64,000 nucleotides of DNA from Candidatus Marinacidobacterium sp. GTDB lineage: Bacteria > Acidobacteriota > Vicinamibacteria > Marinacidobacterales > Marinacidobacteraceae. A program made the position numbers and the translations under genes. The notes beneath the pieces are model-generated. The model did no database searches. It saw nothing but the letters and a program-made list of their open reading frames with translations, and had not been told where the DNA came from. Location of the stretch: the NCBI GenBank assembly GCA_965220965.1, contig CBDCRI010000001.1, positions 288,001 to 352,000 of the forward strand. The letters run 5' to 3'. Within the stretch, counting starts at the first letter, position 1; each line of letters starts with the position of its first letter. Below are positions 1 through 64,000 of the stretch, piece after piece.

Positions 1-206
1 GACGGGGGCTTTGCGCCCCGCCCCGCCTTGGGCGCGCCGCTGGGCGCGTCCCCGTCGATGGCGAGGATGCCGTCGGCGCCGCCGCCGCAGGCCGGGCACT
101 TGAGCGCCGCAAGCCTGCGGGCGGCCTCATCCAAGGGCATGGCCCGGTCCACCGCCCGCCACGCGTGCCCGCAGGGCTCGCAGCGGACCCCGCCGCCCCA
201 CGCCAT
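1..206 (-). CDS. Small zinc-ribbon-like protein (3' end runs off the window)
   Basis: My translation from ATG 206: MAWGGGVRCEPCGHAW...LKCPACGGG...KAGRGAKPPS. It has two CxxC pairs and is not in the ORF track because it is truncated by the window edge. Confidence 0.55.
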   Translation of the reverse strand, partial: MAWGGGVRCEPCGHAWRAVDRAMPLDEAARRLAALKCPACGGGADGILAIDGDAPSGAPKAGRGAKPP

Positions 207-244
207 CACCCCGCCCCTCGGTTCGCCATGCCGCCGCCCCCGCG

Positions 245-3200
245 CTACGGGGACATGCCGCCTGCGGCGGGGGGCCGTTTGGGTCCGGCGTCCGGCTCGT
301 CCGGCTCCAAGGGCGGGGGCACGAACGCCGCCTCCACGGCCGGCCAGCCCGGCGCGCAGAGCAGCGAGCCGCGGTCCCACGCCGCCTGGTCCAGCCAGCG
401 GCTGTTGCGGTCGCGCACCACGTACCCGCCGCCGGCATGGGGGAAGCTCTGCCAGTAGCCGCGGTGCGCCGTGAGCCACTCCCAAAGCAGGCCCTCGCCC
501 CGCGCGTCCGCGCTGAGGCGCACGGTGCCCGCGCCGCTCCTGTTGAAGTCGTGGCGGCCCCACGAGCCCACGGTCCTAAGCAGCGGCGAATCGGCAAAGG
601 CGAAGTGCCTTCCCATTGCGTAGGGCAGCGTGATGAGGTCCTTGGGCAGCCGGCTTGCCAGCGCGTGCGCCGAGCAGAGGTGGAAGCGCGCCATGAGGAG
701 GTGCTCGCGCGGGGCTTTGGGCCGCTCGTAGACCCTGTCCCAGTGCTCGAGGAAGCGTCCGCGCAGCCCCTCGGGAAGCCGCTCGTGGTAGCCGTACGCC
801 AGCAGGTCGACCGCCGCGAACCCCACCCGAACCGCGGTCGAGCCGTCCGGCGCGCGCCCGCGCACGCAGCCCATGGGCACCAGCAGGTCCACCTCCGGCG
901 CCCTGCCCTTCCACCGCCATTGGCGCCCCACCAAGCGCACCGCGTCCGCCATGGCCTCCAGCAGCTCCTCGCCCTCCCACTCGCCGCGCAGCAGGGCGGC
1001 GCCCCGCTCATCGGCCATCCATCGGTCCAGCCGCTCCCACATGCCGGGGGAGACGGCCAGCATGTCGGGCGTGGCGTCAACCCAACGCGGGCTCGGGACG
1101 CCGGGGTCGCGCCAAAGGAGCGCCTCGCCGCCGGCGCCGGGCGAGAGCAGGCCGCCGGGCGCCGGCGAGGGGCCGCCGACCCGGCGCCAGCCCGTGGCGG
1201 TCCGGCGCAGCACCGAGCGCTCGACGGCCTCGGGCTCGGTGGCGCGCGCCGGCTGCGGCGCCGGCCGCCGGTAGGCGGCCAGCTGGCCGTTGGCGAGGGC
1301 CGCCAAGGCGCAGGGCGCCCCCCCGGCCGGGCCGGCGGCCGCGTCGATGAGCGCCTCGGGGGCCGCCCGGCCTTCGGCCAGGGCGCCCAGCGTGCCCAGC
1401 AGCGAGGCGCAGGCGGCGTCGAACCCGTCCTCGCCGGAGCGGGGCATGGGGGCGTCGAAGACGCCCCGCTGCCAGGCGTAGGCGGCATCGGCCCACAGCG
1501 CCGCGGGATCCTCGACCCCCTCGGCCCGGGCCGCCGCCAGCACGACGGCGCGGGCGTCCGCCTGGTTGGCGCGCACCTCCCTCAGCACGCCCCGCAGCCG
1601 CTCGAAGCTCGCGTAGTAGCGCAGGTAGTGCACGCGCGAGCGCCTGGACAGCAGGTGGCGCTCGATCTCCGGGAGGTCGTCGACCCGCGGGGCGCACAGC
1701 GGCATGCCGGCATTCCCCCATCGGAGCCCGTCGCCGCCCAGCCCGTCCAGGAAGACCTTGGCCTGCTGGCTCTGGAAGCCGGGGCCTTCGCGGCGCGCGC
1801 GAACCATCGGCATCTCCACGTAGGGGCGCCCGTGCGAGAGGCGCACGGTGGCATGGCCGAACTGCTCCGCAACGTCCCACCACTGCCCCCGCAACGCCTT
1901 GTACCGCTCCCTCGGCACGAGCTCCTCGCAGGCGGCCACGGCGTGCCAGTTGCAGAGCAGGCGCGCGCCGGGGGCGATGCGCTGCGCGGTCAGGCGGCTC
2001 AGCGCCCCGTCGAGGGACTCCAGGGCGTCGTCCTCCAGCAGCGCCTCGTCGTCGGCCACCCACTTGAGCGCCGCCGGGGCCGCGTCGGCGTCGAGCCACA
2101 TGTTGGACGTCCCGGAGGCCCGGAACAGCGCCTCGCGGTCCTGGACGCCCGCCAAGGTCAGCATGATGGCGCGGTAGCTGCCCTCGAAGCGCCGCACGCC
2201 CTTGACGGAGCGGTCCCAGTCGACGTGGTCCGGCGTCACCCGCTCGTCCCTGCCGAGAAACCGGACGTAGCGCGTCTGGGCTTCGCGGAGGTCCTCCCCG
2301 GTGGGCCAAAGGCGCAGGCCCTGGTGGGCGACCGAGGGCGCGAAGATGGCCCACGCGCGCCCGCCGTCGCGGTAGAGGAACCAGCGCTCGCGGTTGGCCC
2401 TGTTGCGCTCGATGTCCGCAAGCAGCGCTCCGATCTGGTCCGCCAGGTCCTCGCCCAGCTCCCGGTGCGGCGTGTGGCCGTACTTGTCCTCGCGCCGCCA
2501 CTGCATGAGGCAGAGGCCGACCGGGGCGGGGATGATGCGGTCGAGCGTCGCGTCGTCGGCGCACAGGCGGTCGATGAAGTCCGGCCAGTCGGCGATGTCG
2601 GCGCCGCCGTGGGCGAGGTGGGCGATGTACTCCTCGTCCATGAAGCGCACCGCCTGGTACATGTGCACGGGGCCTTCGGCGGCCGCCGGCTCCCCGTCCC
2701 TGACCTGCACCACCTCGACGTCGCGGCCCATGTAGGCCTCGAACTTGAACAGCGCCTCCCGGATCCGCCCCACCGTCCTCTGCGGACCCACCATCAAGGC
2801 CTGGGCGTGGGCCTCGCGGTGGTCCGCGTGGGCGCTGAGGGCGTCGGTGAGCGCCTTGGTGCGGGCCTCGAGGGCCTCGGCCAGCGCGGTGACCTCGGGC
2901 TCGGTCGCCAGGATGGCCCGCGAGGCCGCCCGCCGTTCGTCCGCGGCCGCGCCGGGGCCCGGCAGCGGCAGGGGCCGGCTGGCGCGCGCCTCGATCGCGG
3001 CCACCGCCGCCTGCTGCGCCTCGGCCGCGGCCCGCGCGGCGGCGTCGAGCCGCTGCCAGACCTCGGACTGGTCCTCGAGGTGGACGTGGGCGCGCAGGAA
3101 CTCGTCGAAGTGCATCTTCTCCGAGTGCGCGCTGCGCGGCTGGGCGCCCGGGCGCGGGGCGTGGCGCACGGTGACGGCATGGACCTCGCCGTCGACCAGG

Positions 3201-3367
3201 TGGACGTCCTCGACCAGCGCCAGCCAGCCGTCCTCGCGGATTCGCCAGTGCTCCCCGGGCGTGGGCGTGATCGCCTCGATGCGGTCCACGCGGGCCGCCT
3301 CCGGGCGGGGGCGCTCGGCGGGAAGCCCGGCGGCCTCCCCGTCGGGATCGGCGTCGGGGGCGCTCAA
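245..3367 (-). CDS. Large hypothetical protein (~1040 aa)
   Basis: Protein-like part of ORF 245..4204. An in-frame TTG at 3367 overlaps the upstream TGA (TTGA), with GGAG upstream. Has a coiled-coil-like region and ends ...KRPPAAGGMSP. Confidence 0.75.
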   Translation of the reverse strand: MSAPDADPDGEAAGLPAERPRPEAARVDRIEAITPTPGEHWRIREDGWLALVEDVHLVDGEVHAVTVRHAPRPGAQPRSAHSEKMHFDEFLRAHVHLEDQSEVWQRLDAAARAAAEAQQAAVAAIEARASRPLPLPGPGAAADERRAASRAILATEPEVTALAEALEARTKALTDALSAHADHREAHAQALMVGPQRTVGRIREALFKFEAYMGRDVEVVQVRDGEPAAAEGPVHMYQAVRFMDEEYIAHLAHGGADIADWPDFIDRLCADDATLDRIIPAPVGLCLMQWRREDKYGHTPHRELGEDLADQIGALLADIERNRANRERWFLYRDGGRAWAIFAPSVAHQGLRLWPTGEDLREAQTRYVRFLGRDERVTPDHVDWDRSVKGVRRFEGSYRAIMLTLAGVQDREALFRASGTSNMWLDADAAPAALKWVADDEALLEDDALESLDGALSRLTAQRIAPGARLLCNWHAVAACEELVPRERYKALRGQWWDVAEQFGHATVRLSHGRPYVEMPMVRARREGPGFQSQQAKVFLDGLGGDGLRWGNAGMPLCAPRVDDLPEIERHLLSRRSRVHYLRYYASFERLRGVLREVRANQADARAVVLAAARAEGVEDPAALWADAAYAWQRGVFDAPMPRSGEDGFDAACASLLGTLGALAEGRAAPEALIDAAAGPAGGAPCALAALANGQLAAYRRPAPQPARATEPEAVERSVLRRTATGWRRVGGPSPAPGGLLSPGAGGEALLWRDPGVPSPRWVDATPDMLAVSPGMWERLDRWMADERGAALLRGEWEGEELLEAMADAVRLVGRQWRWKGRAPEVDLLVPMGCVRGRAPDGSTAVRVGFAAVDLLAYGYHERLPEGLRGRFLEHWDRVYERPKAPREHLLMARFHLCSAHALASRLPKDLITLPYAMGRHFAFADSPLLRTVGSWGRHDFNRSGAGTVRLSADARGEGLLWEWLTAHRGYWQSFPHAGGGYVVRDRNSRWLDQAAWDRGSLLCAPGWPAVEAAFVPPPLEPDEPDAGPKRPPAAGGMSP

Positions 3368-4386
3368 GGGGAGGGGCTCCGCAGCTTGGCGCCGGCCGCG
3401 CCCTTGGCGGGCGGGCCGCTCACGGAGCCGGCGGCGGCCTGCCGAAGCCGGTCCGCGGAAGCGGGCCCGCGCCGGAACCGTTCGAGCCGCGGCCCCTCGG
3501 CCGGGCAAAGGCCCCAGCCCGCCCGGAAGCCCGCGCTGGGCAGGATGCCGTCGTCGCCGTGCCATTCGAGCCAATCGAACGCGACGGGATCCAGGCCGGC
3601 CTCGGCCGACAGGGCGCTGACCGCCTCCGCGCAGGGGGCGAGCGGGGCCGCCGCCTGCGAGAAGACGGCCGGCCCCCCGATAGTCATGTTGAGCCAGGCC
3701 ACCGAAGCGCCCGGCGCGAGCACCGCAAGGGGCGCATCGCTCCCGCAGGCCGCCTTGAGGCCAGGGCCGTTGCGGGCGGCAATGCGGGCGAACAGGCGGC
3801 CGGCAAGCGCCGCCTCGGGATCGCCCCCGCGCCGCAAGGGGAACAGCTCGCCGAGGGGCACCCGCTCGCCGCGGCGCGCGCGCCGCCAAGGCAGCTCCGA
3901 TCGCAGGACCGCCCGCAGGGCGCCGCCGACCACCCGGAAGGCGTCGCGCGGGGCGCCGACGTCGATGGCGAACCGGGTCCTGGGCGGCACCGCCCGCCCG
4001 GATCGGGACGCCTCCCCCGGCGCCCCGAAGGCGGCCAGCCTCGCCGCACGGGCGCCGCAGGGCGCGTCCAGGGCGTGCCCGTCGGGCAGGGGCTCGCCGG
4101 ACAGGGCGAACCGCGCCGCCCGCCGGATCGCCGCGGGGGACGGCTTGCGCCCGGGCTCGGGGGGCGTGCCGCCCGCATGGCCGGTCATGGCCCCAACGCA
4201 CCACCAGAACGCCGCCTCCCCGGGCAGGGGGGCGGCCTCGGGCGCCGCGGCGTCAAGCGCCGCGCCGTCGTCCAGGGCGGCCTTGAGGGCAGCGGCCGCC
4301 GACGGACTCCGGAAGTCCGGCGGCGCCGAGATCACCGCCATGAGCAGCTTGGGCGCGTGCTTGCGCAGCAGGTCCTCAGGGGTCAT
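3364..4386 (-). CDS. Hypothetical protein, paralog of 4426..5433
   Basis: GGAGG RBS before ATG. Aligns end to end with its neighbour (MTPxxLLRxHAPxL, PGEAAFW, ELPWRRxRRGERVP, LDPVAFxW). Ends LRSPSP. Confidence 0.8.
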   Translation of the reverse strand: MTPEDLLRKHAPKLLMAVISAPPDFRSPSAAAALKAALDDGAALDAAAPEAAPLPGEAAFWWCVGAMTGHAGGTPPEPGRKPSPAAIRRAARFALSGEPLPDGHALDAPCGARAARLAAFGAPGEASRSGRAVPPRTRFAIDVGAPRDAFRVVGGALRAVLRSELPWRRARRGERVPLGELFPLRRGGDPEAALAGRLFARIAARNGPGLKAACGSDAPLAVLAPGASVAWLNMTIGGPAVFSQAAAPLAPCAEAVSALSAEAGLDPVAFDWLEWHGDDGILPSAGFRAGWGLCPAEGPRLERFRRGPASADRLRQAAAGSVSGPPAKGAAGAKLRSPSP

Positions 4387-4425
4387 GCGTCCTCCTTTTT
4401 CTCCAATGTCCGCATCCGGCCCGGA

Positions 4426-5433
4426 TCAGGGCGACGGAGCGCCCGCCCCACCGGCGGCCGCGGCGCCCAGGGAAGGCAGCCCGGCCCCGCGCGCGTGCAG
4501 GTCCTCCGGCCGCGCCGCAAGGGGCCGTGGCCCCTCCGCGGCGCAGAGCACCCAGCCGCGGCGGAAGCTGCCGGCGTCGGCCTCGCCGCCTTCGCGGCGG
4601 AACTCGATCCACTCGAAGGCCACCGGATCGAGGCCGCCCTCCCGCACCAGGGCGCTGGCGGCCTCCGCGCAGGCATCGACCGAAGCCTCCAGCCTGGAGT
4701 CCACCTGCACGGTGCCGGGCGGCAGCCCCGGCCCCTGCCAGCGCACGCGGGCGCCGGGGGCCAGGGCCGCAAGCGGGGCCTCGCCGCCGCACGCGGCCGC
4801 AAGGCCGGGGCCGGCCCGGAAGGCGATCGTGGAGAAAAGCCGGCCCGCCAGGTCCAGTGCGCGGTCCCGCTCATGGTCGGCCTCAAGCGGGAACAGGTCG
4901 CGGGGGGGCACCCGCTCGCCACGGCGCTGGCGCCGCCAAGGCAGCTCCCGGCGCAAAACCGCCCGCAGGGCCTTGCCCGCAATCCAGGTCTCGCGAAGGG
5001 GCGTTCGGAGCTCGATGGCGAAGCGCGACTGGGCCGCCGCGGCGCCGCCCGCAAGGCACGTCCCGACGGCGGCGAGCCGCGCGGCGCGCACGCCCGGCCG
5101 GGCGTCCAGGGCCAGGCCCGCGGGCAGGGGCTCCCCGGCCGCGGCGCGCTCAGCGTTGCGGCGGACGCCGTCAAGCAGCTCAAGGGCCGCCGTGCTCCGC
5201 TCCGGGTGCGGCAGGTCGCAAAGGCGCAGCAGGCTCTCGACGCACCGCCAGAAGGCCGCCTCCCCGGGCACCGGGTCGGCGTCGGGGAACGCCTCGCAGA
5301 GCGCCTCCTCATCGTCGAGCACGGCGCTGAGGTCGGCGAGCATGGCCGGGCCGGCCGCCTCCCGAAGGCCCGCCTCGCGGATGCGCGCGATCAGGTTGGG
5401 GGCGTGCCTCCTGAGCAGCTCGTGGGGCGTCAT
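4426..5433 (-). CDS. Hypothetical protein, paralog of 3364..4386
   Basis: Start MTPHELL with AGGAGG RBS and an upstream TATAAT (5464-5469, minus strand). Ends GAPSP. Confidence 0.8.
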   Translation of the reverse strand: MTPHELLRRHAPNLIARIREAGLREAAGPAMLADLSAVLDDEEALCEAFPDADPVPGEAAFWRCVESLLRLCDLPHPERSTAALELLDGVRRNAERAAAGEPLPAGLALDARPGVRAARLAAVGTCLAGGAAAAQSRFAIELRTPLRETWIAGKALRAVLRRELPWRRQRRGERVPPRDLFPLEADHERDRALDLAGRLFSTIAFRAGPGLAAACGGEAPLAALAPGARVRWQGPGLPPGTVQVDSRLEASVDACAEAASALVREGGLDPVAFEWIEFRREGGEADAGSFRRGWVLCAAEGPRPLAARPEDLHARGAGLPSLGAAAAGGAGAPSP

Positions 5434-5464
5434 GCGGCCTCCTTGGCGGCGGGTTCCGCCCGGA

Positions 5465-7675
5465 TTATAGGAGGCCGGGGGCGCCGCGGGCCTGGGGGCC
5501 GGCCGCCTCCGCCACGGCCGCCATGAACTCGTCATGCGGGTGGCCGAGGTCGGCCAGCTGGCCCTTGTGGACCGCGCAGACCCAGGCCGCCCGGCGCAGG
5601 TCGCCAAGCGTCCAGGCGTCCTTGGCGGCGAGCGCGCTGCCCGCCCCCACCGTGGCCCGGGAGAAGCCGGCGCCGTCCAGCCTCGAGACGCCGTCGCAGC
5701 GCGCCAGGAGGGCGCCGATGCGCGCCATGCCCAGCGCCTGGGCGGCCGCCGGGGCCGGGAGCGGCGCCCGCTCCGGCGCCAGCGCCACCTTCACCGCCTC
5801 GGGGGCTGGCGCGTTCTCCCAGTCGATCGGCGCGTCCATCGCCCGGTCGATGGCCTCCTGCTTGTCCACCAGCAGCCTGACGATGCGCTCGTCGAGCGAG
5901 CCCTGAAGCACGTAGTGGCGCACGTTGACCGCGGCGTCCTGGCCGATGCGGTGGCAGCGGTCCTCGGCCTGGCTCAGGTCGGACGGGCGCCACGGCAGCT
6001 CGGCGAACACCACGTCGCTGGCCGCGGTCAGGGTCAGCCCCACGCCGGCCGCCCCGATACTGCCGATGAAGGCGCGGCAGTCCGGGTCGCCCTGGAAGCG
6101 CTCCACCGCCGCCTGCCGGGCCTCGCGCCCGTCGCGGCCGGTCAGCCTGGCGATGCCGTCGACGCCGTTGGCGCGCAGCGCCGCCTCGATGCGGTCAATG
6201 GCCACGTGGTGGTGGGCGAAGACCACCAGCTTGGGCACGGACTCCAGCAGCCGCGCCGCCTCCTCGCCGACCAGGCGGGCCTTGCGCGCCCCGATGGCCT
6301 GCATGACGCGGGAGATCTTGCGGAAGGCGACGCCGCCGAGGCCCCCGCCGCCGTCGAGGGCCTCGGACAGGATGGCAAGGGAGCCCTCCCCGATCTCGGC
6401 GATGTCGGACTCAAGGGGCGCCAGCACGTCCCCGTCGGCGCGCAGCGGGATGACCTGCCGGCGCTTGGCGGGCAGCTCCCTGAGCACGTCGGCCTTCAGC
6501 CGGCGGACCATGCACGTCGAGCGCAGGCGCTGCTGCAGCTCCTCCATGTTGCTGGCTCCCTGCGCGTTCCAGCCGTGCTCCGTCCGGTGCCCGGCGCAGT
6601 AGGCGCTGGTGAAGCCCGGGTAGCTGTCCCAGGTCCGCGGGTCGATGCGCTGCAGCAGCGGCCACAGCTCGACCGGGCGGTTGAGGATCGGCGTGCCGGT
6701 CATGAACAGGTCGCGCCGCGAGCGCAGGGCGAGCGCCGCCTTGGTGCGCTGCGCCCGAGGGTTCTTCAGGTAGTGGGCCTCGTCGAAGACGATCAGGTCC
6801 CACTCCTCCGCCGCAAGGCGCCCCTTCAGCCGCGTCAGCATGGAGTAGGTGGCGATCGCCGTCACCGGCCCGTCGGGGATGGGCGCCTTGGGCTCCACCA
6901 GGCAGGCCGGGGCGCCGTCCGCGCGCCACTTGCGCGCCTCCAGCCGCCAGTTCAGGGCCAGCGAGGCCGGCGCCACAACCAGGGCGCGGCTGACGTCGTC
7001 GGCGTTGTTGATCAGGCCGAGCGCCTGGATGGTCTTGCCGAGCCCCATCTCGTCGGCGAGCAGCACGCGCTCGCGCGCCATGCAGTAGCGGATGCCGGCG
7101 GCCTGGAAGGGCAGGTAGGCGAGGCCCTCGGGGGCCAGCAGCCCCTCGGCGTCGGCGGCCGTGGCCCGGCTGCGCTCGGACGCCTCCAGGTCCATGTGGG
7201 GGGTCCTCCACCAAGCGACCTCCTCGCGCCCTTGGTAGGCGCCCAGGGAGATGCCGGCCTTGCGCAGGGCGCGCCGCGTCTGCGGCGCCGACCACAGCGC
7301 CCGGAACGCATCGTCGGGGGCCGCCTTGCGCAGCTCGCGGGCGCCGCGCTTGGTGTGGACCGTGCGCGGCTCGCTCCAGTCGAGCAGCCCGTCCAGGCGC
7401 ATCTCGTCCGGCTTGGCGATGCGCAACCCGTCGGGCAGCGGCTCGTCGGGGTCGGTCCACCAGCAGACCTCGTCGCGCTCTCCGGAGAGGCTGAAGCCGG
7501 CGGCCTTGAAGCGCTTGCGGCTCTGCAGCGCGCGCTCGAGGAAGGGTCCGTCGGGCGTGGCGGTGAGCAGGCGCCGGACGCCCTTGCGCGTGTGCACCTC
7601 CCGGGGCGCATCCCACTCCAGCATCCGCGCGAGCTCCCCCCGAAAGTCCTCCTCCCCCGCCATCGGCTCGTCCAT
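5465..7675 (-). CDS. SNF2-family (SMARCAL1/HARP-like) helicase with duplicated N-terminal domain
   Basis: Motifs LLADEMGLGKT, DEAH, TGTPILNRP, GVGLTLTAA and QAEDRCHRIGQ. Two N-terminal copies of LxWxxPRxVHTxxGxRxL...EVxWW. GAGGAGG RBS. Confidence 0.9.
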   Translation of the reverse strand: MDEPMAGEEDFRGELARMLEWDAPREVHTRKGVRRLLTATPDGPFLERALQSRKRFKAAGFSLSGERDEVCWWTDPDEPLPDGLRIAKPDEMRLDGLLDWSEPRTVHTKRGARELRKAAPDDAFRALWSAPQTRRALRKAGISLGAYQGREEVAWWRTPHMDLEASERSRATAADAEGLLAPEGLAYLPFQAAGIRYCMARERVLLADEMGLGKTIQALGLINNADDVSRALVVAPASLALNWRLEARKWRADGAPACLVEPKAPIPDGPVTAIATYSMLTRLKGRLAAEEWDLIVFDEAHYLKNPRAQRTKAALALRSRRDLFMTGTPILNRPVELWPLLQRIDPRTWDSYPGFTSAYCAGHRTEHGWNAQGASNMEELQQRLRSTCMVRRLKADVLRELPAKRRQVIPLRADGDVLAPLESDIAEIGEGSLAILSEALDGGGGLGGVAFRKISRVMQAIGARKARLVGEEAARLLESVPKLVVFAHHHVAIDRIEAALRANGVDGIARLTGRDGREARQAAVERFQGDPDCRAFIGSIGAAGVGLTLTAASDVVFAELPWRPSDLSQAEDRCHRIGQDAAVNVRHYVLQGSLDERIVRLLVDKQEAIDRAMDAPIDWENAPAPEAVKVALAPERAPLPAPAAAQALGMARIGALLARCDGVSRLDGAGFSRATVGAGSALAAKDAWTLGDLRRAAWVCAVHKGQLADLGHPHDEFMAAVAEAAGPQARGAPGLL

Positions 7676-7751
7676 GCCGCGCCTCCTCGCCAGCCTGGCC
7701 GCGTCCTTGGATTGTAGGATTCCGCCGCCGGCCGGCCCCGGCGCTTGGGGG

Positions 7752-8874
7752 TCAGGCGCCCAGAAGCAGTGGGGCGAGGTGGCCGACGGCGCCCAGAGCG
7801 GCGGCGACGGCCAGCAGGCCGCTGAGCGCGCGCCGCGCGAGGTCCCCGGCTCCGGCTGCCCGGGGCTGCGGGGGCAGGCCCGCCGCGGTCGCCCGGAAGG
7901 CCGGCGACAGCGCCTGCAGCTTGCACTCCGCCAGCGCCATGGCGCGCAGCCCCTCCGCCATGGCGCGGGCGCGGGCCGAGCGGGCCCGGCCGGAGGCGGC
8001 GACCAAGGCCCCGCCCAGGGCGGCCAGGGCCGCGTGCCCGGAGAGGCCCAGCCAGGACCGCACCGGATCGAAGGCGGCCGGGGCCGCGGCCCACAGGGCG
8101 AACTGGCCGGCGATGACGGCAAGCGCGCACAGGGCGCTCAGGGCGGACGTCCCCATGGCGGCCGCCTGCTCGCGGGCGCACGCGCCGCGGGCGGCCTCCG
8201 CGGCGGCGAGCAGGCCCTCCGAGCGGCTCCCGGCCTGGCCGCGCGCCGACTGGCGCAGCAGCGCCGCCTCGGCGGTGACGTGCCACACGTCGGTCTGCGA
8301 CGGCGGCTGGCCGACGCCGGCCCCATGGGAGAGCACCGGCAGGAAGCCCAGCCGCTCGTGGAAGCGCGCCGACCTCAGGTTGGGCGGCTGGCTGACGACG
8401 GCCGCGAACACGTCGGCCGGCGGCGCGCCGCCCGGGCCCCGCTGCGCGGACCGGACGGAAAGCTCCCGGAAGAAGGCGTCGTACAGCGCCCTGCCGATGC
8501 CCCGTCCGGCCATGCCCCCGGCGACGCCGACCTGCTTGACGACGTGGAAGGGCGGCGCGCCGCCGAACAGGGCCAGCAGGCGCCGCTCCGTGCTCTCGGG
8601 AGCGAAGCCGCCGGCGCGCTCGATGTGGTCGGACCGGTAGGCCAGGAGGAAGCCGACCGGCGGGCCGCCGTCGGCGTCAGTGCAGACCAGGAGGTCCACC
8701 CCCCCCCCCCGAAGGCGGGCCGCTGCGCTCCTGGAAGGCCCGGTAGCGCTCGACGCTGAAGTCGGAGACCAGGAAGCCGGTCTCGCCGTCGGACGTGTCG
8801 CGGTGGGCGCGCGACAGGTCGAAGACGGCCCCCACGTCATCCGCGGCGGCATGGCGGACGGTCCATCCGGTCAT
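7752..8874 (-). pseudogene. GNAT-like acetyltransferase fused to a multi-TM C-terminal domain, split by a frameshift in a G12 tract
   Basis: 8677..8874 gives a GNAT-type N-terminus (VRHAAADD). The other frame continues with VGFLLAY, QVGV..GRGIGRALY and NLRSARFHERLGF, then hydrophobic helices. The junction is C12 at 8699-8710. Confidence 0.7.
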
Positions 8875-9226
8875 TTCAAGCCCCTTGGCGGCAAAGCCCC
8901 AACGCGTCGGGGGAGATGGTACGCCACGGCGGCGGAGGCTTTCACCCCCCTTCCGGGCGCACGCTCAAGCCGCGGGCGGCGGGCTTGGGCGGAGCGGGCC
9001 AAGCCGGAGCTCCGGGCTTCGAAGGGCCAAAGAGGCTATAGTTGGCCACACCCCCGCGGATAGGCCCAGGATGCGCGCAAGAGCGAGGAAAAGGACGCAT
9101 GCGGTCCCAGCCCGCAGGCCTGGCGCCCCCCTGCCCCGCCCCGGGCTTGGCGCATCCGCTTGGCTGCGGCGTCCGGCGCAGCCTTGAGACGGTTTTCAGA
9201 AGCCGTCCCCATTCCAGGGCCTGCCG

Positions 9227-12200
9227 ATGCGCTGCATTGCCATTGACCTCGAGGTCAAGTCAGACCGCATCGCCGAGCTCGCCGGGGTCGATGCGCGGTC
9301 CGGCGAGGCGTTGAAGCTTTCCTGCGAAGGCCGGACGGGCCGCAACCTGCGCGACGCCCTGGCGCAGCTCGACGAGTTCGCCCGGCCCGGCGACTGCCTC
9401 GTGGGCCACAACCTGATCGACTTCGACCTGCCGCACCTGGCCGCCGCCGCACCCGAGCTGGACCTGCTGCGCATGCCCGTTGTGGACACCTTGCGCCTCA
9501 ACCCCTTGGCCTTCCCGGCCAATCCCTACCACAAGCTCGTCAAGCTCTACCAGGACGGCCGCTGGGTTCGGGGACAGACCAACGACCCGGAACAGGACTC
9601 CCGGCTTGCCCTGAAGCTCCTTGAGTCGCAGCGCGGCGCCCTGCAGGGCGCCGAGCCGGACCTGCTCGCCGCTTGGCATTGGCTGACCGGCGGATCGGCA
9701 TCCGGCCTCGGATTCGACGCCTTCTTCGCGCAGTTGCGAGGCAGCCCCCGCCCGCCAGCCGACGAGGCCCGCGCCGCCATGGACCGGCGCCTTTCGGGCA
9801 GGGTCTGCCGCGCGCAGGGGCGCTCGCTCCCCGTCGGCGGGGAGGACGGCTGGCCGCTGGCCTACGCGCTGGCCTGGCTCTCCGTGGCCGAAGGCAACTC
9901 GGTCCTGCCAGGCTGGGTGCGCCACCGGTTCCCCGCCGCCGGACGGCTGATTCGGCGGCTGCGCGACCGTCCCTGCGCGGATGCGCGCTGCGCGTGGTGC
10001 CGCGAACGCCACGACGCCGCCAAGGAGCTGAAGCGCTGGTTCGGCTTCGACGGCTACCGCACGGCGCCGGCCACGCCCGACGGCGCTTCCATGCAGCGCG
10101 CGGTCGTCGAACGGGCGATGGCCGGCGGGCCGGTGCTGGCCATCCTGCCCACCGGCGCCGGCAAGTCGATCTGCTACCAAGTCCCGGCGCTGTCGCGCCA
10201 CGCCAAGACCGGCGCGCTCACCGTGGTGATCTCGCCCCTGGTGGCCCTCATGGCCGACCAGGTGGCGGGGCTTGAGGCGCGGGGCATCAGCAGCTGCGTC
10301 ACCGTCAACGGCATGCTGACGCCGCCGGAACGGGCCGACGCCCTGGACCGAGTGCGCCTGGGCGACGCCGCGATCCTGCTGACCTCGCCGGAGCAGCTGC
10401 GCAACGAGTCGCTGCGCAAGGCGCTTGGGCAGCGCGAGATTGGCGCCTGGGTGCTCGACGAGGCGCACTGCCTGTCCGCCTGGGGCCACGACTTTCGCCC
10501 CGACTACCGTTTCGTGGGCCGCTTCATTGGCGAGCGCCGCAGCGCCCAAGGCGCGGCGGATCCGCCCCCGCCGGTGACCTGCCTCACCGCCACGGCCCGG
10601 CCGGAGGTCGTGGCCGGCATTCAGGAGCACTTCCGCGAAACGCTGGGCATGGAGTTCACCGTGTTCAACGGCGGCTCCGAGCGCGACAACCTCGAGTTCG
10701 AGGTGCGCCGGACGGACTCGGCCCACAAGCTCGACGACATCCACGAAGCGTTGACGGCGGAGCTGCCGGTCGGGCAACCCGGCGGAGCGATCGTCTACTG
10801 CGCCACCCGCCGCCGGTGCGAGGACGTGGCCGAGCACCTGCGGCGCAAGGGCGCGGATTGCGAGCACTTTCATGCCGGCCTCGCGCCGGAAGCCAAGAAG
10901 CGCATCCAGCAGCGGTTCATCGACGGCGAGGTGCGCGTGATTGCCGCCACCAACGCCTTCGGCATGGGCATCGACAAGCCCGACGTGCGCCTGGTGGTGC
11001 ACGCCGACATCCCCGGGTCGCTGGAGAACTACCTGCAGGAGGCGGGCCGGGCGGGCCGCGACCGGAAGCGCGCGCGCTGCGTGCTGCTCCACGCCGCCGA
11101 CGACCTCGAGCGGCAGTTCGGGATGTCAGCCCGGTCCCGCCTCAGCCGCCGCGAAATCCAGGGCGTCCTCAAGGCGTTGCGTCGCGTCGGCGACCGGCAG
11201 CGAGACCCCGTGGTCGTGGCCACCCCCGGGGAGATTCTGGTGGACGATGAGGACGGGGCCTTCGAGCGCGACAGCGCCACGGACGACACCCGGGTGAGGA
11301 CCGCGGTGTCCTGGCTGGAGGAGGCGGCGCTCCTGCGCCGGGAGGAGAACCGGGTGAAGGTGTTTCCGTCGTCGTTGCGGGTGCGCTCGGCGGACGAGGC
11401 GAAGCGCAGGCTCGATGCGAAGGCAGGCCTCACCCAAAGCCGCCGCGATGCCCTGCTGCGCATCGTGCGGGCGCTGATTGCCGCGGACCCGGACGAGGGC
11501 GTCTCCACCGACGAGCTGATGGGCATTGCGCGGCTGGACTCCCCCGGCGTTCGCAACGGCCTGCATGACCTGGAGCACTTCGGCTTGGTCGCCAACGACA
11601 TGGCCTTGACCGCGTACGTCCATGTGGCCATGAAGGAGTCATCCCAACGACGGCTGAAGCGGGCCTGCGAACTGGAGGCGGCGCTGATCGCGCTGATGCG
11701 GGAGCAGTCCCCGGACCTCGCCAAGGGGGAGGCCCAGGACCTGCACCTGCGCGTCGCCGCGCAACGGCTGAGGAACGGCGGCCTCGCCCAAACGCCGCCC
11801 GATCGGCTGTCGCGCATCCTGCGCAGCCTCGAACGGGACGGGCGCGGCGATGAGCGGGCTGAGGAGGGGTCCGGGGGCAGCATCAAGCTGCACCGCCCGA
11901 ACCGCGAACTGGCCCGAATCACGCTGCTTCGGTCATGGCGCGCCCTGGCCCGCACTGCGGAACGGCGCCGCGACGCGGCCGGCCTGCTGCTCGACCACTT
12001 GCTGGCCGCCCTGCCCAAGGGCGCCCGGGGCGCCGACCAGCTGGCGGAGACCACCCTTGGCAAGCTGCGGCAGGCGCTGGCCGAGGACATGGTGCTGAAC
12101 GTCGAGGCCGGGAACTTGGGCAAGCTGCTCGACCGAGCCCTGCTCTGGCTGCATGAGCAGGAGGTCATCCGGCTCAATCGGGGGCTCACGGTGTTCCAGC

Positions 12201-14434
12201 CCGCCATGACCGTCCGCCTTGAGGGCCGGCCCGGAACGGGCGCCCGCCGCCGGCAGTTCGGGCCCGCGGACTTCGAGCCTTTGGCGCTCCACTACCAGGA
12301 GCAGGTGCGGCAGACGCACATCATGGCGGAGTTCGCGGCCCGCGGCCTGCAGGCCCCCGCCGACGCGCTGCGCCTGGCGAGGGACTACTTCGGGCTGGAG
12401 CGCGGCGCCTTCCTCGACCGCTGGCTGCCCAATCGCGGTTCAGGGATCAAGCGCGAGACCACCCCGGACAGCTGGACGGCAATCGTTGGCGGCTTGAGCC
12501 CGAATCAGCGAGAGATCGTTGCCGACCCCCGGGAGCGCGCCGACGTGCTGGTGCTGGCGGGCCCGGGCGCCGGCAAGACCCGCGTGCTGGCGCATCGGAT
12601 CGCCTACCTGCTGCGGGTTCGGCGCGAACGGCCCCAAGGCATCCTCGCCCTCGCCTACAACCGGCACGCCGCCGTTGAGATTCGGCGACGGATTGAGGGG
12701 CTGGTTGGGTCGGACGCCAAGGGCGTCACGGTGATGACCTGCCACGCCATGGCCATGCGCCTTGCGGGCGCCAGCTTTGCGGCCATGCAGCGCACCGACG
12801 CCGGGGATGCGCGGAACGCGTTCAGGAAGGTGCTGCGCGAGGCCACCGCGCTGCTGCAGGGCGAGGGGCTGCCGCCGGACGAGGCCGACGCCCAGCGCGA
12901 CCGCCTGCTGGCCGGGTTCCGACACATCCTGGTGGACGAGTACCAGGACCTCGACGGGGACCAGTATGAGTTGATCGCCGCCATGGCAGGACGGACCCGC
13001 AACGACCCGGACAGCAAGCTTGCGCTGTTCGCCGTCGGCGACGACGACCAGAACGTGTACGGCTTCATGGGCGCCTCGGTGAAGTTCATCCAGCGCTTCA
13101 AAGAGGACTACGACGCCGAGCCCGTCTACCTGACCGAGAACTACCGCTCAACCGCCCACATCATCGACGCGGCCAACGCCTTGATCGCGCCCGCCGAGCA
13201 CCGGATGAAGCGGGAGCGCCCCATCGAGGTGGACCGCAAGCGGCGCAAGGCGGTGCCGGGCGGCACGTGGGCATCCTGGGACCCGGTCGGCCAAGGCCGG
13301 GTGCAGATCATCCCGGCGGGGGGCGACGACCGGACCCAAGCCCAAGCGGCCATTGCCGAGCTGACGCGCCTGCAGGGCCTGGCGGCCCCACGGAACGCCT
13401 GGGACTGGCGCAACTGCGCGGTGATAGCCCGACGATGGCAAACCCTGGAGCCGGTGCGGAGCCTGTGCGAACTCAAAGGCATCCCCGCACAGATGGCCTC
13501 CGAGGAGACGGGCTACTTCTGGCGGCTTCGGGAAACCCGCGCGCTGCGCGATTGGCTGGCGGAGCGCGCCGGCGGCTTGGTGACGGCCGGCATGCTGGAG
13601 GACTGGGCGGACGCCCAGCACGCCAGCGGCTGGATGGATGCGCTGCTTGAGGCCGTGGCGGCGTTTCGAGCCGAACACGGCGCTGCGGAATGCGCCTTGG
13701 AGGCCTTTCTGGAATGGCTGGCCGAGTGGGGTCGGGACTTCCGGCGCGCCCAACGGGGCTTGCTGCTGGTCACGGCGCACAGCGCCAAGGGGCTGGAATT
13801 CGACCACGTCGTCATTCTCGACGACCAATGGCGCGTGAGCGAGCGCGATGAGGACCCCGACGCCTGGCGGCGCCTGCACTACGTGGCCATGACCCGAGCC
13901 AAGCAAACGCTGGCGTTGGCAAGCCTCGACCGGGAGGGCCGCGCGCGCCGCCACGGCAATCCGCAGCCGCGCCAGCCGCGTGCCACGCCGGCAGTCCCTT
14001 TGGAACTGCGCGACCGGGCTTGCGCACTGCTTCGCCCGGCGGCGGAACTCCCGCCGCCACCGCCCGAGCTGGGCCGCATCCGCGAGGCGCTGACCCTGGC
14101 GGACGTGAACCTGGGCTTTCCCGGCCGGCACGTCCCCAGCCACGCAATCCACGGCGCCATTCGCCGGCTGCGGCAGCATGACCCGCTAGACGTCCTCACC
14201 GACCGCAGCCCTTGGGAACTGGCCACCAAGGCGGGACAGGTCATCGGCCGGCTGGCCAAGCAGTACGAGCCAAAGGGGCAAGTTCAATCGGCCCGGGTCC
14301 ACGCGGTGGTCGGCTGGGGGCGAGACGACAGCGCGCCCGAATTCCAGGAGGGCCTGCCATGCGACGAGTGGGAGGTGGTGGTCCCCGAGCTGGTGTTCGA
14401 TTCGACAACTGGCGATGGGGCGCAAGGGCGCTAG
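9227..14434 (+). CDS. RecQ-family helicase fused to a UvrD-like helicase, with an N-terminal exonuclease-like domain
   Basis: N-terminal IDLE..GHN...FD. RecQ motifs LPTGAGKS, DEAHC..WGHDFRPDY, AFGMGIDKPDVR, QEAGRAGRD. UvrD motifs AGPGAGKT, VDEYQD, VGDDDQ, ENYRS, HSAKGLEFD, YVAMTRAK. Confidence 0.92.
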   Translation: MRCIAIDLEVKSDRIAELAGVDARSGEALKLSCEGRTGRNLRDALAQLDEFARPGDCLVGHNLIDFDLPHLAAAAPELDLLRMPVVDTLRLNPLAFPANPYHKLVKLYQDGRWVRGQTNDPEQDSRLALKLLESQRGALQGAEPDLLAAWHWLTGGSASGLGFDAFFAQLRGSPRPPADEARAAMDRRLSGRVCRAQGRSLPVGGEDGWPLAYALAWLSVAEGNSVLPGWVRHRFPAAGRLIRRLRDRPCADARCAWCRERHDAAKELKRWFGFDGYRTAPATPDGASMQRAVVERAMAGGPVLAILPTGAGKSICYQVPALSRHAKTGALTVVISPLVALMADQVAGLEARGISSCVTVNGMLTPPERADALDRVRLGDAAILLTSPEQLRNESLRKALGQREIGAWVLDEAHCLSAWGHDFRPDYRFVGRFIGERRSAQGAADPPPPVTCLTATARPEVVAGIQEHFRETLGMEFTVFNGGSERDNLEFEVRRTDSAHKLDDIHEALTAELPVGQPGGAIVYCATRRRCEDVAEHLRRKGADCEHFHAGLAPEAKKRIQQRFIDGEVRVIAATNAFGMGIDKPDVRLVVHADIPGSLENYLQEAGRAGRDRKRARCVLLHAADDLERQFGMSARSRLSRREIQGVLKALRRVGDRQRDPVVVATPGEILVDDEDGAFERDSATDDTRVRTAVSWLEEAALLRREENRVKVFPSSLRVRSADEAKRRLDAKAGLTQSRRDALLRIVRALIAADPDEGVSTDELMGIARLDSPGVRNGLHDLEHFGLVANDMALTAYVHVAMKESSQRRLKRACELEAALIALMREQSPDLAKGEAQDLHLRVAAQRLRNGGLAQTPPDRLSRILRSLERDGRGDERAEEGSGGSIKLHRPNRELARITLLRSWRALARTAERRRDAAGLLLDHLLAALPKGARGADQLAETTLGKLRQALAEDMVLNVEAGNLGKLLDRALLWLHEQEVIRLNRGLTVFQPAMTVRLEGRPGTGARRRQFGPADFEPLALHYQEQVRQTHIMAEFAARGLQAPADALRLARDYFGLERGAFLDRWLPNRGSGIKRETTPDSWTAIVGGLSPNQREIVADPRERADVLVLAGPGAGKTRVLAHRIAYLLRVRRERPQGILALAYNRHAAVEIRRRIEGLVGSDAKGVTVMTCHAMAMRLAGASFAAMQRTDAGDARNAFRKVLREATALLQGEGLPPDEADAQRDRLLAGFRHILVDEYQDLDGDQYELIAAMAGRTRNDPDSKLALFAVGDDDQNVYGFMGASVKFIQRFKEDYDAEPVYLTENYRSTAHIIDAANALIAPAEHRMKRERPIEVDRKRRKAVPGGTWASWDPVGQGRVQIIPAGGDDRTQAQAAIAELTRLQGLAAPRNAWDWRNCAVIARRWQTLEPVRSLCELKGIPAQMASEETGYFWRLRETRALRDWLAERAGGLVTAGMLEDWADAQHASGWMDALLEAVAAFRAEHGAAECALEAFLEWLAEWGRDFRRAQRGLLLVTAHSAKGLEFDHVVILDDQWRVSERDEDPDAWRRLHYVAMTRAKQTLALASLDREGRARRHGNPQPRQPRATPAVPLELRDRACALLRPAAELPPPPPELGRIREALTLADVNLGFPGRHVPSHAIHGAIRRLRQHDPLDVLTDRSPWELATKAGQVIGRLAKQYEPKGQVQSARVHAVVGWGRDDSAPEFQEGLPCDEWEVVVPELVFDSTTGDGAQGR

Positions 14435-14669
14435 AGGCAGACCGGAAGCCGCGCCAACAAGCGCATCACCGCCCTTCGAGGAAAGGGCGCCCGGCGCCGA
14501 GTCCACCGGGCTCCCGATTCCGTCCGCTTGGCGACGCCGCCCTCGCCCAAGCGGAGCCTCCGAGCAGGACGGGGCGAGCAATGCGCCCACGAAGGGGAAG
14601 GCGCTGCAAGTTGCCCAAAACCGTGCTTTAGCGTTAAGCTTTTGGCTCGTTCGAACCGAGGCCTGCCTC

Positions 14670-15245
14670 ATGCGACTTCGCGATGCCGTTCGCGTCCTGG
14701 TCCTCGGCAAGGGGCGCCAAAGGCAGATATTGACCTCCAGCGACCTAGCCTGCCTCTTCCCTGAGGACTCTCCAGCGGCTCTCGCAAGGGGCGTTCGGTC
14801 GCTGGTTGACGTGGGGTTGCTGTCGCGGGTGACGCACGGCGTTTACGTGAACTGCGCCGCTGCGCCGATGGGGTTGGAGGCCCCCGGCCGCCTTGTGGCG
14901 CACATCCGCCCCCACGACGTCAGCTACCTGTCCTACGAGTCCGCCTTGAGTTGGCATGGGGCGATCAATCCCATCCCGCACGTGGAGACGTTCGCCACCA
15001 CGGGCCGTAGCGGTCGATTCAAAACCCTGGTCGCGCACTTGGAGCTGACGCACACCAGGCGCACGCCAAAGGAGATATTCGCCCGGACGCTCTTCAGGAA
15101 GGACTTGCGCTGCCGGGTTGCGTCGCCCGACCTGGCCCTTGAGGACCAGCGCCGCGTCCGTCCCTACATGATCGGATGCCACGTCGAGGAGGTCTATCTG
15201 AGCGAAGCGCGCGCCGACTGGCGGGAGATGGGAGGCCCTCATTGA
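14670..15245 (+). CDS. AbiEi-like (type IV TA) antitoxin
   Basis: wHTH-type L.RV..GVY and YLSYESALSWHG motifs. Its stop overlaps the start of the next gene (TGATG). Confidence 0.75.
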   Translation: MRLRDAVRVLVLGKGRQRQILTSSDLACLFPEDSPAALARGVRSLVDVGLLSRVTHGVYVNCAAAPMGLEAPGRLVAHIRPHDVSYLSYESALSWHGAINPIPHVETFATTGRSGRFKTLVAHLELTHTRRTPKEIFARTLFRKDLRCRVASPDLALEDQRRVRPYMIGCHVEEVYLSEARADWREMGGPH

Positions 15246-16204
15246 TGAACAGCTTCATCCACGACCAAGCGGCGGCGATTGTCCAGAACAAAAAGGACCT
15301 CGTTACGCACCTTCGGTCCGTGCGAAAGGAGATCGTTCAGCTGCATGTCCTGCGCGCCCTCAACAGCAGCGGGATTCTCGATGAGATCACCTTCATGGGC
15401 GGCACCTGCCTGCGGCTTTGCCACGGCGGCATCAGGTTCAGTGAGGACTTGGGCTTTCGCGGCGGCGGCTTTGACGGCCTCGCGAACGGCTTGGGGGCCA
15501 CGCTTCAAGACGCCCTTCTGAAGCGCGGCATCAATGCCGATGTCCGCCCTGCTGGGGCGCCCGGCAGGGCGAAGGGAGGCGTGGAGCGCTGGTGGGTGCG
15601 AGTCGTCGTCAGGAAGGATGCCCCCAAGGACCAGCCCTCTGTCGAGCGAATCAAAATCGAGATTAACGCCCGAACGCGTCCGGAGGAGCGCGAACTCGGC
15701 CACTTGGCCGACCGTTTCGGCGAGCTGTCGGGAGACCTGTCGGAAGCCCCCCTGATCCATTGCATGCCCATGCTGGACATTTGCGCTGACAAGCTCGCGG
15801 CCTTTCCGTTGAGCGTCGTCCAGCGCCCAGAGAATCCGCGCTACAGGGATGTGTTTGACTTGGCTTGGGCGTTGCCCCGGCTTGACGATGGAGCCGTGCC
15901 GGACCGTGCGGCGGAGGTGGCCAGCCAACGAGGACTGGCGCCGGACGTGCGCGACGCCATCTCAAAAACGCTGCCAAAGCTGCGCGCGATTGTGGAGTCC
16001 GAAGAATACCGACGCAAGATTTCCCCCTTTTTGACTGACAGCGTGGCTGAAAGGACAGTGCGCGACGCGGAGTACAGGCGCAATTCGATCCAAGCATTGA
16101 GGCGGCAGCTGGATCTGTTGGACCGAGCGCTCGCGCTCCTTGGCCGTGGCCAGCGCGGCAGGCCGACCCAAGGCGGCGTTCGCCGCCGGCCCCCTTCCCC
16201 CTGA
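15245..16204 (+). CDS. AbiEii-family nucleotidyltransferase toxin (catalytic DxD altered)
   Basis: FMGGTCLRL..G..RFSEDLGF, KIEI, ADKL.A and RYRDVFDL motifs. Ends RRRPPSP. Confidence 0.85.
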   Translation: MNSFIHDQAAAIVQNKKDLVTHLRSVRKEIVQLHVLRALNSSGILDEITFMGGTCLRLCHGGIRFSEDLGFRGGGFDGLANGLGATLQDALLKRGINADVRPAGAPGRAKGGVERWWVRVVVRKDAPKDQPSVERIKIEINARTRPEERELGHLADRFGELSGDLSEAPLIHCMPMLDICADKLAAFPLSVVQRPENPRYRDVFDLAWALPRLDDGAVPDRAAEVASQRGLAPDVRDAISKTLPKLRAIVESEEYRRKISPFLTDSVAERTVRDAEYRRNSIQALRRQLDLLDRALALLGRGQRGRPTQGGVRRRPPSP

Positions 16205-16605
16205 CCGTCGGCGCATCGCCTAGACGCACGCGCAGGCTTGTGGCCGAACTGTCCAACGGACTGACCGCCCCCCCCTCCCGCATCCCAAGCGCATTGGCCA
16301 TGCGAATTCGAGATGGCCTTGAGTTGGACAGGCCTGAGTCAAAGGGAGTGTGCGGGTTGTTGAAGACCGCTCGGGACAGCGCTATCATGCCGTCATCCGG
16401 ACGCGGCCTCATTGAAGCCAAGGCAAAGCCATCTGATCCGCACCTTCCGCGTTCGGCAGCCAGCTCCGCCGCTGGATGCGGCCAGCCACCTTGCTATGGC
16501 GGCGCTGGCGCCCTTCCCTTCCTTGTTTCGCGCGGATGCCCTCTGGCCCCAAACGCGGCCCCGGCTGAAGCCGAGCCGGGAGCGCCCCCAAGTCGGCCTC
16601 GCGCG

Positions 16606-17448
16606 CTAAAACCGCAAACCCACCGATGACCTGGCGCGGCGCATGCGATCCATTCGCTTGGTCTCGACGTCCCGCACCCGGCGCCATTCCCGGGTTCCTA
16701 TCAATTGGGCTGCGCGGTCCCACCGGGCATCGCGGCCGCGGGTCCGCTCCTCGACGATCAACGTGTTGCCGATGCCCGGCATGGACGCGTTCAGCTTGTC
16801 GCCAAATCGAATCAACAATTCGCGTTCCTCATGCGGAGCCATCCGCGTGTTCGGCATGACCATGTTGACGGCGCATTGATGCAGGAACGGCTCGTCGGGA
16901 AACCGCCTCCCGTGCCGGGCCATCAATTGCGCGACGCCTGGCGCGGGCTCCAGCATGAATGGCGAATTGCGCACGCCAGAACGGACAGCCCAATCATTGA
17001 GCACATGGTGAAACATCGTGCCGCAGTTGTTGGTCATCAAGCCTTCCGCGCCGCCGGCCAGAGCATCCGCGACGATCAGCATGTCGTTGACGGCGCCCGC
17101 GTCCGTCCTTGCCTTGAAAGCCTCGGTCGGCAAGCGGTCGATCCATTGCTCCCGATCGCTTTCGGTCTTGGCTGCGCAAACGTCGAAGACGCCCGATGGG
17201 CCAAGAAAGTCAGTGTCGAGCCAATCCGTGACTCTTTCCCGCACCATGTCGCCATAGTCGTCGGACCACTCGGATGTGCGTTCGCGGATGAACTGGCGCT
17301 CTGAGTAAGCCACCAGCCTGAGCATTTCGGTGCGAACCGCAGGGGTGATGGCCAGGCGTTCGCCGGTTGCCGCGCTCAAACCCATCAGAAAGCGCCGCGG
17401 GGCCGCACAAGCGACCAAACTGCAGTCGATCACGCAGAGGGACGCCAT
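16606..17448 (-). CDS. PIN-like domain protein (copy 1 of 3)
   Basis: VIDCS / TPAVRTE / NDMLIVADA / LMTNN pattern resembles the PIN acidic-residue layout. Similar to 17829..18686 and 62814..63706. Confidence 0.65.
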   Translation of the reverse strand: MASLCVIDCSLVACAAPRRFLMGLSAATGERLAITPAVRTEMLRLVAYSERQFIRERTSEWSDDYGDMVRERVTDWLDTDFLGPSGVFDVCAAKTESDREQWIDRLPTEAFKARTDAGAVNDMLIVADALAGGAEGLMTNNCGTMFHHVLNDWAVRSGVRNSPFMLEPAPGVAQLMARHGRRFPDEPFLHQCAVNMVMPNTRMAPHEERELLIRFGDKLNASMPGIGNTLIVEERTRGRDARWDRAAQLIGTREWRRVRDVETKRMDRMRRARSSVGLRF

Positions 17449-17696
17449 CGCTGCGCGAAACCGGGCGACCGGCCCACTCGCCTGCGGTCGATTTCGGCAA
17501 GGGTTTCAGGCATGTTTTCGCGATCGGCGAGCCATTCGGAAACTTGTTCGCCGGTCCATCCGAAACGGTTGGCAAGGCGTTCGGCCAAGCGGCCTGCAAG
17601 CCCGCCCTCAACGGCCCGAACCGCGTTCAGTCGGAGACCCTGCGCTTGCAGGGCGTCTTGGCCAGATGCGTTCATGGCGGCAGCTTGTGCCCCCAT
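17430..17696 (-). CDS. Small protein, putative antitoxin of the PIN-like gene
   Basis: 88-aa ORF overlapping the start of the PIN-like gene, a typical TA layout. Start is uncertain. Confidence 0.5.
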   Translation of the reverse strand: MGAQAAAMNASGQDALQAQGLRLNAVRAVEGGLAGRLAERLANRFGWTGEQVSEWLADRENMPETLAEIDRRRVGRSPGFAQRWRPSA

Positions 17697-17828
17697 GCCC
17701 GCACTGTCAACTTCCGCTAGGGGGTGCCTGGAGCCACAACTGGGTCCGATCCAAGCTTCAAGGCGCCCTTCTCAAGCGCGGGGTCAAGGCGGGCGTCCGC
17801 CAGGCCGGGGCGTCCGCAGGACCGCGCC

Positions 17829-18686
17829 TCAGCGCAGGCCCGCGTCCTCCAAGGCGGCGCGCACGTCCGCCAGACGCCGGGCCTCCGCCGCACGCGCCCT
17901 GCCGGGCAGCGCGGCGCGCACCATTGCGAAGGTCGCCGCGGGGTCGCGGTCGGCCTGAAGCTCCTGAAGGACGCGCCGGCCCATGTAGTCCAGCCCGGCC
18001 TCCCTGAGCTGCGCGGCGTTCCGCTCGATGATGCGCAGGTCGTCCTCGGAGGGCGCCTCGGGCAGGAACGCGCCGAGCATCCAGTGGTAGAGCGCCTGGT
18101 CGCCCGCCGACTCCTCAAGCCTCTGGTGGGCGAGCCCGTTGGCCTGCACGAGCCGCCTTCGATCCGTCCAGCCGTTGTCCCTGAGCCAGTTGTTGAGGCG
18201 CACGTGGCGGATGGTCCGCTCATCCTCCGTGAGGAGCAGCGTGCGCTCCGTGACCGCGGCCTCGGCCACCATGCGCCGGTCCACCTCCTTGCGCGGGCCG
18301 TCCTTGCCCACGAACAGTTCATCGGGCATCGCCAAGTAGAGCTCGAAGGCCGCCAGATCCTCCTCTGCGGAAAGCGGCTGCGTCGCGAACATGCCTCCCG
18401 GCCGGTCGAGCTCGGCCCTGAACCACGCCCGGGCCGCCCGCTCCGCGGCGACCAGCGCGTCCCGTTGCGTGGCCGGGGGAACCTGCGTTCGGCCGAACTC
18501 ACGCCTGAGCCGACGCCTCTCGGAGGCGCCCACGCAACGCTCGAGCTCATCCACGACCGCGTTCAGCACGCGGATGCGTCGGCGTCCGTTGTCCGCCATG
18601 GCCATGTTGACCCGGCGCTGCGGCGGGTCGGCAAGGTTGTTCGAATCGTGGGCGACGCTCGCCAGCTCGGGGGCATCGGGCCACAT
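17829..18686 (-). CDS. PIN-like domain protein (copy 2 of 3)
   Basis: AHDSN / AVVDEL / VDRRMVAEA / LLTED..TI.H..LN.W. GGAGG lies upstream of ATG 18686. Confidence 0.65.
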   Translation of the reverse strand: MWPDAPELASVAHDSNNLADPPQRRVNMAMADNGRRRIRVLNAVVDELERCVGASERRRLRREFGRTQVPPATQRDALVAAERAARAWFRAELDRPGGMFATQPLSAEEDLAAFELYLAMPDELFVGKDGPRKEVDRRMVAEAAVTERTLLLTEDERTIRHVRLNNWLRDNGWTDRRRLVQANGLAHQRLEESAGDQALYHWMLGAFLPEAPSEDDLRIIERNAAQLREAGLDYMGRRVLQELQADRDPAATFAMVRAALPGRARAAEARRLADVRAALEDAGLR

Positions 18687-18691
18687 GCCCG

Positions 18692-18907
18692 TCACAGCCT
18701 CCCCGTCTTGGCGTCCTCCCGCGCCCTGAACCGTCGGTCGGCCTCCCAAAGGTAGGCTGCGGACACCGGGCAGGTGGTGCGCACGACGGGGTCGTCATAT
18801 CCCGCCATGACCGTCTCGATGTCGCCCTCGGTCACGCCCAGCGCCCTAAGGAGCGGCGGATAGCCGTCCCGGAGCCGGGCTTCGCTGGCGGATGCCTTGG
18901 GGGTCAT
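18692..18907 (-). CDS. Small protein, putative antitoxin
   Basis: 71 aa (MTPKASASE...), directly upstream of PIN-like copy 2. An extended -10 (TGTTACAAT, minus strand) lies at ~18947-18955. Confidence 0.5.
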   Translation of the reverse strand: MTPKASASEARLRDGYPPLLRALGVTEGDIETVMAGYDDPVVRTTCPVSAAYLWEADRRFRAREDAKTGRL

Positions 18908-19049
18908 GGGGCGCTTTGGCCTCGCGTCGCGTGGAACGTGGCGTCCATTGTAACAGCCACCGCGCGGCAGCCCACCGTTGGCCCCGGCCCGCGCCGGAAT
19001 TGCTTGAATGCAGGCGCGAACAGCACTTTCAGCCGCCGGAGGCCCCGCC

Positions 19050-19628
19050 ATGAACACCGCCCCACCGCCCATCAGCCTGCTGCGCCTGGTCGAGACGGCC
19101 ATCGGCCACGCCCGCGACCTCGAGGCGGGCGGCAGGCACGTCCCGTCGTACGCCAGCTGGCACGAGCCGCATCGGGACGGCTGCCGCATCAGCCTGGCGG
19201 GCGCGTACGCGGCGGAGGCGCTGTGCGTGCGCCCCGACGAGCCGGGCGGCCCTGAGGACTTCGCGCCGCCGCTGCGACAGCAGGTCCAGGCGATCGGCGC
19301 GGCCGACAGGGGCCACGTGGGAATCGCCTACGGTCGGCTCGGGGAGCTGGCCTGCGGTCCGGACCGCAGGCGCTTGGCGCGGTGCGCGGAGGATTGGCTG
19401 GATGAACTGGAGTCGCCCGCCGTCCGGGGCCGCATCGACGGCTTGAGGTACCACAGCTGGGACCAGTTCCTGCGCCACCTGGACCAGCTGGAGAGGGCTC
19501 TCCTGCCGGCGCTAGGCCGGATCGAGGCGGTGGCCCCGATGCCGGCCTACGCCCTGGACGCGCCGCGGATGACGGCGGACGCAGGCCGGCCCGGGGCGGC
19601 TGCCAAGGCTGGGCCGACCTCCCCGTGA
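19050..19628 (+). CDS. Hypothetical protein
   Basis: GGAGG RBS, protein-like composition, ends KAGPTSP. Confidence 0.65.
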   Translation: MNTAPPPISLLRLVETAIGHARDLEAGGRHVPSYASWHEPHRDGCRISLAGAYAAEALCVRPDEPGGPEDFAPPLRQQVQAIGAADRGHVGIAYGRLGELACGPDRRRLARCAEDWLDELESPAVRGRIDGLRYHSWDQFLRHLDQLERALLPALGRIEAVAPMPAYALDAPRMTADAGRPGAAAKAGPTSP

Positions 19629-19827
19629 GGCGCGACGGCGATGGCGCGTGGCTGACCGAAGCGTTGCCTCCCAGCGCCACGCTGCGCTCCGCCTTGGCGC
19701 CGGGCCAGATTGCCCGCCGTGCCAATGCCGATTGAAATTTCCCCAAAATCGCCAAAGTAAAATTCCCCGGCTTTTCGGTTCCGGTCAGGTCGCCGCACTG
19801 ACGTTCCTTCGCTTGGTTGCGGGCGGC

Positions 19828-20232
19828 TCACGGCCCCGGCGCGGGGGGCCTCGGCCCGGCCAACGGACTGGCGGACAGGCCGGGGCTCCCGATGAACCTG
19901 CGCAGGCCCTCCGAGTGGAACGCCCTGATCGCCTCCACGGTGGGCTGGAACCCGCCTAAGCGCAGGGTTTCCCGGATGCGCTTCCAATGCCCGTCCTTGC
20001 GGATGACGTCGAGGAACTCGGCGCCAGCCCACGTCAGGCGCGGCATCCAAACCTCGGCGCTCGTGTATTTCCGCGGCATCGCCTCCCCGTGGATCGAGGT
20101 GATGAAGCCGGCGTCAAGCAGCAGCAAAAGCTGGGCCGACTCCGGCGAGTTGCTCTTCACTTCGAGGGGGCGGCCCGTCCCCGCCTCGACATCCAGAAGC
20201 AGCTTCCTGATCGCGTCCATGTCCCGCTTCAT
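19828..20232 (-). CDS. DUF2513-family protein
   Basis: MKRDMDAIRKLLL..E and LL.DAGFI...RLTWAGAEFLD.IR.D..W signature. Confidence 0.8.
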   Translation of the reverse strand: MKRDMDAIRKLLLDVEAGTGRPLEVKSNSPESAQLLLLLDAGFITSIHGEAMPRKYTSAEVWMPRLTWAGAEFLDVIRKDGHWKRIRETLRLGGFQPTVEAIRAFHSEGLRRFIGSPGLSASPLAGPRPPAPGP

Positions 20233-20341
20233 GCGTTTCCCTCCCTTTCGGCCGGCATCGCCGACGTTGCGCAACGCGTCCATTGTAGGGTCCGCAATGG
20301 GCGGCGGCTCTTAAAGGCCGCCCACCGCGCCTGGGCGGACG

Positions 20342-20854
20342 CTAGGGCGACGGCGAGCACTGCTTGGGCGCGGCGGCCCGCTTGACGCGCTCCGCGTGCA
20401 CCCCCTCAATGGCGGCTTGCGTGACCGGAACCTCCTTCGCGGCGAGCTGGCGCTTGATTATCCGCCACTGGCGGGGGTCGCGAATGATGTCGAGGAGCTC
20501 CGCGCCCGCCCACGTGAGGCGGACGCCATCCCAGACTTCGGTTATGGTGCTGTCCGCCTGCAAGGGGCCAATCCTCGGCTCGCCGGCCCGCAGCCGGATG
20601 AGGCCGGCGTCCCGCAGCTGCCAAAGGACGGCGGATCCGTCGGAGCCCCCTTCCGTCGAGACTGCGCCTGGCCCCTTCCCCCCTGCCGCCTCCACCTGCA
20701 GCAGCGCCACGCGCGCCTTGTCCATGGACCGCCTGCCGGGCGGCCCGAACATGCCCGTCGACCACCACCACTCGGACCATTCCGCCGGCTCGCGCCCGGC
20801 GGCCTTCCGCATGGCCTTCCACTCCAAGTACTCGGGATCACGTTCGACTTCCAT
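20342..20854 (-). CDS. DUF2513-family protein with N-terminal extension
   Basis: RSMDKARVALLQVE...LRDAGLI...RLTWAGAELLDIIRD..QW. Tandem paralog of 19828..20232. Ends CSPSP. Confidence 0.75.
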   Translation of the reverse strand: MEVERDPEYLEWKAMRKAAGREPAEWSEWWWSTGMFGPPGRRSMDKARVALLQVEAAGGKGPGAVSTEGGSDGSAVLWQLRDAGLIRLRAGEPRIGPLQADSTITEVWDGVRLTWAGAELLDIIRDPRQWRIIKRQLAAKEVPVTQAAIEGVHAERVKRAAAPKQCSPSP

Positions 20855-20961
20855 GCGCTGCGCTCCTGCGGCCGGATTGGGTTGGGTGCGGCCATGCGCC
20901 GCAACGCGCTGGATTATAGTGACGAGCCGCCCGGCGGGGCCGCAGGACGCCTCCGGCGGCC

Positions 20962-22134
20962 CTACCGCCCCGGCGCGGGCGGGGTCCCGGCCCGACGCCG
21001 GGCCGCAGCCTCGCGCACGGCGTCCCTCAGGTTCAACAGCCGCTCGGCGCTGGCCGGGTGCGTGGACGCGTGCTCGATGGCCACCGGGTCGAGCTGGGCG
21101 AATCGCCCCCACACGCGGGGCAGCGCGGCCACGTCCATGCCGGCCTTGGCCATGAAGCGGCTGCCGAGGCGGTCGGCCTCCAGCTCGTAGCGCTGCGCGT
21201 ACGCCAGCCGGCGCGACTCGTCGGCCTCCCACGGGGCGCGAAGGCGCCGGGCCGCCCGCGCCAGCAGCGGCCTGGGGCCGACCGCGGCCGGCCTGCCGAC
21301 CGCGGCGGGACCGCCGACCGGCACGGTCGGCCCGTGGCCGGCGACGTTGTGGGCCAGCTCGTGGGCGAGGATGGCCTGGTGCTCGACGTCGGCGTGCAGG
21401 AACTCCAGCATGCCCTCGGTGACGAGGATGGACCGGCCGTCGGCGAATGCGTTGACTGCGTGGGAGGTCAGCAGCCGGACCGGGTAGTCGCAGGCGCGGA
21501 CCTGCGCCATGCGGATCGGCAGCCCACGGCCGCCGCGCTCGACCGTCAAGGCCAGGCGGCCGTCCTCGCCGCCGGCCCGGACCATGCGCCCGACCCGCGC
21601 CTTGGCGCGGGCGTGGGCGCCGTGGGAGGCCGGCTCGGGCGCGGGCCGGCCCTCGACCTCGAGCAGGCGGTCGCCGACCCGCAGCCCGGCGCGCTCGGCC
21701 GGCGAGCCGGCGGCGACGTGGGCGACCACGAAGCCGGTCCCGTCCATGCCGAGCGCCTCGCGGTGCGCGACGCCCTCGAACAGCGGCATGCTGAAGGACC
21801 GCTCCCACATGGACTCCAGCGTGAACCCGCCGCTCGGGCGCACGCGCGGGCAGGCGTCGGCGTTGGCCGCCAGCAGCCGGAAGGCGTTGTCGCGCAGCCG
21901 CGAGAGCTTCGCCAGCCGGGAGGCCACCAGGGGCCTGGCCTCGGCCAGGCCGCCCTCCGAGCGCTGCAGGCGGTCGAGCGCCAGCCGGTGGGCCGCCCCC
22001 GGATCCGGCTGGCCGAGGGGCAGCGCGCAGCCCTGCAGGAGCATCCCCAGGCAGAGGGCGGCGCAGGCCGAAAGGCCGGTTGCCGAGGAGCGGCGGGCGG
22101 GCGTCGGTGCGGCGGTCCGGACGGGCTTGGGCAT
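20962..22134 (-). CDS. M48-family metallopeptidase with PDZ domain, probable lipoprotein
   Basis: Lipobox LLQGC, PDZ motif GSPAERAGLRVGD, and VNAFADG, HELAH, ELEADRLG and STHP motifs. Confidence 0.88.
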   Translation of the reverse strand: MPKPVRTAAPTPARRSSATGLSACAALCLGMLLQGCALPLGQPDPGAAHRLALDRLQRSEGGLAEARPLVASRLAKLSRLRDNAFRLLAANADACPRVRPSGGFTLESMWERSFSMPLFEGVAHREALGMDGTGFVVAHVAAGSPAERAGLRVGDRLLEVEGRPAPEPASHGAHARAKARVGRMVRAGGEDGRLALTVERGGRGLPIRMAQVRACDYPVRLLTSHAVNAFADGRSILVTEGMLEFLHADVEHQAILAHELAHNVAGHGPTVPVGGPAAVGRPAAVGPRPLLARAARRLRAPWEADESRRLAYAQRYELEADRLGSRFMAKAGMDVAALPRVWGRFAQLDPVAIEHASTHPASAERLLNLRDAVREAAARRRAGTPPAPGR

Positions 22135-22417
22135 GCAGGGGGTCGCTTGCAGTGGCGGGCGCCTCCGACGCGGCGGGACTTCGAGAGAGGGAAGAACCAG
22201 ACCCATTGTGAATGGCCGCCGCGCCGGAGTGCCCGAGCGGAATTTTGCACAAGGCGGGCGGGCGGCGTCAACGGCCGCGTGTCCGGGGCGCCGCAATGGG
22301 ACGCGCGGCCGCCGCCTCACCAGTTGTTGCGCCGTGTCGACCGCCGCGCAAGCGTGGCGCTTGGCCCGCCGACCCGACTGCTTGGATCAGGGCGCACGGC
22401 GACCGCAAGCTCCTGCC

Positions 22418-23092
22418 CTACGGCAGCTTGGCGGACCGGTTGCGATTCGGGTTGGGGGCCGGACCTGGCTCATGGGACAGACGGACCTTGGCCCTTACCA
22501 TGTCGGCCCAGTGGTGCCCCGTGAAGTAGGTCTTTTGAAGCGCCCCTTCGACGGTTCTGAAAAGCAACGCCGGCATCTCTCCCTCGACGGAATTGTCATA
22601 GACATAGGCTCGATCGACAATCGGGATGGCTCTGGCAAGATTGGTGACGGATTTCCCGTACCTGCTGATTATCTTGCTGATTGGCACGTCGTGCCCGCCT
22701 TCCATCACGCGAGCGGCCACCCGCGTGGCGTTGATCGTCGGCGAATCGGTCCCAACGAAGAACAGCCGGACGAAGAAGCCATGTGAGATCGCCCGCCGAA
22801 CGAAGGCGAGTTTCTCTTCCGTGGAAAACACCGTCTCGAACGCCAGGGACTTGCCGCGTTCCAAGCACGCCTCGCGCCTCCGAGCGGCCTCACGCGCCGC
22901 TTCGAGGATTGCCTTTGGGTCATTCCAGTCTCCGAATGACTGCTGGGCGATCGCATCGGGGTTCACGTATTCGCAGCCTCCCAGCCAGTCGTGAGCCAAG
23001 GCGCGCTCAGTCAGGGTGGTTTTGCCGGCGCCGTTGGGGCCGGCGATCACGATCAGTTTTGGGCGAAGGGCGCTTGCCGATTCAGGAGCCAT
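22418..23092 (-). CDS. Zeta-toxin-like P-loop kinase/ATPase
   Basis: IAGPNGAGKTT, VNPD.IA, FETVFS, RV..GGHDVP and VYDNS motifs. Confidence 0.85.
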   Translation of the reverse strand: MAPESASALRPKLIVIAGPNGAGKTTLTERALAHDWLGGCEYVNPDAIAQQSFGDWNDPKAILEAAREAARRREACLERGKSLAFETVFSTEEKLAFVRRAISHGFFVRLFFVGTDSPTINATRVAARVMEGGHDVPISKIISRYGKSVTNLARAIPIVDRAYVYDNSVEGEMPALLFRTVEGALQKTYFTGHHWADMVRAKVRLSHEPGPAPNPNRNRSAKLP

Positions 23093-23384
23093 ATCCGAAG
23101 CTGGAGGAAGCGGGGGGACTCACGGATTGCGGGTCATCCAGCATTGCCTCATCGATCGAATCAGCAAGGCTTTGGAAATAGGCGGCTTGCGCCGCGTCGC
23201 CGCGCATGGCGACCACGCGCTGGAAGTCGAGCATGAGAGCTTCGAGCTCCGCATCCGAAGGCTCAGTTTGCGCATCAAGCAAGTTGACTTTTGGAACCAT
23301 AAGACCCTGCTGGCTTACTCGGAACTGCAGCAATGGTAGCACGCTGCCCGCAAGATGGTCCGAACCGGATTTTTTTCGTGGCAT
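23082..23384 (-). CDS. Small protein, putative partner/antitoxin of the zeta-like gene
   Basis: Overlaps the start of the zeta-like gene. Start is either 23384 or 23300. Confidence 0.5.
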   Translation of the reverse strand: MPRKKSGSDHLAGSVLPLLQFRVSQQGLMVPKVNLLDAQTEPSDAELEALMLDFQRVVAMRGDAAQAAYFQSLADSIDEAMLDDPQSVSPPASSSFGYGS

Positions 23385-23596
23385 GCGGATGCCCTCCAAG
23401 GGACGGCCTCGCCCACCTCCCCGACACCGCCTGAAGCGCCTCTGCCCGATTGCGCCAGCCCTTGGCCGGCCGATTCGTTCCAGAGCGTCATAAGACCTGA
23501 CGGCGCGGCTCAAGCTCTCTTAAGCCGGCAAGCTCGTGCAACATTCGGGCTAGGCAGCCGCGGGGGCCGCCCAAGGGGCTGCGCCGCGCCGGTCGG

Positions 23597-24580
23597 TCAT
23601 CCGGGGGCGGGGCCGGCCGCCCTCCCCGCCTGCGAAGGCCCGTCCGTCGGCGCGGGCCGCCCCGCCCCGAGGCCATGCAGCGCGGCGGGGTCGTAGCGGT
23701 GCACGGCGGACAGGATGTCGTCGACCAGGCGCGCCTCCCTCCCGGTCGAGGGCAGCGCCTCGGCCAGCGAGCCGTAGTGCATCTCGAGCGCGTCCATCAG
23801 GAGTCCGCGCAGCGCCTCCAGGTCCGGGGAGCGCGGCAGCGCGGTCCTCGCCTTCAGGGCCTCCAGCTCGCGCTCCTTGTCGGCGAACCAGTCCTTGATC
23901 CGCTGCTTGGACCACTCGCCGCGGCGCACCGCCTTGTACAGCTCGCGGTCGCGGTCGAGCACCAGGTCGCCGCCGGCGAGGATCTGCTCGCACTCGCAGG
24001 CCAAGCGCACGATGTGGTAGGCGAACTTGGTGTCGAAACCGTGGGCGTCGATCGCCGCCTGGCGCTGCGGATTGGCCCGCTTGGGCCGGCCGTCGAGCTT
24101 CTTCAGCTGGGCGTAGGCGTAGCCGCGGAACCGGGCGAAGGCGCCTTGGTGAAGGAACAAGCGGCGGTGGTCGCGCACGTGCTCGTAGAGCGCGGTGGAG
24201 TGGCGCACGCAGCGCCGCGGGCAGAACAGCGCGTCCACCATGTTGGGGTTGTTGTCGGCGCACAGGTCGAAGAAGCGCACGAGGGAGTAGATCGTGACAT
24301 CGTACTGCCTGCGCGTCTGCGCAAACTCGACGTGGTGCTGCTGGAACTGGTCGAAGGAGGGCGGCGCCGGACCGAATCCCGGTATGTGCCCGGCGAGGTG
24401 CGGGAAGACCTGATGCTTGGGCGGCATGGCGAACCCGACGATGTCCTCGTCCGAGTTGCCTGGCTCCGCGCAGCCGTAGGCGACCGAGCCGGTGGTCGCC
24501 TCGAACATGACGTTGTGCGGCAGCCAGGGCGGCGGCGTGATCAGCCCCTCCCGGGCCAGCTTTGCGGTGATTGAGGCCAT
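23597..24580 (-). CDS. Pol-beta-superfamily nucleotidyltransferase (YcgL/RlaP-like)
   Basis: GSVAYG....SDEDIVG, NNPN..D.LF, F.GYA..QL and DTKFAYH.VRL motifs. AAGGAG RBS. Confidence 0.85.
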   Translation of the reverse strand: MASITAKLAREGLITPPPWLPHNVMFEATTGSVAYGCAEPGNSDEDIVGFAMPPKHQVFPHLAGHIPGFGPAPPSFDQFQQHHVEFAQTRRQYDVTIYSLVRFFDLCADNNPNMVDALFCPRRCVRHSTALYEHVRDHRRLFLHQGAFARFRGYAYAQLKKLDGRPKRANPQRQAAIDAHGFDTKFAYHIVRLACECEQILAGGDLVLDRDRELYKAVRRGEWSKQRIKDWFADKERELEALKARTALPRSPDLEALRGLLMDALEMHYGSLAEALPSTGREARLVDDILSAVHRYDPAALHGLGAGRPAPTDGPSQAGRAAGPAPG

Positions 24581-24652
24581 GTCGGACTCCTTCGCTCCGG
24601 TTGCGGGCCGAAGCGCCGCTTTCGTTGCGGTCGGGCTTGGGGCCGTCCGACG

Positions 24653-26182
24653 CTAGCGCGTCGCCTGGGCGCCCACCGCGATCTCGCTGTCGCGGGAGAT
24701 CGCCAAGGCCAGAGCGCTTCCGCCCCCGCCCGGCTCGCCCTCCCGGTCGCCGACGGCGACGAGCAGCTCCACGTTGAGCGCGATGGCCGAGCAGTCCACC
24801 GCCACCGCACCCCGGTACAGGCTGAACGCCGGGTTGACGCCAGCGAGCGTCCCGGACAGGGCGCAGTCGTAGCCGCCCGCGTCGAGGGAGCCGCCCAGCC
24901 GGCCCTGCCCGTCGACCGTGAAGGCCAAGCCCTCAGCGGACCATTGGCCAGCCAGCGCCGCGGCGTCAGCACCGCGGCCGAAGCCGGCGAACGCCCGGCC
25001 GCTGAAAGCCCGGGAGACGCCTGCGATCGAGTACTCGCCCTTGATCCAGTCGCCTTGGCGGTAGGCGGCGCGCAGCTCGAACGGCTCGCTGCCGCCGCTG
25101 ACGCCGAGGCCCGCCACGTTGACGACGCCGGACTCGTAGGCCCTGCCGCTGGCGCTGAGGCTGCCAGCGCCGGAGTCGTAGTCCGCGTCGGCGACGCGCA
25201 CGGTCCCCTCGCCTGGCAGCCAGCCGTAGAGGCGACCGTCCGGGGTGGCGACCAGGTAGCCGTCGTCCCCGCCGGCGGAGGGCAGCCGCCAGACGTTGGC
25301 GGCGCCCGCGTAGTCGGCCTTGGCGGCGGACAGGTTGGACAGGTGGCCGGTGGGCGTGTCCATCAAGCTCATTACGAGGATGGGGCGGTCCGCCGACACG
25401 GCCAAGCGCCACTTCACGGCGCCGTCGCCCAGGCGCCCCTCCAGGCCGTCGCCGCCGTTCTCCAGCTCCGCGGAGGTCACCGCCCGCGCGGCGTTGGCGG
25501 GCAGCGTCAGGGTGACCGGGCCGCCTGCCGACCCGGGCCGCCCCCGGTCGTCACGGCCGGTGACGGCGACCGCCGCCGGCTCATCGGACAGGTTGACCAG
25601 GCGCAGCCAGCTCCGCTGGCGGTAGTTGCTCGCGGGGTTGAAGATCGACACCCGGTGGCGCATGCGGCCTTCGGGGGCCACGGCGGACATGCTGGTGAGG
25701 AAGCCGTCGCGCCGGGTGCGGATGTAGGCCTGCGGCTCGATGTCCTGACGGCTGTGCAGGTGCAGGCGCCAGTTGCCCTCGGCCGGCCCAAGGCCGTCCG
25801 TGAGGCGCTTGCCGGCGTTGCCCTGCTCCATGTCCTCGGAGTTGAGGTGGATGGCCTGCAGGGCGGGCAGCGTCAGCCGCGCCGGTCCGCGCCGCCGGCC
25901 CGCGTCGTCGACGCCGAAGATGCGCACGGCGGCGTCCTCGTCGGAATGGTTGACGACCCGGACGAACCCCTGCTGGTCGAGGTTGGAGGTGGACATGAAC
26001 AGCGGCAGGACGTGCTCGCGCCCGCCCGGCTGGCCGAGCGCTCCCCCGGACAGGGAGAACAGGGCCGCCGTGGCCGCGGTGGCGCAAATCACCGTCACGC
26101 ATCGATGGAACGGCAGGCGCAGTGACGGCCACTTCGCCCGCGGCGGGCTGCTGGGCAAGGCCCCGGCGGAGCGGGAGGTCAT
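24653..26182 (-). CDS. Probable exported protein with an internally duplicated domain
   Basis: Hydrophobic N-terminal segment, then two related units (QQGFVRVVNHS..GVDDAG / QRSWLRLVNLS..GRDDRG) and a beta-rich C-terminus. ATGA overlap with the upstream ORF. Confidence 0.75.
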   Translation of the reverse strand: MTSRSAGALPSSPPRAKWPSLRLPFHRCVTVICATAATAALFSLSGGALGQPGGREHVLPLFMSTSNLDQQGFVRVVNHSDEDAAVRIFGVDDAGRRRGPARLTLPALQAIHLNSEDMEQGNAGKRLTDGLGPAEGNWRLHLHSRQDIEPQAYIRTRRDGFLTSMSAVAPEGRMRHRVSIFNPASNYRQRSWLRLVNLSDEPAAVAVTGRDDRGRPGSAGGPVTLTLPANAARAVTSAELENGGDGLEGRLGDGAVKWRLAVSADRPILVMSLMDTPTGHLSNLSAAKADYAGAANVWRLPSAGGDDGYLVATPDGRLYGWLPGEGTVRVADADYDSGAGSLSASGRAYESGVVNVAGLGVSGGSEPFELRAAYRQGDWIKGEYSIAGVSRAFSGRAFAGFGRGADAAALAGQWSAEGLAFTVDGQGRLGGSLDAGGYDCALSGTLAGVNPAFSLYRGAVAVDCSAIALNVELLVAVGDREGEPGGGGSALALAISRDSEIAVGAQATR

Positions 26183-26433
26183 GTCCGTCCCCATCCATTC
26201 AGAACGTCCATTGCGTAGCATAGCGCGTCATCCAGCCACCGCCGGGTGACGCCCGGATCGACCTGCCGCAATTTGTGGAACAGCGGAGCCAAAGGCCCAA
26301 AGTCGGCGATTGGATGAAGCTCGTTGGCCACCACTCTCGCTTGGTGGATTGTCTCGCCGGTGGCGGCGCTGACGAAGTCGAATCCGAGAACCCCCCTTTC
26401 GTCGCGCATCGCCGTCACGTGTATCCTGCTCAT
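26179..26433 (-). CDS. Small hypothetical protein
   Basis: 84-aa ORF with protein-like composition, translationally coupled to the downstream gene. Confidence 0.5.
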   Translation of the reverse strand: MSRIHVTAMRDERGVLGFDFVSAATGETIHQARVVANELHPIADFGPLAPLFHKLRQVDPGVTRRWLDDALCYAMDVLNGWGRT

Positions 26434-26466
26434 GCCCGGTCTGCCAACGGGAAGGCGCCGGCCGCC

Positions 26467-26673
26467 CTAGTCCACCGTGACGCAGGCGCACGGCCAGGGC
26501 ATGTCGTCGGTGTCGGGCCGGCTCCGCTCCGCGATGTGCGTCAGCCCGTGCTTGACGGCGTTGCGGGTGGCCTCCACGAACGGGAGGCACTTCGGGCAGG
26601 TGTCGACCTGATAGGTCTCCCCTGTGTCGCTGCGGGTCTCATAGGTCGTGATGACCTTGGATTGGGACGTCAT
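26467..26673 (-). CDS. Small Cys-containing hypothetical protein
   Basis: GGAGG RBS and extended -10 TGGTATAAT (minus, ~26711-26719). CPKC and CAC motifs. Confidence 0.55.
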   Translation of the reverse strand: MTSQSKVITTYETRSDTGETYQVDTCPKCLPFVEATRNAVKHGLTHIAERSRPDTDDMPWPCACVTVD

Positions 26674-26739
26674 TGGCCGCCTCCCGGGGCATTGCTGGAT
26701 GATGTCCGCATTATACCATGGCCGGCGCCCCGCACCGCG

Positions 26740-27363
26740 CTAGGGGGCCGGCCCGGGAGTCCCGGGCTCGGCGGGCGACGGCGGGTTGGCCTCCTGCCAG
26801 GCGGCCTTGCGCTCGTGCAGCCAAGTTTGGGTGTGGGTGAAGGTCGGCCCCACGGACGTGCAGAAGGCGGCGCCGCCATTGAACCCGTCGGCCTGCGGCC
26901 TCGAGCAGTAGTCCGCCCAGGCGAACCCCACGGGGGGGAGCCCGAAGGCCTCCACCAGCCCCGAGGCGCAGTGGCCGGCGAGCTCAACGTCGCCGTACTC
27001 CTCGGCGTAGATGCTCACGCCCCCGTCCCATGTCTCGACCAGGAAGTCGTCGCTGAGCTCATCCAAGTCCTCCGTGTCCGCATCCTTCAGGCAGTTGGGG
27101 CGCTCGATGCATAGGCGCGCGAAGAGCTTGGCGGCCAGCTGCCGCGCAACCGCACGGGCCTCGGCGTCGAACCGCGGCCCGGGCGGCTCCGCCTCCGGAA
27201 ACATGTCATCGAAGCCGAACGGGCGCCCGTGCTCAAGGGCCTGCAGCCCCTCGCGCCACCGGGCCGGGCCGTTCACGACCGCTTCAAGCGCCCACTTGGC
27301 GGCCTCGGCGCGCCCGCCCAAGTCCTCCACTCGGAACGAGAACTGGCGGTAGTTGTTGGCCAT
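26740..27363 (-). CDS. Hypothetical protein
   Basis: GAGG RBS, upstream TATAAT at ~27438, protein-like composition, ends PGPAP. Confidence 0.7.
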   Translation of the reverse strand: MANNYRQFSFRVEDLGGRAEAAKWALEAVVNGPARWREGLQALEHGRPFGFDDMFPEAEPPGPRFDAEARAVARQLAAKLFARLCIERPNCLKDADTEDLDELSDDFLVETWDGGVSIYAEEYGDVELAGHCASGLVEAFGLPPVGFAWADYCSRPQADGFNGGAAFCTSVGPTFTHTQTWLHERKAAWQEANPPSPAEPGTPGPAP

Positions 27364-27553
27364 GGACCTCTCCTGGTTGACTTGGCGGTCGCCGCCCGCG
27401 CCGCGGCCCGTGCCGGGCGAATGGCGCGCCCGGATTCATTATAGGAGGGCGGCCGGCCTTGGGCCGTTACCGTCCGCGGAAACGCCGCCATTGCCTGAGA
27501 GGGCTTGCCCAGAGGGATGGGGCGGCTCTGTGTCTGCCTGCTTTTCAGGTGGT

Positions 27554-28402
27554 CTAGGACGTCTCCAGCGCATGCTTCGTGTCCCACACCGGAGCCGAAC
27601 TGCCGTCCCGCCTCCAACATCGACGCTCGGCCAGCTCCTGAAGCAGGTACGGCATTAGCGCTCGCCGGACACGGATGACGCGCTTGCCCGTTTCAGGAAT
27701 GCCGTACTCGTGCTCGTAGCAGAGCCGCTCGTCATGGGAAAGCTCCTTGGAAAGGATGAACTCGCGTCTCTCGAACGAGTTCCAATCGTCGTCCCCATCG
27801 AGTCCGACAAAGGGCGCTTCGTCGTCTCGCCATGCATCGATGGACCGAGCAGGCACGACATCCACGTAGCGATCCTCGAGCGGCCGACTGAACTCGTCAC
27901 GGCAACCCGCTCTGTACCCTCGCACGTGATAGCGCCCCCTTGTGCGAACGAGTTCGGATGGCGAAAAGACGAATTCCTGACGGCCGGTTTTGGCTGCGTA
28001 GACCAGCCTCACTGGCTCCCTGTCGAGCCATGCAGCCACAAATTCCCGAACCGCAGCAGAAGGTGTCGCCGCGGTGAGCGACAAATCGTGTCCTCTGGCC
28101 TTGGGCACGGTCGATGCGAATGGGTTTCCCGGCAAGCCGTTGCCAATCAGCATCAGTGCAAACGCAACGCCCGGATCGATGACTTCGGGCGCCGGTTCAA
28201 AGCGTTCGTCCGGCACCAGACATCGTTCCGAACTCGGCTTATAAGGTGGCAAGAGGCCGCGAACCCGCCATTCGGAGATCAGGTTCCTTGCGGTGCGCTC
28301 GGAAACGCGCGCGAACCTCTGCACATCGCCCGCTTTGAGGCCTCCTCGCCAGAACAGCATGGTTTCAGCAAAACGGCGTGCAACTGCGCGACCAACATTC
28401 AT
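27554..28402 (-). CDS. wHTH-WYL transcriptional regulator, divergent from the cas operon
   Basis: N-terminal HTH (DVQRFARVSERTARNLI) and WYL-type V.L.Y....R..FSP..L....GRYHVRGY. Head-to-head with cas6. Confidence 0.8.
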   Translation of the reverse strand: MNVGRAVARRFAETMLFWRGGLKAGDVQRFARVSERTARNLISEWRVRGLLPPYKPSSERCLVPDERFEPAPEVIDPGVAFALMLIGNGLPGNPFASTVPKARGHDLSLTAATPSAAVREFVAAWLDREPVRLVYAAKTGRQEFVFSPSELVRTRGRYHVRGYRAGCRDEFSRPLEDRYVDVVPARSIDAWRDDEAPFVGLDGDDDWNSFERREFILSKELSHDERLCYEHEYGIPETGKRVIRVRRALMPYLLQELAERRCWRRDGSSAPVWDTKHALETS

Positions 28403-28507
28403 TACAGATCAAATCTAGGTCAACACCTGCAATATTTGCAAGTTTCACTCTCATGCAGATCACGTATGTTAGTCGGCAGTTCGTGTTGTCCAGAGGATAC
28501 ATTTGGG

Positions 28508-29236
28508 ATGCGATTCAGATTGACAGCGCCACGCGGTGAGAGTGCGCGGATTCGGTACTTGGACAGCCTCCACGCTGCACTGATCAACGCTTGGACCGCC
28601 AGTGGAGCGCAGCCCGAGCAATTGTTGGGGGGGCGTGCCGGCAACTGGTCCTTCGGGGCAGTGGGCGCCTCGAAATCCAGTGGCTTCGCGCTCAAGTCCG
28701 TAGTGATTGGGGCGGAAGACGGCGCCTTGGAGCCGTTCCTCCAAGACCTAGCTTGCGAAAACGTTCGAAAATCGTCTGTCAATGGCGACGTCATTGATCT
28801 TTCCGCTTGGGATCTGGCCCCGGAGGAGCTGCCGATTGAGTGTCCTCACGGCAGCTCGGCCGTCCTTCCGGCAATCATGCTCTCTCCGCTCGCCGTGTCC
28901 AAGCGCGGGGAAAAGAGGCGTTGGCATGACGATCTGACGAAGATCGGATCGAACCTCGAGCAGGCGGTCAGCGCGCGTCTGTCGCGACTGACTGGTCGAA
29001 AGGTGGACCTTGAGGTTGAACCCGACCGACTCTACCTTCGAGCGAATCCGAAGCACTCGACGCTGGTTCCTACCCGCACCGCCAGGGGAGCAAGGCCGGC
29101 ATTCGTGATCGGGACGCTTTGCCCGTTGCTCATCCGCGGAAGCATTGAAGACCTCCGTTCAGCCTGGGCACTCGGAATCGGCGAGAAGAATCGCTACGGA
29201 TTCGGGTGCATTGGCTACGCAGGACAACGCGCATGA
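28508..29236 (+). CDS. cas6: CRISPR endoribonuclease Cas6
   Basis: C-terminal G-loop LGIGEKNRYGFG. First gene of the operon, with ATGA overlap to the next gene. Confidence 0.85.
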   Translation: MRFRLTAPRGESARIRYLDSLHAALINAWTASGAQPEQLLGGRAGNWSFGAVGASKSSGFALKSVVIGAEDGALEPFLQDLACENVRKSSVNGDVIDLSAWDLAPEELPIECPHGSSAVLPAIMLSPLAVSKRGEKRRWHDDLTKIGSNLEQAVSARLSRLTGRKVDLEVEPDRLYLRANPKHSTLVPTRTARGARPAFVIGTLCPLLIRGSIEDLRSAWALGIGEKNRYGFGCIGYAGQRA

Positions 29237-32226
29237 CGGGCGCACCGCGGGGATTCGCTCACTCGGCAGCCGTTGAGGTCTACGGTGCCTTCCTAGACGA
29301 GTGTGTCATTGCGCACGTTGCCAAGGATCGCGTTGGCGCTCCCGCGAGGACTGCCAATGCAATCGTCGACGGCCGCCCAGTGCGCTTGGTGACGATCAGC
29401 GGGAAAGGAGGCTGGTCCCCCGATTCGCAATTGCGCGAGCGCTATTCGAAGAACCGCAACGTCAGCCTGCTGGACCACGCGCTCTCCGTGGCGCGCGGTG
29501 CGCTCATGTTCTGGCTTGCCAACGCGCCCAGAGCCTGGTCCGGCGAAAGCGACCTAAAGGAAATAGAGCAGCTAGGGTACAGTGTGGTCTGCATCGCGTT
29601 CCTTCACGACATCGACAAGGATCTGGGGTTGGCGCGCGGGGAGAAAATCCCCGCTGACGCGGTGGCCGAGCGCATGAGGCGCTACGGCATCGATGAGTTT
29701 CTCGCAAAGCATGACATCCGCATGTCGCCTGCAGCGATGCTCAACTACATCGAGGCTGTCGAGGGCACCCAAGTGGCCGGAAGCGCGCCGGCGCCGGATT
29801 TCAACGCGCGAATTGCATCCACCTGCCGTTACGTCGAGTTGGCCGACAAGCTCGATGGAACCTTCTCGAGCAATGAGCCGGGTGGAGGGGTCGAAGGAGT
29901 GGTTGCGTCACTGGGCGACCCAAACCGATGGCCGGTGCTTGGCGACGATTCGGCACTGAAGCGTTGGGAAAGGATAGAGGTTCACGATCATCTTCACCCC
30001 TTTCTCTTGGACGGACTTCAATCGGCACTATCCTCCGCCTGTGAGGACCTCTCCGGCCGCCTTCCCTTGGTCGAGGTGGTCCACGGCGGGCGCCTCCTGG
30101 CCGTGATTCCGCGAGAGCAAGCGGGACCGATCCAAGATCGTGCCCTGGAGCGCTTTCTGCAGGAACTTCCCTACGGCTTGGGCTTCTCGGTCAACAACCG
30201 GCTGGCGTGCGAGTTCGTTGGCGGAGCAGCCTCGTGGCAGGCGTGTCGCGAAGTCATGGACCAAACATCCAACTGGCGTGCCTTCGCAAACCTCCTCGCG
30301 CTCCCAAAGCCTTTTGTCCGTGAACACCGTCAAGCTGTGGACGAGCTTTTTGAGAGCGCGGGCATGTCGAGTTCGTGGAGTTCCATCGACGACGGCGGCG
30401 GCGCCACCGCGAAGCCCGCGCTGAATCACCCCGGAGGATACCCTGCTGACCTGGACATGGAGCCTGCCCATGCGCTGACGTTCCTTGCGATTGCGCTCAA
30501 CCACAGGGACAGCCCGCGCAAGGGCGGCGCGCCGGACGCCGCCTCGCGCGAACGGGAACTGACCGACCTGCTGGAGGCCAACGGCACGCCGTTGCCGCGC
30601 TTCATCGCGGCGAGCCTTGCGCGTGATGCGCGGGCGCGGCGGGTCATGCTCGCATTGTGGGCGGTGGCGGAGATATGGAAGCAGGCTGACGACGATCCAG
30701 ACTCGGCGCAGGAGCTGCTGGACCTCGTCGTTGGTCGCGGCGGCCTTGCGGGCCTGTGGATTGAAGGCGATGAAGCCCGGCCGGGGCTGGCGGCCCAGGT
30801 CGAGGATACGTCGAGTGAAATCACGAGCGCCCTTCGTGAGCGCTTTGGCGCTCAACTGAAAGGGGCCGCCGCGCGGCCGTTTGACGGCGACCAGCCCCGC
30901 AAGCGGTGCATTCTCTGCAACGAGCCGGTCCGCGAGTCACGGCGGGTGAGGACCGAATCGCGCGCCCACGGCATCAAGTCGTCCGCATTTTCGGGACGGG
31001 ATCTGCGCAACGACCACCTCGCCTCCCCTTCCGGCGACACCCACCTTTGCCTAGTGTGCCTCGCCGAGTCACAGCTGCGGCAAGATGCGCAGGAAGAGTT
31101 CAAGGGAAGCGGCGACCTTCCCGCACTCATGTCTTCCCCGACGACGACCGGCCTCTTCGGCGGGCTCGCGTTCCAAAGCGGAGGACCGGGGATCCCCATG
31201 GGCCTGAACGACCTCAATCGCCTCTCGATCAAGAAGGGACGCGTCTACGAAGGCCTCGACTGCCAGAAGCGCCGCATTCGCCTGGCCCGCCTGGAGGCCC
31301 AGCCCCGCAAGGATGGCGAGCTCGTCGCCCAGCTTCGGATGATTCTGCAAGCGGTTCGGCGGCTTGGCCGGCCGATCCACATCTTCCGTGGGGCGCCGCG
31401 CCAACACCCCGCCATCTTTCATTCCGATTCGTTGCCCACATGGCTCGAAAGGCTGCTCGGCGGCGACTCGCTGCGCATAGAACAGCTTGGCGGCGCCATG
31501 GCAAAACTGGAGTTGTTCGAGCGCATGGCCGACATGCCCGGCCTGGGAATCGAGTGGGCCAAGCAGCTTGCGGATCCCGACCACCTAGTGCGGCTCGGCG
31601 CCATTTGCGTTGCGTGGAGCCTGGCGGTCGACCGGGAGGGCGCCAGGAACGGCAAACAAGCGCGGTCCAACATTGAAGCAAAGACGCGCGAGCACGCGCT
31701 CTCGCTCATCAGAAGCACCGGAGGTGAACCAGTGAACTTGAAAAACAACGCGGACCCCCTGATTCGGCTCGCATGGCTCGCGACACGCATCCAGAAGCGG
31801 AGAGGATTCAAAGATTCAACCGGGAAGCAGCTGCTTTGCTGGAAAATCGCCGTGGACTTCTACGCGGGCGCTAGGGCTTCGACAACGCAAGATCGAACCG
31901 CCCTGATCCTCGGGCTCGCCGGCACGCTTGAGGAGGAGCTAACGAGAAAGGATGACGCGGCTGCGAAAAAGCACCGCGACGATGAGCTTCGGAAGGACCG
32001 AGGGGCAAGTCAAGGCGGCGAGTCGCTTGCCGATGCTTGCGTCACGTTCGCCGAGCACTTTGCCGACAACGTGTGGGGTGCAGCATTCGGCTCGAAGGAG
32101 CCGACCTCGCAGGAGCAGCGGCGCGCGGCGTCCATTTACCGCTTCGCCTTGCTGGAATCCTATCGCGAGCGCGCGATAGCCGAGTCGGCAAGCGCGGCCT
32201 TCAACGACGAAAGCCCGGAATCCTGA
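29233..32226 (+). CDS. cas10d: Type I-D large subunit Cas10d with N-terminal HD nuclease
   Basis: SLLDH...AFLHDIDK...LADK HD motifs, Zn finger CILC...CLVC, ~1000 aa, directly upstream of cas7. Confidence 0.8.
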   Translation: MTGAPRGFAHSAAVEVYGAFLDECVIAHVAKDRVGAPARTANAIVDGRPVRLVTISGKGGWSPDSQLRERYSKNRNVSLLDHALSVARGALMFWLANAPRAWSGESDLKEIEQLGYSVVCIAFLHDIDKDLGLARGEKIPADAVAERMRRYGIDEFLAKHDIRMSPAAMLNYIEAVEGTQVAGSAPAPDFNARIASTCRYVELADKLDGTFSSNEPGGGVEGVVASLGDPNRWPVLGDDSALKRWERIEVHDHLHPFLLDGLQSALSSACEDLSGRLPLVEVVHGGRLLAVIPREQAGPIQDRALERFLQELPYGLGFSVNNRLACEFVGGAASWQACREVMDQTSNWRAFANLLALPKPFVREHRQAVDELFESAGMSSSWSSIDDGGGATAKPALNHPGGYPADLDMEPAHALTFLAIALNHRDSPRKGGAPDAASRERELTDLLEANGTPLPRFIAASLARDARARRVMLALWAVAEIWKQADDDPDSAQELLDLVVGRGGLAGLWIEGDEARPGLAAQVEDTSSEITSALRERFGAQLKGAAARPFDGDQPRKRCILCNEPVRESRRVRTESRAHGIKSSAFSGRDLRNDHLASPSGDTHLCLVCLAESQLRQDAQEEFKGSGDLPALMSSPTTTGLFGGLAFQSGGPGIPMGLNDLNRLSIKKGRVYEGLDCQKRRIRLARLEAQPRKDGELVAQLRMILQAVRRLGRPIHIFRGAPRQHPAIFHSDSLPTWLERLLGGDSLRIEQLGGAMAKLELFERMADMPGLGIEWAKQLADPDHLVRLGAICVAWSLAVDREGARNGKQARSNIEAKTREHALSLIRSTGGEPVNLKNNADPLIRLAWLATRIQKRRGFKDSTGKQLLCWKIAVDFYAGARASTTQDRTALILGLAGTLEEELTRKDDAAAKKHRDDELRKDRGASQGGESLADACVTFAEHFADNVWGAAFGSKEPTSQEQRRAASIYRFALLESYRERAIAESASAAFNDESPES
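31732..32226 (+). CDS. cas11d: Putative internally translated small subunit Cas11d (164 aa)
   Basis: GGAGG at 31720-31724, 7 nt before an in-frame GTG. Internal Cas11 translation is established for type I-D. Confidence 0.65.
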   Translation: MNLKNNADPLIRLAWLATRIQKRRGFKDSTGKQLLCWKIAVDFYAGARASTTQDRTALILGLAGTLEEELTRKDDAAAKKHRDDELRKDRGASQGGESLADACVTFAEHFADNVWGAAFGSKEPTSQEQRRAASIYRFALLESYRERAIAESASAAFNDESPES

Positions 32227-32245
32227 CCCGAGAGTTTCCAACCAC

Positions 32246-33256
32246 ATGGAGAACATGATGCTCGACCAATTCAATGCGTATCTCAACGACGGCGACCTTA
32301 CCGAGGAGGTGACCGCCGCCAACGGCAAGGACACCTACGTGATGCCCAAGCGGCGCAATGCCGGACATGTGGCCATCGCACTCATCCGCGAGATCGTGGC
32401 GCCCACCGTCTTCCGCAATGCGGAGGAGGAAATCACCGACATCGAGGACCGGAAGGGCATTCGCCGCGTGCGGGCGACGCCGAACAAGTTCAAGTTCGGG
32501 GAGCGCGGCCGGGGCCTGTTGGTGCTGCGCGCTTGGAACGTCGGTGGCCGGCTGCCGCAAAACCGCACCGCGGTCGGTCAGCGAATGCCGGTCCGTGAGG
32601 CGTTGGACCTGAACACCCTAGTGTTCGGCGACTCGACCATGTTGGGTACGCGGGTCCTGCCGGTCAAGGCGGCCGTTCAGTACTCCGACGCGCTGAGCAC
32701 CACGCCGTACCGCGAGGCCGTAGGCGAGAGCTTTCACCACCGTGGCGACGAGACCGGAACGTTGTGGGACGCAGAGGGAAAGAAGAACACCGAAAACCTG
32801 TTTACGCGTCACTTCGTGCGACCCGGGACGACGCTGATCCAGATCCTCACCAGCAACGGCCGGCAGCTTCCGCCGATTGGCCTCGACCACCTGCTGCTGA
32901 GCCTTGGCCTCGCCGGCTCTTACGGCGGACAGACCTCGGTGACGGGAGTGAACGTGCGCACGCACATCGCTGGCATCTTCGCCTCGCGTCTTGAGGTGCC
33001 AGTTTCGTCACCTTACGAGTTGCTCCGCAAGGTGCCGGAATCCGGCTCCGCGGACAAGCTGGCAGCCGGGGTGTACCAGGAGATGAAGGAGCACTACCAA
33101 ACGCGCGCCGATGGCGCCGAAGCGTCAGCGCATCAGCGGCAGCTCGTCCATGCGTTCGAGCGCGACGACTCGGAGCTGCGGCGCCGGTATGAAGACGCTG
33201 CGCCCAAGATCGCGGACATGTTCGAGGGGTACTTCAACCCCGAGAAGAAGGCGTGA
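32246..33256 (+). CDS. cas7: Type I-D Cas7 (Csc2)
   Basis: R..FR.....D, K.K..ER..G, VFGDS..V.YSDA and YGGQTS.TG.NVR motifs, plus operon position. Confidence 0.85.
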   Translation: MENMMLDQFNAYLNDGDLTEEVTAANGKDTYVMPKRRNAGHVAIALIREIVAPTVFRNAEEEITDIEDRKGIRRVRATPNKFKFGERGRGLLVLRAWNVGGRLPQNRTAVGQRMPVREALDLNTLVFGDSTMLGTRVLPVKAAVQYSDALSTTPYREAVGESFHHRGDETGTLWDAEGKKNTENLFTRHFVRPGTTLIQILTSNGRQLPPIGLDHLLLSLGLAGSYGGQTSVTGVNVRTHIAGIFASRLEVPVSSPYELLRKVPESGSADKLAAGVYQEMKEHYQTRADGAEASAHQRQLVHAFERDDSELRRRYEDAAPKIADMFEGYFNPEKKA

Positions 33257-33259
33257 ACC

Positions 33260-33922
33260 GTGGCTGCGGCCCTCTTCCCGTTTAAACTGACTGCGCTGTC
33301 GCCCTGGGCATGGCACGGGCTCGCCGTGCCATCGGGAACCTCGACGCTGAACGATGTCGTCACCGACACCGCAATGGCGTTCGCGACGGCGGCGGCGCTG
33401 GGCATGATGCCCCGTTCGCCATGCCTGCCGTCGGCACCCGACTATCGGAACCACTTGGCCGCCTTGCCCTTCAAGACCGCGCTCTTCACGGGGACCGGCA
33501 ACCGGCTCAACCGGCCATTGGCGCGCCGCCTCAACCTCGATCCGGAGTGCGGGATGCCGAAGAGCGTTCACGATGCACGCAACAGCGGCAACGTCAAGGA
33601 CTACTTCCACATCCACGAGGTCGCGGCGGGAGCCGTTTTCCACGGGAGCTTTCTCCACGCCGATCCGATGGAGCTGGCATTCGAAGCCTATGGCGAGAGG
33701 CCGGAAGGGCTCGTCATCCGGCTGGGTTTGGGGAGAAACGGCATGGGACTCCTGCAGCGATGCGACGAACAGGCTCCCGTACGGCTCAATCTCCATACGG
33801 CGCAACTCTTCGATCCAGACGTCGATCTAAGGGCGGGGCCGTATCGCCTGCACAACATCCAGCCCAGCGAACCGCTGGATCCTGACGAGGCTTTGCGCAT
33901 CACCGCCGGTTGGCATCGGTGA
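33260..33922 (+). CDS. cas5: Type I-D Cas5 (Csc1)
   Basis: Follows cas7. D.A..FA and IRLGLGRNG G-loop. Confidence 0.75.
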   Translation: MAAALFPFKLTALSPWAWHGLAVPSGTSTLNDVVTDTAMAFATAAALGMMPRSPCLPSAPDYRNHLAALPFKTALFTGTGNRLNRPLARRLNLDPECGMPKSVHDARNSGNVKDYFHIHEVAAGAVFHGSFLHADPMELAFEAYGERPEGLVIRLGLGRNGMGLLQRCDEQAPVRLNLHTAQLFDPDVDLRAGPYRLHNIQPSEPLDPDEALRITAGWHR

Positions 33923-33929
33923 ACGGACA

Positions 33930-35984
33930 GTGATCATCCGTTCCCATTCAGTGCGCATGCTGCCCAGCGGCCTGTCGCCAATGCAGCAAAGCTTGCTGGA
34001 CTCGGAGCGATTCGTCCGGCTGGTGTCGGCGCCCACGGGCTCCGGAAAGTCCTACGCATTCATGCGCGCGGTGCTGGAGCGCGATGCGCGCGTGCTGTTC
34101 ATCGTGCCCACGAAACGCCTGCTGCAGAACCTGATCGAGGATGCGCGTGAACAGGCGGACGAGCACTGGCGCGATCAGGGCCTCGACGAAGCGCGGCGCA
34201 CCGCCTGGACCAATGAGCGAATTGTCGAGTGGTCCGGCAATCAGGCCGACGACGGCGGCGGGAGCCTGGCGGCCAAACGCGCCGGACAGCTCTTTTCGAT
34301 CAGCGAAGAAAGAACCGGTGGGGTCATCTTCGCCATCCCTGAGGTGGTGGTCTCGTCGATCTCGGGAATCCGCATCAAGGGGGCAAGCGCAATCAACCCC
34401 TTCGAATTCGTGCACGCCTTCGACCATGTCGTGTTCGACGAGTTCCACACAATCGACGACCGCGCCTTTGGCCTGGCCAGCCTTCTGTCGCTGCTCGCGG
34501 TGACGCAACGGCAAGGCAAGGTGTCGCTGCTCTCCGCCACGCCGATAGACGTGACCGGAGTTCTTGCCCGGTGCGGCGTGGGGCCAGACAAGATCGAGAG
34601 CATCCCCGAGGAGATTGTCGATGGGCATCCGCCAGGGCATCGTGAGATACATGGCGACGTGTCGGTGTCCGTAGACCCGCGCACTTTGCCGGAATTGGTC
34701 GAGGCGAACATCGATTCCGTGCGAACCTCGGTCGCGGGCCAGCGCACGGTGATAGTCATCTACGACTCCCTGCAGCGCCTGCGGGAGGACGAGTCGAACC
34801 TGCGAGCGAAGCTTCGCGCCGCCGGCATCGGAGAGGACAGGATTTGCGCCATCAACTCCATCGAAGACTCCAGGCGGGCGCCAGACGAGCCCCGCCGCGG
34901 GCGAAGGTTTGCGGATCCGCGCGACTTCGACGTGCTCATCTGCACATCGACCGTAGAAGTCGGCGTCACGTTCCGCAGCGATCTCATGTTCATGGAGCCC
35001 GGATTTGGAGAGGCCAGCTTCGTTCAGCGGGTGGGCCGAGTGTCGCGCGGCGCGGACGACGGGCAGGTCTTCGTGTCGTTGCCAGAACGCACGCGCGCGC
35101 GCAACGCATGGACACGACGTGTCGAGACCGTCATTCGGGAGAATGCGGAGCTGACGATTCAGGAGTTCACCGAGAATGTCCTTCGTGACGTTAGAAGGCG
35201 GCTTGAGCCGACGCGCAAGGAAGCCGAAGCCGACTGGTCCGCTCCCAACACCGCACTTTCGTTCTACCGGCGCCCCTCGTGGCGCGGCGCATTCTGGGCG
35301 GCGCTTTTCATTGTCGCGATCCGGCGGCAGAAAATGACGGTACAAAGGGCGGCGCGGGAGCGGCTGCGCGCGCTCTCGCCCAGCACCGTGAGGTTCGTCG
35401 ACGCCAAGATCGGCGACATCATGTCCGTGGATGCAGTGAACAACAACCTGCGCAGCGCGTCGCAGCCACACCGGGCATGGGCGAACGCTCTTCTTGCAAG
35501 CGCTCTGACCTACCGCGACATCGGCCGGACCATCCGTGTTGTCGATCCCGACGGCTGCAGCCATGTGGTGTCGGAATCCTATCTCCGGCGAGCCACCGAT
35601 GTTCTAAGGCGGCACATCGTTTCCGACGACAGCGGGGAACCTGTGATCCAATTGCTGTCCCGCAGCCTTCGGGAGGAGGAGAGCAAGGGGTCCTCCGGCC
35701 AGCCGAGGGCGCAGAGGATGACGCTCTACGTCCGTTCCCCGATCGGCGAAGGAGACTTCGCTCTGCCGATCTACGAACGGGAAAGGGGAACCGAGCAGCT
35801 CAACGTGCGTCTTGTCAAGGAATGGCGCAATCAGTTCGCCAACTTCCTGCCAGCGCCGGGCGAGAAAGACATGCATCCGCGGAAGAAAGTGATGGCCGCC
35901 GCCACGGCACTGGTCGAGGTCATCGGCCGGCCGCCGCATGAAGAGGACTATGAGGATTCTGCAGAAAGCGCGATGTTTGCGTGA
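33930..35984 (+). CDS. cas3: Cas3' helicase (no HD domain)
   Basis: APTGSGKS, FDEFH, LSATP, TSTVEVGV and QRVGRVSR. Starts directly at the helicase core. Confidence 0.88.
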   Translation: MIIRSHSVRMLPSGLSPMQQSLLDSERFVRLVSAPTGSGKSYAFMRAVLERDARVLFIVPTKRLLQNLIEDAREQADEHWRDQGLDEARRTAWTNERIVEWSGNQADDGGGSLAAKRAGQLFSISEERTGGVIFAIPEVVVSSISGIRIKGASAINPFEFVHAFDHVVFDEFHTIDDRAFGLASLLSLLAVTQRQGKVSLLSATPIDVTGVLARCGVGPDKIESIPEEIVDGHPPGHREIHGDVSVSVDPRTLPELVEANIDSVRTSVAGQRTVIVIYDSLQRLREDESNLRAKLRAAGIGEDRICAINSIEDSRRAPDEPRRGRRFADPRDFDVLICTSTVEVGVTFRSDLMFMEPGFGEASFVQRVGRVSRGADDGQVFVSLPERTRARNAWTRRVETVIRENAELTIQEFTENVLRDVRRRLEPTRKEAEADWSAPNTALSFYRRPSWRGAFWAALFIVAIRRQKMTVQRAARERLRALSPSTVRFVDAKIGDIMSVDAVNNNLRSASQPHRAWANALLASALTYRDIGRTIRVVDPDGCSHVVSESYLRRATDVLRRHIVSDDSGEPVIQLLSRSLREEESKGSSGQPRAQRMTLYVRSPIGEGDFALPIYERERGTEQLNVRLVKEWRNQFANFLPAPGEKDMHPRKKVMAAATALVEVIGRPPHEEDYEDSAESAMFA

Positions 35985-36513
35985 ACTGGCGGAGGAGCGC
36001 GGCCTGCACGGCCTTTACTTCCAGCATGTGGCCTTGTGCCGACGACGTGCCTGGCTGCACCTGATGGGCGCGACGCACGCCGCCCATCACTCTCGCGTCC
36101 AAAGGGGCCTTGCGCTGCATCAGACCGAGAAGCGCCCCGGAGAGGCGCCACGGGGACTTGGCATTGCGCCTGACGCAATCGACTTCAAGCGCCGCGTTGT
36201 CATCGAAAGGAAGGGGGGCGCCGGAGCAAGCGACGCGGTTTCCAGGCAGGCGCTGTTCTACGCCGCATTCATGACGGGAGCCTCCGGAGAGCACTGGCAA
36301 GCGGAGGTTCACGTCTACGGATCCCGCGCGAAGAGGACCTACCATCTCACTGAGGATGCGCTGGACCGGCTCATCCGCGACGCGCAGGAGAGCCGTGGCT
36401 TGGCAGCCGGGCCGGCGCCACCGGCCCGTCGCATTCCGCTCTGCGAAGCCTGCAGCTGCAATCCCCTGTGCTGGGATGAGGAGCATGATGGACACAGTGA
36501 TCGTACCGCGTGA
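35977..36513 (+). CDS. cas4: Cas4 nuclease
   Basis: CRRRAWL, PD..D, ExK, Q..FY and C-terminal CEACSCNPLC. TTG start inferred. Confidence 0.88.
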   Translation: MRELAEERGLHGLYFQHVALCRRRAWLHLMGATHAAHHSRVQRGLALHQTEKRPGEAPRGLGIAPDAIDFKRRVVIERKGGAGASDAVSRQALFYAAFMTGASGEHWQAEVHVYGSRAKRTYHLTEDALDRLIRDAQESRGLAAGPAPPARRIPLCEACSCNPLCWDEEHDGHSDRTA

Positions 36514-37456
36514 CGCACGGCTGAGCCGTCACGAAAACGCGCTGGTGGTCCTGTCTGACGCTGGGCGCAAGGCGATTCCCCTGCACGGGGTAAAGCACGT
36601 CGTGTGCATGGGCGACGGTTCGATCTCCATTCGCCTGCTCAAGGACATGGGACGAAACGGCATTCGCTTCTCGGTGCTCGATGCAGGGGGACGATTTCTG
36701 GGCGCATTCGAGCCTGAGGATGAAACGCCTTCGGGCCGAGTCCGAGTCGGCCAAGCTTCGCTGTTTCTGGATGAGGCGGCCCGCCTTCGTCTGGCCAAGC
36801 TGATCGTGGCTGCGCAGGTGAAGTCCATGCGAGGGCTGCTGCAACGCTATCGGCGGAATGGCGTCACCGGCATCGAAGCATCCCTGGACGGCATTCAGAG
36901 CGCCCTCGCCCTGGCAAGTGAAGCCGCCAGCATCGAGCAGCTCATGGGCGCAGAAGGGCATGCTCGCGCATTCCTGCACGATGCGTTCAAGGAGGTTTCA
37001 ATGGATGCCCGCCTCGACCGCAGAGTTCGACGTCCGCCTTCAGATCCCGTCAACTGCCTGATGTCGTTCTTCAACATGCTGCTCTACTCCGCGTGCGCGA
37101 GCGAACTCGCCAAGACCCACCTGGATCGGAGCATTTCGTTCCTTCATGCTCCAGGCACCGGCAGGCGTTCGCTCTCGATCGACATGGCCGAGAACTTCAG
37201 GCCGGTGTTGTCGGACGCCCTTCTGCTGTCCATTTTTCGCCGGGGCCATGCGGACCGGTCATGGTTCGATCGGTCGCCCGGAGTATACCTGCTCAGCGAG
37301 AAGGGGCGAATCAAGGCCACGCAGCGCTTTTGGGGGCGCATCGAGGAAAGCGTCGGCGAACAGACGCTTCGGCAGGCGATCCACCGCCAGTGCCTGTCCT
37401 TGGAGCGCGAGGCGTTGGGAATCGGGCGGTTCAGGCCTTTCGTCTGGCGGGGTTGA
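36485..37456 (+). CDS. cas1: Cas1 integrase
   Basis: LMGAEG, RRPPSDPVN.LMSF, SFLH and LSIDMAE.FRP. Catalytic E/H/D are present. Confidence 0.93.
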   Translation: MMDTVIVPRDARLSRHENALVVLSDAGRKAIPLHGVKHVVCMGDGSISIRLLKDMGRNGIRFSVLDAGGRFLGAFEPEDETPSGRVRVGQASLFLDEAARLRLAKLIVAAQVKSMRGLLQRYRRNGVTGIEASLDGIQSALALASEAASIEQLMGAEGHARAFLHDAFKEVSMDARLDRRVRRPPSDPVNCLMSFFNMLLYSACASELAKTHLDRSISFLHAPGTGRRSLSIDMAENFRPVLSDALLLSIFRRGHADRSWFDRSPGVYLLSEKGRIKATQRFWGRIEESVGEQTLRQAIHRQCLSLEREALGIGRFRPFVWRG

Positions 37457-37459
37457 TCG

Positions 37460-37759
37460 ATGTTCGTATTGGTTTCCTACGACGTGCCCGCCAAGCGAAC
37501 GGCGATATTCAGGAAGCTGCTGAAGGGGTTCCTTGTGCACGAGCAGGCTTCCGTTTTCATGGGCGACCTGCCGGAGTCGGAACTCATCAAGTTGACTTCC
37601 GAGATATCGAACAAGATTGGACCGGATGATCGGATACTGAAGCTGGTGTGCCGAAACCGCCACAACGTGGAGGTGGAGCAGCTCAGCAAGGACGCCCTCG
37701 GAGGGCCGATGCGCCAGGACGAAGATGCGTGGCACGGAAAAAACTGGTCTGTGCTCTGA
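37460..37759 (+). CDS. cas2: Cas2
   Basis: MFVLVSYDV and Q.SVF.G motifs, between cas1 and the array. Confidence 0.93.
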   Translation: MFVLVSYDVPAKRTAIFRKLLKGFLVHEQASVFMGDLPESELIKLTSEISNKIGPDDRILKLVCRNRHNVEVEQLSKDALGGPMRQDEDAWHGKNWSVL

Positions 37760-37888
37760 CCCATTCATTTACGCGCTTGGAAGAAAATCTGCCGATGGCC
37801 GGGCGTCAGGCGCAGTTTTCCAGCCTTTCCGGCGCGCAATGGTAACTACATGCTGCAATAGGGCAACAAAAACCCTATGATTTCGAGG
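37760..37888 (+). promoter_or_regulatory. Leader of the type I-D array
   Basis: Non-coding, relatively AT-rich stretch between cas2 and repeat 1. Degenerate repeats are at the far end of the array. Confidence 0.7.
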
Positions 37889-39358
37889 GTTCCCAATCCC
37901 CATGAGGGGTAATGAGGAGGACGTTCGAACGAAGCTTAAGCAGCATACGTTGTTCCCAATCCCCATGAGGGGTAATGAGGAGGTTGTGGAGTACACCCAG
38001 AACCTAAAGAACATGAGTTCCCAATCCCCATGAGGGGTAATGAGTACTGCGACCCGCCCTATGTCAACAGCGCCGTGAACGGTTCCCAATCCCCATGAGG
38101 GGTAATGAGCCCGTCAACCTGCCGAAGCGCATCCCGTGGTTCAAAGTTCCCAATCCCCATGAGGGGTAATGAGCGGCAGCCTTGCGCTCGCGCTTGGCCG
38201 GTTGGTTCATGTTCCCAATCCCCATGAGGGGTAATGAGACGGACGCATTCACTCAAACCGTCAGCCAGAGCATAGGTTCCCAATCCCCATGAGGGGTAAT
38301 GAGAAATGCTGAAAGGCGTGTACAAGTTGCTCAAGGAAAAGTTCCCAATCCCCATGAGGGGTAATGAGGGTTTGTTTCACCAATGAGGAAAGACAATGCT
38401 GCAAAGGTTCCCAATCCCCATGAGGGGTAATGAGTATGCCGTGTACTGGATCAAGCAGGCCGTGCAGCGCAGCGGTTCCCAATCCCCATGAGGGGTAATG
38501 AGTATCCCGCTGTGGCGCATCACGGCGTAAGCCGTCTGACGTCGTTCCCAATCCCCATGAGGGGTAATGAGCAGCGACTTCTGAACCGAACTGCCGGCAA
38601 GCGTTCCCGGTTCCCAATCCCCATGAGGGGTAATGAGGTTCAGGTCGATGGTCATCGCAGCAACTCCAGCAGCACGTTCCCAATCCCCATGAGGGGTAAT
38701 GAGTCTAGAGCAAGGAGGCTCTAAGCAATGGAGAACAAAGGGTTCCCAATCCCCATGAGGGGTAATGAGCCAGTTGCACTCAAGTATGAAGGCATCGCCG
38801 ATCCGGGTTCCCAATCCCCATGAGGGGTAATGAGATGCAAACCTTCACTTTCGCCGAAACCCCTGCCGGAACGTTTCCCAATCCCCATGAGGGGTAATGA
38901 GTTGGCCAGCCCTCGGCAATGCGGGTCAAGGATGAGGTTGTTCCCAATCCCCATGAGGGGTAATGAGTTACGGACCGTGCTCTAGTCGCTTCGCGACCCA
39001 AGCCCTTTACCAATCCCCATGAGGGGTAATGAGATGGGAGCAGAGCCACCCGTAGAACTGCAGGACGGACAGTTCCCAATCCCCATGAGGGGTAATGAGG
39101 ATGACAAGCTGAGGCGCAAGGACGCCTGCAAGGGTGGTTCCCAATCCCCATGAGGGGTAATGAGAGGGTGACGTGCCTTATGGCTTTTGGTACTGTGAGA
39201 CGTTCCTAATCCCCATGAGGGGTAATGAGGACTTCTGCGCCGACGTCGACGGGGGGCTGACGCGCGTTCCCAATCCCCATGAGGGGTACCCAGTTGAACG
39301 CTGACCGCTTCGAGGTTTGCGCGGCGGCCCGTTCCCACTCCCGATGAGGGGCATGGGT
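37889..39358 (+). CRISPR. CRISPR array: 28-bp repeat GTTCCCAATCCCCATGAGGGGTAATGAG, 23 repeats / 22 spacers
   Basis: Counted by eye. Spacers are ~35-41 bp. The last two repeats (39266, 39331) are degenerate. Confidence 0.97.
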
Positions 39359-39693
39359 GGGGCCGGTGGCCGCGTTTATGGGTTATGGCCTTCGTGCGGT
39401 TCTCGCCGCGCCCTACCTCTTGATTGAGGGCAGCCAAGCCGGCGCGGCGGGCACTCGCGGACGGACGACTTTTCGCTGATTGCGGAGGCAATGGCCACCT
39501 GCGTCTCACCGTCGGTCCCCGACCTGCCGCCATCGCCAAGTAGCGCTCAGTTGCGGTTGGAGCGGCGGCTTTGGGGAGAAAATCCGGGGGAAGTCAGCGC
39601 TAACTTAGGGCGACAGAGGCCTCCGCCCGGCGTAGGAGGCAACTGTGGTAGGCCTTGTGGCTTGGGCACGGAGCATTCCCCGCCGCCGGACGC

Positions 39694-40515
39694 TCAGGGC
39701 CGCATTGCCCCGCTTGCCGGCGGCGCTCCCCGCAGGCACTTCAGGTGGCTCTGCAGTTCGGCGTCGGCCTCCAGGTTGGCCATGAGCGCCAGCAGCACGT
39801 CGTCGAAGTCGCATCTTGGCCAGGCCAGGGTCTCGTCCGCCTCGAAAGTCTCGCGCCACGCCCTCTCCTGCTCCCCGTCGAAGTTGAGCGTCCAATCGTG
39901 CAGGCGGACCTTGTTGTCCAGCGTGATCGCGTCGCCGTGCTTGGCCGTCAGCCAAGCGGCGTCGTAGAGGTCCCTGGCCTGAACGCGCCGGTCATCTCCC
40001 ACCAGCGCGTTCAGCTTGAGGCTGGCGAGCGTGGGCATGTCATAGACGGCGAGCCCGTCCACCATGACGATTCGGTCCTGGTCAAGGCGGGGCTTGCGGA
40101 TGCCGTCGCGCACGTTGACGTCGATTTTGGCGCGGAAGGGCTCCGCGAATCCGGCGTGGCGGAACCAAAGGCGGACGTAGCCGCGCCCGTGCTGCTTGAC
40201 GTCGAGCCGCTCGACTTCGAGGTCCTTGCGTTGCGCCAACGTCCTGCCGACCCTTTCCACCACGTCGACGCGCCTGGCCACGTCAAGGTCCAAGTCCATG
40301 GAAGGGCGCGTCAGCCCGTAGGCGGCCGCCAGCGCGGTCCCGCCCTTGAGCGCAAACCACCGCTGGCCCTGCGGCGGGCCAAGGGACAGCCCCCGGACGA
40401 CATGGACCAGCACGCCCAGCAGGGCGCGCTCGCGGGGCGAGAGTGCAACCTCCGGCGGCGGCGTGCCGCCGGTCAAGTCGAAAGCCCGTGGCGCATGTGC
40501 GTTCCCTTCTCCCAA
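39694..40515 (-). CDS. AbiEii-family nucleotidyltransferase toxin
   Basis: LKGGTAL...YGL.RPSMDLDLD, KIDV, KL.AL and R.QARDLYD motifs. Confidence 0.85.
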   Translation of the reverse strand: MGEGNAHAPRAFDLTGGTPPPEVALSPRERALLGVLVHVVRGLSLGPPQGQRWFALKGGTALAAAYGLTRPSMDLDLDVARRVDVVERVGRTLAQRKDLEVERLDVKQHGRGYVRLWFRHAGFAEPFRAKIDVNVRDGIRKPRLDQDRIVMVDGLAVYDMPTLASLKLNALVGDDRRVQARDLYDAAWLTAKHGDAITLDNKVRLHDWTLNFDGEQERAWRETFEADETLAWPRCDFDDVLLALMANLEADAELQSHLKCLRGAPPASGAMRP

Positions 40516-41105
40516 TCCGCATCCGGCGACAGGTCGCGCGTCCAGCGGCTCCAGAGTCGCAGCGCCTCCCCCTCAAGGGCCGCCGCCAAGGCGCGCACCA
40601 GCCGGTGGAGGTGCCCGAACTGGGCCTCAGTCCACAGCCACTTGGCCACCGAAGGCCCGTCGTAGGGGCCTGGGAAGCCCGTTGGCCGGCTGGCCAACCA
40701 GTCCCATGCGCCGTCCGCGATGGCCCGGTCATGGCGCGCCGCCCACACGGGAGCCGCCGAGCTCCCCTGCGGGTGCCCGATCAGGCGCAGTGACGGCCGG
40801 GCGTCGAACAGCCGGTCCCAGCCAAGCAGATTTGCCGGCGTGCGCAACGTGAAGCCGTTTCTGGCCTTGTTGGCGAGCAGCATCTCCATCCCGTTTCCGG
40901 TGCGGCCTTCGGCGGGAACGAACCAAGAGCCCTCGGCGTGCCAGTCGCCGCCTGACGGGCAGTCGGGATCGACGAGGTTGAGCGCATGAATGCCGGTCAG
41001 GTACTGGCTCACGCTGGTCGGGGGAATGCGAACGGGAATGGCCTGCGCCCAGGCCGGCGCGGGCGCATCAGGGCCTCTTCGGGTCGGTTGGTGCCTGTCG
41101 GCCAT
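40473..41105 (-). CDS. Putative antitoxin of the downstream nucleotidyltransferase
   Basis: Upstream and overlapping. YLTGIHALNL...GDWH and A.H.RAIAD motifs. Possibly SanaA-like, unverified. Confidence 0.65.
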   Translation of the reverse strand: MADRHQPTRRGPDAPAPAWAQAIPVRIPPTSVSQYLTGIHALNLVDPDCPSGGDWHAEGSWFVPAEGRTGNGMEMLLANKARNGFTLRTPANLLGWDRLFDARPSLRLIGHPQGSSAAPVWAARHDRAIADGAWDWLASRPTGFPGPYDGPSVAKWLWTEAQFGHLHRLVRALAAALEGEALRLWSRWTRDLSPDADWEKGTHMRHGLST

Positions 41106-41195
41106 GGCTTCACGGCTCCTGGGCGGTTGGCGCCGGACAGCGTATCACAGCGCTCCTGAAGGGCGCTCCCGCCCAGGCCCGGCCCAAGCGCCCCA

Positions 41196-42185
41196 TCAAG
41201 CCTGCGGCGCGCCCCCGCCGGCCAGCGCTGGCCGCGGACCCGACCCGGGGCGAGGCGCTTCCAGGATCGCCTCGCGGAGCATGCCGAACCGATGTTCGAG
41301 CTCCAACTGGACCGTGCCGGGCAGCAGCAGCTGGTTGCGCAGCCTGGCGGCAGGCAGGTCGAGCACGGTCAGCGGCGCGCCGCCCTCCCCGCCCTTAGCC
41401 AAGCCGATGACGAGGGCCTCCTTGCCGTCGGGCGCGCGCGAGGTCACGCAATCCTCGTCGTGCCAGTCCGCCGTCAGCCGGTCCAGAAGCGAAAGGCCCG
41501 TCTCCCCTGGGCTGAAGGACAGGCCGCGCCCGGGGAGGGCGCGCCGCCAGATGAAGCGGTTGCGGCGCTCGCCAAGGTCCAGCGCGAGCGCCCGAAGGGC
41601 CTTCAGGGCCTGCGAGTCGGGCCCTTCGGACAGGCCGCGGCAGACGGCCAAGGCCATGTGGCCAACGACCTCCCCGGCGCGGCCGGCTTCGCCGGAGCGC
41701 ACCGCCTCCAGCGCCAGCCGGCTGCAGTCCCGCACAACCTGCTTCGCGTACGTCGCTAGCGGCGGCCCGGCGGGATTGGCGTCCCCGGGCTGCGCGAGCT
41801 CGGCCAAGGGGGCCTCCAGCCGCTTGAACAGGGCCTTGACCTCGGCGGCGTAGGCCGCCTCCCGGCCCTTCGCGTCGGCGTCGGAGCCCTCCGGCCCGGC
41901 GGTCACCAACGGATAGCTCATGCGCAGGGCAACGAAGGTCCGCGACCAGTCCGTGAGGGCCGCGGGGGCAGCCCTCAACTCGAGCCGGAGGCCGCCCGCG
42001 CCCTCCATGAACAGGGGGGCGTTCCGGGTTCCCTTGGGCATGGTGAGAAACTTCGCCTTGGCCTTGATGGCCCGCTCGACGAGGGCGCGTCCCTCGGCCA
42101 GCCCCTCTTCGGGCGCGGCCGCCTCGCCGAGGACGGACGCCCGATACCCATACTCGGACGCCAAGGCCTTGCGAACCATGCTCAT
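41196..42185 (-). CDS. Hypothetical protein
   Basis: 329-aa protein-like ORF with upstream TACAAT (~42227). Divergent from array A. Confidence 0.65.
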   Translation of the reverse strand: MSMVRKALASEYGYRASVLGEAAAPEEGLAEGRALVERAIKAKAKFLTMPKGTRNAPLFMEGAGGLRLELRAAPAALTDWSRTFVALRMSYPLVTAGPEGSDADAKGREAAYAAEVKALFKRLEAPLAELAQPGDANPAGPPLATYAKQVVRDCSRLALEAVRSGEAGRAGEVVGHMALAVCRGLSEGPDSQALKALRALALDLGERRNRFIWRRALPGRGLSFSPGETGLSLLDRLTADWHDEDCVTSRAPDGKEALVIGLAKGGEGGAPLTVLDLPAARLRNQLLLPGTVQLELEHRFGMLREAILEAPRPGSGPRPALAGGGAPQA

Positions 42186-42553
42186 CTCGGTCTTTCCCTG
42201 GCGGCTCGGCTGGCCGTTCCGGCGCATTGTAGTGGCTCCCTGCCGAACCGGCCCGCCTGGGCCCCTGGCCCGCGGACGCACGGACGTTCGCCGAGGCCCC
42301 GCTCAAGGATCAGCCCCGCGGCTCGGAGCAGGCGGGCGGCATGCCGAGCCGTCCATGCGCTGAGCGGACAGGCCTCGGCCGGGCGTTGCGGCTTTCCCTA
42401 GGCGACGGATGCCTCGAGCGGCGCGAGTCAAGGACTTGACGCTGGGCCTTCGCAACGTGTTGTAGACTGGGCGCCATTGGCCGTTTCGCCCCATGGTAGG
42501 AGACGACATCGAATTGACGAAAACAACTGCGGCTCAGGCGCTTAATCGATAGA

Positions 42554-42947
42554 GGCTGCCCCGCCCGTGCGGGGATGACCCCTCAGAAGCCTAGATTTTC
42601 ATCACTTTCTGATAGGCTGCCCCGCCCCTGCGGGGATGAACCCAAACAGGCAGCCACGCACTTCGACGAATTGGCGGCCGCCCCGCCAGCGCGGGGATGG
42701 CCCTTGGAAACGGCGGGGTTGATCACTCGGGTGGAGGATGGCCCCGCCTGCGCGGGGATGGACCCTTCGGCGTGTGTTTCGACGGGCTTTTCATCGAGTT
42801 AGCCCCGCCTGCGCGGGGATGGACCCTCGGGTATTCCTCGTGAAATGCTTTTGGATCAATTAGCCCCGCCAGCGCGGGGATGAACCCACAGCCATGTTGC
42901 GACCGGCCGAAAGCTGGCGATGGCGCCGCCCATGCGGGGATGGGGCC
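42554..42947 (+). CRISPR. Orphan array A, type I-E-like 29-bp repeats (7 repeats / 6 spacers)
   Basis: CCCCGC-nnnn-GCGGGGATG hairpin repeats with a 61-bp period. Repeat ends and loops vary. Confidence 0.9.
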
Positions 42948-43479
42948 AGGCTTCTGTTGAAGCCTCGGCGAGGGGTCGCCGCGTGCCTGTCAGAGCGGGC
43001 GCGGACCGCAAAGCGGCCGCGCCGCATGCTTCGGTTCGCGGCCGGCGTGCATGCCACGTCCCCACCGGGTTTTCGCGAGGCGCCAGAGGCAGGCATGGGA
43101 GGCCGCTGAACCGTCGCTTGCCGCCTATGCCTGCCTCGACGTAAAGCCTGGGAAGCCCGCCCCTAAGTCAGGGAAGGCCCGGCGGTGGGGGCCCGACTTT
43201 CGGCGTGCCTGTCGCGCTCAAGGATCAGGGTGCCGGTCCGGGCGCGCTCCCACCCAGGATGGCCCATCCATGCCGTGACCGGGGAGGCTCCGTCCGATGA
43301 CGCGGCCGGCTCGGCGCCGGCCTGCCACGCCGACCGATGGCGGTGGCGGCGGTGAGGAGCCGATCCCTGGCGCTGGGCCCACGCCAGGTGTTGTACACTG
43401 GCGGCGTTGCGCCGTTCATGGGGGAAATCGATTTAACGGATCAGACATTGTGAGTTTCAACAAGGACTTAATGGATAGG
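42948..43479 (+). repeat. Inter-array block (trailer + leader), copy 1
   Basis: Closely similar to 43693-44123 and 44580-45123. Starts with hairpin AGGCTT-ctgttg-AAGCCT and ends ...GATCAGACATTGTGAGTT.CAACAAGG.CTTAA..GATAGG. Confidence 0.85.
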
Positions 43480-43692
43480 GTCGGCCCCGCCAGCGCGGGG
43501 ATGGGCCTTTGCCGCCGCACATGTCGATGAGGCGCGAGCCGTTAGCCCCGCCAGCGCGGGGATGGTCCCCGAGGTGAGACGGCCATTAGGTCGGAAGAAG
43601 AAGTTAGCCCCGCCCGAGCGTGGATGGCCCCTCGATTCGGACGCAGCTTGGTCTAATTGCTTCGTTAGCCCCGCCAGCGCGGGGATGGAGCG
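43480..43692 (+). CRISPR. Orphan array B (4 repeats / 3 spacers)
   Basis: Same I-E-like repeat family, 32-33 bp spacers. Confidence 0.88.
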
Positions 43693-44123
43693 AGCCTTCT
43701 GTTGCAGCCTCGGCGAGGGGAGGCTCTGTACCTGCCAGAATGGGCACGGACCGCGCGGATCACAAACAATGTCCGCCTCGACGTCAAGCGAAGGAAGCCC
43801 GCCACGATGTCAGGGAAGGCACGGCGGAGGCGGCCCTGACTCTCGGCGTGGCTGTCGCGCTCAGGGATCAGGTTGCCGGTCCGGGCGCGCTCCCACCCAG
43901 GATGACCCGTCGATGCCGTGACCGGGGAGGCCCAGTCCGATGACGCGGCCGGCTCTGCGCTGGCCTGCCACGCCGACCGATGGCGGTGGCGGCGGCGAGG
44001 AGCCAAGCCCTGACGCCTGGCCTTCGACATGTGTTGTACACTGGAGGCGCGCCGTTCATGGGGGGAGGATATCGAGTTAACCGATCAGACATTGTGAGTT
44101 GCAACAAGGGCTTAAGGGATAGG
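43693..44123 (+). repeat. Inter-array block, copy 2 (internal deletion of ~100 bp)
   Basis: Matches copies 1 and 3 but lacks the CGGTTCGCGGCCGGCGTGCATGCCACG segment. Confidence 0.85.
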
Positions 44124-44579
44124 GTTGGCCCCGCCAGCGCGGGGATGGACCCCTCTTGAACACCATCGGCGCAACGCTCAAGCCGTTGGCCCCGCCAGCG
44201 CGGGGATGGACCCGCTATGTTGGGGAAGGGTGTCTCGTCGAGAAGGTTGGCCCCGCCTGCGCGGGGATGGACCCCTCTTGGCAAAGATGAATTTTGCCAC
44301 GCAATCGTTGGCCCCGCCTGCGCGGGGATGGACCCTGCATTCGACGGCAGCTTGCTCTCATTGCTTCGTTGGCCCCGCCAGCGCGGGGATGGACCCCTCA
44401 TTGAAATGATGACCAGTGACTCCACCGAGCTTGCCCCGCCCGAGCGGGGATGATCCCTTGAGAAAGTGGCCAGCGACGCCAATGCTCCAGTTGGCCCCGC
44501 CCGCGCGGGGGAGAGCCCGTTGCATGTTGACGCCGCGATCGCGAGCGAAGCTTTGCCCCGCCCACGCGGGGATGGAGCG
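44124..44579 (+). CRISPR. Orphan array C (8 repeats / 7 spacers)
   Basis: Leader-proximal repeats are GTTGGCCCCGCC(A/T)GCGCGGGGATGGACCC. Distal repeats are degenerate. Confidence 0.92.
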
Positions 44580-45123
44580 AGGCTTGTGTTGCAGCCTCGG
44601 CGAGGGGAGCCTCTCCAACTGCCAGAACGTGCTCGGATCGCTTGGATCGCAAAGCGGCCGCGCCACAAGCTTCGGTTCGCGGCCGGCGTGCATGCCACGT
44701 CCCCACCCAGGTTTTCGCGAGGCGCCCGAGGCTGGCTTTGGCGGCCGCTGAGCCGTCGCCTGCCGCCAATGCCTGCCTCGACGTCAAGCGAAGGAAGCCC
44801 GCCCCCGGAAGTCAGGGAAGGCCGGCGGTGGGGCCCCGGCCTTCGGCGTGCCTGTCGCGCACAAGGATCAGGTTGCCGGTCCGGGCACGCTCCCACCCAG
44901 GATGACCCGTCGATGCCGTGACTGGGGAGGCCAAGCCCAATGGCGCGGTTGGCTCGGAGCCGGCCTGCCATGCCGACCGATGGCGGTGGCGGCGGCGAGG
45001 AGCCAACCCCTGACGCCTGGCCTGCGCCATGTGCTGTACACTGGAGGCGCGCCGTTCATGGGGGGAGGCTATCGAGTTAACGGATCAGACATTGTGAGTT
45101 GCAACAAGGGCTTAAGGGATAGG
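44580..45123 (+). repeat. Inter-array block, copy 3
   Basis: Collinear with copy 1. Confidence 0.85.
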
Positions 45124-45815
45124 GTTGGCCCCGCCTGCGCGGGGATGGACCCACAAGAACCGCCTATGATGGATCTTGAGGCCGGTTGGCCCCGCCTGCG
45201 CGGGGATGGACCCTCGTGGAACATCCGCGTTGGGTAAGCGCGCGTGTTGGCCCCGCCTGCGCGGGGATGGACCCTTTCTAAACGGAAGTTGTGTCGCAGT
45301 TGTGTGGTTGGTCCCGCCGGCGCGGGGATGGACCCGAGAAGGGAGCGACATCAGGTCGGAAGAAGAAGTTAGCCCCGCCTGCGCGGGGATGCACCGGAGT
45401 CCAAGACCGCCTGTGTGCCTGCAGCGCGATTGCCCCGCCCGAGCGGGGATGGGCCGTTGGATGAGCAGGTCCTTTCCCGCAAGGCAAAGTTGGCCCCGCC
45501 CATGCGGGGATGGCCCGCATTCAAAAACCGCATGCGCGCCTGCGTTGCGCCGGCCCCGCCCTTGCGGGGATGGTCCCTATGACGATGTGACGCTGCAGAC
45601 AGCAGAGGAGCGTTGGCCCCGCCTGTGCGGGGATGAACCCACTCCTCGGTCCGCTTTGCCCACTGCACGGCTTCGCTGGCCCCGCCCAAGCGGGGATGGC
45701 CCTTTGTCCAAGACCGCATGCGTGGCTGCAGCGCCTTGGCCCCGCCCGTGCGGGGATGATCCCGGCGCGCAGTGGATGGCGCCTGCCTTCGTCGGTTTGG
45801 CCCCGCCCGCGCGCT
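45124..45815 (+). CRISPR. Orphan array D (11 repeats plus a partial 12th / 11 spacers)
   Basis: Same repeat family, with uniform repeats near the leader and variable ones distally. Confidence 0.92.
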
Positions 45816-46007
45816 CCCCGCGTCCGCTTCGGACCCGCGAAAGCTGCGGCTGCGCCACGCGCCGCCGGAGAAGGCCCTTGCTGGCAAAGGCCTCCCGGCA
45901 GCCGGCCGGGACCGCCCGTGAACCCGAACCCGCCATGGCCGCCTGCGGGCGCGAAGGCGGCGGGATTTGCTTCAATCCGCCCTGAACACTTCCGGAGCGG
46001 ACGCCCG

Positions 46008-47180
46008 ATGAACGACGCCGACATCCTCCCCGCCCCCCGCATCGCCGATGCCTCCGACGCCTTGCACAGCTGGCTGCGGTCGCACCTTGCCGTCCCCACC
46101 AAGGCGAGGATGTGGGGCGTGGAGGGAACCTTCACCCCGCCGCTGTCCAGGGCGGTCTACGGGGACGGCGGCGCCATCCTCTGCGTCTGCGACAGGCGCG
46201 CCCGCCCCGCCTTCTGGCAGGTGCGCATCGACAGCAAGTGGCGCATCGGGACCGAGCCCGGCCGCGACCACGCCGCCCTCGACTTGGGCAAGGCCATCCG
46301 CGAGATCGCGGCCAACTTGGCGGCTGAGTTCGCGCCCCTGGACACCGAGGTCGAGGCCGCGGAGGAGAAGGCCCAGCAGGCGGACGACGAAATCGATTGG
46401 ATGCGGGACTGCGACCCGGAGGCGGCCTTCATGGACCCAGGCCTTCCCAGGGACGCGCACGGCAACTTGGCGATCGACATCAGCGACGGCGTGATGTTCT
46501 GGCGCGGCGGCGCGACCGCCGCGCCGACGGCCGTGCGCCACTGCGCGTTCGGCGAGGCGGGCGTCGGCGAGCTCGACGTGATGCACCACGGGATCGTGGA
46601 GCCGGTCAGGATCGGGGGCGTCCTAGTGATGCCCCGCGTCGCGGACGCCTCCGAGGCCGAGCACCTGCGCCTGCAGGCGCTCCTGTGCGCGCCTCGGGAG
46701 GGGCGCCTTTGGGAGCACTCCCGGCCGGTCAAGTTCACGCCAGCGCTGTCGCGCGCGGTCTACGGCGACGGCAAGGGCCTCATCGGCATCACGACCATCA
46801 GCGACCGGCCGCGGTACTGGCTGGTGCGCATCGACAGCCAGTGGATGGTGCCGGGCCGCAGCTGCGACGCCGAGCGCCGGCTGCCCCCCGACGCGCCGGA
46901 CGTGGGCGAGGCCATGGAGGGCATAGAGGTGAACCTCATCGCTGAGTTCGGCTCCTCCGACCCGGAAGCCTACCTCGACGATGAGATCGCCGACTGCGAC
47001 GACTGCTGCGGCCGCGGGTGCGACGCCTGCGCCCACACCGGCTACGGGCCCGAGGGCACGCCGCCGGACTTCCCGGCCATCGATCTGACCGACGGGACCA
47101 GCTGGTGGCGCGAGGACTACCCGGCGCCGTCCGCGGACGCCCGGCCGCGCAAGGCGCGCCTTCCCGCCCCCGCCGTCTAG
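46008..47180 (+). CDS. Hypothetical protein with a duplicated domain and C-terminal CxxCxGxGCxxC zinc-finger-like motif
   Basis: Two copies of PRxADAS..FTPxLSRAVYGDG..RPxxWxVRIDSxW, followed by CDDCCGRGCDAC. Confidence 0.8.
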   Translation: MNDADILPAPRIADASDALHSWLRSHLAVPTKARMWGVEGTFTPPLSRAVYGDGGAILCVCDRRARPAFWQVRIDSKWRIGTEPGRDHAALDLGKAIREIAANLAAEFAPLDTEVEAAEEKAQQADDEIDWMRDCDPEAAFMDPGLPRDAHGNLAIDISDGVMFWRGGATAAPTAVRHCAFGEAGVGELDVMHHGIVEPVRIGGVLVMPRVADASEAEHLRLQALLCAPREGRLWEHSRPVKFTPALSRAVYGDGKGLIGITTISDRPRYWLVRIDSQWMVPGRSCDAERRLPPDAPDVGEAMEGIEVNLIAEFGSSDPEAYLDDEIADCDDCCGRGCDACAHTGYGPEGTPPDFPAIDLTDGTSWWREDYPAPSADARPRKARLPAPAV

Positions 47181-47257
47181 GCCGTAGGCGCCGGCCGCGG
47201 CACCGTTGGTGGCGCGCTTCCTACAATCTCGGGCATCGCTTCACGTGGGGGGCCGAC

Positions 47258-48373
47258 ATGCCCGACCCGGCAGGCAGCAGGGCGCCATGCGGGCGCCTGG
47301 AGGACGCCGTCATCGACGGCGACCGGTTTTCGCCGCGGACCGCCGCCCCGTCGGACGCCGAGCACGGGCGCTGGCGCGCGCTGCTGGAGGCGCCGACCAG
47401 GGCCAAGGTCTGGGGCGCGGGGCCGGAGCGGGCGTTCATCCCGCCGCTCTCCTCGACCGTGTACGGCGACGGCGAGGCGGTCCTGTGCGTGTCGCCCATC
47501 AAGTCGCGGCCGGCCTTCTGGCAGGTGCGCATCGACAGCGAGTGGCGCCATGGCGACGGCGGCGGCCCGCCGCGGCGCAACAGCGACGTGGCCCAGGGGG
47601 TCCACGCGATCGCCCGCAACCTCGCGCGGGAGTTCGGCGCCGCGTTCGACCTCTCCGAAGGCTTCTCGTGGCAGCGCGGCGGCCCCGACGCCGCCGTCCC
47701 GAGGGATCCGGACAAGCCGCACTACCACCCGGTCCTGCGCTTCGGCCTCGAAGCGCCGGGCGCGATGGCGCGCAGCGAGCTCGACGGGAGGCTTGGGCAC
47801 GTGGACGTGGGCCCGGGGAACGCCCTGCGGTCCGCCGAGGCCATCGCGGTCTGCCCGCGGGTCGCGGACGCCGCCGACGTCGAGCACGAGCGGCTGCGCG
47901 CCGCGCTGTGCGTGCCCCAGACGGGAGAGCTGCGGGGCCAGCCGGTCGAGTTCACGCCGCCGCTGTCCAATGCCGTGTACGGGGACGGACGCGCGCTGCT
48001 GTGCGTCTCCACCCGCAACGACCGCCCCAAGCACTGGCTGGTCCGCATCGACAGCCAATGGCGGGTCGTTGGGGATCCGCACCTGCCGCCGGACGCGCCC
48101 GATGTCAAAGGGATGATCCTGGCCATCCTCGACAACCTAGAGGCGGAGTTCGGCGACGGCGGCCTCAACAGCCGCTTCACCGGGAAGCGCTGCGGCGCCT
48201 GCCCCGCTGAAGGCGCCTGCGAGTCCTGCCAGGGATGCGGCTTCGAGCCTTGCTGCGAGCCGCCCGAGTTTCCGGCGATCGACACCTCCGTCGGCTTCGG
48301 CTACTGGCGGCAGGACTACCCGCAGCCGCCTGCCCCGAGGCGGCTCCCCAACGCTTCCGCCTGTGGGCCGTAA
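47258..48373 (+). CDS. Paralog of 46008..47180
   Basis: Same two-domain layout, with CGAC...CESCQGCG. Upstream TACAAT at 47222. Confidence 0.8.
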   Translation: MPDPAGSRAPCGRLEDAVIDGDRFSPRTAAPSDAEHGRWRALLEAPTRAKVWGAGPERAFIPPLSSTVYGDGEAVLCVSPIKSRPAFWQVRIDSEWRHGDGGGPPRRNSDVAQGVHAIARNLAREFGAAFDLSEGFSWQRGGPDAAVPRDPDKPHYHPVLRFGLEAPGAMARSELDGRLGHVDVGPGNALRSAEAIAVCPRVADAADVEHERLRAALCVPQTGELRGQPVEFTPPLSNAVYGDGRALLCVSTRNDRPKHWLVRIDSQWRVVGDPHLPPDAPDVKGMILAILDNLEAEFGDGGLNSRFTGKRCGACPAEGACESCQGCGFEPCCEPPEFPAIDTSVGFGYWRQDYPQPPAPRRLPNASACGP

Positions 48374-48524
48374 GGCCGCAGCGCGGGGACGCGGCAGCGA
48401 AGCCGCGCGCTTTCGCGGGTTGCTGCAGGCAGGCGGTTCAGAGCCCCCGAACGCCCAAGGCCGAATCCCCCGCTGTGGCATAATCCCTGCCAGTGCCAAG
48501 GCGAGCCAAGGAACCGGGGGAAGC

Positions 48525-48842
48525 ATGCCGGAGGTGGACTCAGCAGCCGCGCGAAACGGCTTGGGCGCGGTCGAGGCCAAGCCGCCCGACCTGCGGGTTG
48601 GGCGCGCGCTCGACGCCGGCTGGCGGGCCACCGTCAGGGAAGGCCGCCCGGGACCGCTTCGAAAGGACTTCGAAGCGGCTTTGCAAGCCGTCGCCGAACA
48701 GGGCGGCCCGGTTCCCCTGGGGCGCATCCAGCGCCGGGTCGAGGCCGCCGTGAGGCGCGCATGCGGCCGGGCCGACGCGCGCGCGCATCGCGGGGCCGCG
48801 GCCGCAAGGCGGCCCAGGGCGCTTGGCGGGGCGGACTCATGA
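48525..48842 (+). CDS. Small hypothetical protein
   Basis: Upstream TGGCATAAT and a G-rich RBS. ATGA overlap with the next ORF. Confidence 0.5.
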   Translation: MPEVDSAAARNGLGAVEAKPPDLRVGRALDAGWRATVREGRPGPLRKDFEAALQAVAEQGGPVPLGRIQRRVEAAVRRACGRADARAHRGAAAARRPRALGGADS

Positions 48843-49096
48843 TCTGGAAGACCACCAACGCCTCCACGCAGATCGACGACATCGCCTGGGAGCACGGCTT
48901 CGAGGGCGAGCTCGTCGACGCGGATTGCGTCAGGCACGACGCCAACGGCTTCGCGCCGCCCATCGACGAGGTCAAGCGCGGGCTCTGGACGCTTGCGGGC
49001 GCCGAAACCGCGCGCCCGCTGTGGGAGCGGGCCGACGGGGCGCCGGGCGGGCCGGCCAAGCGCCCCGCCCCCAAGGCCGCGCCCGGGCCGGCGTGA
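48839..49096 (+). CDS. Small hypothetical protein
   Basis: MIWKTT..., translationally coupled, ends KRPAPKAAPGPA. Confidence 0.6.
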   Translation: MIWKTTNASTQIDDIAWEHGFEGELVDADCVRHDANGFAPPIDEVKRGLWTLAGAETARPLWERADGAPGGPAKRPAPKAAPGPA

Positions 49097-49163
49097 GGGC
49101 TTGCGCTGCCGGCAGCCGCCGCCTGCCCGGAGCGCCCATTCACGACGCGGCACGGAGACGGGA

Positions 49164-49679
49164 ATGAACCGAGACGCAACTGACCTCCTGCCCGCCTGGG
49201 CGGTCGAGTACCCGCACCGCGGCGACCCCGTGGCCTACCGGATCGAAAGCCTGGAGAGGCTCGAGGCGCTCGCTCAGGAGGCGGTCGGCAACGGCAAGCA
49301 TCTGCATCAGACGACCACGTTCGCCGAGGCGCTGGGGATTTTCGGGGACCTGGACGACATGCGCGAGGCCGGCGGCGCCTGGGCTCGGCTGGCCGACGAG
49401 CGCGCCGGCGTCGTGGTGCAGTCGCCGGGCGAGGACGAGTGGCTCGCGGCGATGCCCCAGCGCAGCTGGCGCGACCGCTACGAGGAGGCCGTCGATGCGC
49501 TCAGGAACGACCTGAGCCACCTCAAGCTGGTGCCGGAGTCCAGGCTCGACGCCGCGCTCGCGGACCCCGCGGAGTGGGAGGGCCGTTGGGGCCAGTGCGG
49601 CGGGCCGGCCGGCCAGCGGGCGCTGGCGGCCGAGACGGACGGCTGGCCGCGGACGCGGGCGCCCTCCCCCGCCCCGTGA
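49164..49679 (+). CDS. Hypothetical protein
   Basis: GGAG RBS, protein-like composition, ends RTRAPSPAP. Confidence 0.65.
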   Translation: MNRDATDLLPAWAVEYPHRGDPVAYRIESLERLEALAQEAVGNGKHLHQTTTFAEALGIFGDLDDMREAGGAWARLADERAGVVVQSPGEDEWLAAMPQRSWRDRYEEAVDALRNDLSHLKLVPESRLDAALADPAEWEGRWGQCGGPAGQRALAAETDGWPRTRAPSPAP

Positions 49680-49897
49680 CGGGCCGCCGGCGCCGACGTC
49701 CCAGCGCCTGACCTCGCCGGGGGCCGCCGGACGGGGCGCGGCCGCCATCGCCCTCTCCGGATCCATCGCCCGCATCGCCGCCATGGCCCCTTCCCCCGCC
49801 GAAGCCCGCGGGCGCCCGCCTTCGCCCCCGCCGCGGCGCCCGCCCCGCGGGACGGCCCCGGCCCGCCGGAAGGCGCCCTGAGCCGGCCGGAGCGGTC

Positions 49898-49977
49898 AAT
49901 CGAATCAAAAAGACGGCGTTTTTGATTCGATTAGGGGGCTTAATCGCATCAAAAAACGCTATTATTTGATTCGATTA
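49898..49977. promoter_or_regulatory. Two related inverted repeats upstream of the Fic gene (putative operators)
   Basis: Perfect 14-bp IR AATCGAATCAAAAA-N7-TTTTTGATTCGATT, then a near-perfect TAATCGCATCAAA-N11-TTTGATTCGATTA. Confidence 0.7.
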
Positions 49978-49994
49978 GCGGGAGAACGTCGATC

Positions 49995-51227
49995 ATGTGG
50001 ATGTGGGAGAGGCCGGACTGGCCGGAATTCAGGTTCGAGGAGGGTCGCTTGGCGGACGCCATGAGGCGCTTCGCGGAGGCGGACGCGGGTCTCGTCGGCC
50101 GCTCGGAGGGCTTCGGGGACGAGTGGCGCCGGGAGCTGGCCGTCGAGCTGATGTTCGCCGAGGCGCTGGCGTCGCACGCCATCGAGGGCGAGGCGCTTGA
50201 CAGCGAGTCGGTGCGCTCGTCGCTGCTGCTGGCCCTGGGGGGGCTGTCGGAGAGCCCGCGCCGGGACCCCCGGATCGCCGAGGGCGGCGCCGTCGCCCTG
50301 ATCCTGGACGCGCGGCGCCATTGGGACCAGCCCCTGACCAAGCAACGGCTGTGCGCCTGGCAGTCGATGGCGCTCGCCGGCCGGGCGAAGCCCACTCTGG
50401 AGGTCGGCGACTACCGGAGCGGCCCGGAGAAGATGGGCATCGTCAGCGGCAACGGCAGCCTGCACGGGTTCAAGCCCATGCGCGTGCACTACGAGGCGCC
50501 GCCCTCCGACCGCGTGCCCGCCGAGATGGCCCGCTTCCTTGAGTGGTTCAACGCCTCGCGCGGGCGCATCAACGGCCTGGCGCGCACGGCGGTGGCCCAC
50601 CTCTGGTTCGAGAAGATCCACCCGTTCGACGACGGCAACGGCCGCGTCGGGCGGGCGCTGGCGGACCTGGCGGCCTCGCAGGCGCTCGGGCGCCCGACGC
50701 TGTCGTGCCTGGCCACGGCCATCAACCAGGACCGCGACCCCTACTACCGCGCCCTGGAGCAGGCCGGCCGGGACGGCATGGACGTCAACCCCTTCCTCGA
50801 CTACTTCGCGGGCGTGGCGCTGCGCGCCCAGGAGATCGCCCTTCGGGAGGTGCGCTTCGTGCTCGGCAAGGCGCGCTTCTTCAGCCGCTTCGACGCCCGG
50901 CTCAACGCCCGGCAGCGCAAGGCGGCGCTGCGCGTCTTCGCCGAGGGCTCCAAGGGCTTCGCCGGCGGCCTGTCGCGCAACAACTACCAAGCCATCACCA
51001 AGGCCTCCAGCGCCACCGCCACCCGCGACCTCGCCGACCTGGTGCGCATCGGCGCCATGACATCGGCCGGCGAGGGCCGCAGCGTGCGCTACGCGCTGGC
51101 GACCGACCCGCCCCAGCACCTGCTGCTGGAGGCGCTCGCGGACGGCGCGCCCGCCGGCGCCGCCCCCGAGGCCGAAGCGCACGGCCAGCCGCGGCGCCGG
51201 TCGAGGAGCGCCTCCCCAGGCCCCTGA
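49995..51227 (+). CDS. Fic-family protein (DUF4172-type N-terminus, C-terminal HTH)
   Basis: MW.WE.PDWPEF, S.AIEGE, HPFDDGNGRVGR and Y..ITKASSATATRDL motifs. Confidence 0.92.
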   Translation: MWMWERPDWPEFRFEEGRLADAMRRFAEADAGLVGRSEGFGDEWRRELAVELMFAEALASHAIEGEALDSESVRSSLLLALGGLSESPRRDPRIAEGGAVALILDARRHWDQPLTKQRLCAWQSMALAGRAKPTLEVGDYRSGPEKMGIVSGNGSLHGFKPMRVHYEAPPSDRVPAEMARFLEWFNASRGRINGLARTAVAHLWFEKIHPFDDGNGRVGRALADLAASQALGRPTLSCLATAINQDRDPYYRALEQAGRDGMDVNPFLDYFAGVALRAQEIALREVRFVLGKARFFSRFDARLNARQRKAALRVFAEGSKGFAGGLSRNNYQAITKASSATATRDLADLVRIGAMTSAGEGRSVRYALATDPPQHLLLEALADGAPAGAAPEAEAHGQPRRRSRSASPGP

Positions 51228-51428
51228 CCGGCCGGCCGGCCCCCCTCGGGGGGCGCCCAACGCCGCGCCGGCGCGGGAAAGCGGCGGCATCCGGCGCAAG
51301 GGGCTCCCCGCCCGCCCTCGAACTGGGCCGGCTGCCGGCGGGGGCATGCCCGTCGGGGCCGGCCAAGGGCCCGGTTGCTAGAATCCGTGCCCGCGGCCCG
51401 CCCTGGGCCGCCCGGAGAAGGGGGGAGC

Positions 51429-52343
51429 ATGGCGCAGCGCACCGTCAGATTGCGGCCGGATGCGGCCCGCGAGGCCATCCTCGCCCGGACCTGCCCGCCG
51501 AACGCCGTCGTGGCCGGCGACCTGTTCCTCACCGGGGAGCCGTGGCTGACCCGGCTGCCCGAGGGCCTCAGGGTCGAGGGCCGGCTGGGGATCAGCGGCT
51601 GCCACCGCCTCGCGGGGCCCATCATCGGGCTGTCGGCGGACTCGCTGGAGATCTCCGACTGCGCCGCCCTGGTGGGCTTGATCGAGGACTCCGCGCAGGG
51701 CCTCCTCGTGCCCGGGGACCTGGTCCTGCAGGACTGCCCCGTGCTGGACCTCTTTCCCGAGGTGGCCGCCATTCGGGGCGACCTCCATGTCAGCAACTGC
51801 GGTCTGGGCTGGATGCAAATGGGCCATGGGGAGCCTTGGAAGCTCGCCGTCGGCGGCTCCGCGACGATCGAGGGGTGCGTCGGCCTCAAAAGCCTGCCGC
51901 TGCAAATGGCCGTCGGCGGCGACCTGCACATCCTGGACTGCCCGCAGCTCGGCCGCAGCAGCTGGAGGCCGTCGCCGGACGTGTCCGTCGGCGCGGCCTG
52001 CCGCATCCAGCGCTGCCACGCCCTCCGGCGATTGCCGTCCATCGCGTTCCGGGGGGAGGGCCACCTGCGCATCGCCGAATGCCACAGCCTCTCCGCCGTC
52101 TGGGAGGACGTGCGGCCGCGGGGGTCCCTGCACCTCGATGACTGCCCGCTGCTGTTGCACCTGCCCGACGGGCTCGCCTTGAGCGGCAGCCTCCATGCGA
52201 CCGATTGCCCCGCGCTGGAATGGCCGGACGGCCTTGACGTCCAGGGGGAGGTCAGGGCCTTGGGCACCACCCCGCGCCGGGTGCCGCCCTCGGCAGGCCC
52301 CGCCGAAGGGCGCGGCAAGGCGCCGGCCGGCCCGGCCCCCTGA
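51429..52343 (+). CDS. Cys-rich LRR-like repeat protein, paralog 1
   Basis: Repeats of LxxLPxxLxVxGxLxIxxC and shared N-cap AxEAILxGxCP. Confidence 0.8.
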   Translation: MAQRTVRLRPDAAREAILARTCPPNAVVAGDLFLTGEPWLTRLPEGLRVEGRLGISGCHRLAGPIIGLSADSLEISDCAALVGLIEDSAQGLLVPGDLVLQDCPVLDLFPEVAAIRGDLHVSNCGLGWMQMGHGEPWKLAVGGSATIEGCVGLKSLPLQMAVGGDLHILDCPQLGRSSWRPSPDVSVGAACRIQRCHALRRLPSIAFRGEGHLRIAECHSLSAVWEDVRPRGSLHLDDCPLLLHLPDGLALSGSLHATDCPALEWPDGLDVQGEVRALGTTPRRVPPSAGPAEGRGKAPAGPAP

Positions 52344-52434
52344 GGGCCTGCGGCCCGGCGCCGCCCAGCCGGCCCCGCGGTTGCTAGAATCCCGCCGGGC
52401 CCCGCGCAGGGCGGGGCGGCGACGGGAGTGAGGC

Positions 52435-53331
52435 ATGGCGAACGGCACCGTCATCATGGCCCCGGAGGAGGCGAGCGAGGCGATCCTGGCCGGGACCTGC
52501 CCGGCCGGCGCCGTGGTGGCGGGCCACCTGACGCTGCACGGCGAGCCCTGGCTGGCCGAGCTGCCCAAGGGCCTTTCGGTCGAGGGGCGGCTGCGCATCG
52601 CCGGCTGCCACCGCCTCAAGCGGCTGCCCGAAGGGCTGTCGGCCCTCGGCCTGGCCGTCGAGAACTGCTGCCTCCTCGAGGGGTTCGACCACGCGGCCTC
52701 GCTGCGGTTCGAGACGCCCGGCGACCTCTCCTTCAGCAACTGCCCTTCGCTGCGGCTGCTCCCGGTTGAGGCCGCCGCCGGGGGCGACCTGACCATCAAG
52801 GACTGCCAGCGGGCCTTCGGCCACTCGACGGGAGGGCCCGCGCTTGCGCCGCGGGCGCTCCAGGCGGGCGGCAGCGCGTTCCTCGCGGGCCTCCCCGGCC
52901 TGGTCGAGCTTCGCGGCCGCATCCGCGTCGGCGAGAGCCTGGAGATCGACGGGTGCCCGTTCCTGGCCCAGGTGGGCGGCGGCCCCGAGCGCATCCGCGT
53001 CGGCCGGGGCTGCCGGATCGCCCGCTGCCACGCCCTCAGGACCGTGGCGGGCATCGAGTTCGCAGGGGACCGGGGGGAGCTGGCCATCCGCCACTGCACG
53101 GCGCTGGAGTCCATCGGCGACGACGTCCGCCCCTCGGGCAGCCTGGCGGTCATCGGCTGCCCCTCGCTCCCGCGGCTGCCGAGCGGCCTGGCCCTGGCCG
53201 GGAGCCTGTGGGCCAACAACTGCCCCGCCCTGCGCCTGCCCGACGACCTCGAGGTGCGGGGGAGGGTCTGGCAATGGGGCGTGGACATGCGCCGGGCGGC
53301 CGCCAAGGGCGGCCCCTCGCCCTCCCCCTGA
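52435..53331 (+). CDS. Cys-rich LRR-like repeat protein, paralog 2
   Basis: Same architecture, ends GGPSPSP. Confidence 0.8.
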   Translation: MANGTVIMAPEEASEAILAGTCPAGAVVAGHLTLHGEPWLAELPKGLSVEGRLRIAGCHRLKRLPEGLSALGLAVENCCLLEGFDHAASLRFETPGDLSFSNCPSLRLLPVEAAAGGDLTIKDCQRAFGHSTGGPALAPRALQAGGSAFLAGLPGLVELRGRIRVGESLEIDGCPFLAQVGGGPERIRVGRGCRIARCHALRTVAGIEFAGDRGELAIRHCTALESIGDDVRPSGSLAVIGCPSLPRLPSGLALAGSLWANNCPALRLPDDLEVRGRVWQWGVDMRRAAAKGGPSPSP

Positions 53332-53403
53332 AGCGCGCCCGGCCACGCGCTCGGCTGCCGGAATCGACGGACCCGCGCGCAACGCGGACCGGAAGGAGCG
53401 AAC

Positions 53404-54327
53404 ATGGCGAAGCGAACCGCCCGGCTGGCGCCGGCGCAGGCCCAAGAGGCCATCCTCAAGGGGGAGTGCCCGCCCGGCGCGGTGGTGGAGGGGGGCTTGG
53501 CTTTCGTCAGCGAGCCGGGGCTGGCCGAGCTGCCCAGGGACCTCACGGTGCTGGGGCCGCTGCAGGTCGACGGCTGCCACCGGCTCAAGCGGCTGCCCAA
53601 GGGGCTGTCGGCGACCGCCCTCAGCGTCCGCGAATGCGCCTCCCTCGAAGGCTTCGAGCCCGCCCCCGGAACGGCGTTCCAAGTGGACGGCGACCTGCTG
53701 TTCAGCAAGTGCCCGTCGCTGGCGCGCTTCCCGGAGGCCCTGGAGGTCGGGCGCGACCTGACCCTCAAGGACTGCCACCAAGCCTGGACCAACCCGATGG
53801 GGCTGCCCCTTTGGGTGCCGGAGCGGGTTCGGGTGGGCCGCGCCGCGGTCCTCGACGGCTGCGTCGGCCTCACCGAGCTGCCGGGCCGCATGGAGGTCGG
53901 CCTGGAGCTGCGGATCATCGGCTCCCCCTTCCTTGCCGAGATCAGGGCGGAGGAGGGTTTCGGGACGCTCACGGTCGGGACCGCCTGCCTCATCAAGCGG
54001 TGCCATGGCCTGCGCCGCGTGGCGAGCCTTTCGTTCGCGGGCGAAGGCGAGCTTGCGGTCATCGACTGCGACGCGCTGGAGGCCATCGGCGACGGCGTCC
54101 GGCCCCAAGGGCGGCTGGCGCTCATGGACTGCCCGTCGCTGGCGCGGCTGCCCAGGCGCCTCGACCTGAAGGGCAGCCTGGTGGCCGACAACTGCCCGTC
54201 GCTGGGGGCGCCGCCGGCGGGGATCCGGGCGCGGGAGGGGCTCTGGCCCTCGGGGACGACGCCGCGCTGGGCGGACGCCCCGGCGGCTGCGGCGCCGGTC
54301 GGACGCCCCACCCGCCAGGCCCCTTGA
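53404..54327 (+). CDS. Cys-rich LRR-like repeat protein, paralog 3
   Basis: Same architecture, AAGGAG RBS. Confidence 0.8.
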   Translation: MAKRTARLAPAQAQEAILKGECPPGAVVEGGLAFVSEPGLAELPRDLTVLGPLQVDGCHRLKRLPKGLSATALSVRECASLEGFEPAPGTAFQVDGDLLFSKCPSLARFPEALEVGRDLTLKDCHQAWTNPMGLPLWVPERVRVGRAAVLDGCVGLTELPGRMEVGLELRIIGSPFLAEIRAEEGFGTLTVGTACLIKRCHGLRRVASLSFAGEGELAVIDCDALEAIGDGVRPQGRLALMDCPSLARLPRRLDLKGSLVADNCPSLGAPPAGIRAREGLWPSGTTPRWADAPAAAAPVGRPTRQAP

Positions 54328-54428
54328 GCGGGCGCGGGGCGCCGTCCGGCGCCCGGTTGCTAGAATCCCTGCGCCGCCACCGCCCAGGCGACTGGGCCGG
54401 CCGCCCGCAAGCCAGCTGAGGGACGCCC

Positions 54429-55376
54429 ATGACGCAACCCGACCCACACGCCAGCGCCGGCCCATTCCACCCCGATGGCTTCCGGGAGGATGCGGTCCGC
54501 ACTGGCGCCATGATGTCTCCCGAGGAGGCGCACGAAGCGATCCTGAAGGGGACCTGCCCCCCCGGCGTGTCGGTGCATGGCAGCCTGGCCTTCCTCAACG
54601 AGCCCTCGCTGGCCGAGCTGCCCCGCGGCCTCGCGGTCGAGGAAGGCCTCGACATCCTGGGCTGCCACCGGCTCAGGCGCCTGCCGGCCGGCCTTTCGGC
54701 CCGTTCGGTCTCGGTCAGCCACTGCGACGCCTTCGAGGGGTTCGACGTCCACGCCTTCGACCGCTTCTTCGTGCCGGGCCACCTCGTGCTGCTCGACTGC
54801 CCCTCCCTGACCGCCTGGCCGCGGGAGCTTTACGTCGGGGGCCAGCTGCGGGTCGCGAGATGCCAGTGGGCCTGGGACAGGCCCGCGCTGCCAAGGGGGG
54901 CGGGGGCGCCGTTCAGGCTGTCGGTGGGCGGCCAAGCCGATCTCGAGGAATGCGCGGGCCTGCGCGAGCTGCCCCGGGAGGTCGAGGTGGGAACCTCGTT
55001 GACGCTCTCCCGGTGCCCGCGGATGACGGCCCTGCCCGGGGCTCGCGGCGGGCGCCTCGTCGTGGGGGACCTCTGCGTCGTCGAGCGCTGCCACGGCCTG
55101 CGGGAGCTGTCGCGCGTCAGCTTCCGCGGGGAGGGCAAGCTGCGGGTGCGCGACTGCGCCGCGCTGGAGGTCGTCGGCGACGGGGCGAGGCCGGGCGCGA
55201 CCCTGGCGCTGGCCGACTGCCCGTCGCTGTCGCGGCTGCCGAGCCCCCTGCCCCCGTCCTGCCGCCTGGCGGTCCGCAACTGCCCCAAGCTTCAGGCGGA
55301 CGGCGAAGCCAAGGCGGCGCAAGGCCATGCCCGCCAGGCCGGCGCTGGGCCCCGCGCCCCGTCGCCCGCGCCATGA
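54429..55376 (+). CDS. Cys-rich LRR-like repeat protein, paralog 4
   Basis: Same architecture, ends RAPSPAP. The true start may be slightly downstream. Confidence 0.8.
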   Translation: MTQPDPHASAGPFHPDGFREDAVRTGAMMSPEEAHEAILKGTCPPGVSVHGSLAFLNEPSLAELPRGLAVEEGLDILGCHRLRRLPAGLSARSVSVSHCDAFEGFDVHAFDRFFVPGHLVLLDCPSLTAWPRELYVGGQLRVARCQWAWDRPALPRGAGAPFRLSVGGQADLEECAGLRELPREVEVGTSLTLSRCPRMTALPGARGGRLVVGDLCVVERCHGLRELSRVSFRGEGKLRVRDCAALEVVGDGARPGATLALADCPSLSRLPSPLPPSCRLAVRNCPKLQADGEAKAAQGHARQAGAGPRAPSPAP

Positions 55377-55503
55377 CGCGCCGCCCCGCCGGCCCGCGCA
55401 AGCCACTCGCCAAGCCCGTCCGGCCCCGCCCCTTCGGCTGCGCTGCGGGCGCTGCCGCCGCCATCGCGCCGCGCCCGAGGGCCGGACGCGCCAGGGGGGC
55501 GGC

Positions 55504-56436
55504 ATGGCGCAGCCAACCCTCCGAATGACCCCAACGGAGGCCCGCAGGGCCATCCTCGACGGCACCTGCCCGCCGGGCGCGACCGTCGAGGGCTCCCTGA
55601 GGATCGAGCGGGAGCCGGGGCTGACGCGGCTGCCCGACGGGCTCTCGGTGCACGGCGGGCTGCGCATCGTCGGCTGCCACCGCCTGCGGCGGCCGATCTC
55701 CGGGCTGTCCGCGCAGTCGATCGAGGTCAGGTCGTGCAGCGCCTTCGAGGGCTTCGACGGCGGCAGGGACGGGGCGCTGCGCGTGCCAGGGCGCTTCGAC
55801 CTGTTCGACTGCCCCTCCCTTGCCCGCCTCCCGCGGGCGCTTCACGTCGAGTTCGGGCTGTGGATCGAGCGCTGCCCATGGGGGTGGGCGAGCGCGCCCG
55901 GTTGGCTCCCGCGGGCGCCGCAGCGGCTCGAGGTGGTCGGGCCGGCCCTCTTCGCGGACTGCCCCGGCCTTGCCAGGCTGCCGAAGGCGATGGAGGTCGG
56001 CGGGGGCTTGACGGTGCGGCGATGCCCGCACCTTCGGGCCGTGGGGGGGCTGGACGCCGACGTGCGCCTGCGCATCCGGGGCGACTGCGTCATAGAGCAG
56101 TGCCATGGCCTGCGGGAGGTGGATTTCGTCGACTTCTGGCCGGGCGGCGACCTGCGCGTCACCGACTGCGCGGCGCTGGAGCGGATCGGCGACGAAGCGC
56201 GGCCGCAGCGCTGCCTCGTCGTCCGCGAGTGCCCGTCGCTGTCTCGGCTGCCCAGGCGCCTGTTCCTCGACGGCGACCTGGTGGCCCACGACTGCCCCTC
56301 GCTGAAGGAGAGGCCGCAGATCACCGTGCTGGGCGACATCCTCCCAACCGGCGCGACGCCCCGCTGGGAGGCCCCGCCGACGGCCGCCGAAGCGGCGCGC
56401 GGGCCAAGGCGCCGCGCCCCTTCGCCCGGAGCCTGA
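55504..56436 (+). CDS. Cys-rich LRR-like repeat protein, paralog 5
   Basis: Start MAQPTLRM chosen by alignment to the paralogs. Confidence 0.8.
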   Translation: MAQPTLRMTPTEARRAILDGTCPPGATVEGSLRIEREPGLTRLPDGLSVHGGLRIVGCHRLRRPISGLSAQSIEVRSCSAFEGFDGGRDGALRVPGRFDLFDCPSLARLPRALHVEFGLWIERCPWGWASAPGWLPRAPQRLEVVGPALFADCPGLARLPKAMEVGGGLTVRRCPHLRAVGGLDADVRLRIRGDCVIEQCHGLREVDFVDFWPGGDLRVTDCAALERIGDEARPQRCLVVRECPSLSRLPRRLFLDGDLVAHDCPSLKERPQITVLGDILPTGATPRWEAPPTAAEAARGPRRRAPSPGA

Positions 56437-56564
56437 GGCGCCGCCCGCCGAGCCGGCGGGCCATCCCGCGAAGCCGCGCGCAACGCCGCCCGCTCGGCCC
56501 CACCGCGGGCGCGGTTGCTAAAATCCCGCAACGCTCAAACGCCAGTCCGAAAAAGGGGGAAGGC

Positions 56565-57494
56565 ATGGCGCAGTCACGCATCCGAATGGGGCCGACGGCC
56601 GCCCGCAAGGCCATCCTCGACGGCACCTGGCCGCCGGGCGCCGTGGTCGAGGGCGACCTGCGCCTCGATCGGGAGCCGGGACTGGCGGAGCTGCCCGACG
56701 GGCTGGCGGTGGAGGGCGAGCTGCGCATCGACCGCTGCCACCGGCTGGCGCGGCTGCCGAAGCGGCTGGCCGCCCAGGGGGTCCGCATCACGACCTGCGA
56801 CGCCTTCCAAGGGCTCGGCCCCGGCGAGGCCGCCTTCTGCGTGCCCGGCGACCTCAACCTGATTGACTGCCCGGCCCTGGCCCACTTCCCAGGGGAGCTG
56901 GTCGTGGGGGGCGACCTGCGCATGGGGGAGTGCCCAAGGGCCTGGTCGGACCCGAGCCGGTCGGGCCAGGGCGCTCCGGAGCGGCTCATCGTGGGCGGGT
57001 CGGTGGCGATCGAGGAGTGCGCCGGCCTCGCCGGGCTGCCCCACGAGATCGACGTCGGCGGGGACCTGAACGTCGCGCGCTGCCCGAAACTGGTCGCGGT
57101 CGGCGGCGGGCCCGGCGCCCGGATCGCCGTCGGCGAGGGGCGCATGGTCCACATCGAGCGCTGCAACGGCCTGTGGCTCGTAGCGTCCATCGAGTGGCGC
57201 GGCGGCGGCACTCTGCGGATCACGGACTGCGCCGCGCTGGAGCGCATCGCCGACGGCGTGCTCCCGCAGTGGAGCCTGACGGTCCACAACTGCCACTCGC
57301 TGACGCGGCTGCCGAGCCGCCTTGTCCTTGACGGCGACCTGGTGGCCCACGACTGCCCCTCGCTGAGGACCGTGCACCCCCCGGACGTGAACGGCAACAT
57401 CATGCCTACCGGCACCACGCCCCGCTGGGAGGTGCTGCCGACGCCCGCGGAGGCGCCCTATTCGCGGCGCCGCGGCCCGTCGCCTTCTCCCTGA
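56565..57494 (+). CDS. Cys-rich LRR-like repeat protein, paralog 6
   Basis: Start MAQSRIRM, ends RRRGPSPSP. Confidence 0.8.
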   Translation: MAQSRIRMGPTAARKAILDGTWPPGAVVEGDLRLDREPGLAELPDGLAVEGELRIDRCHRLARLPKRLAAQGVRITTCDAFQGLGPGEAAFCVPGDLNLIDCPALAHFPGELVVGGDLRMGECPRAWSDPSRSGQGAPERLIVGGSVAIEECAGLAGLPHEIDVGGDLNVARCPKLVAVGGGPGARIAVGEGRMVHIERCNGLWLVASIEWRGGGTLRITDCAALERIADGVLPQWSLTVHNCHSLTRLPSRLVLDGDLVAHDCPSLRTVHPPDVNGNIMPTGTTPRWEVLPTPAEAPYSRRRGPSPSP

Positions 57495-57528
57495 CCCGCC
57501 GCCCGCAAGGCCGCCCCGGGGAGGCAGC

Positions 57529-58449
57529 ATGGCCAAGGGAGCCATTCGAATGACCGGCGAGGAGGCGCGCGAGGCCATCCTCAAGGGGGAGTGCCCGCCC
57601 GGCACGACCGTCCGGGGCAGCCTGGCCTTCCGCCGGGAGCCGTGGCTCACCCAGCTGCCCCGAGGCCTGACCGTGGAGGGAACCCTGTCCATCGTCGAGT
57701 GCCACCAGATGCACTCGCTGCCGAGCAACCTAGCGGCGGAGGGGCTCACGATCTCCAACTGCGCCCAGATGCAAAGCCTGGGACGCGTCAACCGACCGCC
57801 CCTGCACCTCCCGGAGGGCCTGCTTCTGCAGGGCTGCCCCGCCTTGGCCGAGCTTCCCGACGACGTCGCCGTCGGGGGCGACCTGCACATCCAGGACTGC
57901 CCGTGGCTCTGGCCGGGGCCGCGCGTCGGGCGACCGCGCTCCGTGCATCTCATCGGGCCGCGGCGGCTGTCGGTGGAGGGATCCGCGACGCTGCGCGAGT
58001 GCGCGGGCCTCTACAGCCTGCCGGACCGCATGGCGGTGGGCGGCGCGCTGACGATAGCCGACTGCCCTGGGCTCTCCGGCATCGGCGGCCCGGACGGCGA
58101 GGCCGGCCTCGCCGTCGGCGGCGCCTGCCTCATCGAGCGCTGCCACGGCCTGCACGAGGTGAGCGGCATCGCCTTCGGAGGCGGCGGCCTGCTGCGCGTC
58201 GACGACTTCAGCGGGCTGGAGGCGCTCGGCGACGGCGTGCGCCCGCCGCGCCGCCTGGAGGTGCGCGGCTGCCCGTCGCTGGTCCGGCTGCCGCGCCGCC
58301 TCGCGCTCGAGGGCGCCTTGGTGGCACACGACTGCCCGTTGCTCGAGGCCCCCGACGGGGCCGTCGCGCGCGGCGGCGTCCGGGCAACCGGCAGCACCCC
58401 GCGCTGGGAGGCCGCGCCCGATCGGCGCGCGCCCTCCCCCTCGCCCTGA
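57529..58449 (+). CDS. Cys-rich LRR-like repeat protein, paralog 7
   Basis: GGAGG RBS, ends RRAPSPSP. Confidence 0.8.
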   Translation: MAKGAIRMTGEEAREAILKGECPPGTTVRGSLAFRREPWLTQLPRGLTVEGTLSIVECHQMHSLPSNLAAEGLTISNCAQMQSLGRVNRPPLHLPEGLLLQGCPALAELPDDVAVGGDLHIQDCPWLWPGPRVGRPRSVHLIGPRRLSVEGSATLRECAGLYSLPDRMAVGGALTIADCPGLSGIGGPDGEAGLAVGGACLIERCHGLHEVSGIAFGGGGLLRVDDFSGLEALGDGVRPPRRLEVRGCPSLVRLPRRLALEGALVAHDCPLLEAPDGAVARGGVRATGSTPRWEAAPDRRAPSPSP

Positions 58450-58461
58450 GAGCGCACGGGG

Positions 58462-59511
58462 ATGCTGGGCGTGGACCTGTTCGCCGGCGCCGGGGGGCTG
58501 TCCGCGGGCGCCCGGGCGGCGGGCGTGCGCATCGCCGTCGCGGTCGAGTCGGACCCGCGCGCCGCCGACGCCTACCGCCTCAACCACCCCGAGGCGGACC
58601 TGCGGGTCATGGACGTCAGGCGGCTGCCCGACCCGGCGCCCATTGCCACCTCCCAGCCCACGGTCCTGCTCGGCGGGCCGCCGTGCCAGGCGTTCTCCTC
58701 CTCCAACCAGAGGTCCCGAAGCCTGGGCAATCCGGCGAACCGCCTCTACGTAGAGATGCTGCGCGTGGCGCGGGCCATGCGGCCAACCCACGTCGTCATC
58801 GAGAACGTCCGGGGGTTCGTCGAGGCCCAAGGCGGGCTGTTCCTCAGCGACGCCCTGAAGCGGCTTCGCGAGCTCGGCTACCACGTCGCCCACGGCATGC
58901 TCGACGCCGCCGACTTCGGCGTGCCGCAGCACCGGCGGCGCCTGTTCATCGTCGGCTCCCGGGGACGCCCGCCGAGGCTGCCCCGGCCCGTCGGCGGGCC
59001 GCGGACGACGGTGGCCGACGCGCTGCTCGACCTGCCCGTGCTGGAAAACGGCGCCGCCCTGCCCCTGGCCCGCTACCGGCGGGCGCCCCACTCCGCCTAC
59101 GCCCGGCGCCTGCGCGGGGACGGCGCCGCGTGCACCGGCCATCTCGTCACCCGCAACGCGCCCCACATCGTGGAGCGGTACCGGCACGTGCCGCCGGGCG
59201 GCAACTGGCGGGCGATCCCGGCCCGGCTCATGGCGGGCTACGCGGACCGCACGCGCTGCCACGAGGGCCTCTACCGCCGGCTGCGCTGGGACGCGCCCTC
59301 GGTGGTGCTCAACAACTTCAGGAAGAACATGCTGATCCACCCCTGGGCGCAGCGCGGCCTGTCGGTGCGCGAGGCGGCGCGGCTGCAGTCGTTTCCCGAC
59401 GCCCACGCCTTCGCCGGGAGCATCGGCTTCCAGCAGCAGCAGGTGGCCGACGCCGTGCCGCCGCTCATGGCGCGGGCGGTGCTGGAGAGCGTCCTGCAGG
59501 GCGCGGGCTAG
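58462..59511 (+). CDS. C5 DNA cytosine methyltransferase (no adjacent endonuclease)
   Basis: DLFAGAGG, GGPPCQ, ENV, PQ.R.R and LSVREAARLQSFPD motifs. Confidence 0.92.
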   Translation: MLGVDLFAGAGGLSAGARAAGVRIAVAVESDPRAADAYRLNHPEADLRVMDVRRLPDPAPIATSQPTVLLGGPPCQAFSSSNQRSRSLGNPANRLYVEMLRVARAMRPTHVVIENVRGFVEAQGGLFLSDALKRLRELGYHVAHGMLDAADFGVPQHRRRLFIVGSRGRPPRLPRPVGGPRTTVADALLDLPVLENGAALPLARYRRAPHSAYARRLRGDGAACTGHLVTRNAPHIVERYRHVPPGGNWRAIPARLMAGYADRTRCHEGLYRRLRWDAPSVVLNNFRKNMLIHPWAQRGLSVREAARLQSFPDAHAFAGSIGFQQQQVADAVPPLMARAVLESVLQGAG

Positions 59512-59573
59512 GGGCCGTCGGCGGAGGGCTTGGTTCAACGGCCGCAGCGCCGGCTGCCGGCAGGAGGGCGAAA

Positions 59574-60337
59574 ATGGCGACATCCGGGACCCGCATGACC
59601 CCGGACGAGGCCCGCGAGGCCATCCTCGGCGGCGCCTGCCCCGACGGCGCCCAGTCCGCGAGGCCGGCCCGATCCGCCTGCCCGCCGGCCTCACGGTGGA
59701 GGGCGGCCTGCACGCCAACGAGTGCCCGGGGCTCAGGCACCTGCCGCGGGGGCTGTCGGCGGCGTCGGTGGCCGTCGAGGCCTGCGCGGCCTTCGAGGGC
59801 TTCGATCCCGAGTTCGAGGGGGCCTTCCGCGTGCCCGGGAACGCCCACTTCCTCGCGTGCCACGCCCTGGCCCGGTTCCCGGAGGAGGTCGCGGTCGGGG
59901 GACACTTCGACCTCACGCGCTGCGCGCGCGCCTGGGCGGGGCCGTCCGGGACGCCGAGAAGGCTCACGGCGGGAGGCAGGGCGGTCCTCACCGGATGCGC
60001 GGGGCTCAGCGAGCTGCCGGAGGAGATGGCGGTCGGCCAGGCCCTGCTGCTGATCAAGTGCCCGAGCCTGCGCAGCGTGCCCCATGGCGAGGGGGCGGGC
60101 GCCCCCCGCGCGGGCGCCTACGCCGGCATCTTCCGCTGCGACGGCCTGGAGCGCGTTGACGGGATCTCGTTCGAGCCGGGCGGCGTCCTGGAGGTGGTGG
60201 GCTGCCGCAGGCTCAGGTCCATCGGCGACGGCGCGCGGCCGGAACGGCTGTCCGTGGAGGGCTGCCCGCTGCTGGAGCGGCTGCCGCAGCGGCCGGCCTC
60301 CCGCCCCGCCTCCCGCAAAGGCCCGCCGTTGCCCTGA
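59574..60337 (+). pseudogene. LRR-like paralog 8, frameshifted near 59655
   Basis: The N-cap MATSGTRMTPDEAREAILGGACP is in one frame. The repeats (LPAGLTVEGGLHANEC...) continue in another frame after a short deletion. Confidence 0.75.
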
Positions 60338-60603
60338 TCACGCAACCGGGGGCACGGCCTCGACCGGGAGGGAGTCCGGCGAACGCCCAGGCCGCCGCTC
60401 GTTCCGGGCGGCCAATGCCGATTCATCGCCAGCCGTTCACAGCCCTCGGGCAAAGCCGCCCCAATCCCCGACCCGCGGGAATTCGGGGTGCCTGCCAACC
60501 CATTCGCCCCGCACCGCCAGGACCTGGAAGGGAAACCGGGTCCAGTGCTATGGTCCAAGCCGGCTTCAGGGATGCGCGCAGCGCAGCGAACCGAGACTCG
60601 AAC

Positions 60604-61950
60604 ATGCGCCTGTCCGTCCTCCTACACGATGAGCTTGCCGTCGAGCTGCAGGCCGATCCGCGGCAGCGGGCCGCCATCCTGACGCGGGGGGCCGCGATGC
60701 GGTGGCTCTCCGCCGCCTGGACGGGCGATGAGGGACTCAACCCCATGGTCAATTGGCTCGAGGCGCTCCTGCCGGAAAGCGGCAAGCTTGAGCGATGGCT
60801 GGGGCAGACGCGGGGGAGGCTGCTCGCAGGCGGCGTCGAGGACCGGCCCCACATTCCGGAAACGACGCTTTGGATGCATGCGGACGCGGAGTTTGCGGGC
60901 GCCGTGTCCCTCGTTCGGGACCAAGGCTCCCCCCGGAAGGCCCTGCCCATGGACTCCTCCGCCTATCGGAGGCTCGATGAGAAGGACGTTGGGCGGCTGC
61001 TTCTCGACGAGAACCAATTGGCCGGACGCGCGAAGGGCTCCCCCCGGGGCATTGAAGGGCGGGCGCGATCCTCGCTGTCCGGGATGCGTCCGAAGATCAC
61101 CCTGACGGCCGTTGACGGCGATCCGGACCGGGGCTGGGCGCAAGGGGAGCCTGGGCAGCTGAACACTTGGATCGTCAAGCATGAGCACAGCCCGAACCTC
61201 CCCGGGGAGGCCGGCGTGGAGGCGGTTTGCCAAAGCGCGCTGGACCTTGCCGGGGTGCCGGCGGCCCGCACGCTGTCCCGGGTGATTGACGGCATGCAGT
61301 GCGTCCTGAGCGAGCGCAGCGACCGGGCCGTCAGGGACGGGGCGGTCGTGCCGGTCCACCAGGAGGACTATCGGCAGGCGGCGGGCAAGGGGATCGTGAA
61401 GTTTCGCGAGGCCGTCCAGCCGCGCAGCGAGTGGCCCTTTGCCTACCGGCTGCTGGACGGCGAGGCCGAGCGTGAGGCGCTGACCCGCTTCCTGGCGGGG
61501 TCGTGGCTGTTGGCGCACTGCGACCTGCACAGGGGCAACTTGGGCTTCACCATCACCCAACGGGGGGCGGGGCCGAAAAGGGCGTCCGTGGCGCCGGCGT
61601 ACGACGTGTCGAGCGCCGTCGGCACGAAGCTGAGCGCAAGGCTTGAGTTCCCCATCGCCGCGCAGGGCGACCCCGCGAAGATCAGCGTCCGCCAATGGGC
61701 CGCGCACGCCAGGGAGTGCGGAATCGAGGAGGATGCCACGCTGGAGGCGGTTTCGAGCGTCGCGCGGGCGATGCCTGGCGCCCTCGCCCAAGCCATGGCC
61801 GACGCACGGGCGGGCCATGAGAACATCAGGCAGGATGCGGTCGATGCGCGGTGCGCGGCGGTGATGGGGCACGTCGTCGCCCGCGCCGACCGCTTCGAGC
61901 AGGACTTGGCACGGAGGATGAGGAGGGCCTTCGACGCGCCGGGGCCTTAG
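60604..61950 (+). CDS. hipA: HipA-family kinase
   Basis: N-terminal W...LLPE, then SLSGMRPK, WIVK, HQED..QA, DLHRGN and APAYDV motifs. Confidence 0.85.
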   Translation: MRLSVLLHDELAVELQADPRQRAAILTRGAAMRWLSAAWTGDEGLNPMVNWLEALLPESGKLERWLGQTRGRLLAGGVEDRPHIPETTLWMHADAEFAGAVSLVRDQGSPRKALPMDSSAYRRLDEKDVGRLLLDENQLAGRAKGSPRGIEGRARSSLSGMRPKITLTAVDGDPDRGWAQGEPGQLNTWIVKHEHSPNLPGEAGVEAVCQSALDLAGVPAARTLSRVIDGMQCVLSERSDRAVRDGAVVPVHQEDYRQAAGKGIVKFREAVQPRSEWPFAYRLLDGEAEREALTRFLAGSWLLAHCDLHRGNLGFTITQRGAGPKRASVAPAYDVSSAVGTKLSARLEFPIAAQGDPAKISVRQWAAHARECGIEEDATLEAVSSVARAMPGALAQAMADARAGHENIRQDAVDARCAAVMGHVVARADRFEQDLARRMRRAFDAPGP

Positions 61951-62196
61951 GCCGCGGGATTCCCAGCCCGCCCGAAGGTCGCCGGCGGCCAGGAGCGGAG
62001 GCCGGGGCGCCGCCGGTTCGGCATCAGGCCGCAAGGCGCCCCGGATTGCCCCAAGCCAAGGGCGCACGGGGAACCTGAAGGGCGAGCGGCGTGAACGGAA
62101 GGCGCCGGAGCCCGGCGGGCCGCCTTTCCCGAAGGACCGGCGTTGCTTTGATGGGGCAACGGGCGGCACGGCCCCCCACCCGCAGCGAAACGGCGA

Positions 62197-62505
62197 ATGC
62201 CCCATGGATTCACGCGCCTGACCACGGACGAGGCCTGGACGGCCATCCGGGCGGGCACCTGCCCCGACAACGCCTTCTTCGAGGGACGCCTGATCCTCGT
62301 CAGGCATGACGAAGCGACCGAGCCGCCCCGCAGCCTCGGGGCGGACGGGAAGCTCCGCATCATCAATTGCCGCCGCCTCCGGCTGCCGCCCCCGGGGCTG
62401 GCGGCCCACGCGCTCGGCGTCAAGGAATGCCCGTCGTCGGCGTTGCCGGTCGCGAGAGCAGGCGGAACATGCGTAGTGTGTTGCGAAGGCAGAAGCGTGA
62501 TGTAA
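62197..62505 (+). pseudogene. Truncated LRR-like paralog 9
   Basis: RLTTDEAWTAIRAGTCP..EGRL...GKLRIINCRRL.LPPPGL, after which similarity ends where GC content drops. Confidence 0.7.
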
Positions 62506-62512
62506 TCAGCGA

Positions 62513-62806
62513 GTGGAATTGGCTCACAAGCGGCAGGTGGCCGAGATGACGCGCAATCAGATGCTTAAGGCGTGGGCGCAACGCCCGCGAGTGGCTGGAA
62601 AGCCCCCCCGATCATGCGATGGGCAGCCGCCATGCAGCAAGGCGGCACGGGCGGAGCGCCGGATTGCGGCGGGCGTTGAGTCAGCCGTTCAGTCAGCCCT
62701 GGACAGTTCCATTGACCTTCACCATGTCCGCGAGCGGGAGATCCAGCAGGCGGGCTTGAATCAGCCCTCGGAGTACGCGCTCGAAATGGCGGAGCGAACT
62801 CAGTAG
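62513..62806 (+). CDS. Small protein, putative antitoxin
   Basis: Directly upstream of PIN-like copy 3. Start is uncertain. Confidence 0.45.
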   Translation: MELAHKRQVAEMTRNQMLKAWAQRPRVAGKPPRSCDGQPPCSKAARAERRIAAGVESAVQSALDSSIDLHHVREREIQQAGLNQPSEYALEMAERTQ

Positions 62807-62813
62807 TTGGGCG

Positions 62814-63706
62814 ATGTCCGTCAAGCCGCTGCTCATTGCGTTCGACAGCAACATTCCAGCCCTGCCTTCAGTTCGGGCGTTCTGGGGAACGTTGTGCGAA
62901 GCGGTTGGGCAGCGAATGGCATTGACGCCAACCGCCGCCTCTGAACTTCTTCGCCGAGTCAGGCTAGAAACCGAACGTGAATGGGACAGCCGCTTGCGGC
63001 TGCTGAAGGCTGATGGCGAAATCAGCTTGCGCCCCGGCGACATTCGAAGGCTGTCCACTGCGGCGGGCAATGCCGCAAGAGACATGCTGCGCCACGAAAT
63101 GCGCAACTCCAACGGCATTTACGCAGCGGCGCACGAAGCCGGCCAAGCGGTGCTCGCTCTGGAAGAGGCGCTTTACGAATTGATGCCCGAGGACATCTTC
63201 GATCCAACCACCGACAACGGCATTCGAGACCGGAAGATCGTCATTGAGTCCCTCGCGCGCGGATTCAACGTCTTGGCCTCCAACAACACCCACAGCATTG
63301 ACCACAATGGGCTAAAGGACTGGGTTGAAACCGATGAGGCAAAGCGCTTGAAAATCCAATCCACCATACTGCGTCCCCAAGGCGCTGAACGAAAGCTGCG
63401 CAAGCACTATGGCAAGCCTGCGGATTGGACGGTTCGCGCCTTGGCGCGATCGTGCGTGACGGATCCCCACAACGCAAAGCGCGCGGTCAAGGAAATGGCC
63501 GACGCGTTGCAGCCGTTCGACGAGCGGGGCATGGGCGAACTGCAAATGAGGATCAACAAAGTCCTGATGAACAAAAAAAACTGGACTCAGTGCTGAGCGC
63601 GGTTCGAACCCACGGCAACAGCATGGCAATGCGCACCAATGTCCTGATAGCGGAAAAGGCCACCAAGGAAGTGTCCAGACTATCAGGGGGCGACATCAGC
63701 CTCTAA
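62814..63706 (+). CDS. PIN-like domain protein (copy 3 of 3), C-terminus frameshifted at an A8 tract
   Basis: AFDSN / TPTAASEL / RDRKIVIES / LASNN..SIDH..L..W. As given the ORF stops at 63596, but one extra A at 63573-63580 joins it to 63706. Confidence 0.65.
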
Positions 63707-64000
63707 ATCGTCAGTGGCTGGCGGCGTGGATCTTGTTTCGCATGTTGCGGGAGGGCGAAAGGGTTGGGCTTGTGCCGATGCCCCTTCCTGGTTCGGCAGC
63801 CGGCCGAACTCAACGTCGGGTTCGACCTCCGCATCCAGGGCCGCTCCCGCCTCTGGCAGTACGCCTTCGGCGCCCTAGGCGCGGTGCCAGAAAGCCACCG
63901 CGTCGGCGGCTCGGCGGAGCTGATCGGCAGCGACGGCCTTTCCGAGCGGCCGCAGCGCCTCCTGGAGGTCCGCTTCCGCCCCTTGCTGGCGCGCGTCCCG

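Follow-up and report, generated by a model that had tools for sequence, protein, structure and literature searches.

C-terminal tails in the window

The 64,000-nt stretch of DNA analysed here (the window) raises the question of why genes from unrelated families end in similar low-complexity tails with Pro as the last residue, and what might read these tails. The window is a part of C2, the 363-kb second replicon of a 3.25-Mb genome with 71% GC; C2 is a conjugative megaplasmid. An unbiased gene call (greedy, based on codon log-likelihood) gave 46 genes in the window, 319 on C2 and 2232 on the chromosome, C1. An earlier note, made from the window alone, listed 21 open reading frames with such tails; all 21 have Pro as the last residue, with the tails as quoted, and Pro-terminal genes number 21 of 46 in the window. 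The near-miss ends it gave (PAPG, PGPA, PSPGA, PAPAV and PAPGR) are also present. The starts of three frames, listed as 245..4204, 20342..22252 and 55734..57494, had been placed too far upstream; the real genes are shorter, with unchanged stops.

Many of the carriers are orphans. A 1040-aa orphan without a Pfam match (245..3367, minus strand) ends in ...AAGGMSP, being Pro-terminal but not PxP. Two paralogous orphans (FAM 30) on the same strand encode 340 aa (3364..4386, ...AKLRSPSP) and 335 aa (4426..5433, ...GGAGAPSP). Further orphans encode 192 aa (19050..19628, plus strand, Pro-terminal ...AKAGPTSP), 207 aa (26740..27363, minus strand, ...EPGTPGPAP), 371 aa (47258..48373, plus strand, ...NASACGP) and 171 aa (49164..49679, plus strand, ...RTRAPSPAP). 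Among the genes with Pfam matches there are a DUF2513 gene (19828..20283, minus strand, ...GPRPPAPGP), accompanied by its 170-aa paralogue (20342..20854, minus strand, ...APKQCSPSP; FAM 31), and a gene for an AAA_33 kinase-like protein (22418..23050, minus strand, Pro-terminal ...NRSAKLP).

In toxin-antitoxin-like pairs the toxin is tagged and the upstream partner is not. This is the case for an AbiEii-family nucleotidyltransferase (15245..16204, plus strand, ...GGVRRRPPSP; partner at 14811-15245) and for a second AbiEii-family protein assigned by Pfam (39694..40476, minus strand, ...ASGAMRP; FAM 14/15; partner at 40473-41012). A DUF4172+Fic protein (49995..51227, plus strand, Pfam) has the tail ...PRRRSRSASPGP, and a HipA-like kinase (60604..61950, plus strand) the tail ...RRAFDAPGP. 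The tail had been said to lie beyond the recognizable domains, and this holds: Pfam matches in AbiEii and HipA proteins stop 31-66 residues before the C-terminus (AbiEii covers residues 35-265 of 319 in the protein at 15245..16204, HipA_C residues 156-391 of 448).

Seven tandem Cys-containing LRR paralogues (51450..58449, plus strand), grouped as FAM0 by family clustering, follow the Fic gene. Six of them end in Pro, five with PxP (PAGPAP, PSPSP, APSPAP, PSPSP and PSPSP) and one with TRQAP, and the gene at 55525-56436 is a near-miss with the end PSPGA. A short FAM0 paralogue (59696..60337, plus strand) has the tail ...SRKGPPLP.

The cas genes, the RecQ-UvrD fusion and the C-5 methylase lack the tail, as the earlier note held, while the WYL domain that it placed in the same group has no Pfam match at 1e-5. 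The protein at 20962..22320 (minus strand), which combines PDZ and peptidase M48 domains and has an N-terminus of lipoprotein type (LLQGC), does have a similar end, PPAPGR, but this is a near-miss and was not counted as tagged.

The terminal motif is a property of the replicon

Pro is the last residue in 117/319 genes of C2 (36.7%) and in 215/2232 genes of C1 (9.6%; Fisher p = 5e-32). By position, it is found in 36.7% of C2 genes at -1, in 10.7% at -2 and in 31.7% at -3. The tripeptide P[SAG]P terminates 61/319 genes on C2 and 13/2232 on C1, the numbers expected from the internal tripeptide frequency being 1.0 and 3.7, respectively. The motif is restricted not only to the replicon but to the very end of the protein: on C2 it occurs at offset 0 in 61 genes, at offset 1 in 7, at offset 2 in 19 (including double counts from PxPxP), and at each larger offset in 0-8 genes. 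The tail observation is real, and stronger than was stated originally.

The possibility that Pro or PSP ends are equally frequent in chromosomal genes of similar GC, raised by the earlier note against its own reading, was not borne out: the enrichment on C2 is strong. GC content as the cause of the tail is ruled out, since chromosomal genes of similar GC lack it. Of the 2880 non-gene ORFs of at least 60 codons on C2, only 24 (0.8%) have P[SAG]P as their end and 15.8% have Pro; thus the motif is a property of the coding frame.

Selection acts on the tail peptide

When the last 30 residues are trimmed before comparison, the 67 PxP proteins of C2 fall into 41 BLAST families, and unrelated Pfam domains are represented among the tagged proteins. 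The basic character attributed to the tails is confirmed: over the last 20 residues, PxP genes have a net charge of +1.45, as against +0.46 for the non-P genes of C2 and +0.09 for C1. In PxP genes, positions -7 (21/67) and -8 (16/67) are most often Arg. The carriers are soluble proteins with nothing else in common, and the tag lies within their final 20-35 residues, which are unstructured.

Part of the tag signal is shared ancestry, as 18 of the 25 LRR paralogues are PxP-tagged. An alignment of 18 LRR sequences (17 with PxP ends) has only two invariant tail columns, Pro at -1 and Pro at -3, with divergent residues in the remaining tail positions. The body of these proteins is a beta-solenoid built from repeats of about 22 residues (LxxLPxxLxVxGxLxIxxC), according to the alignment and an AlphaFold2 model, whose pLDDT is 91 over the body and falls to about 50 in the last ~17 residues. 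At 1e-5 the FAM0 proteins have no Pfam LRR match; Foldseek ranks LRR proteins highest, though at weak E-values (8e-3 for the best one, XopL), and judging by the model the body resembles effector and NLR LRRs.

The Fic protein shows the tail to be an addition: it is about 30 residues longer than most of its homologues, which among the matches listed are mostly 366-400 aa long and have no tail. The two closest ones among these matches, both of 411 aa (68% and 64% identity), have different basic tails ending in RPSP and GRGP. Within one 90%-identity Fic cluster, the GRGP end is found in 6/11 members and a shorter tail ending in SPSP in 2/11. On two MAG contigs carrying a tagged Fic homologue, the neighbouring genes mostly lack the tag.

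Low-complexity 3' extensions in GC-rich DNA could happen to end in CCN-stop and then spread among paralogues by duplication and gene conversion, making the tag a non-adaptive by-product. Consistent with this, 18 of the 67 PxP genes are a single LRR family, 9 of these 18 share the 12-mer CCCTCCCCCTGA, the tails are low-complexity stretches of Ala, Gly, Pro and Arg, and a third-base shift in the last codon is general across the genome. Still, the tag is present in 41 families and missing from similar-GC chromosomal genes and non-gene ORFs of C2. A shared 3' DNA cassette is ruled out: blastn across the tagged families gave 82 cross-family matches, all short and weak, and common downstream DNA in one pair only, of adjacent genes. 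Given also the 40-fold enrichment of the motif on a plasmid with 52.8% GC (see below), this explanation is largely refuted and very improbable.

Selection acts on the tail peptide, a conclusion that follows from the 41 families, the invariant Pro columns of the LRR tails and the use of all four Pro codons for the last position. The tail is a peptide-level addition to the C-terminus of soluble proteins. An alternative is a signal at the level of termination, where a Pro codon before the stop would slow release and thereby control expression, mRNA fate or tmRNA tagging across the replicon. Both an RtcB gene and a truncated RF1-like gene are present on C2, and in E. coli C-terminal Pro-Pro hampers termination and causes ssrA tagging, as stated in the passage of PMC3834316 that cites Hayes et al. 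2002. But Pro-Pro-stop occurs in just 4 of the 117 Pro-terminal C2 genes, and 104/117 have Ala, Ser, Gly or Arg at -2. Tagged and other genes are much alike in their choice of stop codon and in the base that follows it. Frame extensions are also similar, and RNA folding near the stop shows no difference; neither hairpins nor frameshifting explains the tail. The preference for CCC mostly reflects the general last-codon effect, also seen on C1, and a related megaplasmid, pMPPla107, has a tag without Pro. A termination signal is therefore a highly improbable explanation.

The secretion machine and other type IVB megaplasmids

The earlier note proposed looking for a linked type IV secretion system, and one is present on the same replicon, Dot/Icm-like and of the IncI-like type IVB. 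Pfam and NCBIfam matches on C2 include DotI, DotG, DotH, DotD, DotA, DotB, DotM/IcmP and a TrbC/DotL-like coupling protein, with a weak match to DotN; nearly all NCBIfam matches are under the equivalog cut-offs, DotA/TraY being above its subfamily cut-off. No VirB-type family was found among the 319 C2 proteins, all covered by the Pfam scan at 1e-5.

A DotL-type T4BSS coupling protein is present on 4/4 megaplasmids examined, and a DotM-like protein on C2, pAC1084_1 and the V. vulnificus record. Acetobacter persici pAC1084_1 is a distant relative with 52.8% GC and a DotL-like protein at 37% identity. Its commonest terminal tripeptides are PSP (10), PTP (6) and PAP (5), and P[STAE]P terminates 25/481 genes versus 0.63 expected (40-fold enrichment), which makes the tag independent of GC content. 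The tails here are acidic (net charge -3.9), and the carriers include AbiEii, Fic, HipA and an LRR homologue. In a 400-kb sample of pMPPla107, 97/449 genes end in R-D-x-x-[FLMI]-[GA]-x-D-L-G-L; none of 90 tagged proteins has a Pfam domain, and so this set could be one very divergent superfamily. The V. vulnificus megaplasmid (DotL at 50% identity) has no PxP ends, with Pro last in 6/526 genes.

Membrane-like segments are rare in tagged proteins: 1/67 versus 34/202 untagged on C2, 0/28 versus 54/424 on pAC1084_1 and 0/97 versus 59/352 in the pMPPla107 sample (pooled, 1/192 versus 147/978). On C2 the depletion fades without the T4SS-rich block (1/62 tagged versus 11/137 untagged, p = 0.11).

Possible readers of the tag

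We infer, with about even chances, that the T4BSS coupling complex recognizes the tail as a C-terminal cargo tag specific to the plasmid. Such an address would be short and disordered, its core being [small]-Pro at the free C-terminus (in most cases P-[S/A/G]-P) with Arg or Lys located 5 to 12 residues before it on C2, and would direct soluble plasmid proteins, mainly accessory and toxin-like ones, to the plasmid's own Dot/Icm-like machine for secretion and conjugation. The DotL-DotM(-DotN) complex is the likely reader; candidate cargo includes LRR proteins, Fic, HipA-like kinases, AbiEii nucleotidyltransferases, HD and PIN proteins and many orphans, and the target cell may be a recipient bacterium or a eukaryote. 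The earlier proposal of T4SS export is thus partly supported: the linked machine exists, and toxin-like enzymes and LRR proteins are tagged, but the system is IVB and not VirB/D4. Up to 37% of C2 proteins would be substrates, which weighs against the cargo reading, as do the mostly untagged neighbours of the Fic homologue, the V. vulnificus megaplasmid without PxP ends, the weaker membrane depletion outside the T4SS-rich block and the basic tails, unlike the Glu-rich Dot/Icm signal. Moreover, a T4SS_TraI-like protein (...PEPAP), Cse2 within a cas operon (...GDPSP), ParA (...EESP) and a prepilin peptidase (...GGSP) are tagged and unlikely to be cargo.

Three of these cases, the TraI-like protein, Cse2 and ParA, favour a reader other than the T4SS. 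The tag might serve as a degron or anti-degron for a protease or adaptor, or it might be bound by a chaperone or, at the free C-terminus, by a localisation receptor like those of PDZ or TPR type; its role would be to control the level or place of costly plasmid proteins. The exact fixation of the motif at the free C-terminus agrees with this, as do the need of tagged toxins for dose control and the different tag of each plasmid, expected of a private reader. On the other hand, the 319 C2 proteins include no cytoplasmic candidate (Pfam 1e-5), the sole PDZ protein, the lipoprotein-type M48 peptidase, being presumably outside the cytoplasm, and the machinery found on all four megaplasmids is the DotL-type coupling protein. 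We consider such a reader unlikely.

Alternatively, the tail might act after delivery, as a short linear motif for target-cell proteins (for instance, a proline-directed kinase substrate or an SH3/WW-type domain ligand), and serve effector function instead of export. Patterns like P-x-S-P and R-x-P-x-P-x-P do occur within the tails, and the likeness of the LRR body to effector and NLR LRRs, with XopL as the best match, fits. But phosphorylation cannot be general, because 34/67 PxP tails have Ala or Gly between the two Pro, and pMPPla107 has the unrelated DLGL end. Strict last-residue anchoring is, to our knowledge, not a property of SH3/WW-type or kinase motifs, which also counts against this explanation, and it seems improbable.

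For the cargo tag, the three tag forms, basic ...P-x-P on C2, acidic ...P-x-P on pAC1084_1 and ...RDxx[FLMI][GA]xDLGL on pMPPla107, suggest a tentative generalization, for which the chances are somewhat below even: each giant type IVB (MPF_I) conjugative plasmid may have a private consensus C-terminal tag, co-evolving with its receptor, that assigns tens of soluble proteins, up to about a hundred, to the plasmid's own coupling complex as cargo. Since tails are basic on C2 and acidic on pAC1084_1, co-evolution of signal and receptor would then be testable.

Type IV secretion signals are hard to define, and for this reason effector sets have been found by machine learning and screens. If the cargo reading is true, a terminal tripeptide would list the cargo directly from sequence (about 60-117 proteins on C2, 97 or more in the pMPPla107 sample), and these would be the first T4BSS signals readable by eye. 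Megaplasmids would carry large injected proteomes of toxin-like enzymes, LRR proteins and hundreds of orphans, and most "dark matter" genes of giant plasmids would gain a first functional handle; conjugative megaplasmids might inject toxins of toxin-antitoxin type (HipA, Fic, AbiEii) and LRR proteins into other cells. If the reader is not a T4SS, a replicon-private C-terminal code on unrelated proteins would still be an unreported layer of plasmid biology. The literature searched contained no replicon-wide C-terminal tag of this kind, and the terms "C-terminal", "secretion signal" and "effector" are absent from the text of the pMPPla107-family paper (PMC6482414).

Comparison with known systems

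Pro is the last decoded residue in Pro-stop pausing and ssrA tagging (YbeL-PP, TnaC) as well as on C2, but C2 avoids known stalling contexts such as Pro-Pro and has no other termination signature that we found. Like C2 tails, the VirB/D4 (T4ASS) signal of Agrobacterium and Bartonella is a net positive, Arg-rich, unstructured C-terminus, whereas the C2 machine is of type IVB with a TrbC/DotL-like coupling protein. A strict Pro cap, as far as we know, is not part of the VirB/D4 signal.

The Legionella Dot/Icm system (T4BSS) belongs to the same machine class, and its signal is likewise a disordered C-terminal tail of ~20 residues on many unrelated soluble proteins. The comparison with Dot/Icm signals in the earlier note is thus supported by the T4BSS on the replicon but not by the tails, which are basic on C2, unlike the Glu-rich E-block read by DotM of the DotL-DotM-DotN complex; those of pAC1084_1 are strongly acidic, like the E-block. 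Only R314 of the Glu-binding DotM residues can be aligned in the C2 homologue, where it is conserved. The relevant parts of Meir et al. 2018 (PMC5802825) describe the binding of Glu-rich C-terminal signals by DotM and propose that DotM of other species co-evolves with different tails. The C2 tag has a sharp consensus over its final three positions; Dot/Icm signals, by contrast, are a matter of composition according to PMC3915618 and PMC5802825. The C2 system also differs in being plasmid-borne and possibly serving conjugation.

A terminal tripeptide with a sharp peak at the end of unrelated proteins is shared with peroxisomal PTS1 (-SKL-COOH) and PDZ/TPR ligands; these systems are eukaryotic or unrelated, and the likeness is one of logic only. 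The pMPPla107-family and other MPF_I megaplasmids share their architecture with C2; they have, like C2, a type IVb pilus, Dot/Icm-like genes, RNR, RtcB, AbiEii and many orphans, and in pMPPla107 also a C-terminal tag across the replicon, though with a different sequence that lacks the terminal Pro.

Terminal proline on the C2 megaplasmid

The genome consists of two contigs, the chromosome C1 (2.88 Mb, 71.3% GC) and the megaplasmid C2 (363 kb, 73.4% GC), and the window is positions 288001-352000 of the latter. High GC content produces many long spurious ORFs (249 ORFs of at least 100 aa in the window), and therefore a dedicated gene caller was built, with codon log-likelihoods obtained from a training set of 494 long ORFs and with greedy removal of overlaps. 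The numbers of genes called are 2232 for C1, 319 for C2 and 46 for the window.

The encoded protein ends in Pro for 21 of the 46 genes of the window, 117 of the 319 genes of C2 and 215 of the 2232 genes of C1 (Fisher p = 5e-32); all 21 ORFs listed in the earlier note do end in Pro, with the tails quoted there. In C2 genes, the frequency of Pro is 36.7% at position -1, 10.7% at -2 and 31.7% at -3, and the most common terminal tripeptides are PSP (27), PAP (22) and PGP (12), all outside the top 15 of C1. Terminal Pro or PSP is not equally common in chromosomal genes: P[SAG]P precedes the stop codon in 61/319 genes on C2 vs 13/2232 on C1, the numbers expected from internal tripeptide frequencies being 1.0 and 3.7, respectively. 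Among non-gene ORFs of C2 (at least 60 codons) such ends are found in 24 of 2880. The anchoring of the motif at the end is sharp: offset 0 accounts for 61 genes, offset 1 for 7, offset 2 for 19 (a count that includes PxPxP ends counted twice) and each further offset for 0-8.

Position -2 of the 117 Pro-ended C2 genes is occupied by Ala, Ser, Gly or Arg in 104 cases. The tails are indeed basic, as had been claimed from the sequence: over the last 20 residues, the net charge amounts to +1.45 in PxP-ended C2 proteins, +0.46 in C2 proteins without terminal Pro and +0.09 in C1 proteins, and the Arg maxima of the tagged tails are at -7 and -8. Below, this short disordered Pro-capped C-terminus is called the tag, and PxP denotes its last three residues, usually P-[S/A/G]-P.

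The tag as a feature of the peptide

The tag is a feature of the peptide, not of DNA or RNA. With the last 30 residues removed, the 67 PxP proteins of C2 form 41 families, and the tagged families and domains include AbiEii, Fic, HipA-like, N6_Mtase, HD_4, PIN, DUF2513, DUF3085 and AAA_16. Some of the count is due to ancestry, as the Cys-containing LRR family FAM0 comprises 25 tandem paralogues, 18 of them PxP-ended and 9 of these with the same 12-mer. Still, in the alignment of LRR tails (18 sequences, 17 PxP-ended) everything diverges freely except the prolines at -1 and -3. We consider it very improbable that the tail is a non-adaptive by-product.

Several candidate explanations at the level of nucleic acids were rejected. 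Conserved DNA is absent 3' of the stop codons, excluding a DNA repeat at the stop. The folding energy (MFE) and the pairing of the last three codons, considered for a terminator hairpin, are equal in PxP and non-P genes, and GGGG runs 3' of the stop are equally frequent in both. A mobile 3' cassette was dismissed, as blastn across families yields short weak matches only, and gene ends of non-homologues share none. The lengths of possible +1 or read-through extensions at CCC-TGA are alike in three frames, and tagged genes do not form a separate compositional class (GC3 0.93 vs 0.95).

Tagged genes differ little from others in the stop codon and in the base following it. All four Pro codons are used in the last position on C2, with an excess of CCC, which is mostly a general third-base shift also present on C1 rather than a special usage of the last codon. 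Indeed, in the last sense codon of the whole genome (C1 and C2) third-position G is depleted and C and A are enriched in every four-fold family, and this bias is a genome-wide termination-context effect. Control at translation termination is the least probable of the explanations considered: Pro-Pro, a context reported to stall termination (PMC3834316), occurs in just 4 of the 117 Pro-ended genes, and the tag of another megaplasmid, pMPPla107 (see below), is devoid of Pro.

Tails added to folded domains

The tail is an addition. The statement of the earlier note that it lies beyond the recognizable domain agrees with Pfam matches at residues 35-265 of 319 for AbiEii and 156-391 of 448 for HipA_C. 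Its absence from homologues outside the element holds in part. The Fic protein has 410 aa, and most of its listed homologues are shorter (366-400 aa) with different ends, but the two closest ones, each of 411 aa and of other origin, carry their own basic tails, different in sequence and ending in RPSP and GRGP. In one Fic cluster (90% identity), 6 of 11 members end in GRGP, 2 in a shorter SPSP-ended tail and 3 otherwise. The Fic homologue with 68% identity and a basic tail ...RPSP (or ...CPSP) is encoded on gammaproteobacterial MAG contigs L020/L021 (63-64% GC), where the tag is mostly absent from its neighbours.

For one LRR paralogue, the AlphaFold2 model shows a solenoid predicted with confidence (pLDDT 91), whose last ~17 residues are disordered. 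Foldseek with this model retrieved LRR proteins in the top rows, XopL being the first (weak E = 8e-3). The tail might also be a motif active after delivery, which seems quite unlikely.

The LRR family

Of the FAM0 genes, 24 of 25 lie near the two contig ends (C2:339450-363057, including window:51450-60337, and C2:14-8034), and the remaining one is at C2:239791-241398. The contig ends carry paralogues with 85-87% identity, not an overlap. In an untagged member (C2:360475-361779) the 12-mer of the usual ending is found 53 nt upstream of its own stop, suggesting that this gene may be a frameshifted copy.

All nine matches of this 12-mer, CCCTCCCCCTGA, in its own genome are on C2, and among the matches listed for 400 other genomes of the class no genome has more than 5. 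It is a narrow marker that mostly follows the LRR family. Among megaplasmids, the family matches only two, both from Acetobacter, and a word-indexed protein search found two matches, both from the same contig. The LRR profile, run against 1.84 billion proteins, matched mainly long LRR fusion proteins, along with a few short relatives from other sources ending in ...KSASPAP, ...SASPSPG and ...TAPPGP; 9 of the 135 matches not marked as the own genome end in Pro. Three further public runs, belonging to other studies, have contigs with low-depth fragments identical to parts of window:49900-58500, and hence the element is present in other samples; no variation of the tail was seen in these fragments, and the runs listed for this DNA include none of RNA.

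Secretion system and other genes of C2

C2 is a conjugative megaplasmid and carries a type IVB system. Its genes encode DotI/IcmL, DotG/TraO, DotH/IcmK, DotD, TraI-like, DotA/TraY, DotB/TraJ and DotM/IcmP proteins, a weak match to IcmJ/DotN, a TrbC/DotL-like coupling protein of 799 aa and a type IVb pilus. The linked secretion system and coupling protein anticipated earlier are both on C2, but the system is of the Dot/Icm-like type IVB, not VirB/D4.

The T4SS-rich block (C2 39-124.7 kb) is poor in tags, with terminal Pro in 15 and PxP in 5 of 80 genes; in the rest of C2 the numbers are 102 and 62 of 239. Housekeeping proteins of C2 are mostly untagged, and in toxin-antitoxin-like pairs the tag is on the toxin and not on the upstream partner. 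Membrane-like segments are found in 1 of 67 PxP proteins vs 34 of 202 untagged ones (p = 5e-4), the difference being weaker without the T4SS block (1/62 vs 11/137, p = 0.11).

C2 has many functions of its own, including two DnaB, the Pol III alpha subunit, two RNR, SSB, sigma factors, RtcB, five C-5 methylases and two CRISPR-Cas loci (window:29431-37756 and C2:155572-160276). One CRISPR-Cas locus, with Csc2, a helicase and Cas1/Cas2, occupies an island of lower GC content (61-64%), the other belongs to the Cse2/Cas7/Cas5/Cas6e type, and Cse2 is the only protein of both loci with a PxP end. The gene window:20962-22320 (-) encodes the single PDZ protein detected on C2, with a peptidase M48 domain, the lipoprotein signal LLQGC and a near-miss end PPAPGR (PxP-like, with the last residue other than Pro).

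C2:189085-189834 (+) (L011:2990-3739) is a truncated RF1-like gene with PCRF and RF-1 domains and GGQ, lacking the N-terminal domain. Its reading frame contains a TGA at the presumed position of Trp in E. coli RF1, and the gene is either a pseudogene or a read-through/recoded gene. The RtcB gene (C2:138111-139346) is 50 kb away.

Private tags of related megaplasmids

No close match to DotL was found in 40 related genomes, the single match being weak (E = 7e-4, 63 residues). The best PLSDB matches of the C2 coupling protein (46-50% identity) are from Pseudomonas and Vibrio megaplasmids of 0.9-1.2 Mb, including pMPPla107. The A. persici megaplasmid pAC1084_1 (NZ_CP014688.1, 526 kb, 52.8% GC) has a DotL-like protein with 37% identity.

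In an annotated 41-kb sample of pAC1084_1, 12 of 43 CDS end in Pro. In the whole record (481 genes by our calls), proteins end most often in the tripeptides PSP (10), PTP (6) and PAP (5), and P[STAE]P ends number 25 vs 0.63 expected. A Pro tag on a plasmid of 53% GC excludes an origin in base composition, as do the comparison with C1 and the non-gene ORFs of C2. The carriers include AbiEii, Fic, HipA, DUF7007 and an LRR homologue, and membrane-like segments are found in 0 of 28 PxP proteins vs 54 of 424 untagged ones. The tails of pAC1084_1 are acidic (net charge -3.9), which shows that the Pro cap is kept between the two plasmids, with the tail charge reversed. In the aligned stretch of the DotM-like proteins, the net charge is about -4 for C2 and about +3 for pAC1084_1 (hand count, two proteins), giving only a hint that DotM-like charge may be opposite to that of the cognate tails. 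Only three DotM homologues were found, all distant; among the residues with which Legionella DotM binds Glu, only R314/R315 can be mapped on C2 DotM, where they are R and T.

The T4SS region of pMPPla107 has a single Pro-ended CDS of 49, and from this region the plasmid seemed to be without any tag, a view overturned by a 400-kb sample (NZ_CP031226.1 200001-600000). Here, 97 of 449 genes have [LIM]G[LIM] ends, 86 of them LGL, with the extended motif R(-11) D(-10) x x [FLMI] [GA] x D L G L encoded by varied codons (eight of eight gene calls checked coincide with annotated CDS). The tagged proteins form 53 BLAST families, and membrane-like segments are present in 0/97 of them vs 59/352 untagged proteins. 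None of the 90 tagged proteins scanned has a Pfam match, and therefore the set might be a single very divergent superfamily. The same sample has 10 PxP ends, five of them ...DDSPSP. In the first 400 kb of the V. vulnificus megaplasmid (NZ_CP015514.1 1-400000) PxP ends are absent and 6 of 526 genes end in Pro; -AA ends, often preceded by Glu, seem to be in modest excess (24/526).

Possible role of the tag and known C-terminal signals

The simplest reading, to which we give about an even chance, is that each plasmid marks its cargo with a private C-terminal tag that is read in the cytoplasm, since an end-anchored, peptide-selected tag is found on unrelated soluble proteins, and since the tag differs from plasmid to plasmid, while a Dot/Icm-like coupling protein is common to the plasmids examined. 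Reading of the tag by something other than the T4SS is rather unlikely. If the tag marks cargo, the DotL-DotM(-DotN) complex, which is known to read C-terminal signals in machines of this class, may be its receptor, and the tagged proteins would be exported, possibly into a target cell. According to Meir et al. 2018 (PMC5802825), DotM binds Glu-rich tails, and co-evolved interfaces are proposed for species with other effector tails.

C-terminal signals of type IV systems are as such already known. A literature search covering main texts in one library gave no paper on such a tag, and the words 'C-terminal', 'secretion signal' and 'effector' are absent from the paper on the pMPPla107 family (PMC6482414). 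Compared with these known signals, new here are the consensus terminal tripeptide on a fifth to a third of one replicon and the parallel private tags on related megaplasmids.

Follow-up and report, generated by a model that had tools for sequence, protein, structure and literature searches.

This locus raises two linked questions: how four CRISPR arrays came to stand head to tail with no cas gene of their own subtype beside them, and what machinery, if any, might still draw on them. The window, i.e., the whole 64-kb stretch analyzed, lies on a 363-kb contig (C2) and carries at 42554-45824 four type I-E arrays, all on the + strand, as seen with a repeat finder, a fuzzy whole-genome scan, and direct reading. 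The counts of 7, 4, 8, and about 12 repeats given by the initial annotation hold: array A (42554-42947, +) has seven repeats and six spacers, array B (43480-43692, +) four and three, array C (44124-44579, +) eight and seven, and array D (45124-45824, +) 11 full repeats (45124-45763) and 11 spacers, the last of which is followed by only the first 18 nt (45796-45813) of a 12th, truncated repeat. The terminal repeat of array A follows the consensus up to GGGGATGG and then diverges, and a homologue of the trailer found after A, B, and C is absent downstream of D. The repeat is 29 nt long (consensus GTTGGCCCCGCCTGCGCGGGGATGGACCC) and recurs with a period of 60-63 nt; the spacers measure 31-34 nt, 32 in most, with irregular lengths (31-36 nt) in the distal units. 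Each repeat is laid out as a GC-rich 6-bp stem, a 4-nt loop, and an 8-nt handle, AUGGACCC, the stem (CCCCGC/GCGGGG) being intact in 28 of the 30 repeats in the window. We take the repeat to be of the I-E type from its likeness to the E. coli repeat and to the arrays beside annotated I-E loci.

Every one of the four arrays stands behind its own leader of ~260 nt; this lies ahead of repeat 1 on the strand whose transcript would carry the hairpin first and the handle after it. The leaders of B, C, and D form the 3' parts of three homologous blocks between the arrays, which had been described as copies of about 430-545 bp, a description that our delineation bears out. Block 1 (42948-43479, +; 532 nt) comprises a trailer (42948-43214) and leader B (43215-43479), block 2 (43693-44123, +; 431 nt) a trailer and leader C (43858-44123), and block 3 (44580-45123, +; 544 nt) a trailer and leader D (44858-45123). 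Their ungapped pairwise identities are 87.1, 86.9, and 90.0%, and the trailer of block 2 is missing ~113 nt present in blocks 1 and 3. On the minus strand, one frame stays open in each of the three copies over 217 nt without gaps. As had also been noted, the leader of array A (42298-42553, +) is a more diverged homologue: these 256 nt align globally with leaders B and D with scores of 10 and 2, far above those of 200 shuffles (about -141 +/- 17), at 81 and 74% identity in aligned columns, respectively. A 12-nt motif, TG[CT]TGTA[N]ACTG, recurs in leaders A (TGTTGTAGACTG at 42458-42469), B (43389-43400), C (44032-44043), and D (45032-45043). Scanning both strands of the 3.25-Mb genome, we found six matches, where ~0.4 would be expected by chance on our own composition estimate, and each of the six precedes the opening repeat of a I-E array by 91-106 nt. 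The leader/repeat junction CTTAA..ATAGG is likewise conserved at six arrays. A strict sigma-70 scan returned 0 promoter sites, so we only infer a -10-like element in the TAnACT of this motif. For relatives of the block, searches of 40 related genomes yielded only chance-level matches of 22-52 nt, the genome itself holds no other copy, and a degenerate leader-repeat pattern found no match in metagenome contigs.

The initial annotation termed these arrays orphan, which holds within the window, where no I-E cas gene is found across the 64 kb. The neighboring CRISPR system, complete and on the + strand (27710-38368), is of type I-D, with cas6d, cas10d, csc2, cas5d, cas3', cas4, cas1, and cas2 at 27.7-37.8 kb, followed by an array (37889-38368) of eight identical 28-nt repeats with spacers of 35-37 nt; as had been noted, this repeat is unrelated to that of arrays A-D. 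The term fails for the contig as a whole: a search of the replicon for I-E cas genes with a matching repeat, as had been proposed, recovered an intact I-E Cascade operon, cas8e-cas11-cas7-cas5-cas6e, at 155.5-160.3 kb of C2, ~170 kb upstream of the four arrays; the genome encodes no other I-E Cascade. Its products match their profiles at full length (Cas7e, 322 bits, 1-325/325; Cas5e, 1-229/230; Cas8e, 384 bits; Cas11e and Cas6e likewise), and none of the five genes has an internal stop. Two further arrays with the same repeat (3+9 repeats) occupy 162.8-164.0 kb, starting 2.5 kb downstream of the operon, and a third, with 14 repeats, lies another 30 kb along, at 190.8-191.6 kb; in the fuzzy whole-genome scan, the repeat occurs essentially nowhere on the chromosome. 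The I-E arrays, seven to eight in all, fall into three loci on one secondary replicon. (A RepC search matched nothing, its control included, and we name C2 only as the second contig or replicon.) The repeat of the window arrays belongs to the family of the cas-adjacent array E1b, and the cas-adjacent locus likewise comprises two arrays, with a copied repeat-spacer-repeat unit. The proposal of a I-E Cascade acting in trans is supported by this operon, which lies on the same contig beside arrays of the same repeat and could serve arrays A-D.

The companion proposal, Cas1-2 acting in trans, fails. HMM searches of the assembly turned up neither Cas1e nor Cas2e (TIGR03638 and TIGR01873, 0 matches) and no Cas3e, tblastn with Roseomonas and Bosea plasmid proteins matched neither a Cas1e nor a Cas2e, and tblastn with two Cas3e proteins gave only a match of 53-55 aa to Cas3g. 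The sole Cas1 of the assembly is that of the I-D system, and the sole Cas3-type matches are the I-G Cas3g on contig C1 and the I-D Cas3'. As a positive control, the Cas1e model recovered Cas1e in three of four kin genomes. This absence refers to the assembly, a set of two contigs with a marker-gene completeness of 94.4%; an unassembled plasmid in the same cell may carry cas1, cas2, and cas3. Without cas1e and cas2e in the assembly, the arrays cannot now grow by cognate adaptation, the multiplied acquisition sites that had been proposed have no present-day function here, and without cas3e, canonical shredding by Cas3 is unavailable. The closest relative of the Cascade that we found, in genome G223 (Cas7e, 67%), sits in a complete cas3...cas1-cas2 locus, so the reduced state is a loss, which may also signal decay. 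A search for relatives of Cas7e gave one locus at 42% in the genome contig collection and none in metagenome contigs, and a search for near-identical plasmids gave no match. The operon shows no nuclease fusion of the I-E2 or I-E3 kind, Cas5e being contiguous over 1-229/230 and the Cas11 ORF carrying a CRISPR_Cse2 domain only. Nor does it have transposon neighbors that would place it with the I-E-derived CASTs: among the 18 ORFs scanned, reaching 7.5 kb to the upstream and 6.7 kb to the downstream side, none matched a transposase family.

The repeats themselves combine marked divergence with marked constraint. The 56 I-E repeats of the genome fall into 48 distinct forms, whereas arrays beside complete I-E systems show far fewer (1 form in 53 repeats, 8 in 34, 4 in 29, 2 in 63, 4 in 44, and 2 in 15). 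However, the 12 stem positions account for 6 mismatches in 672, against 191 in 896 at the remaining positions of 1-28, so that variability in the hairpin stem is ~24-fold lower than over the remainder of the repeat (Fisher p 4e-42, a value that overstates independence because the repeats share ancestry and were collected by likeness to the consensus). All six stem pairs are intact in 52 of the 56 repeats, and the window repeats alone give 3/360 stem mismatches versus 93/480 elsewhere. The combination of many forms with a near-invariant Cas6e hairpin stem suggests that the arrays are old, turn over little, and remain under selection. In the leader-proximal parts of C and D, as the initial annotation had observed, the repeats are uniform and the spacers differ; repeats 1-5 of C and 1-3 of D deviate from the consensus by no more than 1 nt. 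These units look like fairly recent acquisitions, which fits badly with a long absence of Cas1-2e. Separate growth of the two arrays after duplication is plausible but must go back to a time when a Cas1-2e was present.

The spacers offer a record of kinship among the arrays. Two spacers of array B, 2 and 3, have diverged relatives in D spacer 4 and C spacer 4, and D spacers 5, 7, and 10 are mutually related. Among 1225 spacer pairs, 8 outscore the best of 4900 shuffled pairs, and they link B-C, B-D, D-D, E1a-E1b, and E2-E2/E1b (the E arrays lying outside the window). A derived GTTAG variant of the repeat is common to arrays A, B, and D, and all three blocks start at the identical point inside a terminal repeat. 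The targets are less forthcoming: for none of the 50 spacers was a protospacer found in the genome itself (only chance-level matches of 13-21 nt), in 55 genomes of the order (where all matches either were short and GC-rich or joined repeat to repeat), in a phage collection (no match), or in a plasmid collection (matches solely to other I-E arrays). Mean spacer GC is 0.553 and has not drifted to the 0.71-0.73 of the genome; it varies weakly and nonsignificantly with repeat decay (rho 0.25, p 0.08).

Taken together, we consider it probable that this cluster of genuine I-E arrays arose by tandem duplication of a module and is served by a reduced, Cascade-only system. The cluster would have been built by repeated duplication of a module of trailer, leader, and array segment, most likely through unequal crossing-over between the CRISPR repeats of neighboring arrays, a route suggested by the diverged shared spacers together with the common block/repeat junction. 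Each array would be transcribed separately from its own leader, and Cas6e would cleave the transcript at the conserved hairpin. The crRNAs of arrays A-D would then be loaded onto the sole I-E Cascade encoded ~170 kb upstream, with the guides acting either by Cascade binding alone, i.e., silencing, or with an unrecognised nuclease.

Two alternatives concern the structure of the cluster itself. Strain variants of a single array could have been stacked in tandem by the assembler: units 87-90% similar are apt to confuse short-read assembly, and no contig runs through the locus from end to end. Yet run X1 yields contigs covering 42000-43057, 43323-43903, 43966-44135, 44370-44698, and 45216-46200 with 0 differences, the second of which holds the whole of array B with both flanks, while 44918-45215 is uncovered among these contigs. 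Run X2, from another study, gives matching contigs, again with 0 differences. Depths in X1 are 88-117 inside the locus against 100.5 and 84.1 in the flanks, rather than fractions thereof, and the four arrays differ in spacers as the blocks do in indels. Unit-specific junctions recovered in two studies at flank-level depth argue against a strain-mix misassembly; thus, the four-array structure withstands the doubt, and an artefact is scarcely credible. The block might instead be a functional unit of its own, a gene for a small RNA or protein or a mobile element inserted into one long array, as would fit the retention of three copies at 87-90% identity, the shared minus-strand open frame, and their joining of a repeat at the same position. 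Protein coding can be ruled out from the indels of 1, 2, 3, 4, and 9 nt and the absence of codon periodicity in the substitutions (11:13:14 over codon positions). An encoded RNA, raised by the initial annotation, finds no support either: the covariation term is positive (+4.45, n=3 copies) and lends the consensus fold no backing, Rfam gave nothing at the gathering score, nor at E<=1 save a chance pRNA match at 46109-46193, and block 2 has lost ~113 nt. The hairpin that had been described does exist after each terminal repeat, but its stability does not exceed that of shuffles (z -1.5, -1.85, and -0.6), and the three copies fold differently. No further copy of the block turned up in this genome or the 40 relatives searched, and its 3' half is simply a leader homologous to leader A; on all these grounds, an independent function is very improbable.

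The other alternatives concern what the arrays do now. The reading originally proposed, an active multileader cassette that multiplies acquisition sites with Cas1-Cas2 supplied in trans, draws on the uniform leader-proximal repeats and unrelated leader-proximal spacers of C and D, on the repeat-proximal junction kept in all leaders, and on plasmid-borne systems, many of which have no adaptation genes and supposedly borrow them (PMC9071438). We regard it as unlikely: the assembly has no Cas1e or Cas2e, the I-D Cas1 serves a 28-nt repeat with 35-37-nt spacers, and the majority of the repeats vary, in contrast to repeats in arrays that turn over. Somewhat less improbable, though still doubtful, is that arrays and leaders are decaying relics, neutral leftovers unused since the loss of cas3, cas1, and cas2. 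The missing genes, the complete locus of the closest relative, the 48 repeat forms among 56 with irregular distal spacer lengths (31-36 nt), and the lack of protospacers in the collections searched all suit this reading. However, neutral decay should strike stems, motifs, and genes alike; the low count of stem mismatches (6/672 versus 191/896), the five intact Cascade genes with full-length matches, and the motif kept in six otherwise diverged leaders therefore count against it. At the opposite pole, we tentatively entertain a long-lived nonadaptive I-E system, in which a plain Cascade without Cas1, Cas2, Cas3, or a fused nuclease would use ~50 fixed guides maintained by selection and new arrays would arise by repeat-mediated module duplication. 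If true, it would amount to natural CRISPRi on rival elements or host genes, or else imply an unrecognised partner nuclease.

Both copied leaders and arrays remote from cas genes have precedents, and the probable Cascade-served cluster can be compared with several known systems. The CRISPR-II arrays of E. coli (CRISPR2.2 and CRISPR2.3) are I-E arrays 0.5 kb apart, far from cas-E and served in trans, with a promoter-bearing leader adjoining the array (PMC3903273); the present locus shares the distance from the cas genes and differs in its four tandem units, its three homologous trailer-plus-leader blocks, its highly heterogeneous repeats, and a genome without I-E cas1, cas2, and cas3. The isolated I-F arrays of Pseudomonas aeruginosa have a copied CR2-like leader, lie far from the cas genes, and function in trans, and are discussed as a leader duplicated together with a few repeats, with few spacers shared (PMC13142298, preprint). 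Copied leader and distant cas genes are common to both cases, but the P. aeruginosa arrays are dispersed and horizontally moved in adaptation-competent genomes, whereas the present copies stand head to tail and belong to a reduced system. Several arrays in a row are also seen in Leptospira interrogans, there of subtype I-B and between two cas operons (PMC9372919). The missing adaptation genes recall type VII, whose repeats carry multiple substitutions read as a sign of rare spacer uptake (PMC12669027) and, as here, are degenerate, and plasmid systems in the type IV context, which often lack adaptation modules (PMC9071438); unlike these, the present system has as its effector neither Cas14 nor a type IV complex but an ordinary I-E Cascade. 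I-E2 (Cas5-HNH, typically without Cas3) and I-E3 (Cas11 fused to a PD-(D/E)xK nuclease) also derive from the I-E Cascade (PMC12669027, PMC10910872), and the former is typically Cas3-less, as is the present system, in which, however, neither Cas5e nor Cas11 has an extra nuclease domain. What is less usual here is the clean fourfold head-to-tail amplification of leader-array modules, a record of how recombination, instead of spacer uptake, can multiply arrays, and a I-E system without adaptation and Cas3 whose hairpins, leader motif, and Cascade genes nevertheless look constrained. If the guides are unused, the locus is a well-resolved snapshot of CRISPR decay. If they are used, it would represent a natural type I Cascade working without its nuclease, which bears on the origin of type IV and transposon-linked Cascades.

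The 29-nt repeat (consensus GTTGGCCCCGCCTGCGCGGGGATGGACCC) occurs on the plus strand of 42554-45824 in 30 full copies plus a truncated one, at intervals of 60-63 nt. These are divided among four tandem arrays: A (42554-42947, 7 repeats), B (43480-43692, 4 repeats), C (44124-44579, 8 repeats) and D (45124-45763, 11 repeats, beyond which lie one more spacer and a 12th repeat cut off after 18 nt). On this strand the repeat forms a stem CCCCGC, a loop and GCGGGG with an 8-nt handle behind it, which puts the leader copies on the expected side. Separating the arrays are three homologous blocks (532, 431 and 544 nt) with ungapped identities of 87.1, 86.9 and 90.0%; the 3' ~265 nt of each is the leader, and the remaining 5' part is 165-278 nt long. 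The 256 nt before array A (42298-42553) are a diverged homologue of the blocks' 3' half (score 10 versus about -141 +/- 17 for shuffles), and this leader is 81% identical to that of array B in aligned columns. We regard this anatomy, four arrays each behind its own leader as in the initial annotation, as practically secure.

The rival view, that strain variants of one array were misassembled into a tandem cluster, draws on the fact that no single contig spans the locus, and was weighed by placing Logan contigs from four sequencing runs (X1-X4) on 42000-46200. In X1, which may be the source run of the assembly, contigs with 0 differences cover 42000-43057 (flank, leader A, array A and the start of block 1), 43323-43903 (leader B, all of array B and 211 nt of block 2) and 44370-44698 (the end of array C into block 3), as well as 43037-43260, 43966-44135, 44126-44275, 44678-44917 and 45216-46200. 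Alternative alleles of one site would show fractions of the flanking depth; the X1 depths inside the locus are instead 88-117, against 100.5 and 84.1 in the flanking contigs. X2, from another study and at a depth of 2-3, also yields matching contigs with 0 differences. Both runs thus speak against misassembly; because none of these X1 contigs spans the locus or covers 44918-45215, the unit order is taken from the assembly itself. The other two runs, X3 and X4, contain only repeat-like pieces joined to other spacers. In X3, a metagenome run from another study, many contigs join this repeat type to unrelated spacers, and related I-E arrays therefore exist elsewhere.

The 64-kb window holds no I-E cas genes. 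Upstream of the arrays it carries a complete type I-D system (cas6d, cas10d, csc2, cas5d, cas3', cas4, cas1, cas2), whose own array (37889-38368; 8 identical 28-nt repeats, 35-37-nt spacers) uses an unrelated repeat, as previously noted. An AbiEi/AbiEii toxin-antitoxin/abortive-infection pair (39694-41105, minus strand) lies between the I-D and I-E arrays. The ORFs directly flanking the cluster, one of 361 aa upstream (41196-42281, minus strand) and those of ~390-515 and 451 aa downstream (45633-48373, plus strand), have coding-like GC3 (0.89) and matched no Pfam, NCBIfam or PADLOC family. Further downstream are a SoFic-like Fic/DOC protein (49995-51227) and, before its gene, 18-nt (49826-49878) and 44-nt (49898-49982) tandem repeats.

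The genome comprises two contigs, C1 (2.88 Mb) and C2 (363 kb; the window is C2:288001-352000). The I-E repeat recurs at three further C2 sites, E1a (162769-162920, 3 degenerate repeats), E1b (163450-163971, 9 repeats) and E2 (190769-191590, 14 repeats); C1 has nothing beyond scattered chance-level matches with 7-8 mismatches. At C2 ~283.64-283.80 kb, 4 kb before the window, the minus strand carries three degenerate I-E-like repeat hairpins ~61-64 nt apart, probably the remnant of an eighth array. Just upstream of E1a/E1b, at C2 ~155.5-160.3 kb, lies an uninterrupted operon of cas8e, cas11e, cas7e, cas5e and cas6e, with model matches for Cas7e (322 bits over the entire model), Cas5e (positions 1-229 of 230) and Cas8e (384 bits to a PADLOC model) and a GC3 of 0.94-0.96 in cas8e and cas7e. 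Upstream of it, C2:148-155.5 kb encodes a DUF6915 protein, a UvrD/GajB-like helicase and a weakly PAPS-reductase-like ORF, and the coding of another ~1.3 kb is unclear. A scan of 18 ORFs on the two sides of the operon gave no match to a transposase family.

Model searches of the genome found neither Cas1e nor Cas2e, the sole Cas1 being the I-D one, and the only Cas3-type matches are the I-D Cas3' and the I-G Cas3g on C1. Tblastn with Cas3, Cas1e and Cas2e from Roseomonas mucosa and Bosea plasmids returned only a 53-55-aa match to Cas3g, and the same search with Roseomonas Cas7e, Cas5e and Cas6e recovered the C2 homologues; the Cas1e model detected Cas1e in three of four kin genomes carrying Cas7e. 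The I-E2 and I-E3 variants (described in PMC12669027 and PMC10910872) are ruled out, because Cas5e and Cas11e have no extra nuclease domain. The nearest Cas7e among 401 genomes of the class, 67% identical, belongs to a relative (G223) with the canonical cas3...cas6e-cas1-cas2-array order, and both same-genus genomes lack any match to Cas7e; the reduced state is accordingly a loss in a horizontally acquired system. The proposal that the arrays are served in trans thus stands for Cascade, present on the same contig, and fails for Cas1-2, absent from the assembly. The I-G system itself (C1:1450.9-1461.8 kb) comprises cas7g, csb2, cas3g and a Cas3-extension protein; no Cas1 of its own was found in the genome, and its array (36-nt repeat, ~28 units) is interrupted by an IS21 element and has an exact four-unit internal duplication.

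In the leaders, a 12-nt pattern, TG[CT]TGTA[N]ACTG, stands 91-106 nt before the first repeat of E1b, E2, A, B, C and D; these six copies are the only ones in the genome, both strands counted (chance expectation ~0.4 copies, estimated from base composition). It includes TAnACT, a -10-like hexamer; because a strict sigma-70 scan gave no promoter, we only infer that it may be one. Immediately before repeat 1 there is another conserved element, CTTA(A/G) within (G)GNCTTAA..ATAGG. Both elements are missing from E1a, which resembles a copied piece of E1b: the two share a repeat-spacer-repeat at 86% identity over 73 nt. Some of the blocks' 5' part is dispensable, as shown by block 2, which lacks ~113 nt that the other two retain. 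This deletion, the absence of covariation in the block and the lack of a matching Rfam family leave the suggestion of a block-encoded RNA unsupported. A protein-coding role was also rejected (substitutions 11:13:14 over the three codon positions; indels of 1-4 and 9 nt). No further copy of the block exists in the genome or among 40 relatives searched.

The 56 repeats comprise 48 forms (24 among the 30 in the window), with far fewer beside complete I-E systems (1/53, 8/34, 4/29, 2/63, 4/44 and 2/15). The repeats vary only at positions 1-4, in the loop and at three sites of the handle. Over the 12 positions of the stem there are 6/672 mismatches to the consensus, versus 191/896 at the other positions 1-28 (p = 4e-42, indicative only, the repeats being related by descent), and 52 of the 56 repeats keep all six stem pairs. 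The 61-nt lattice is complete inside every array, with no missing unit, which confines ascertainment bias to the array ends. We read these patterns as a long period of little array turnover with the Cas6e hairpin still under selection, by the logic with which PMC12669027 reads multi-substituted repeats in type VII systems lacking adaptation genes as rare spacer uptake. A very long freeze is, however, argued against by the spacer GC (0.553, far from the genome value) and by array C repeats 1-5 and array D repeats 1-3, which are, as first observed, nearly identical between unrelated spacers.

As to origin, all three blocks begin at the same position inside the terminal repeat, after GGGGATGG, and the flank downstream of D, the last array, differs. 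Eight of 1225 spacer pairs exceed the maximum of 4900 shuffled pairs (~78-90% identity), giving B_s3~C_s4, B_s2~D_s4, D_s5~D_s10~D_s7, E1a_s2~E1b_s7 and E2_s4~E2_s10~E1b_s6 (array and spacer number), and the derived repeat variant GTTAG is common to A, B and D. Because of these features, the cluster fits an origin by unequal crossing-over between repeats of two neighboring arrays, which would duplicate the intervening trailer and leader together with array segments; afterwards the copies would have drifted, lost spacers and taken up some new ones. Recombination is reportedly a force in array evolution (PMC4524480). The spacer families may alternatively stem from independent uptake of related protospacers. 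One family (window 45396-45795 and C2 162.8 and 163.8 kb), with the core GACCG..TGCG/GTGCCTGC and atypical lengths of 31-36 nt, includes D_s5, D_s7 and D_s10 and, by eye, E1a_s2 and E1b_s7, at two loci.

Overall, the observation behind the initial annotation holds and its interpretation survives in part: we consider it likely that the leader-array modules were duplicated in tandem and belong to a reduced I-E system that currently has no cognate adaptation or Cas3, and that they probably still feed Cascade in trans. That the guides are in present use is only slightly favored. Adaptation genes are often missing from plasmid systems (36% versus 88% for chromosomes, in the figures of PMC9071438). 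Related or copied leaders at arrays remote from their cas genes are already known, as in the E. coli CRISPR2.2/2.3 arrays, described as 0.5 kb apart (PMC3903273), and the isolated I-F arrays reported in P. aeruginosa (PMC13142298). No account combining a fourfold amplification with a Cascade-only I-E system was found in the open-access literature. Relative to these systems, the novelty is one of degree, in a fourfold head-to-tail amplification whose homology can be traced and in the plain Cascade-only I-E setting, where the hairpins still look selected.
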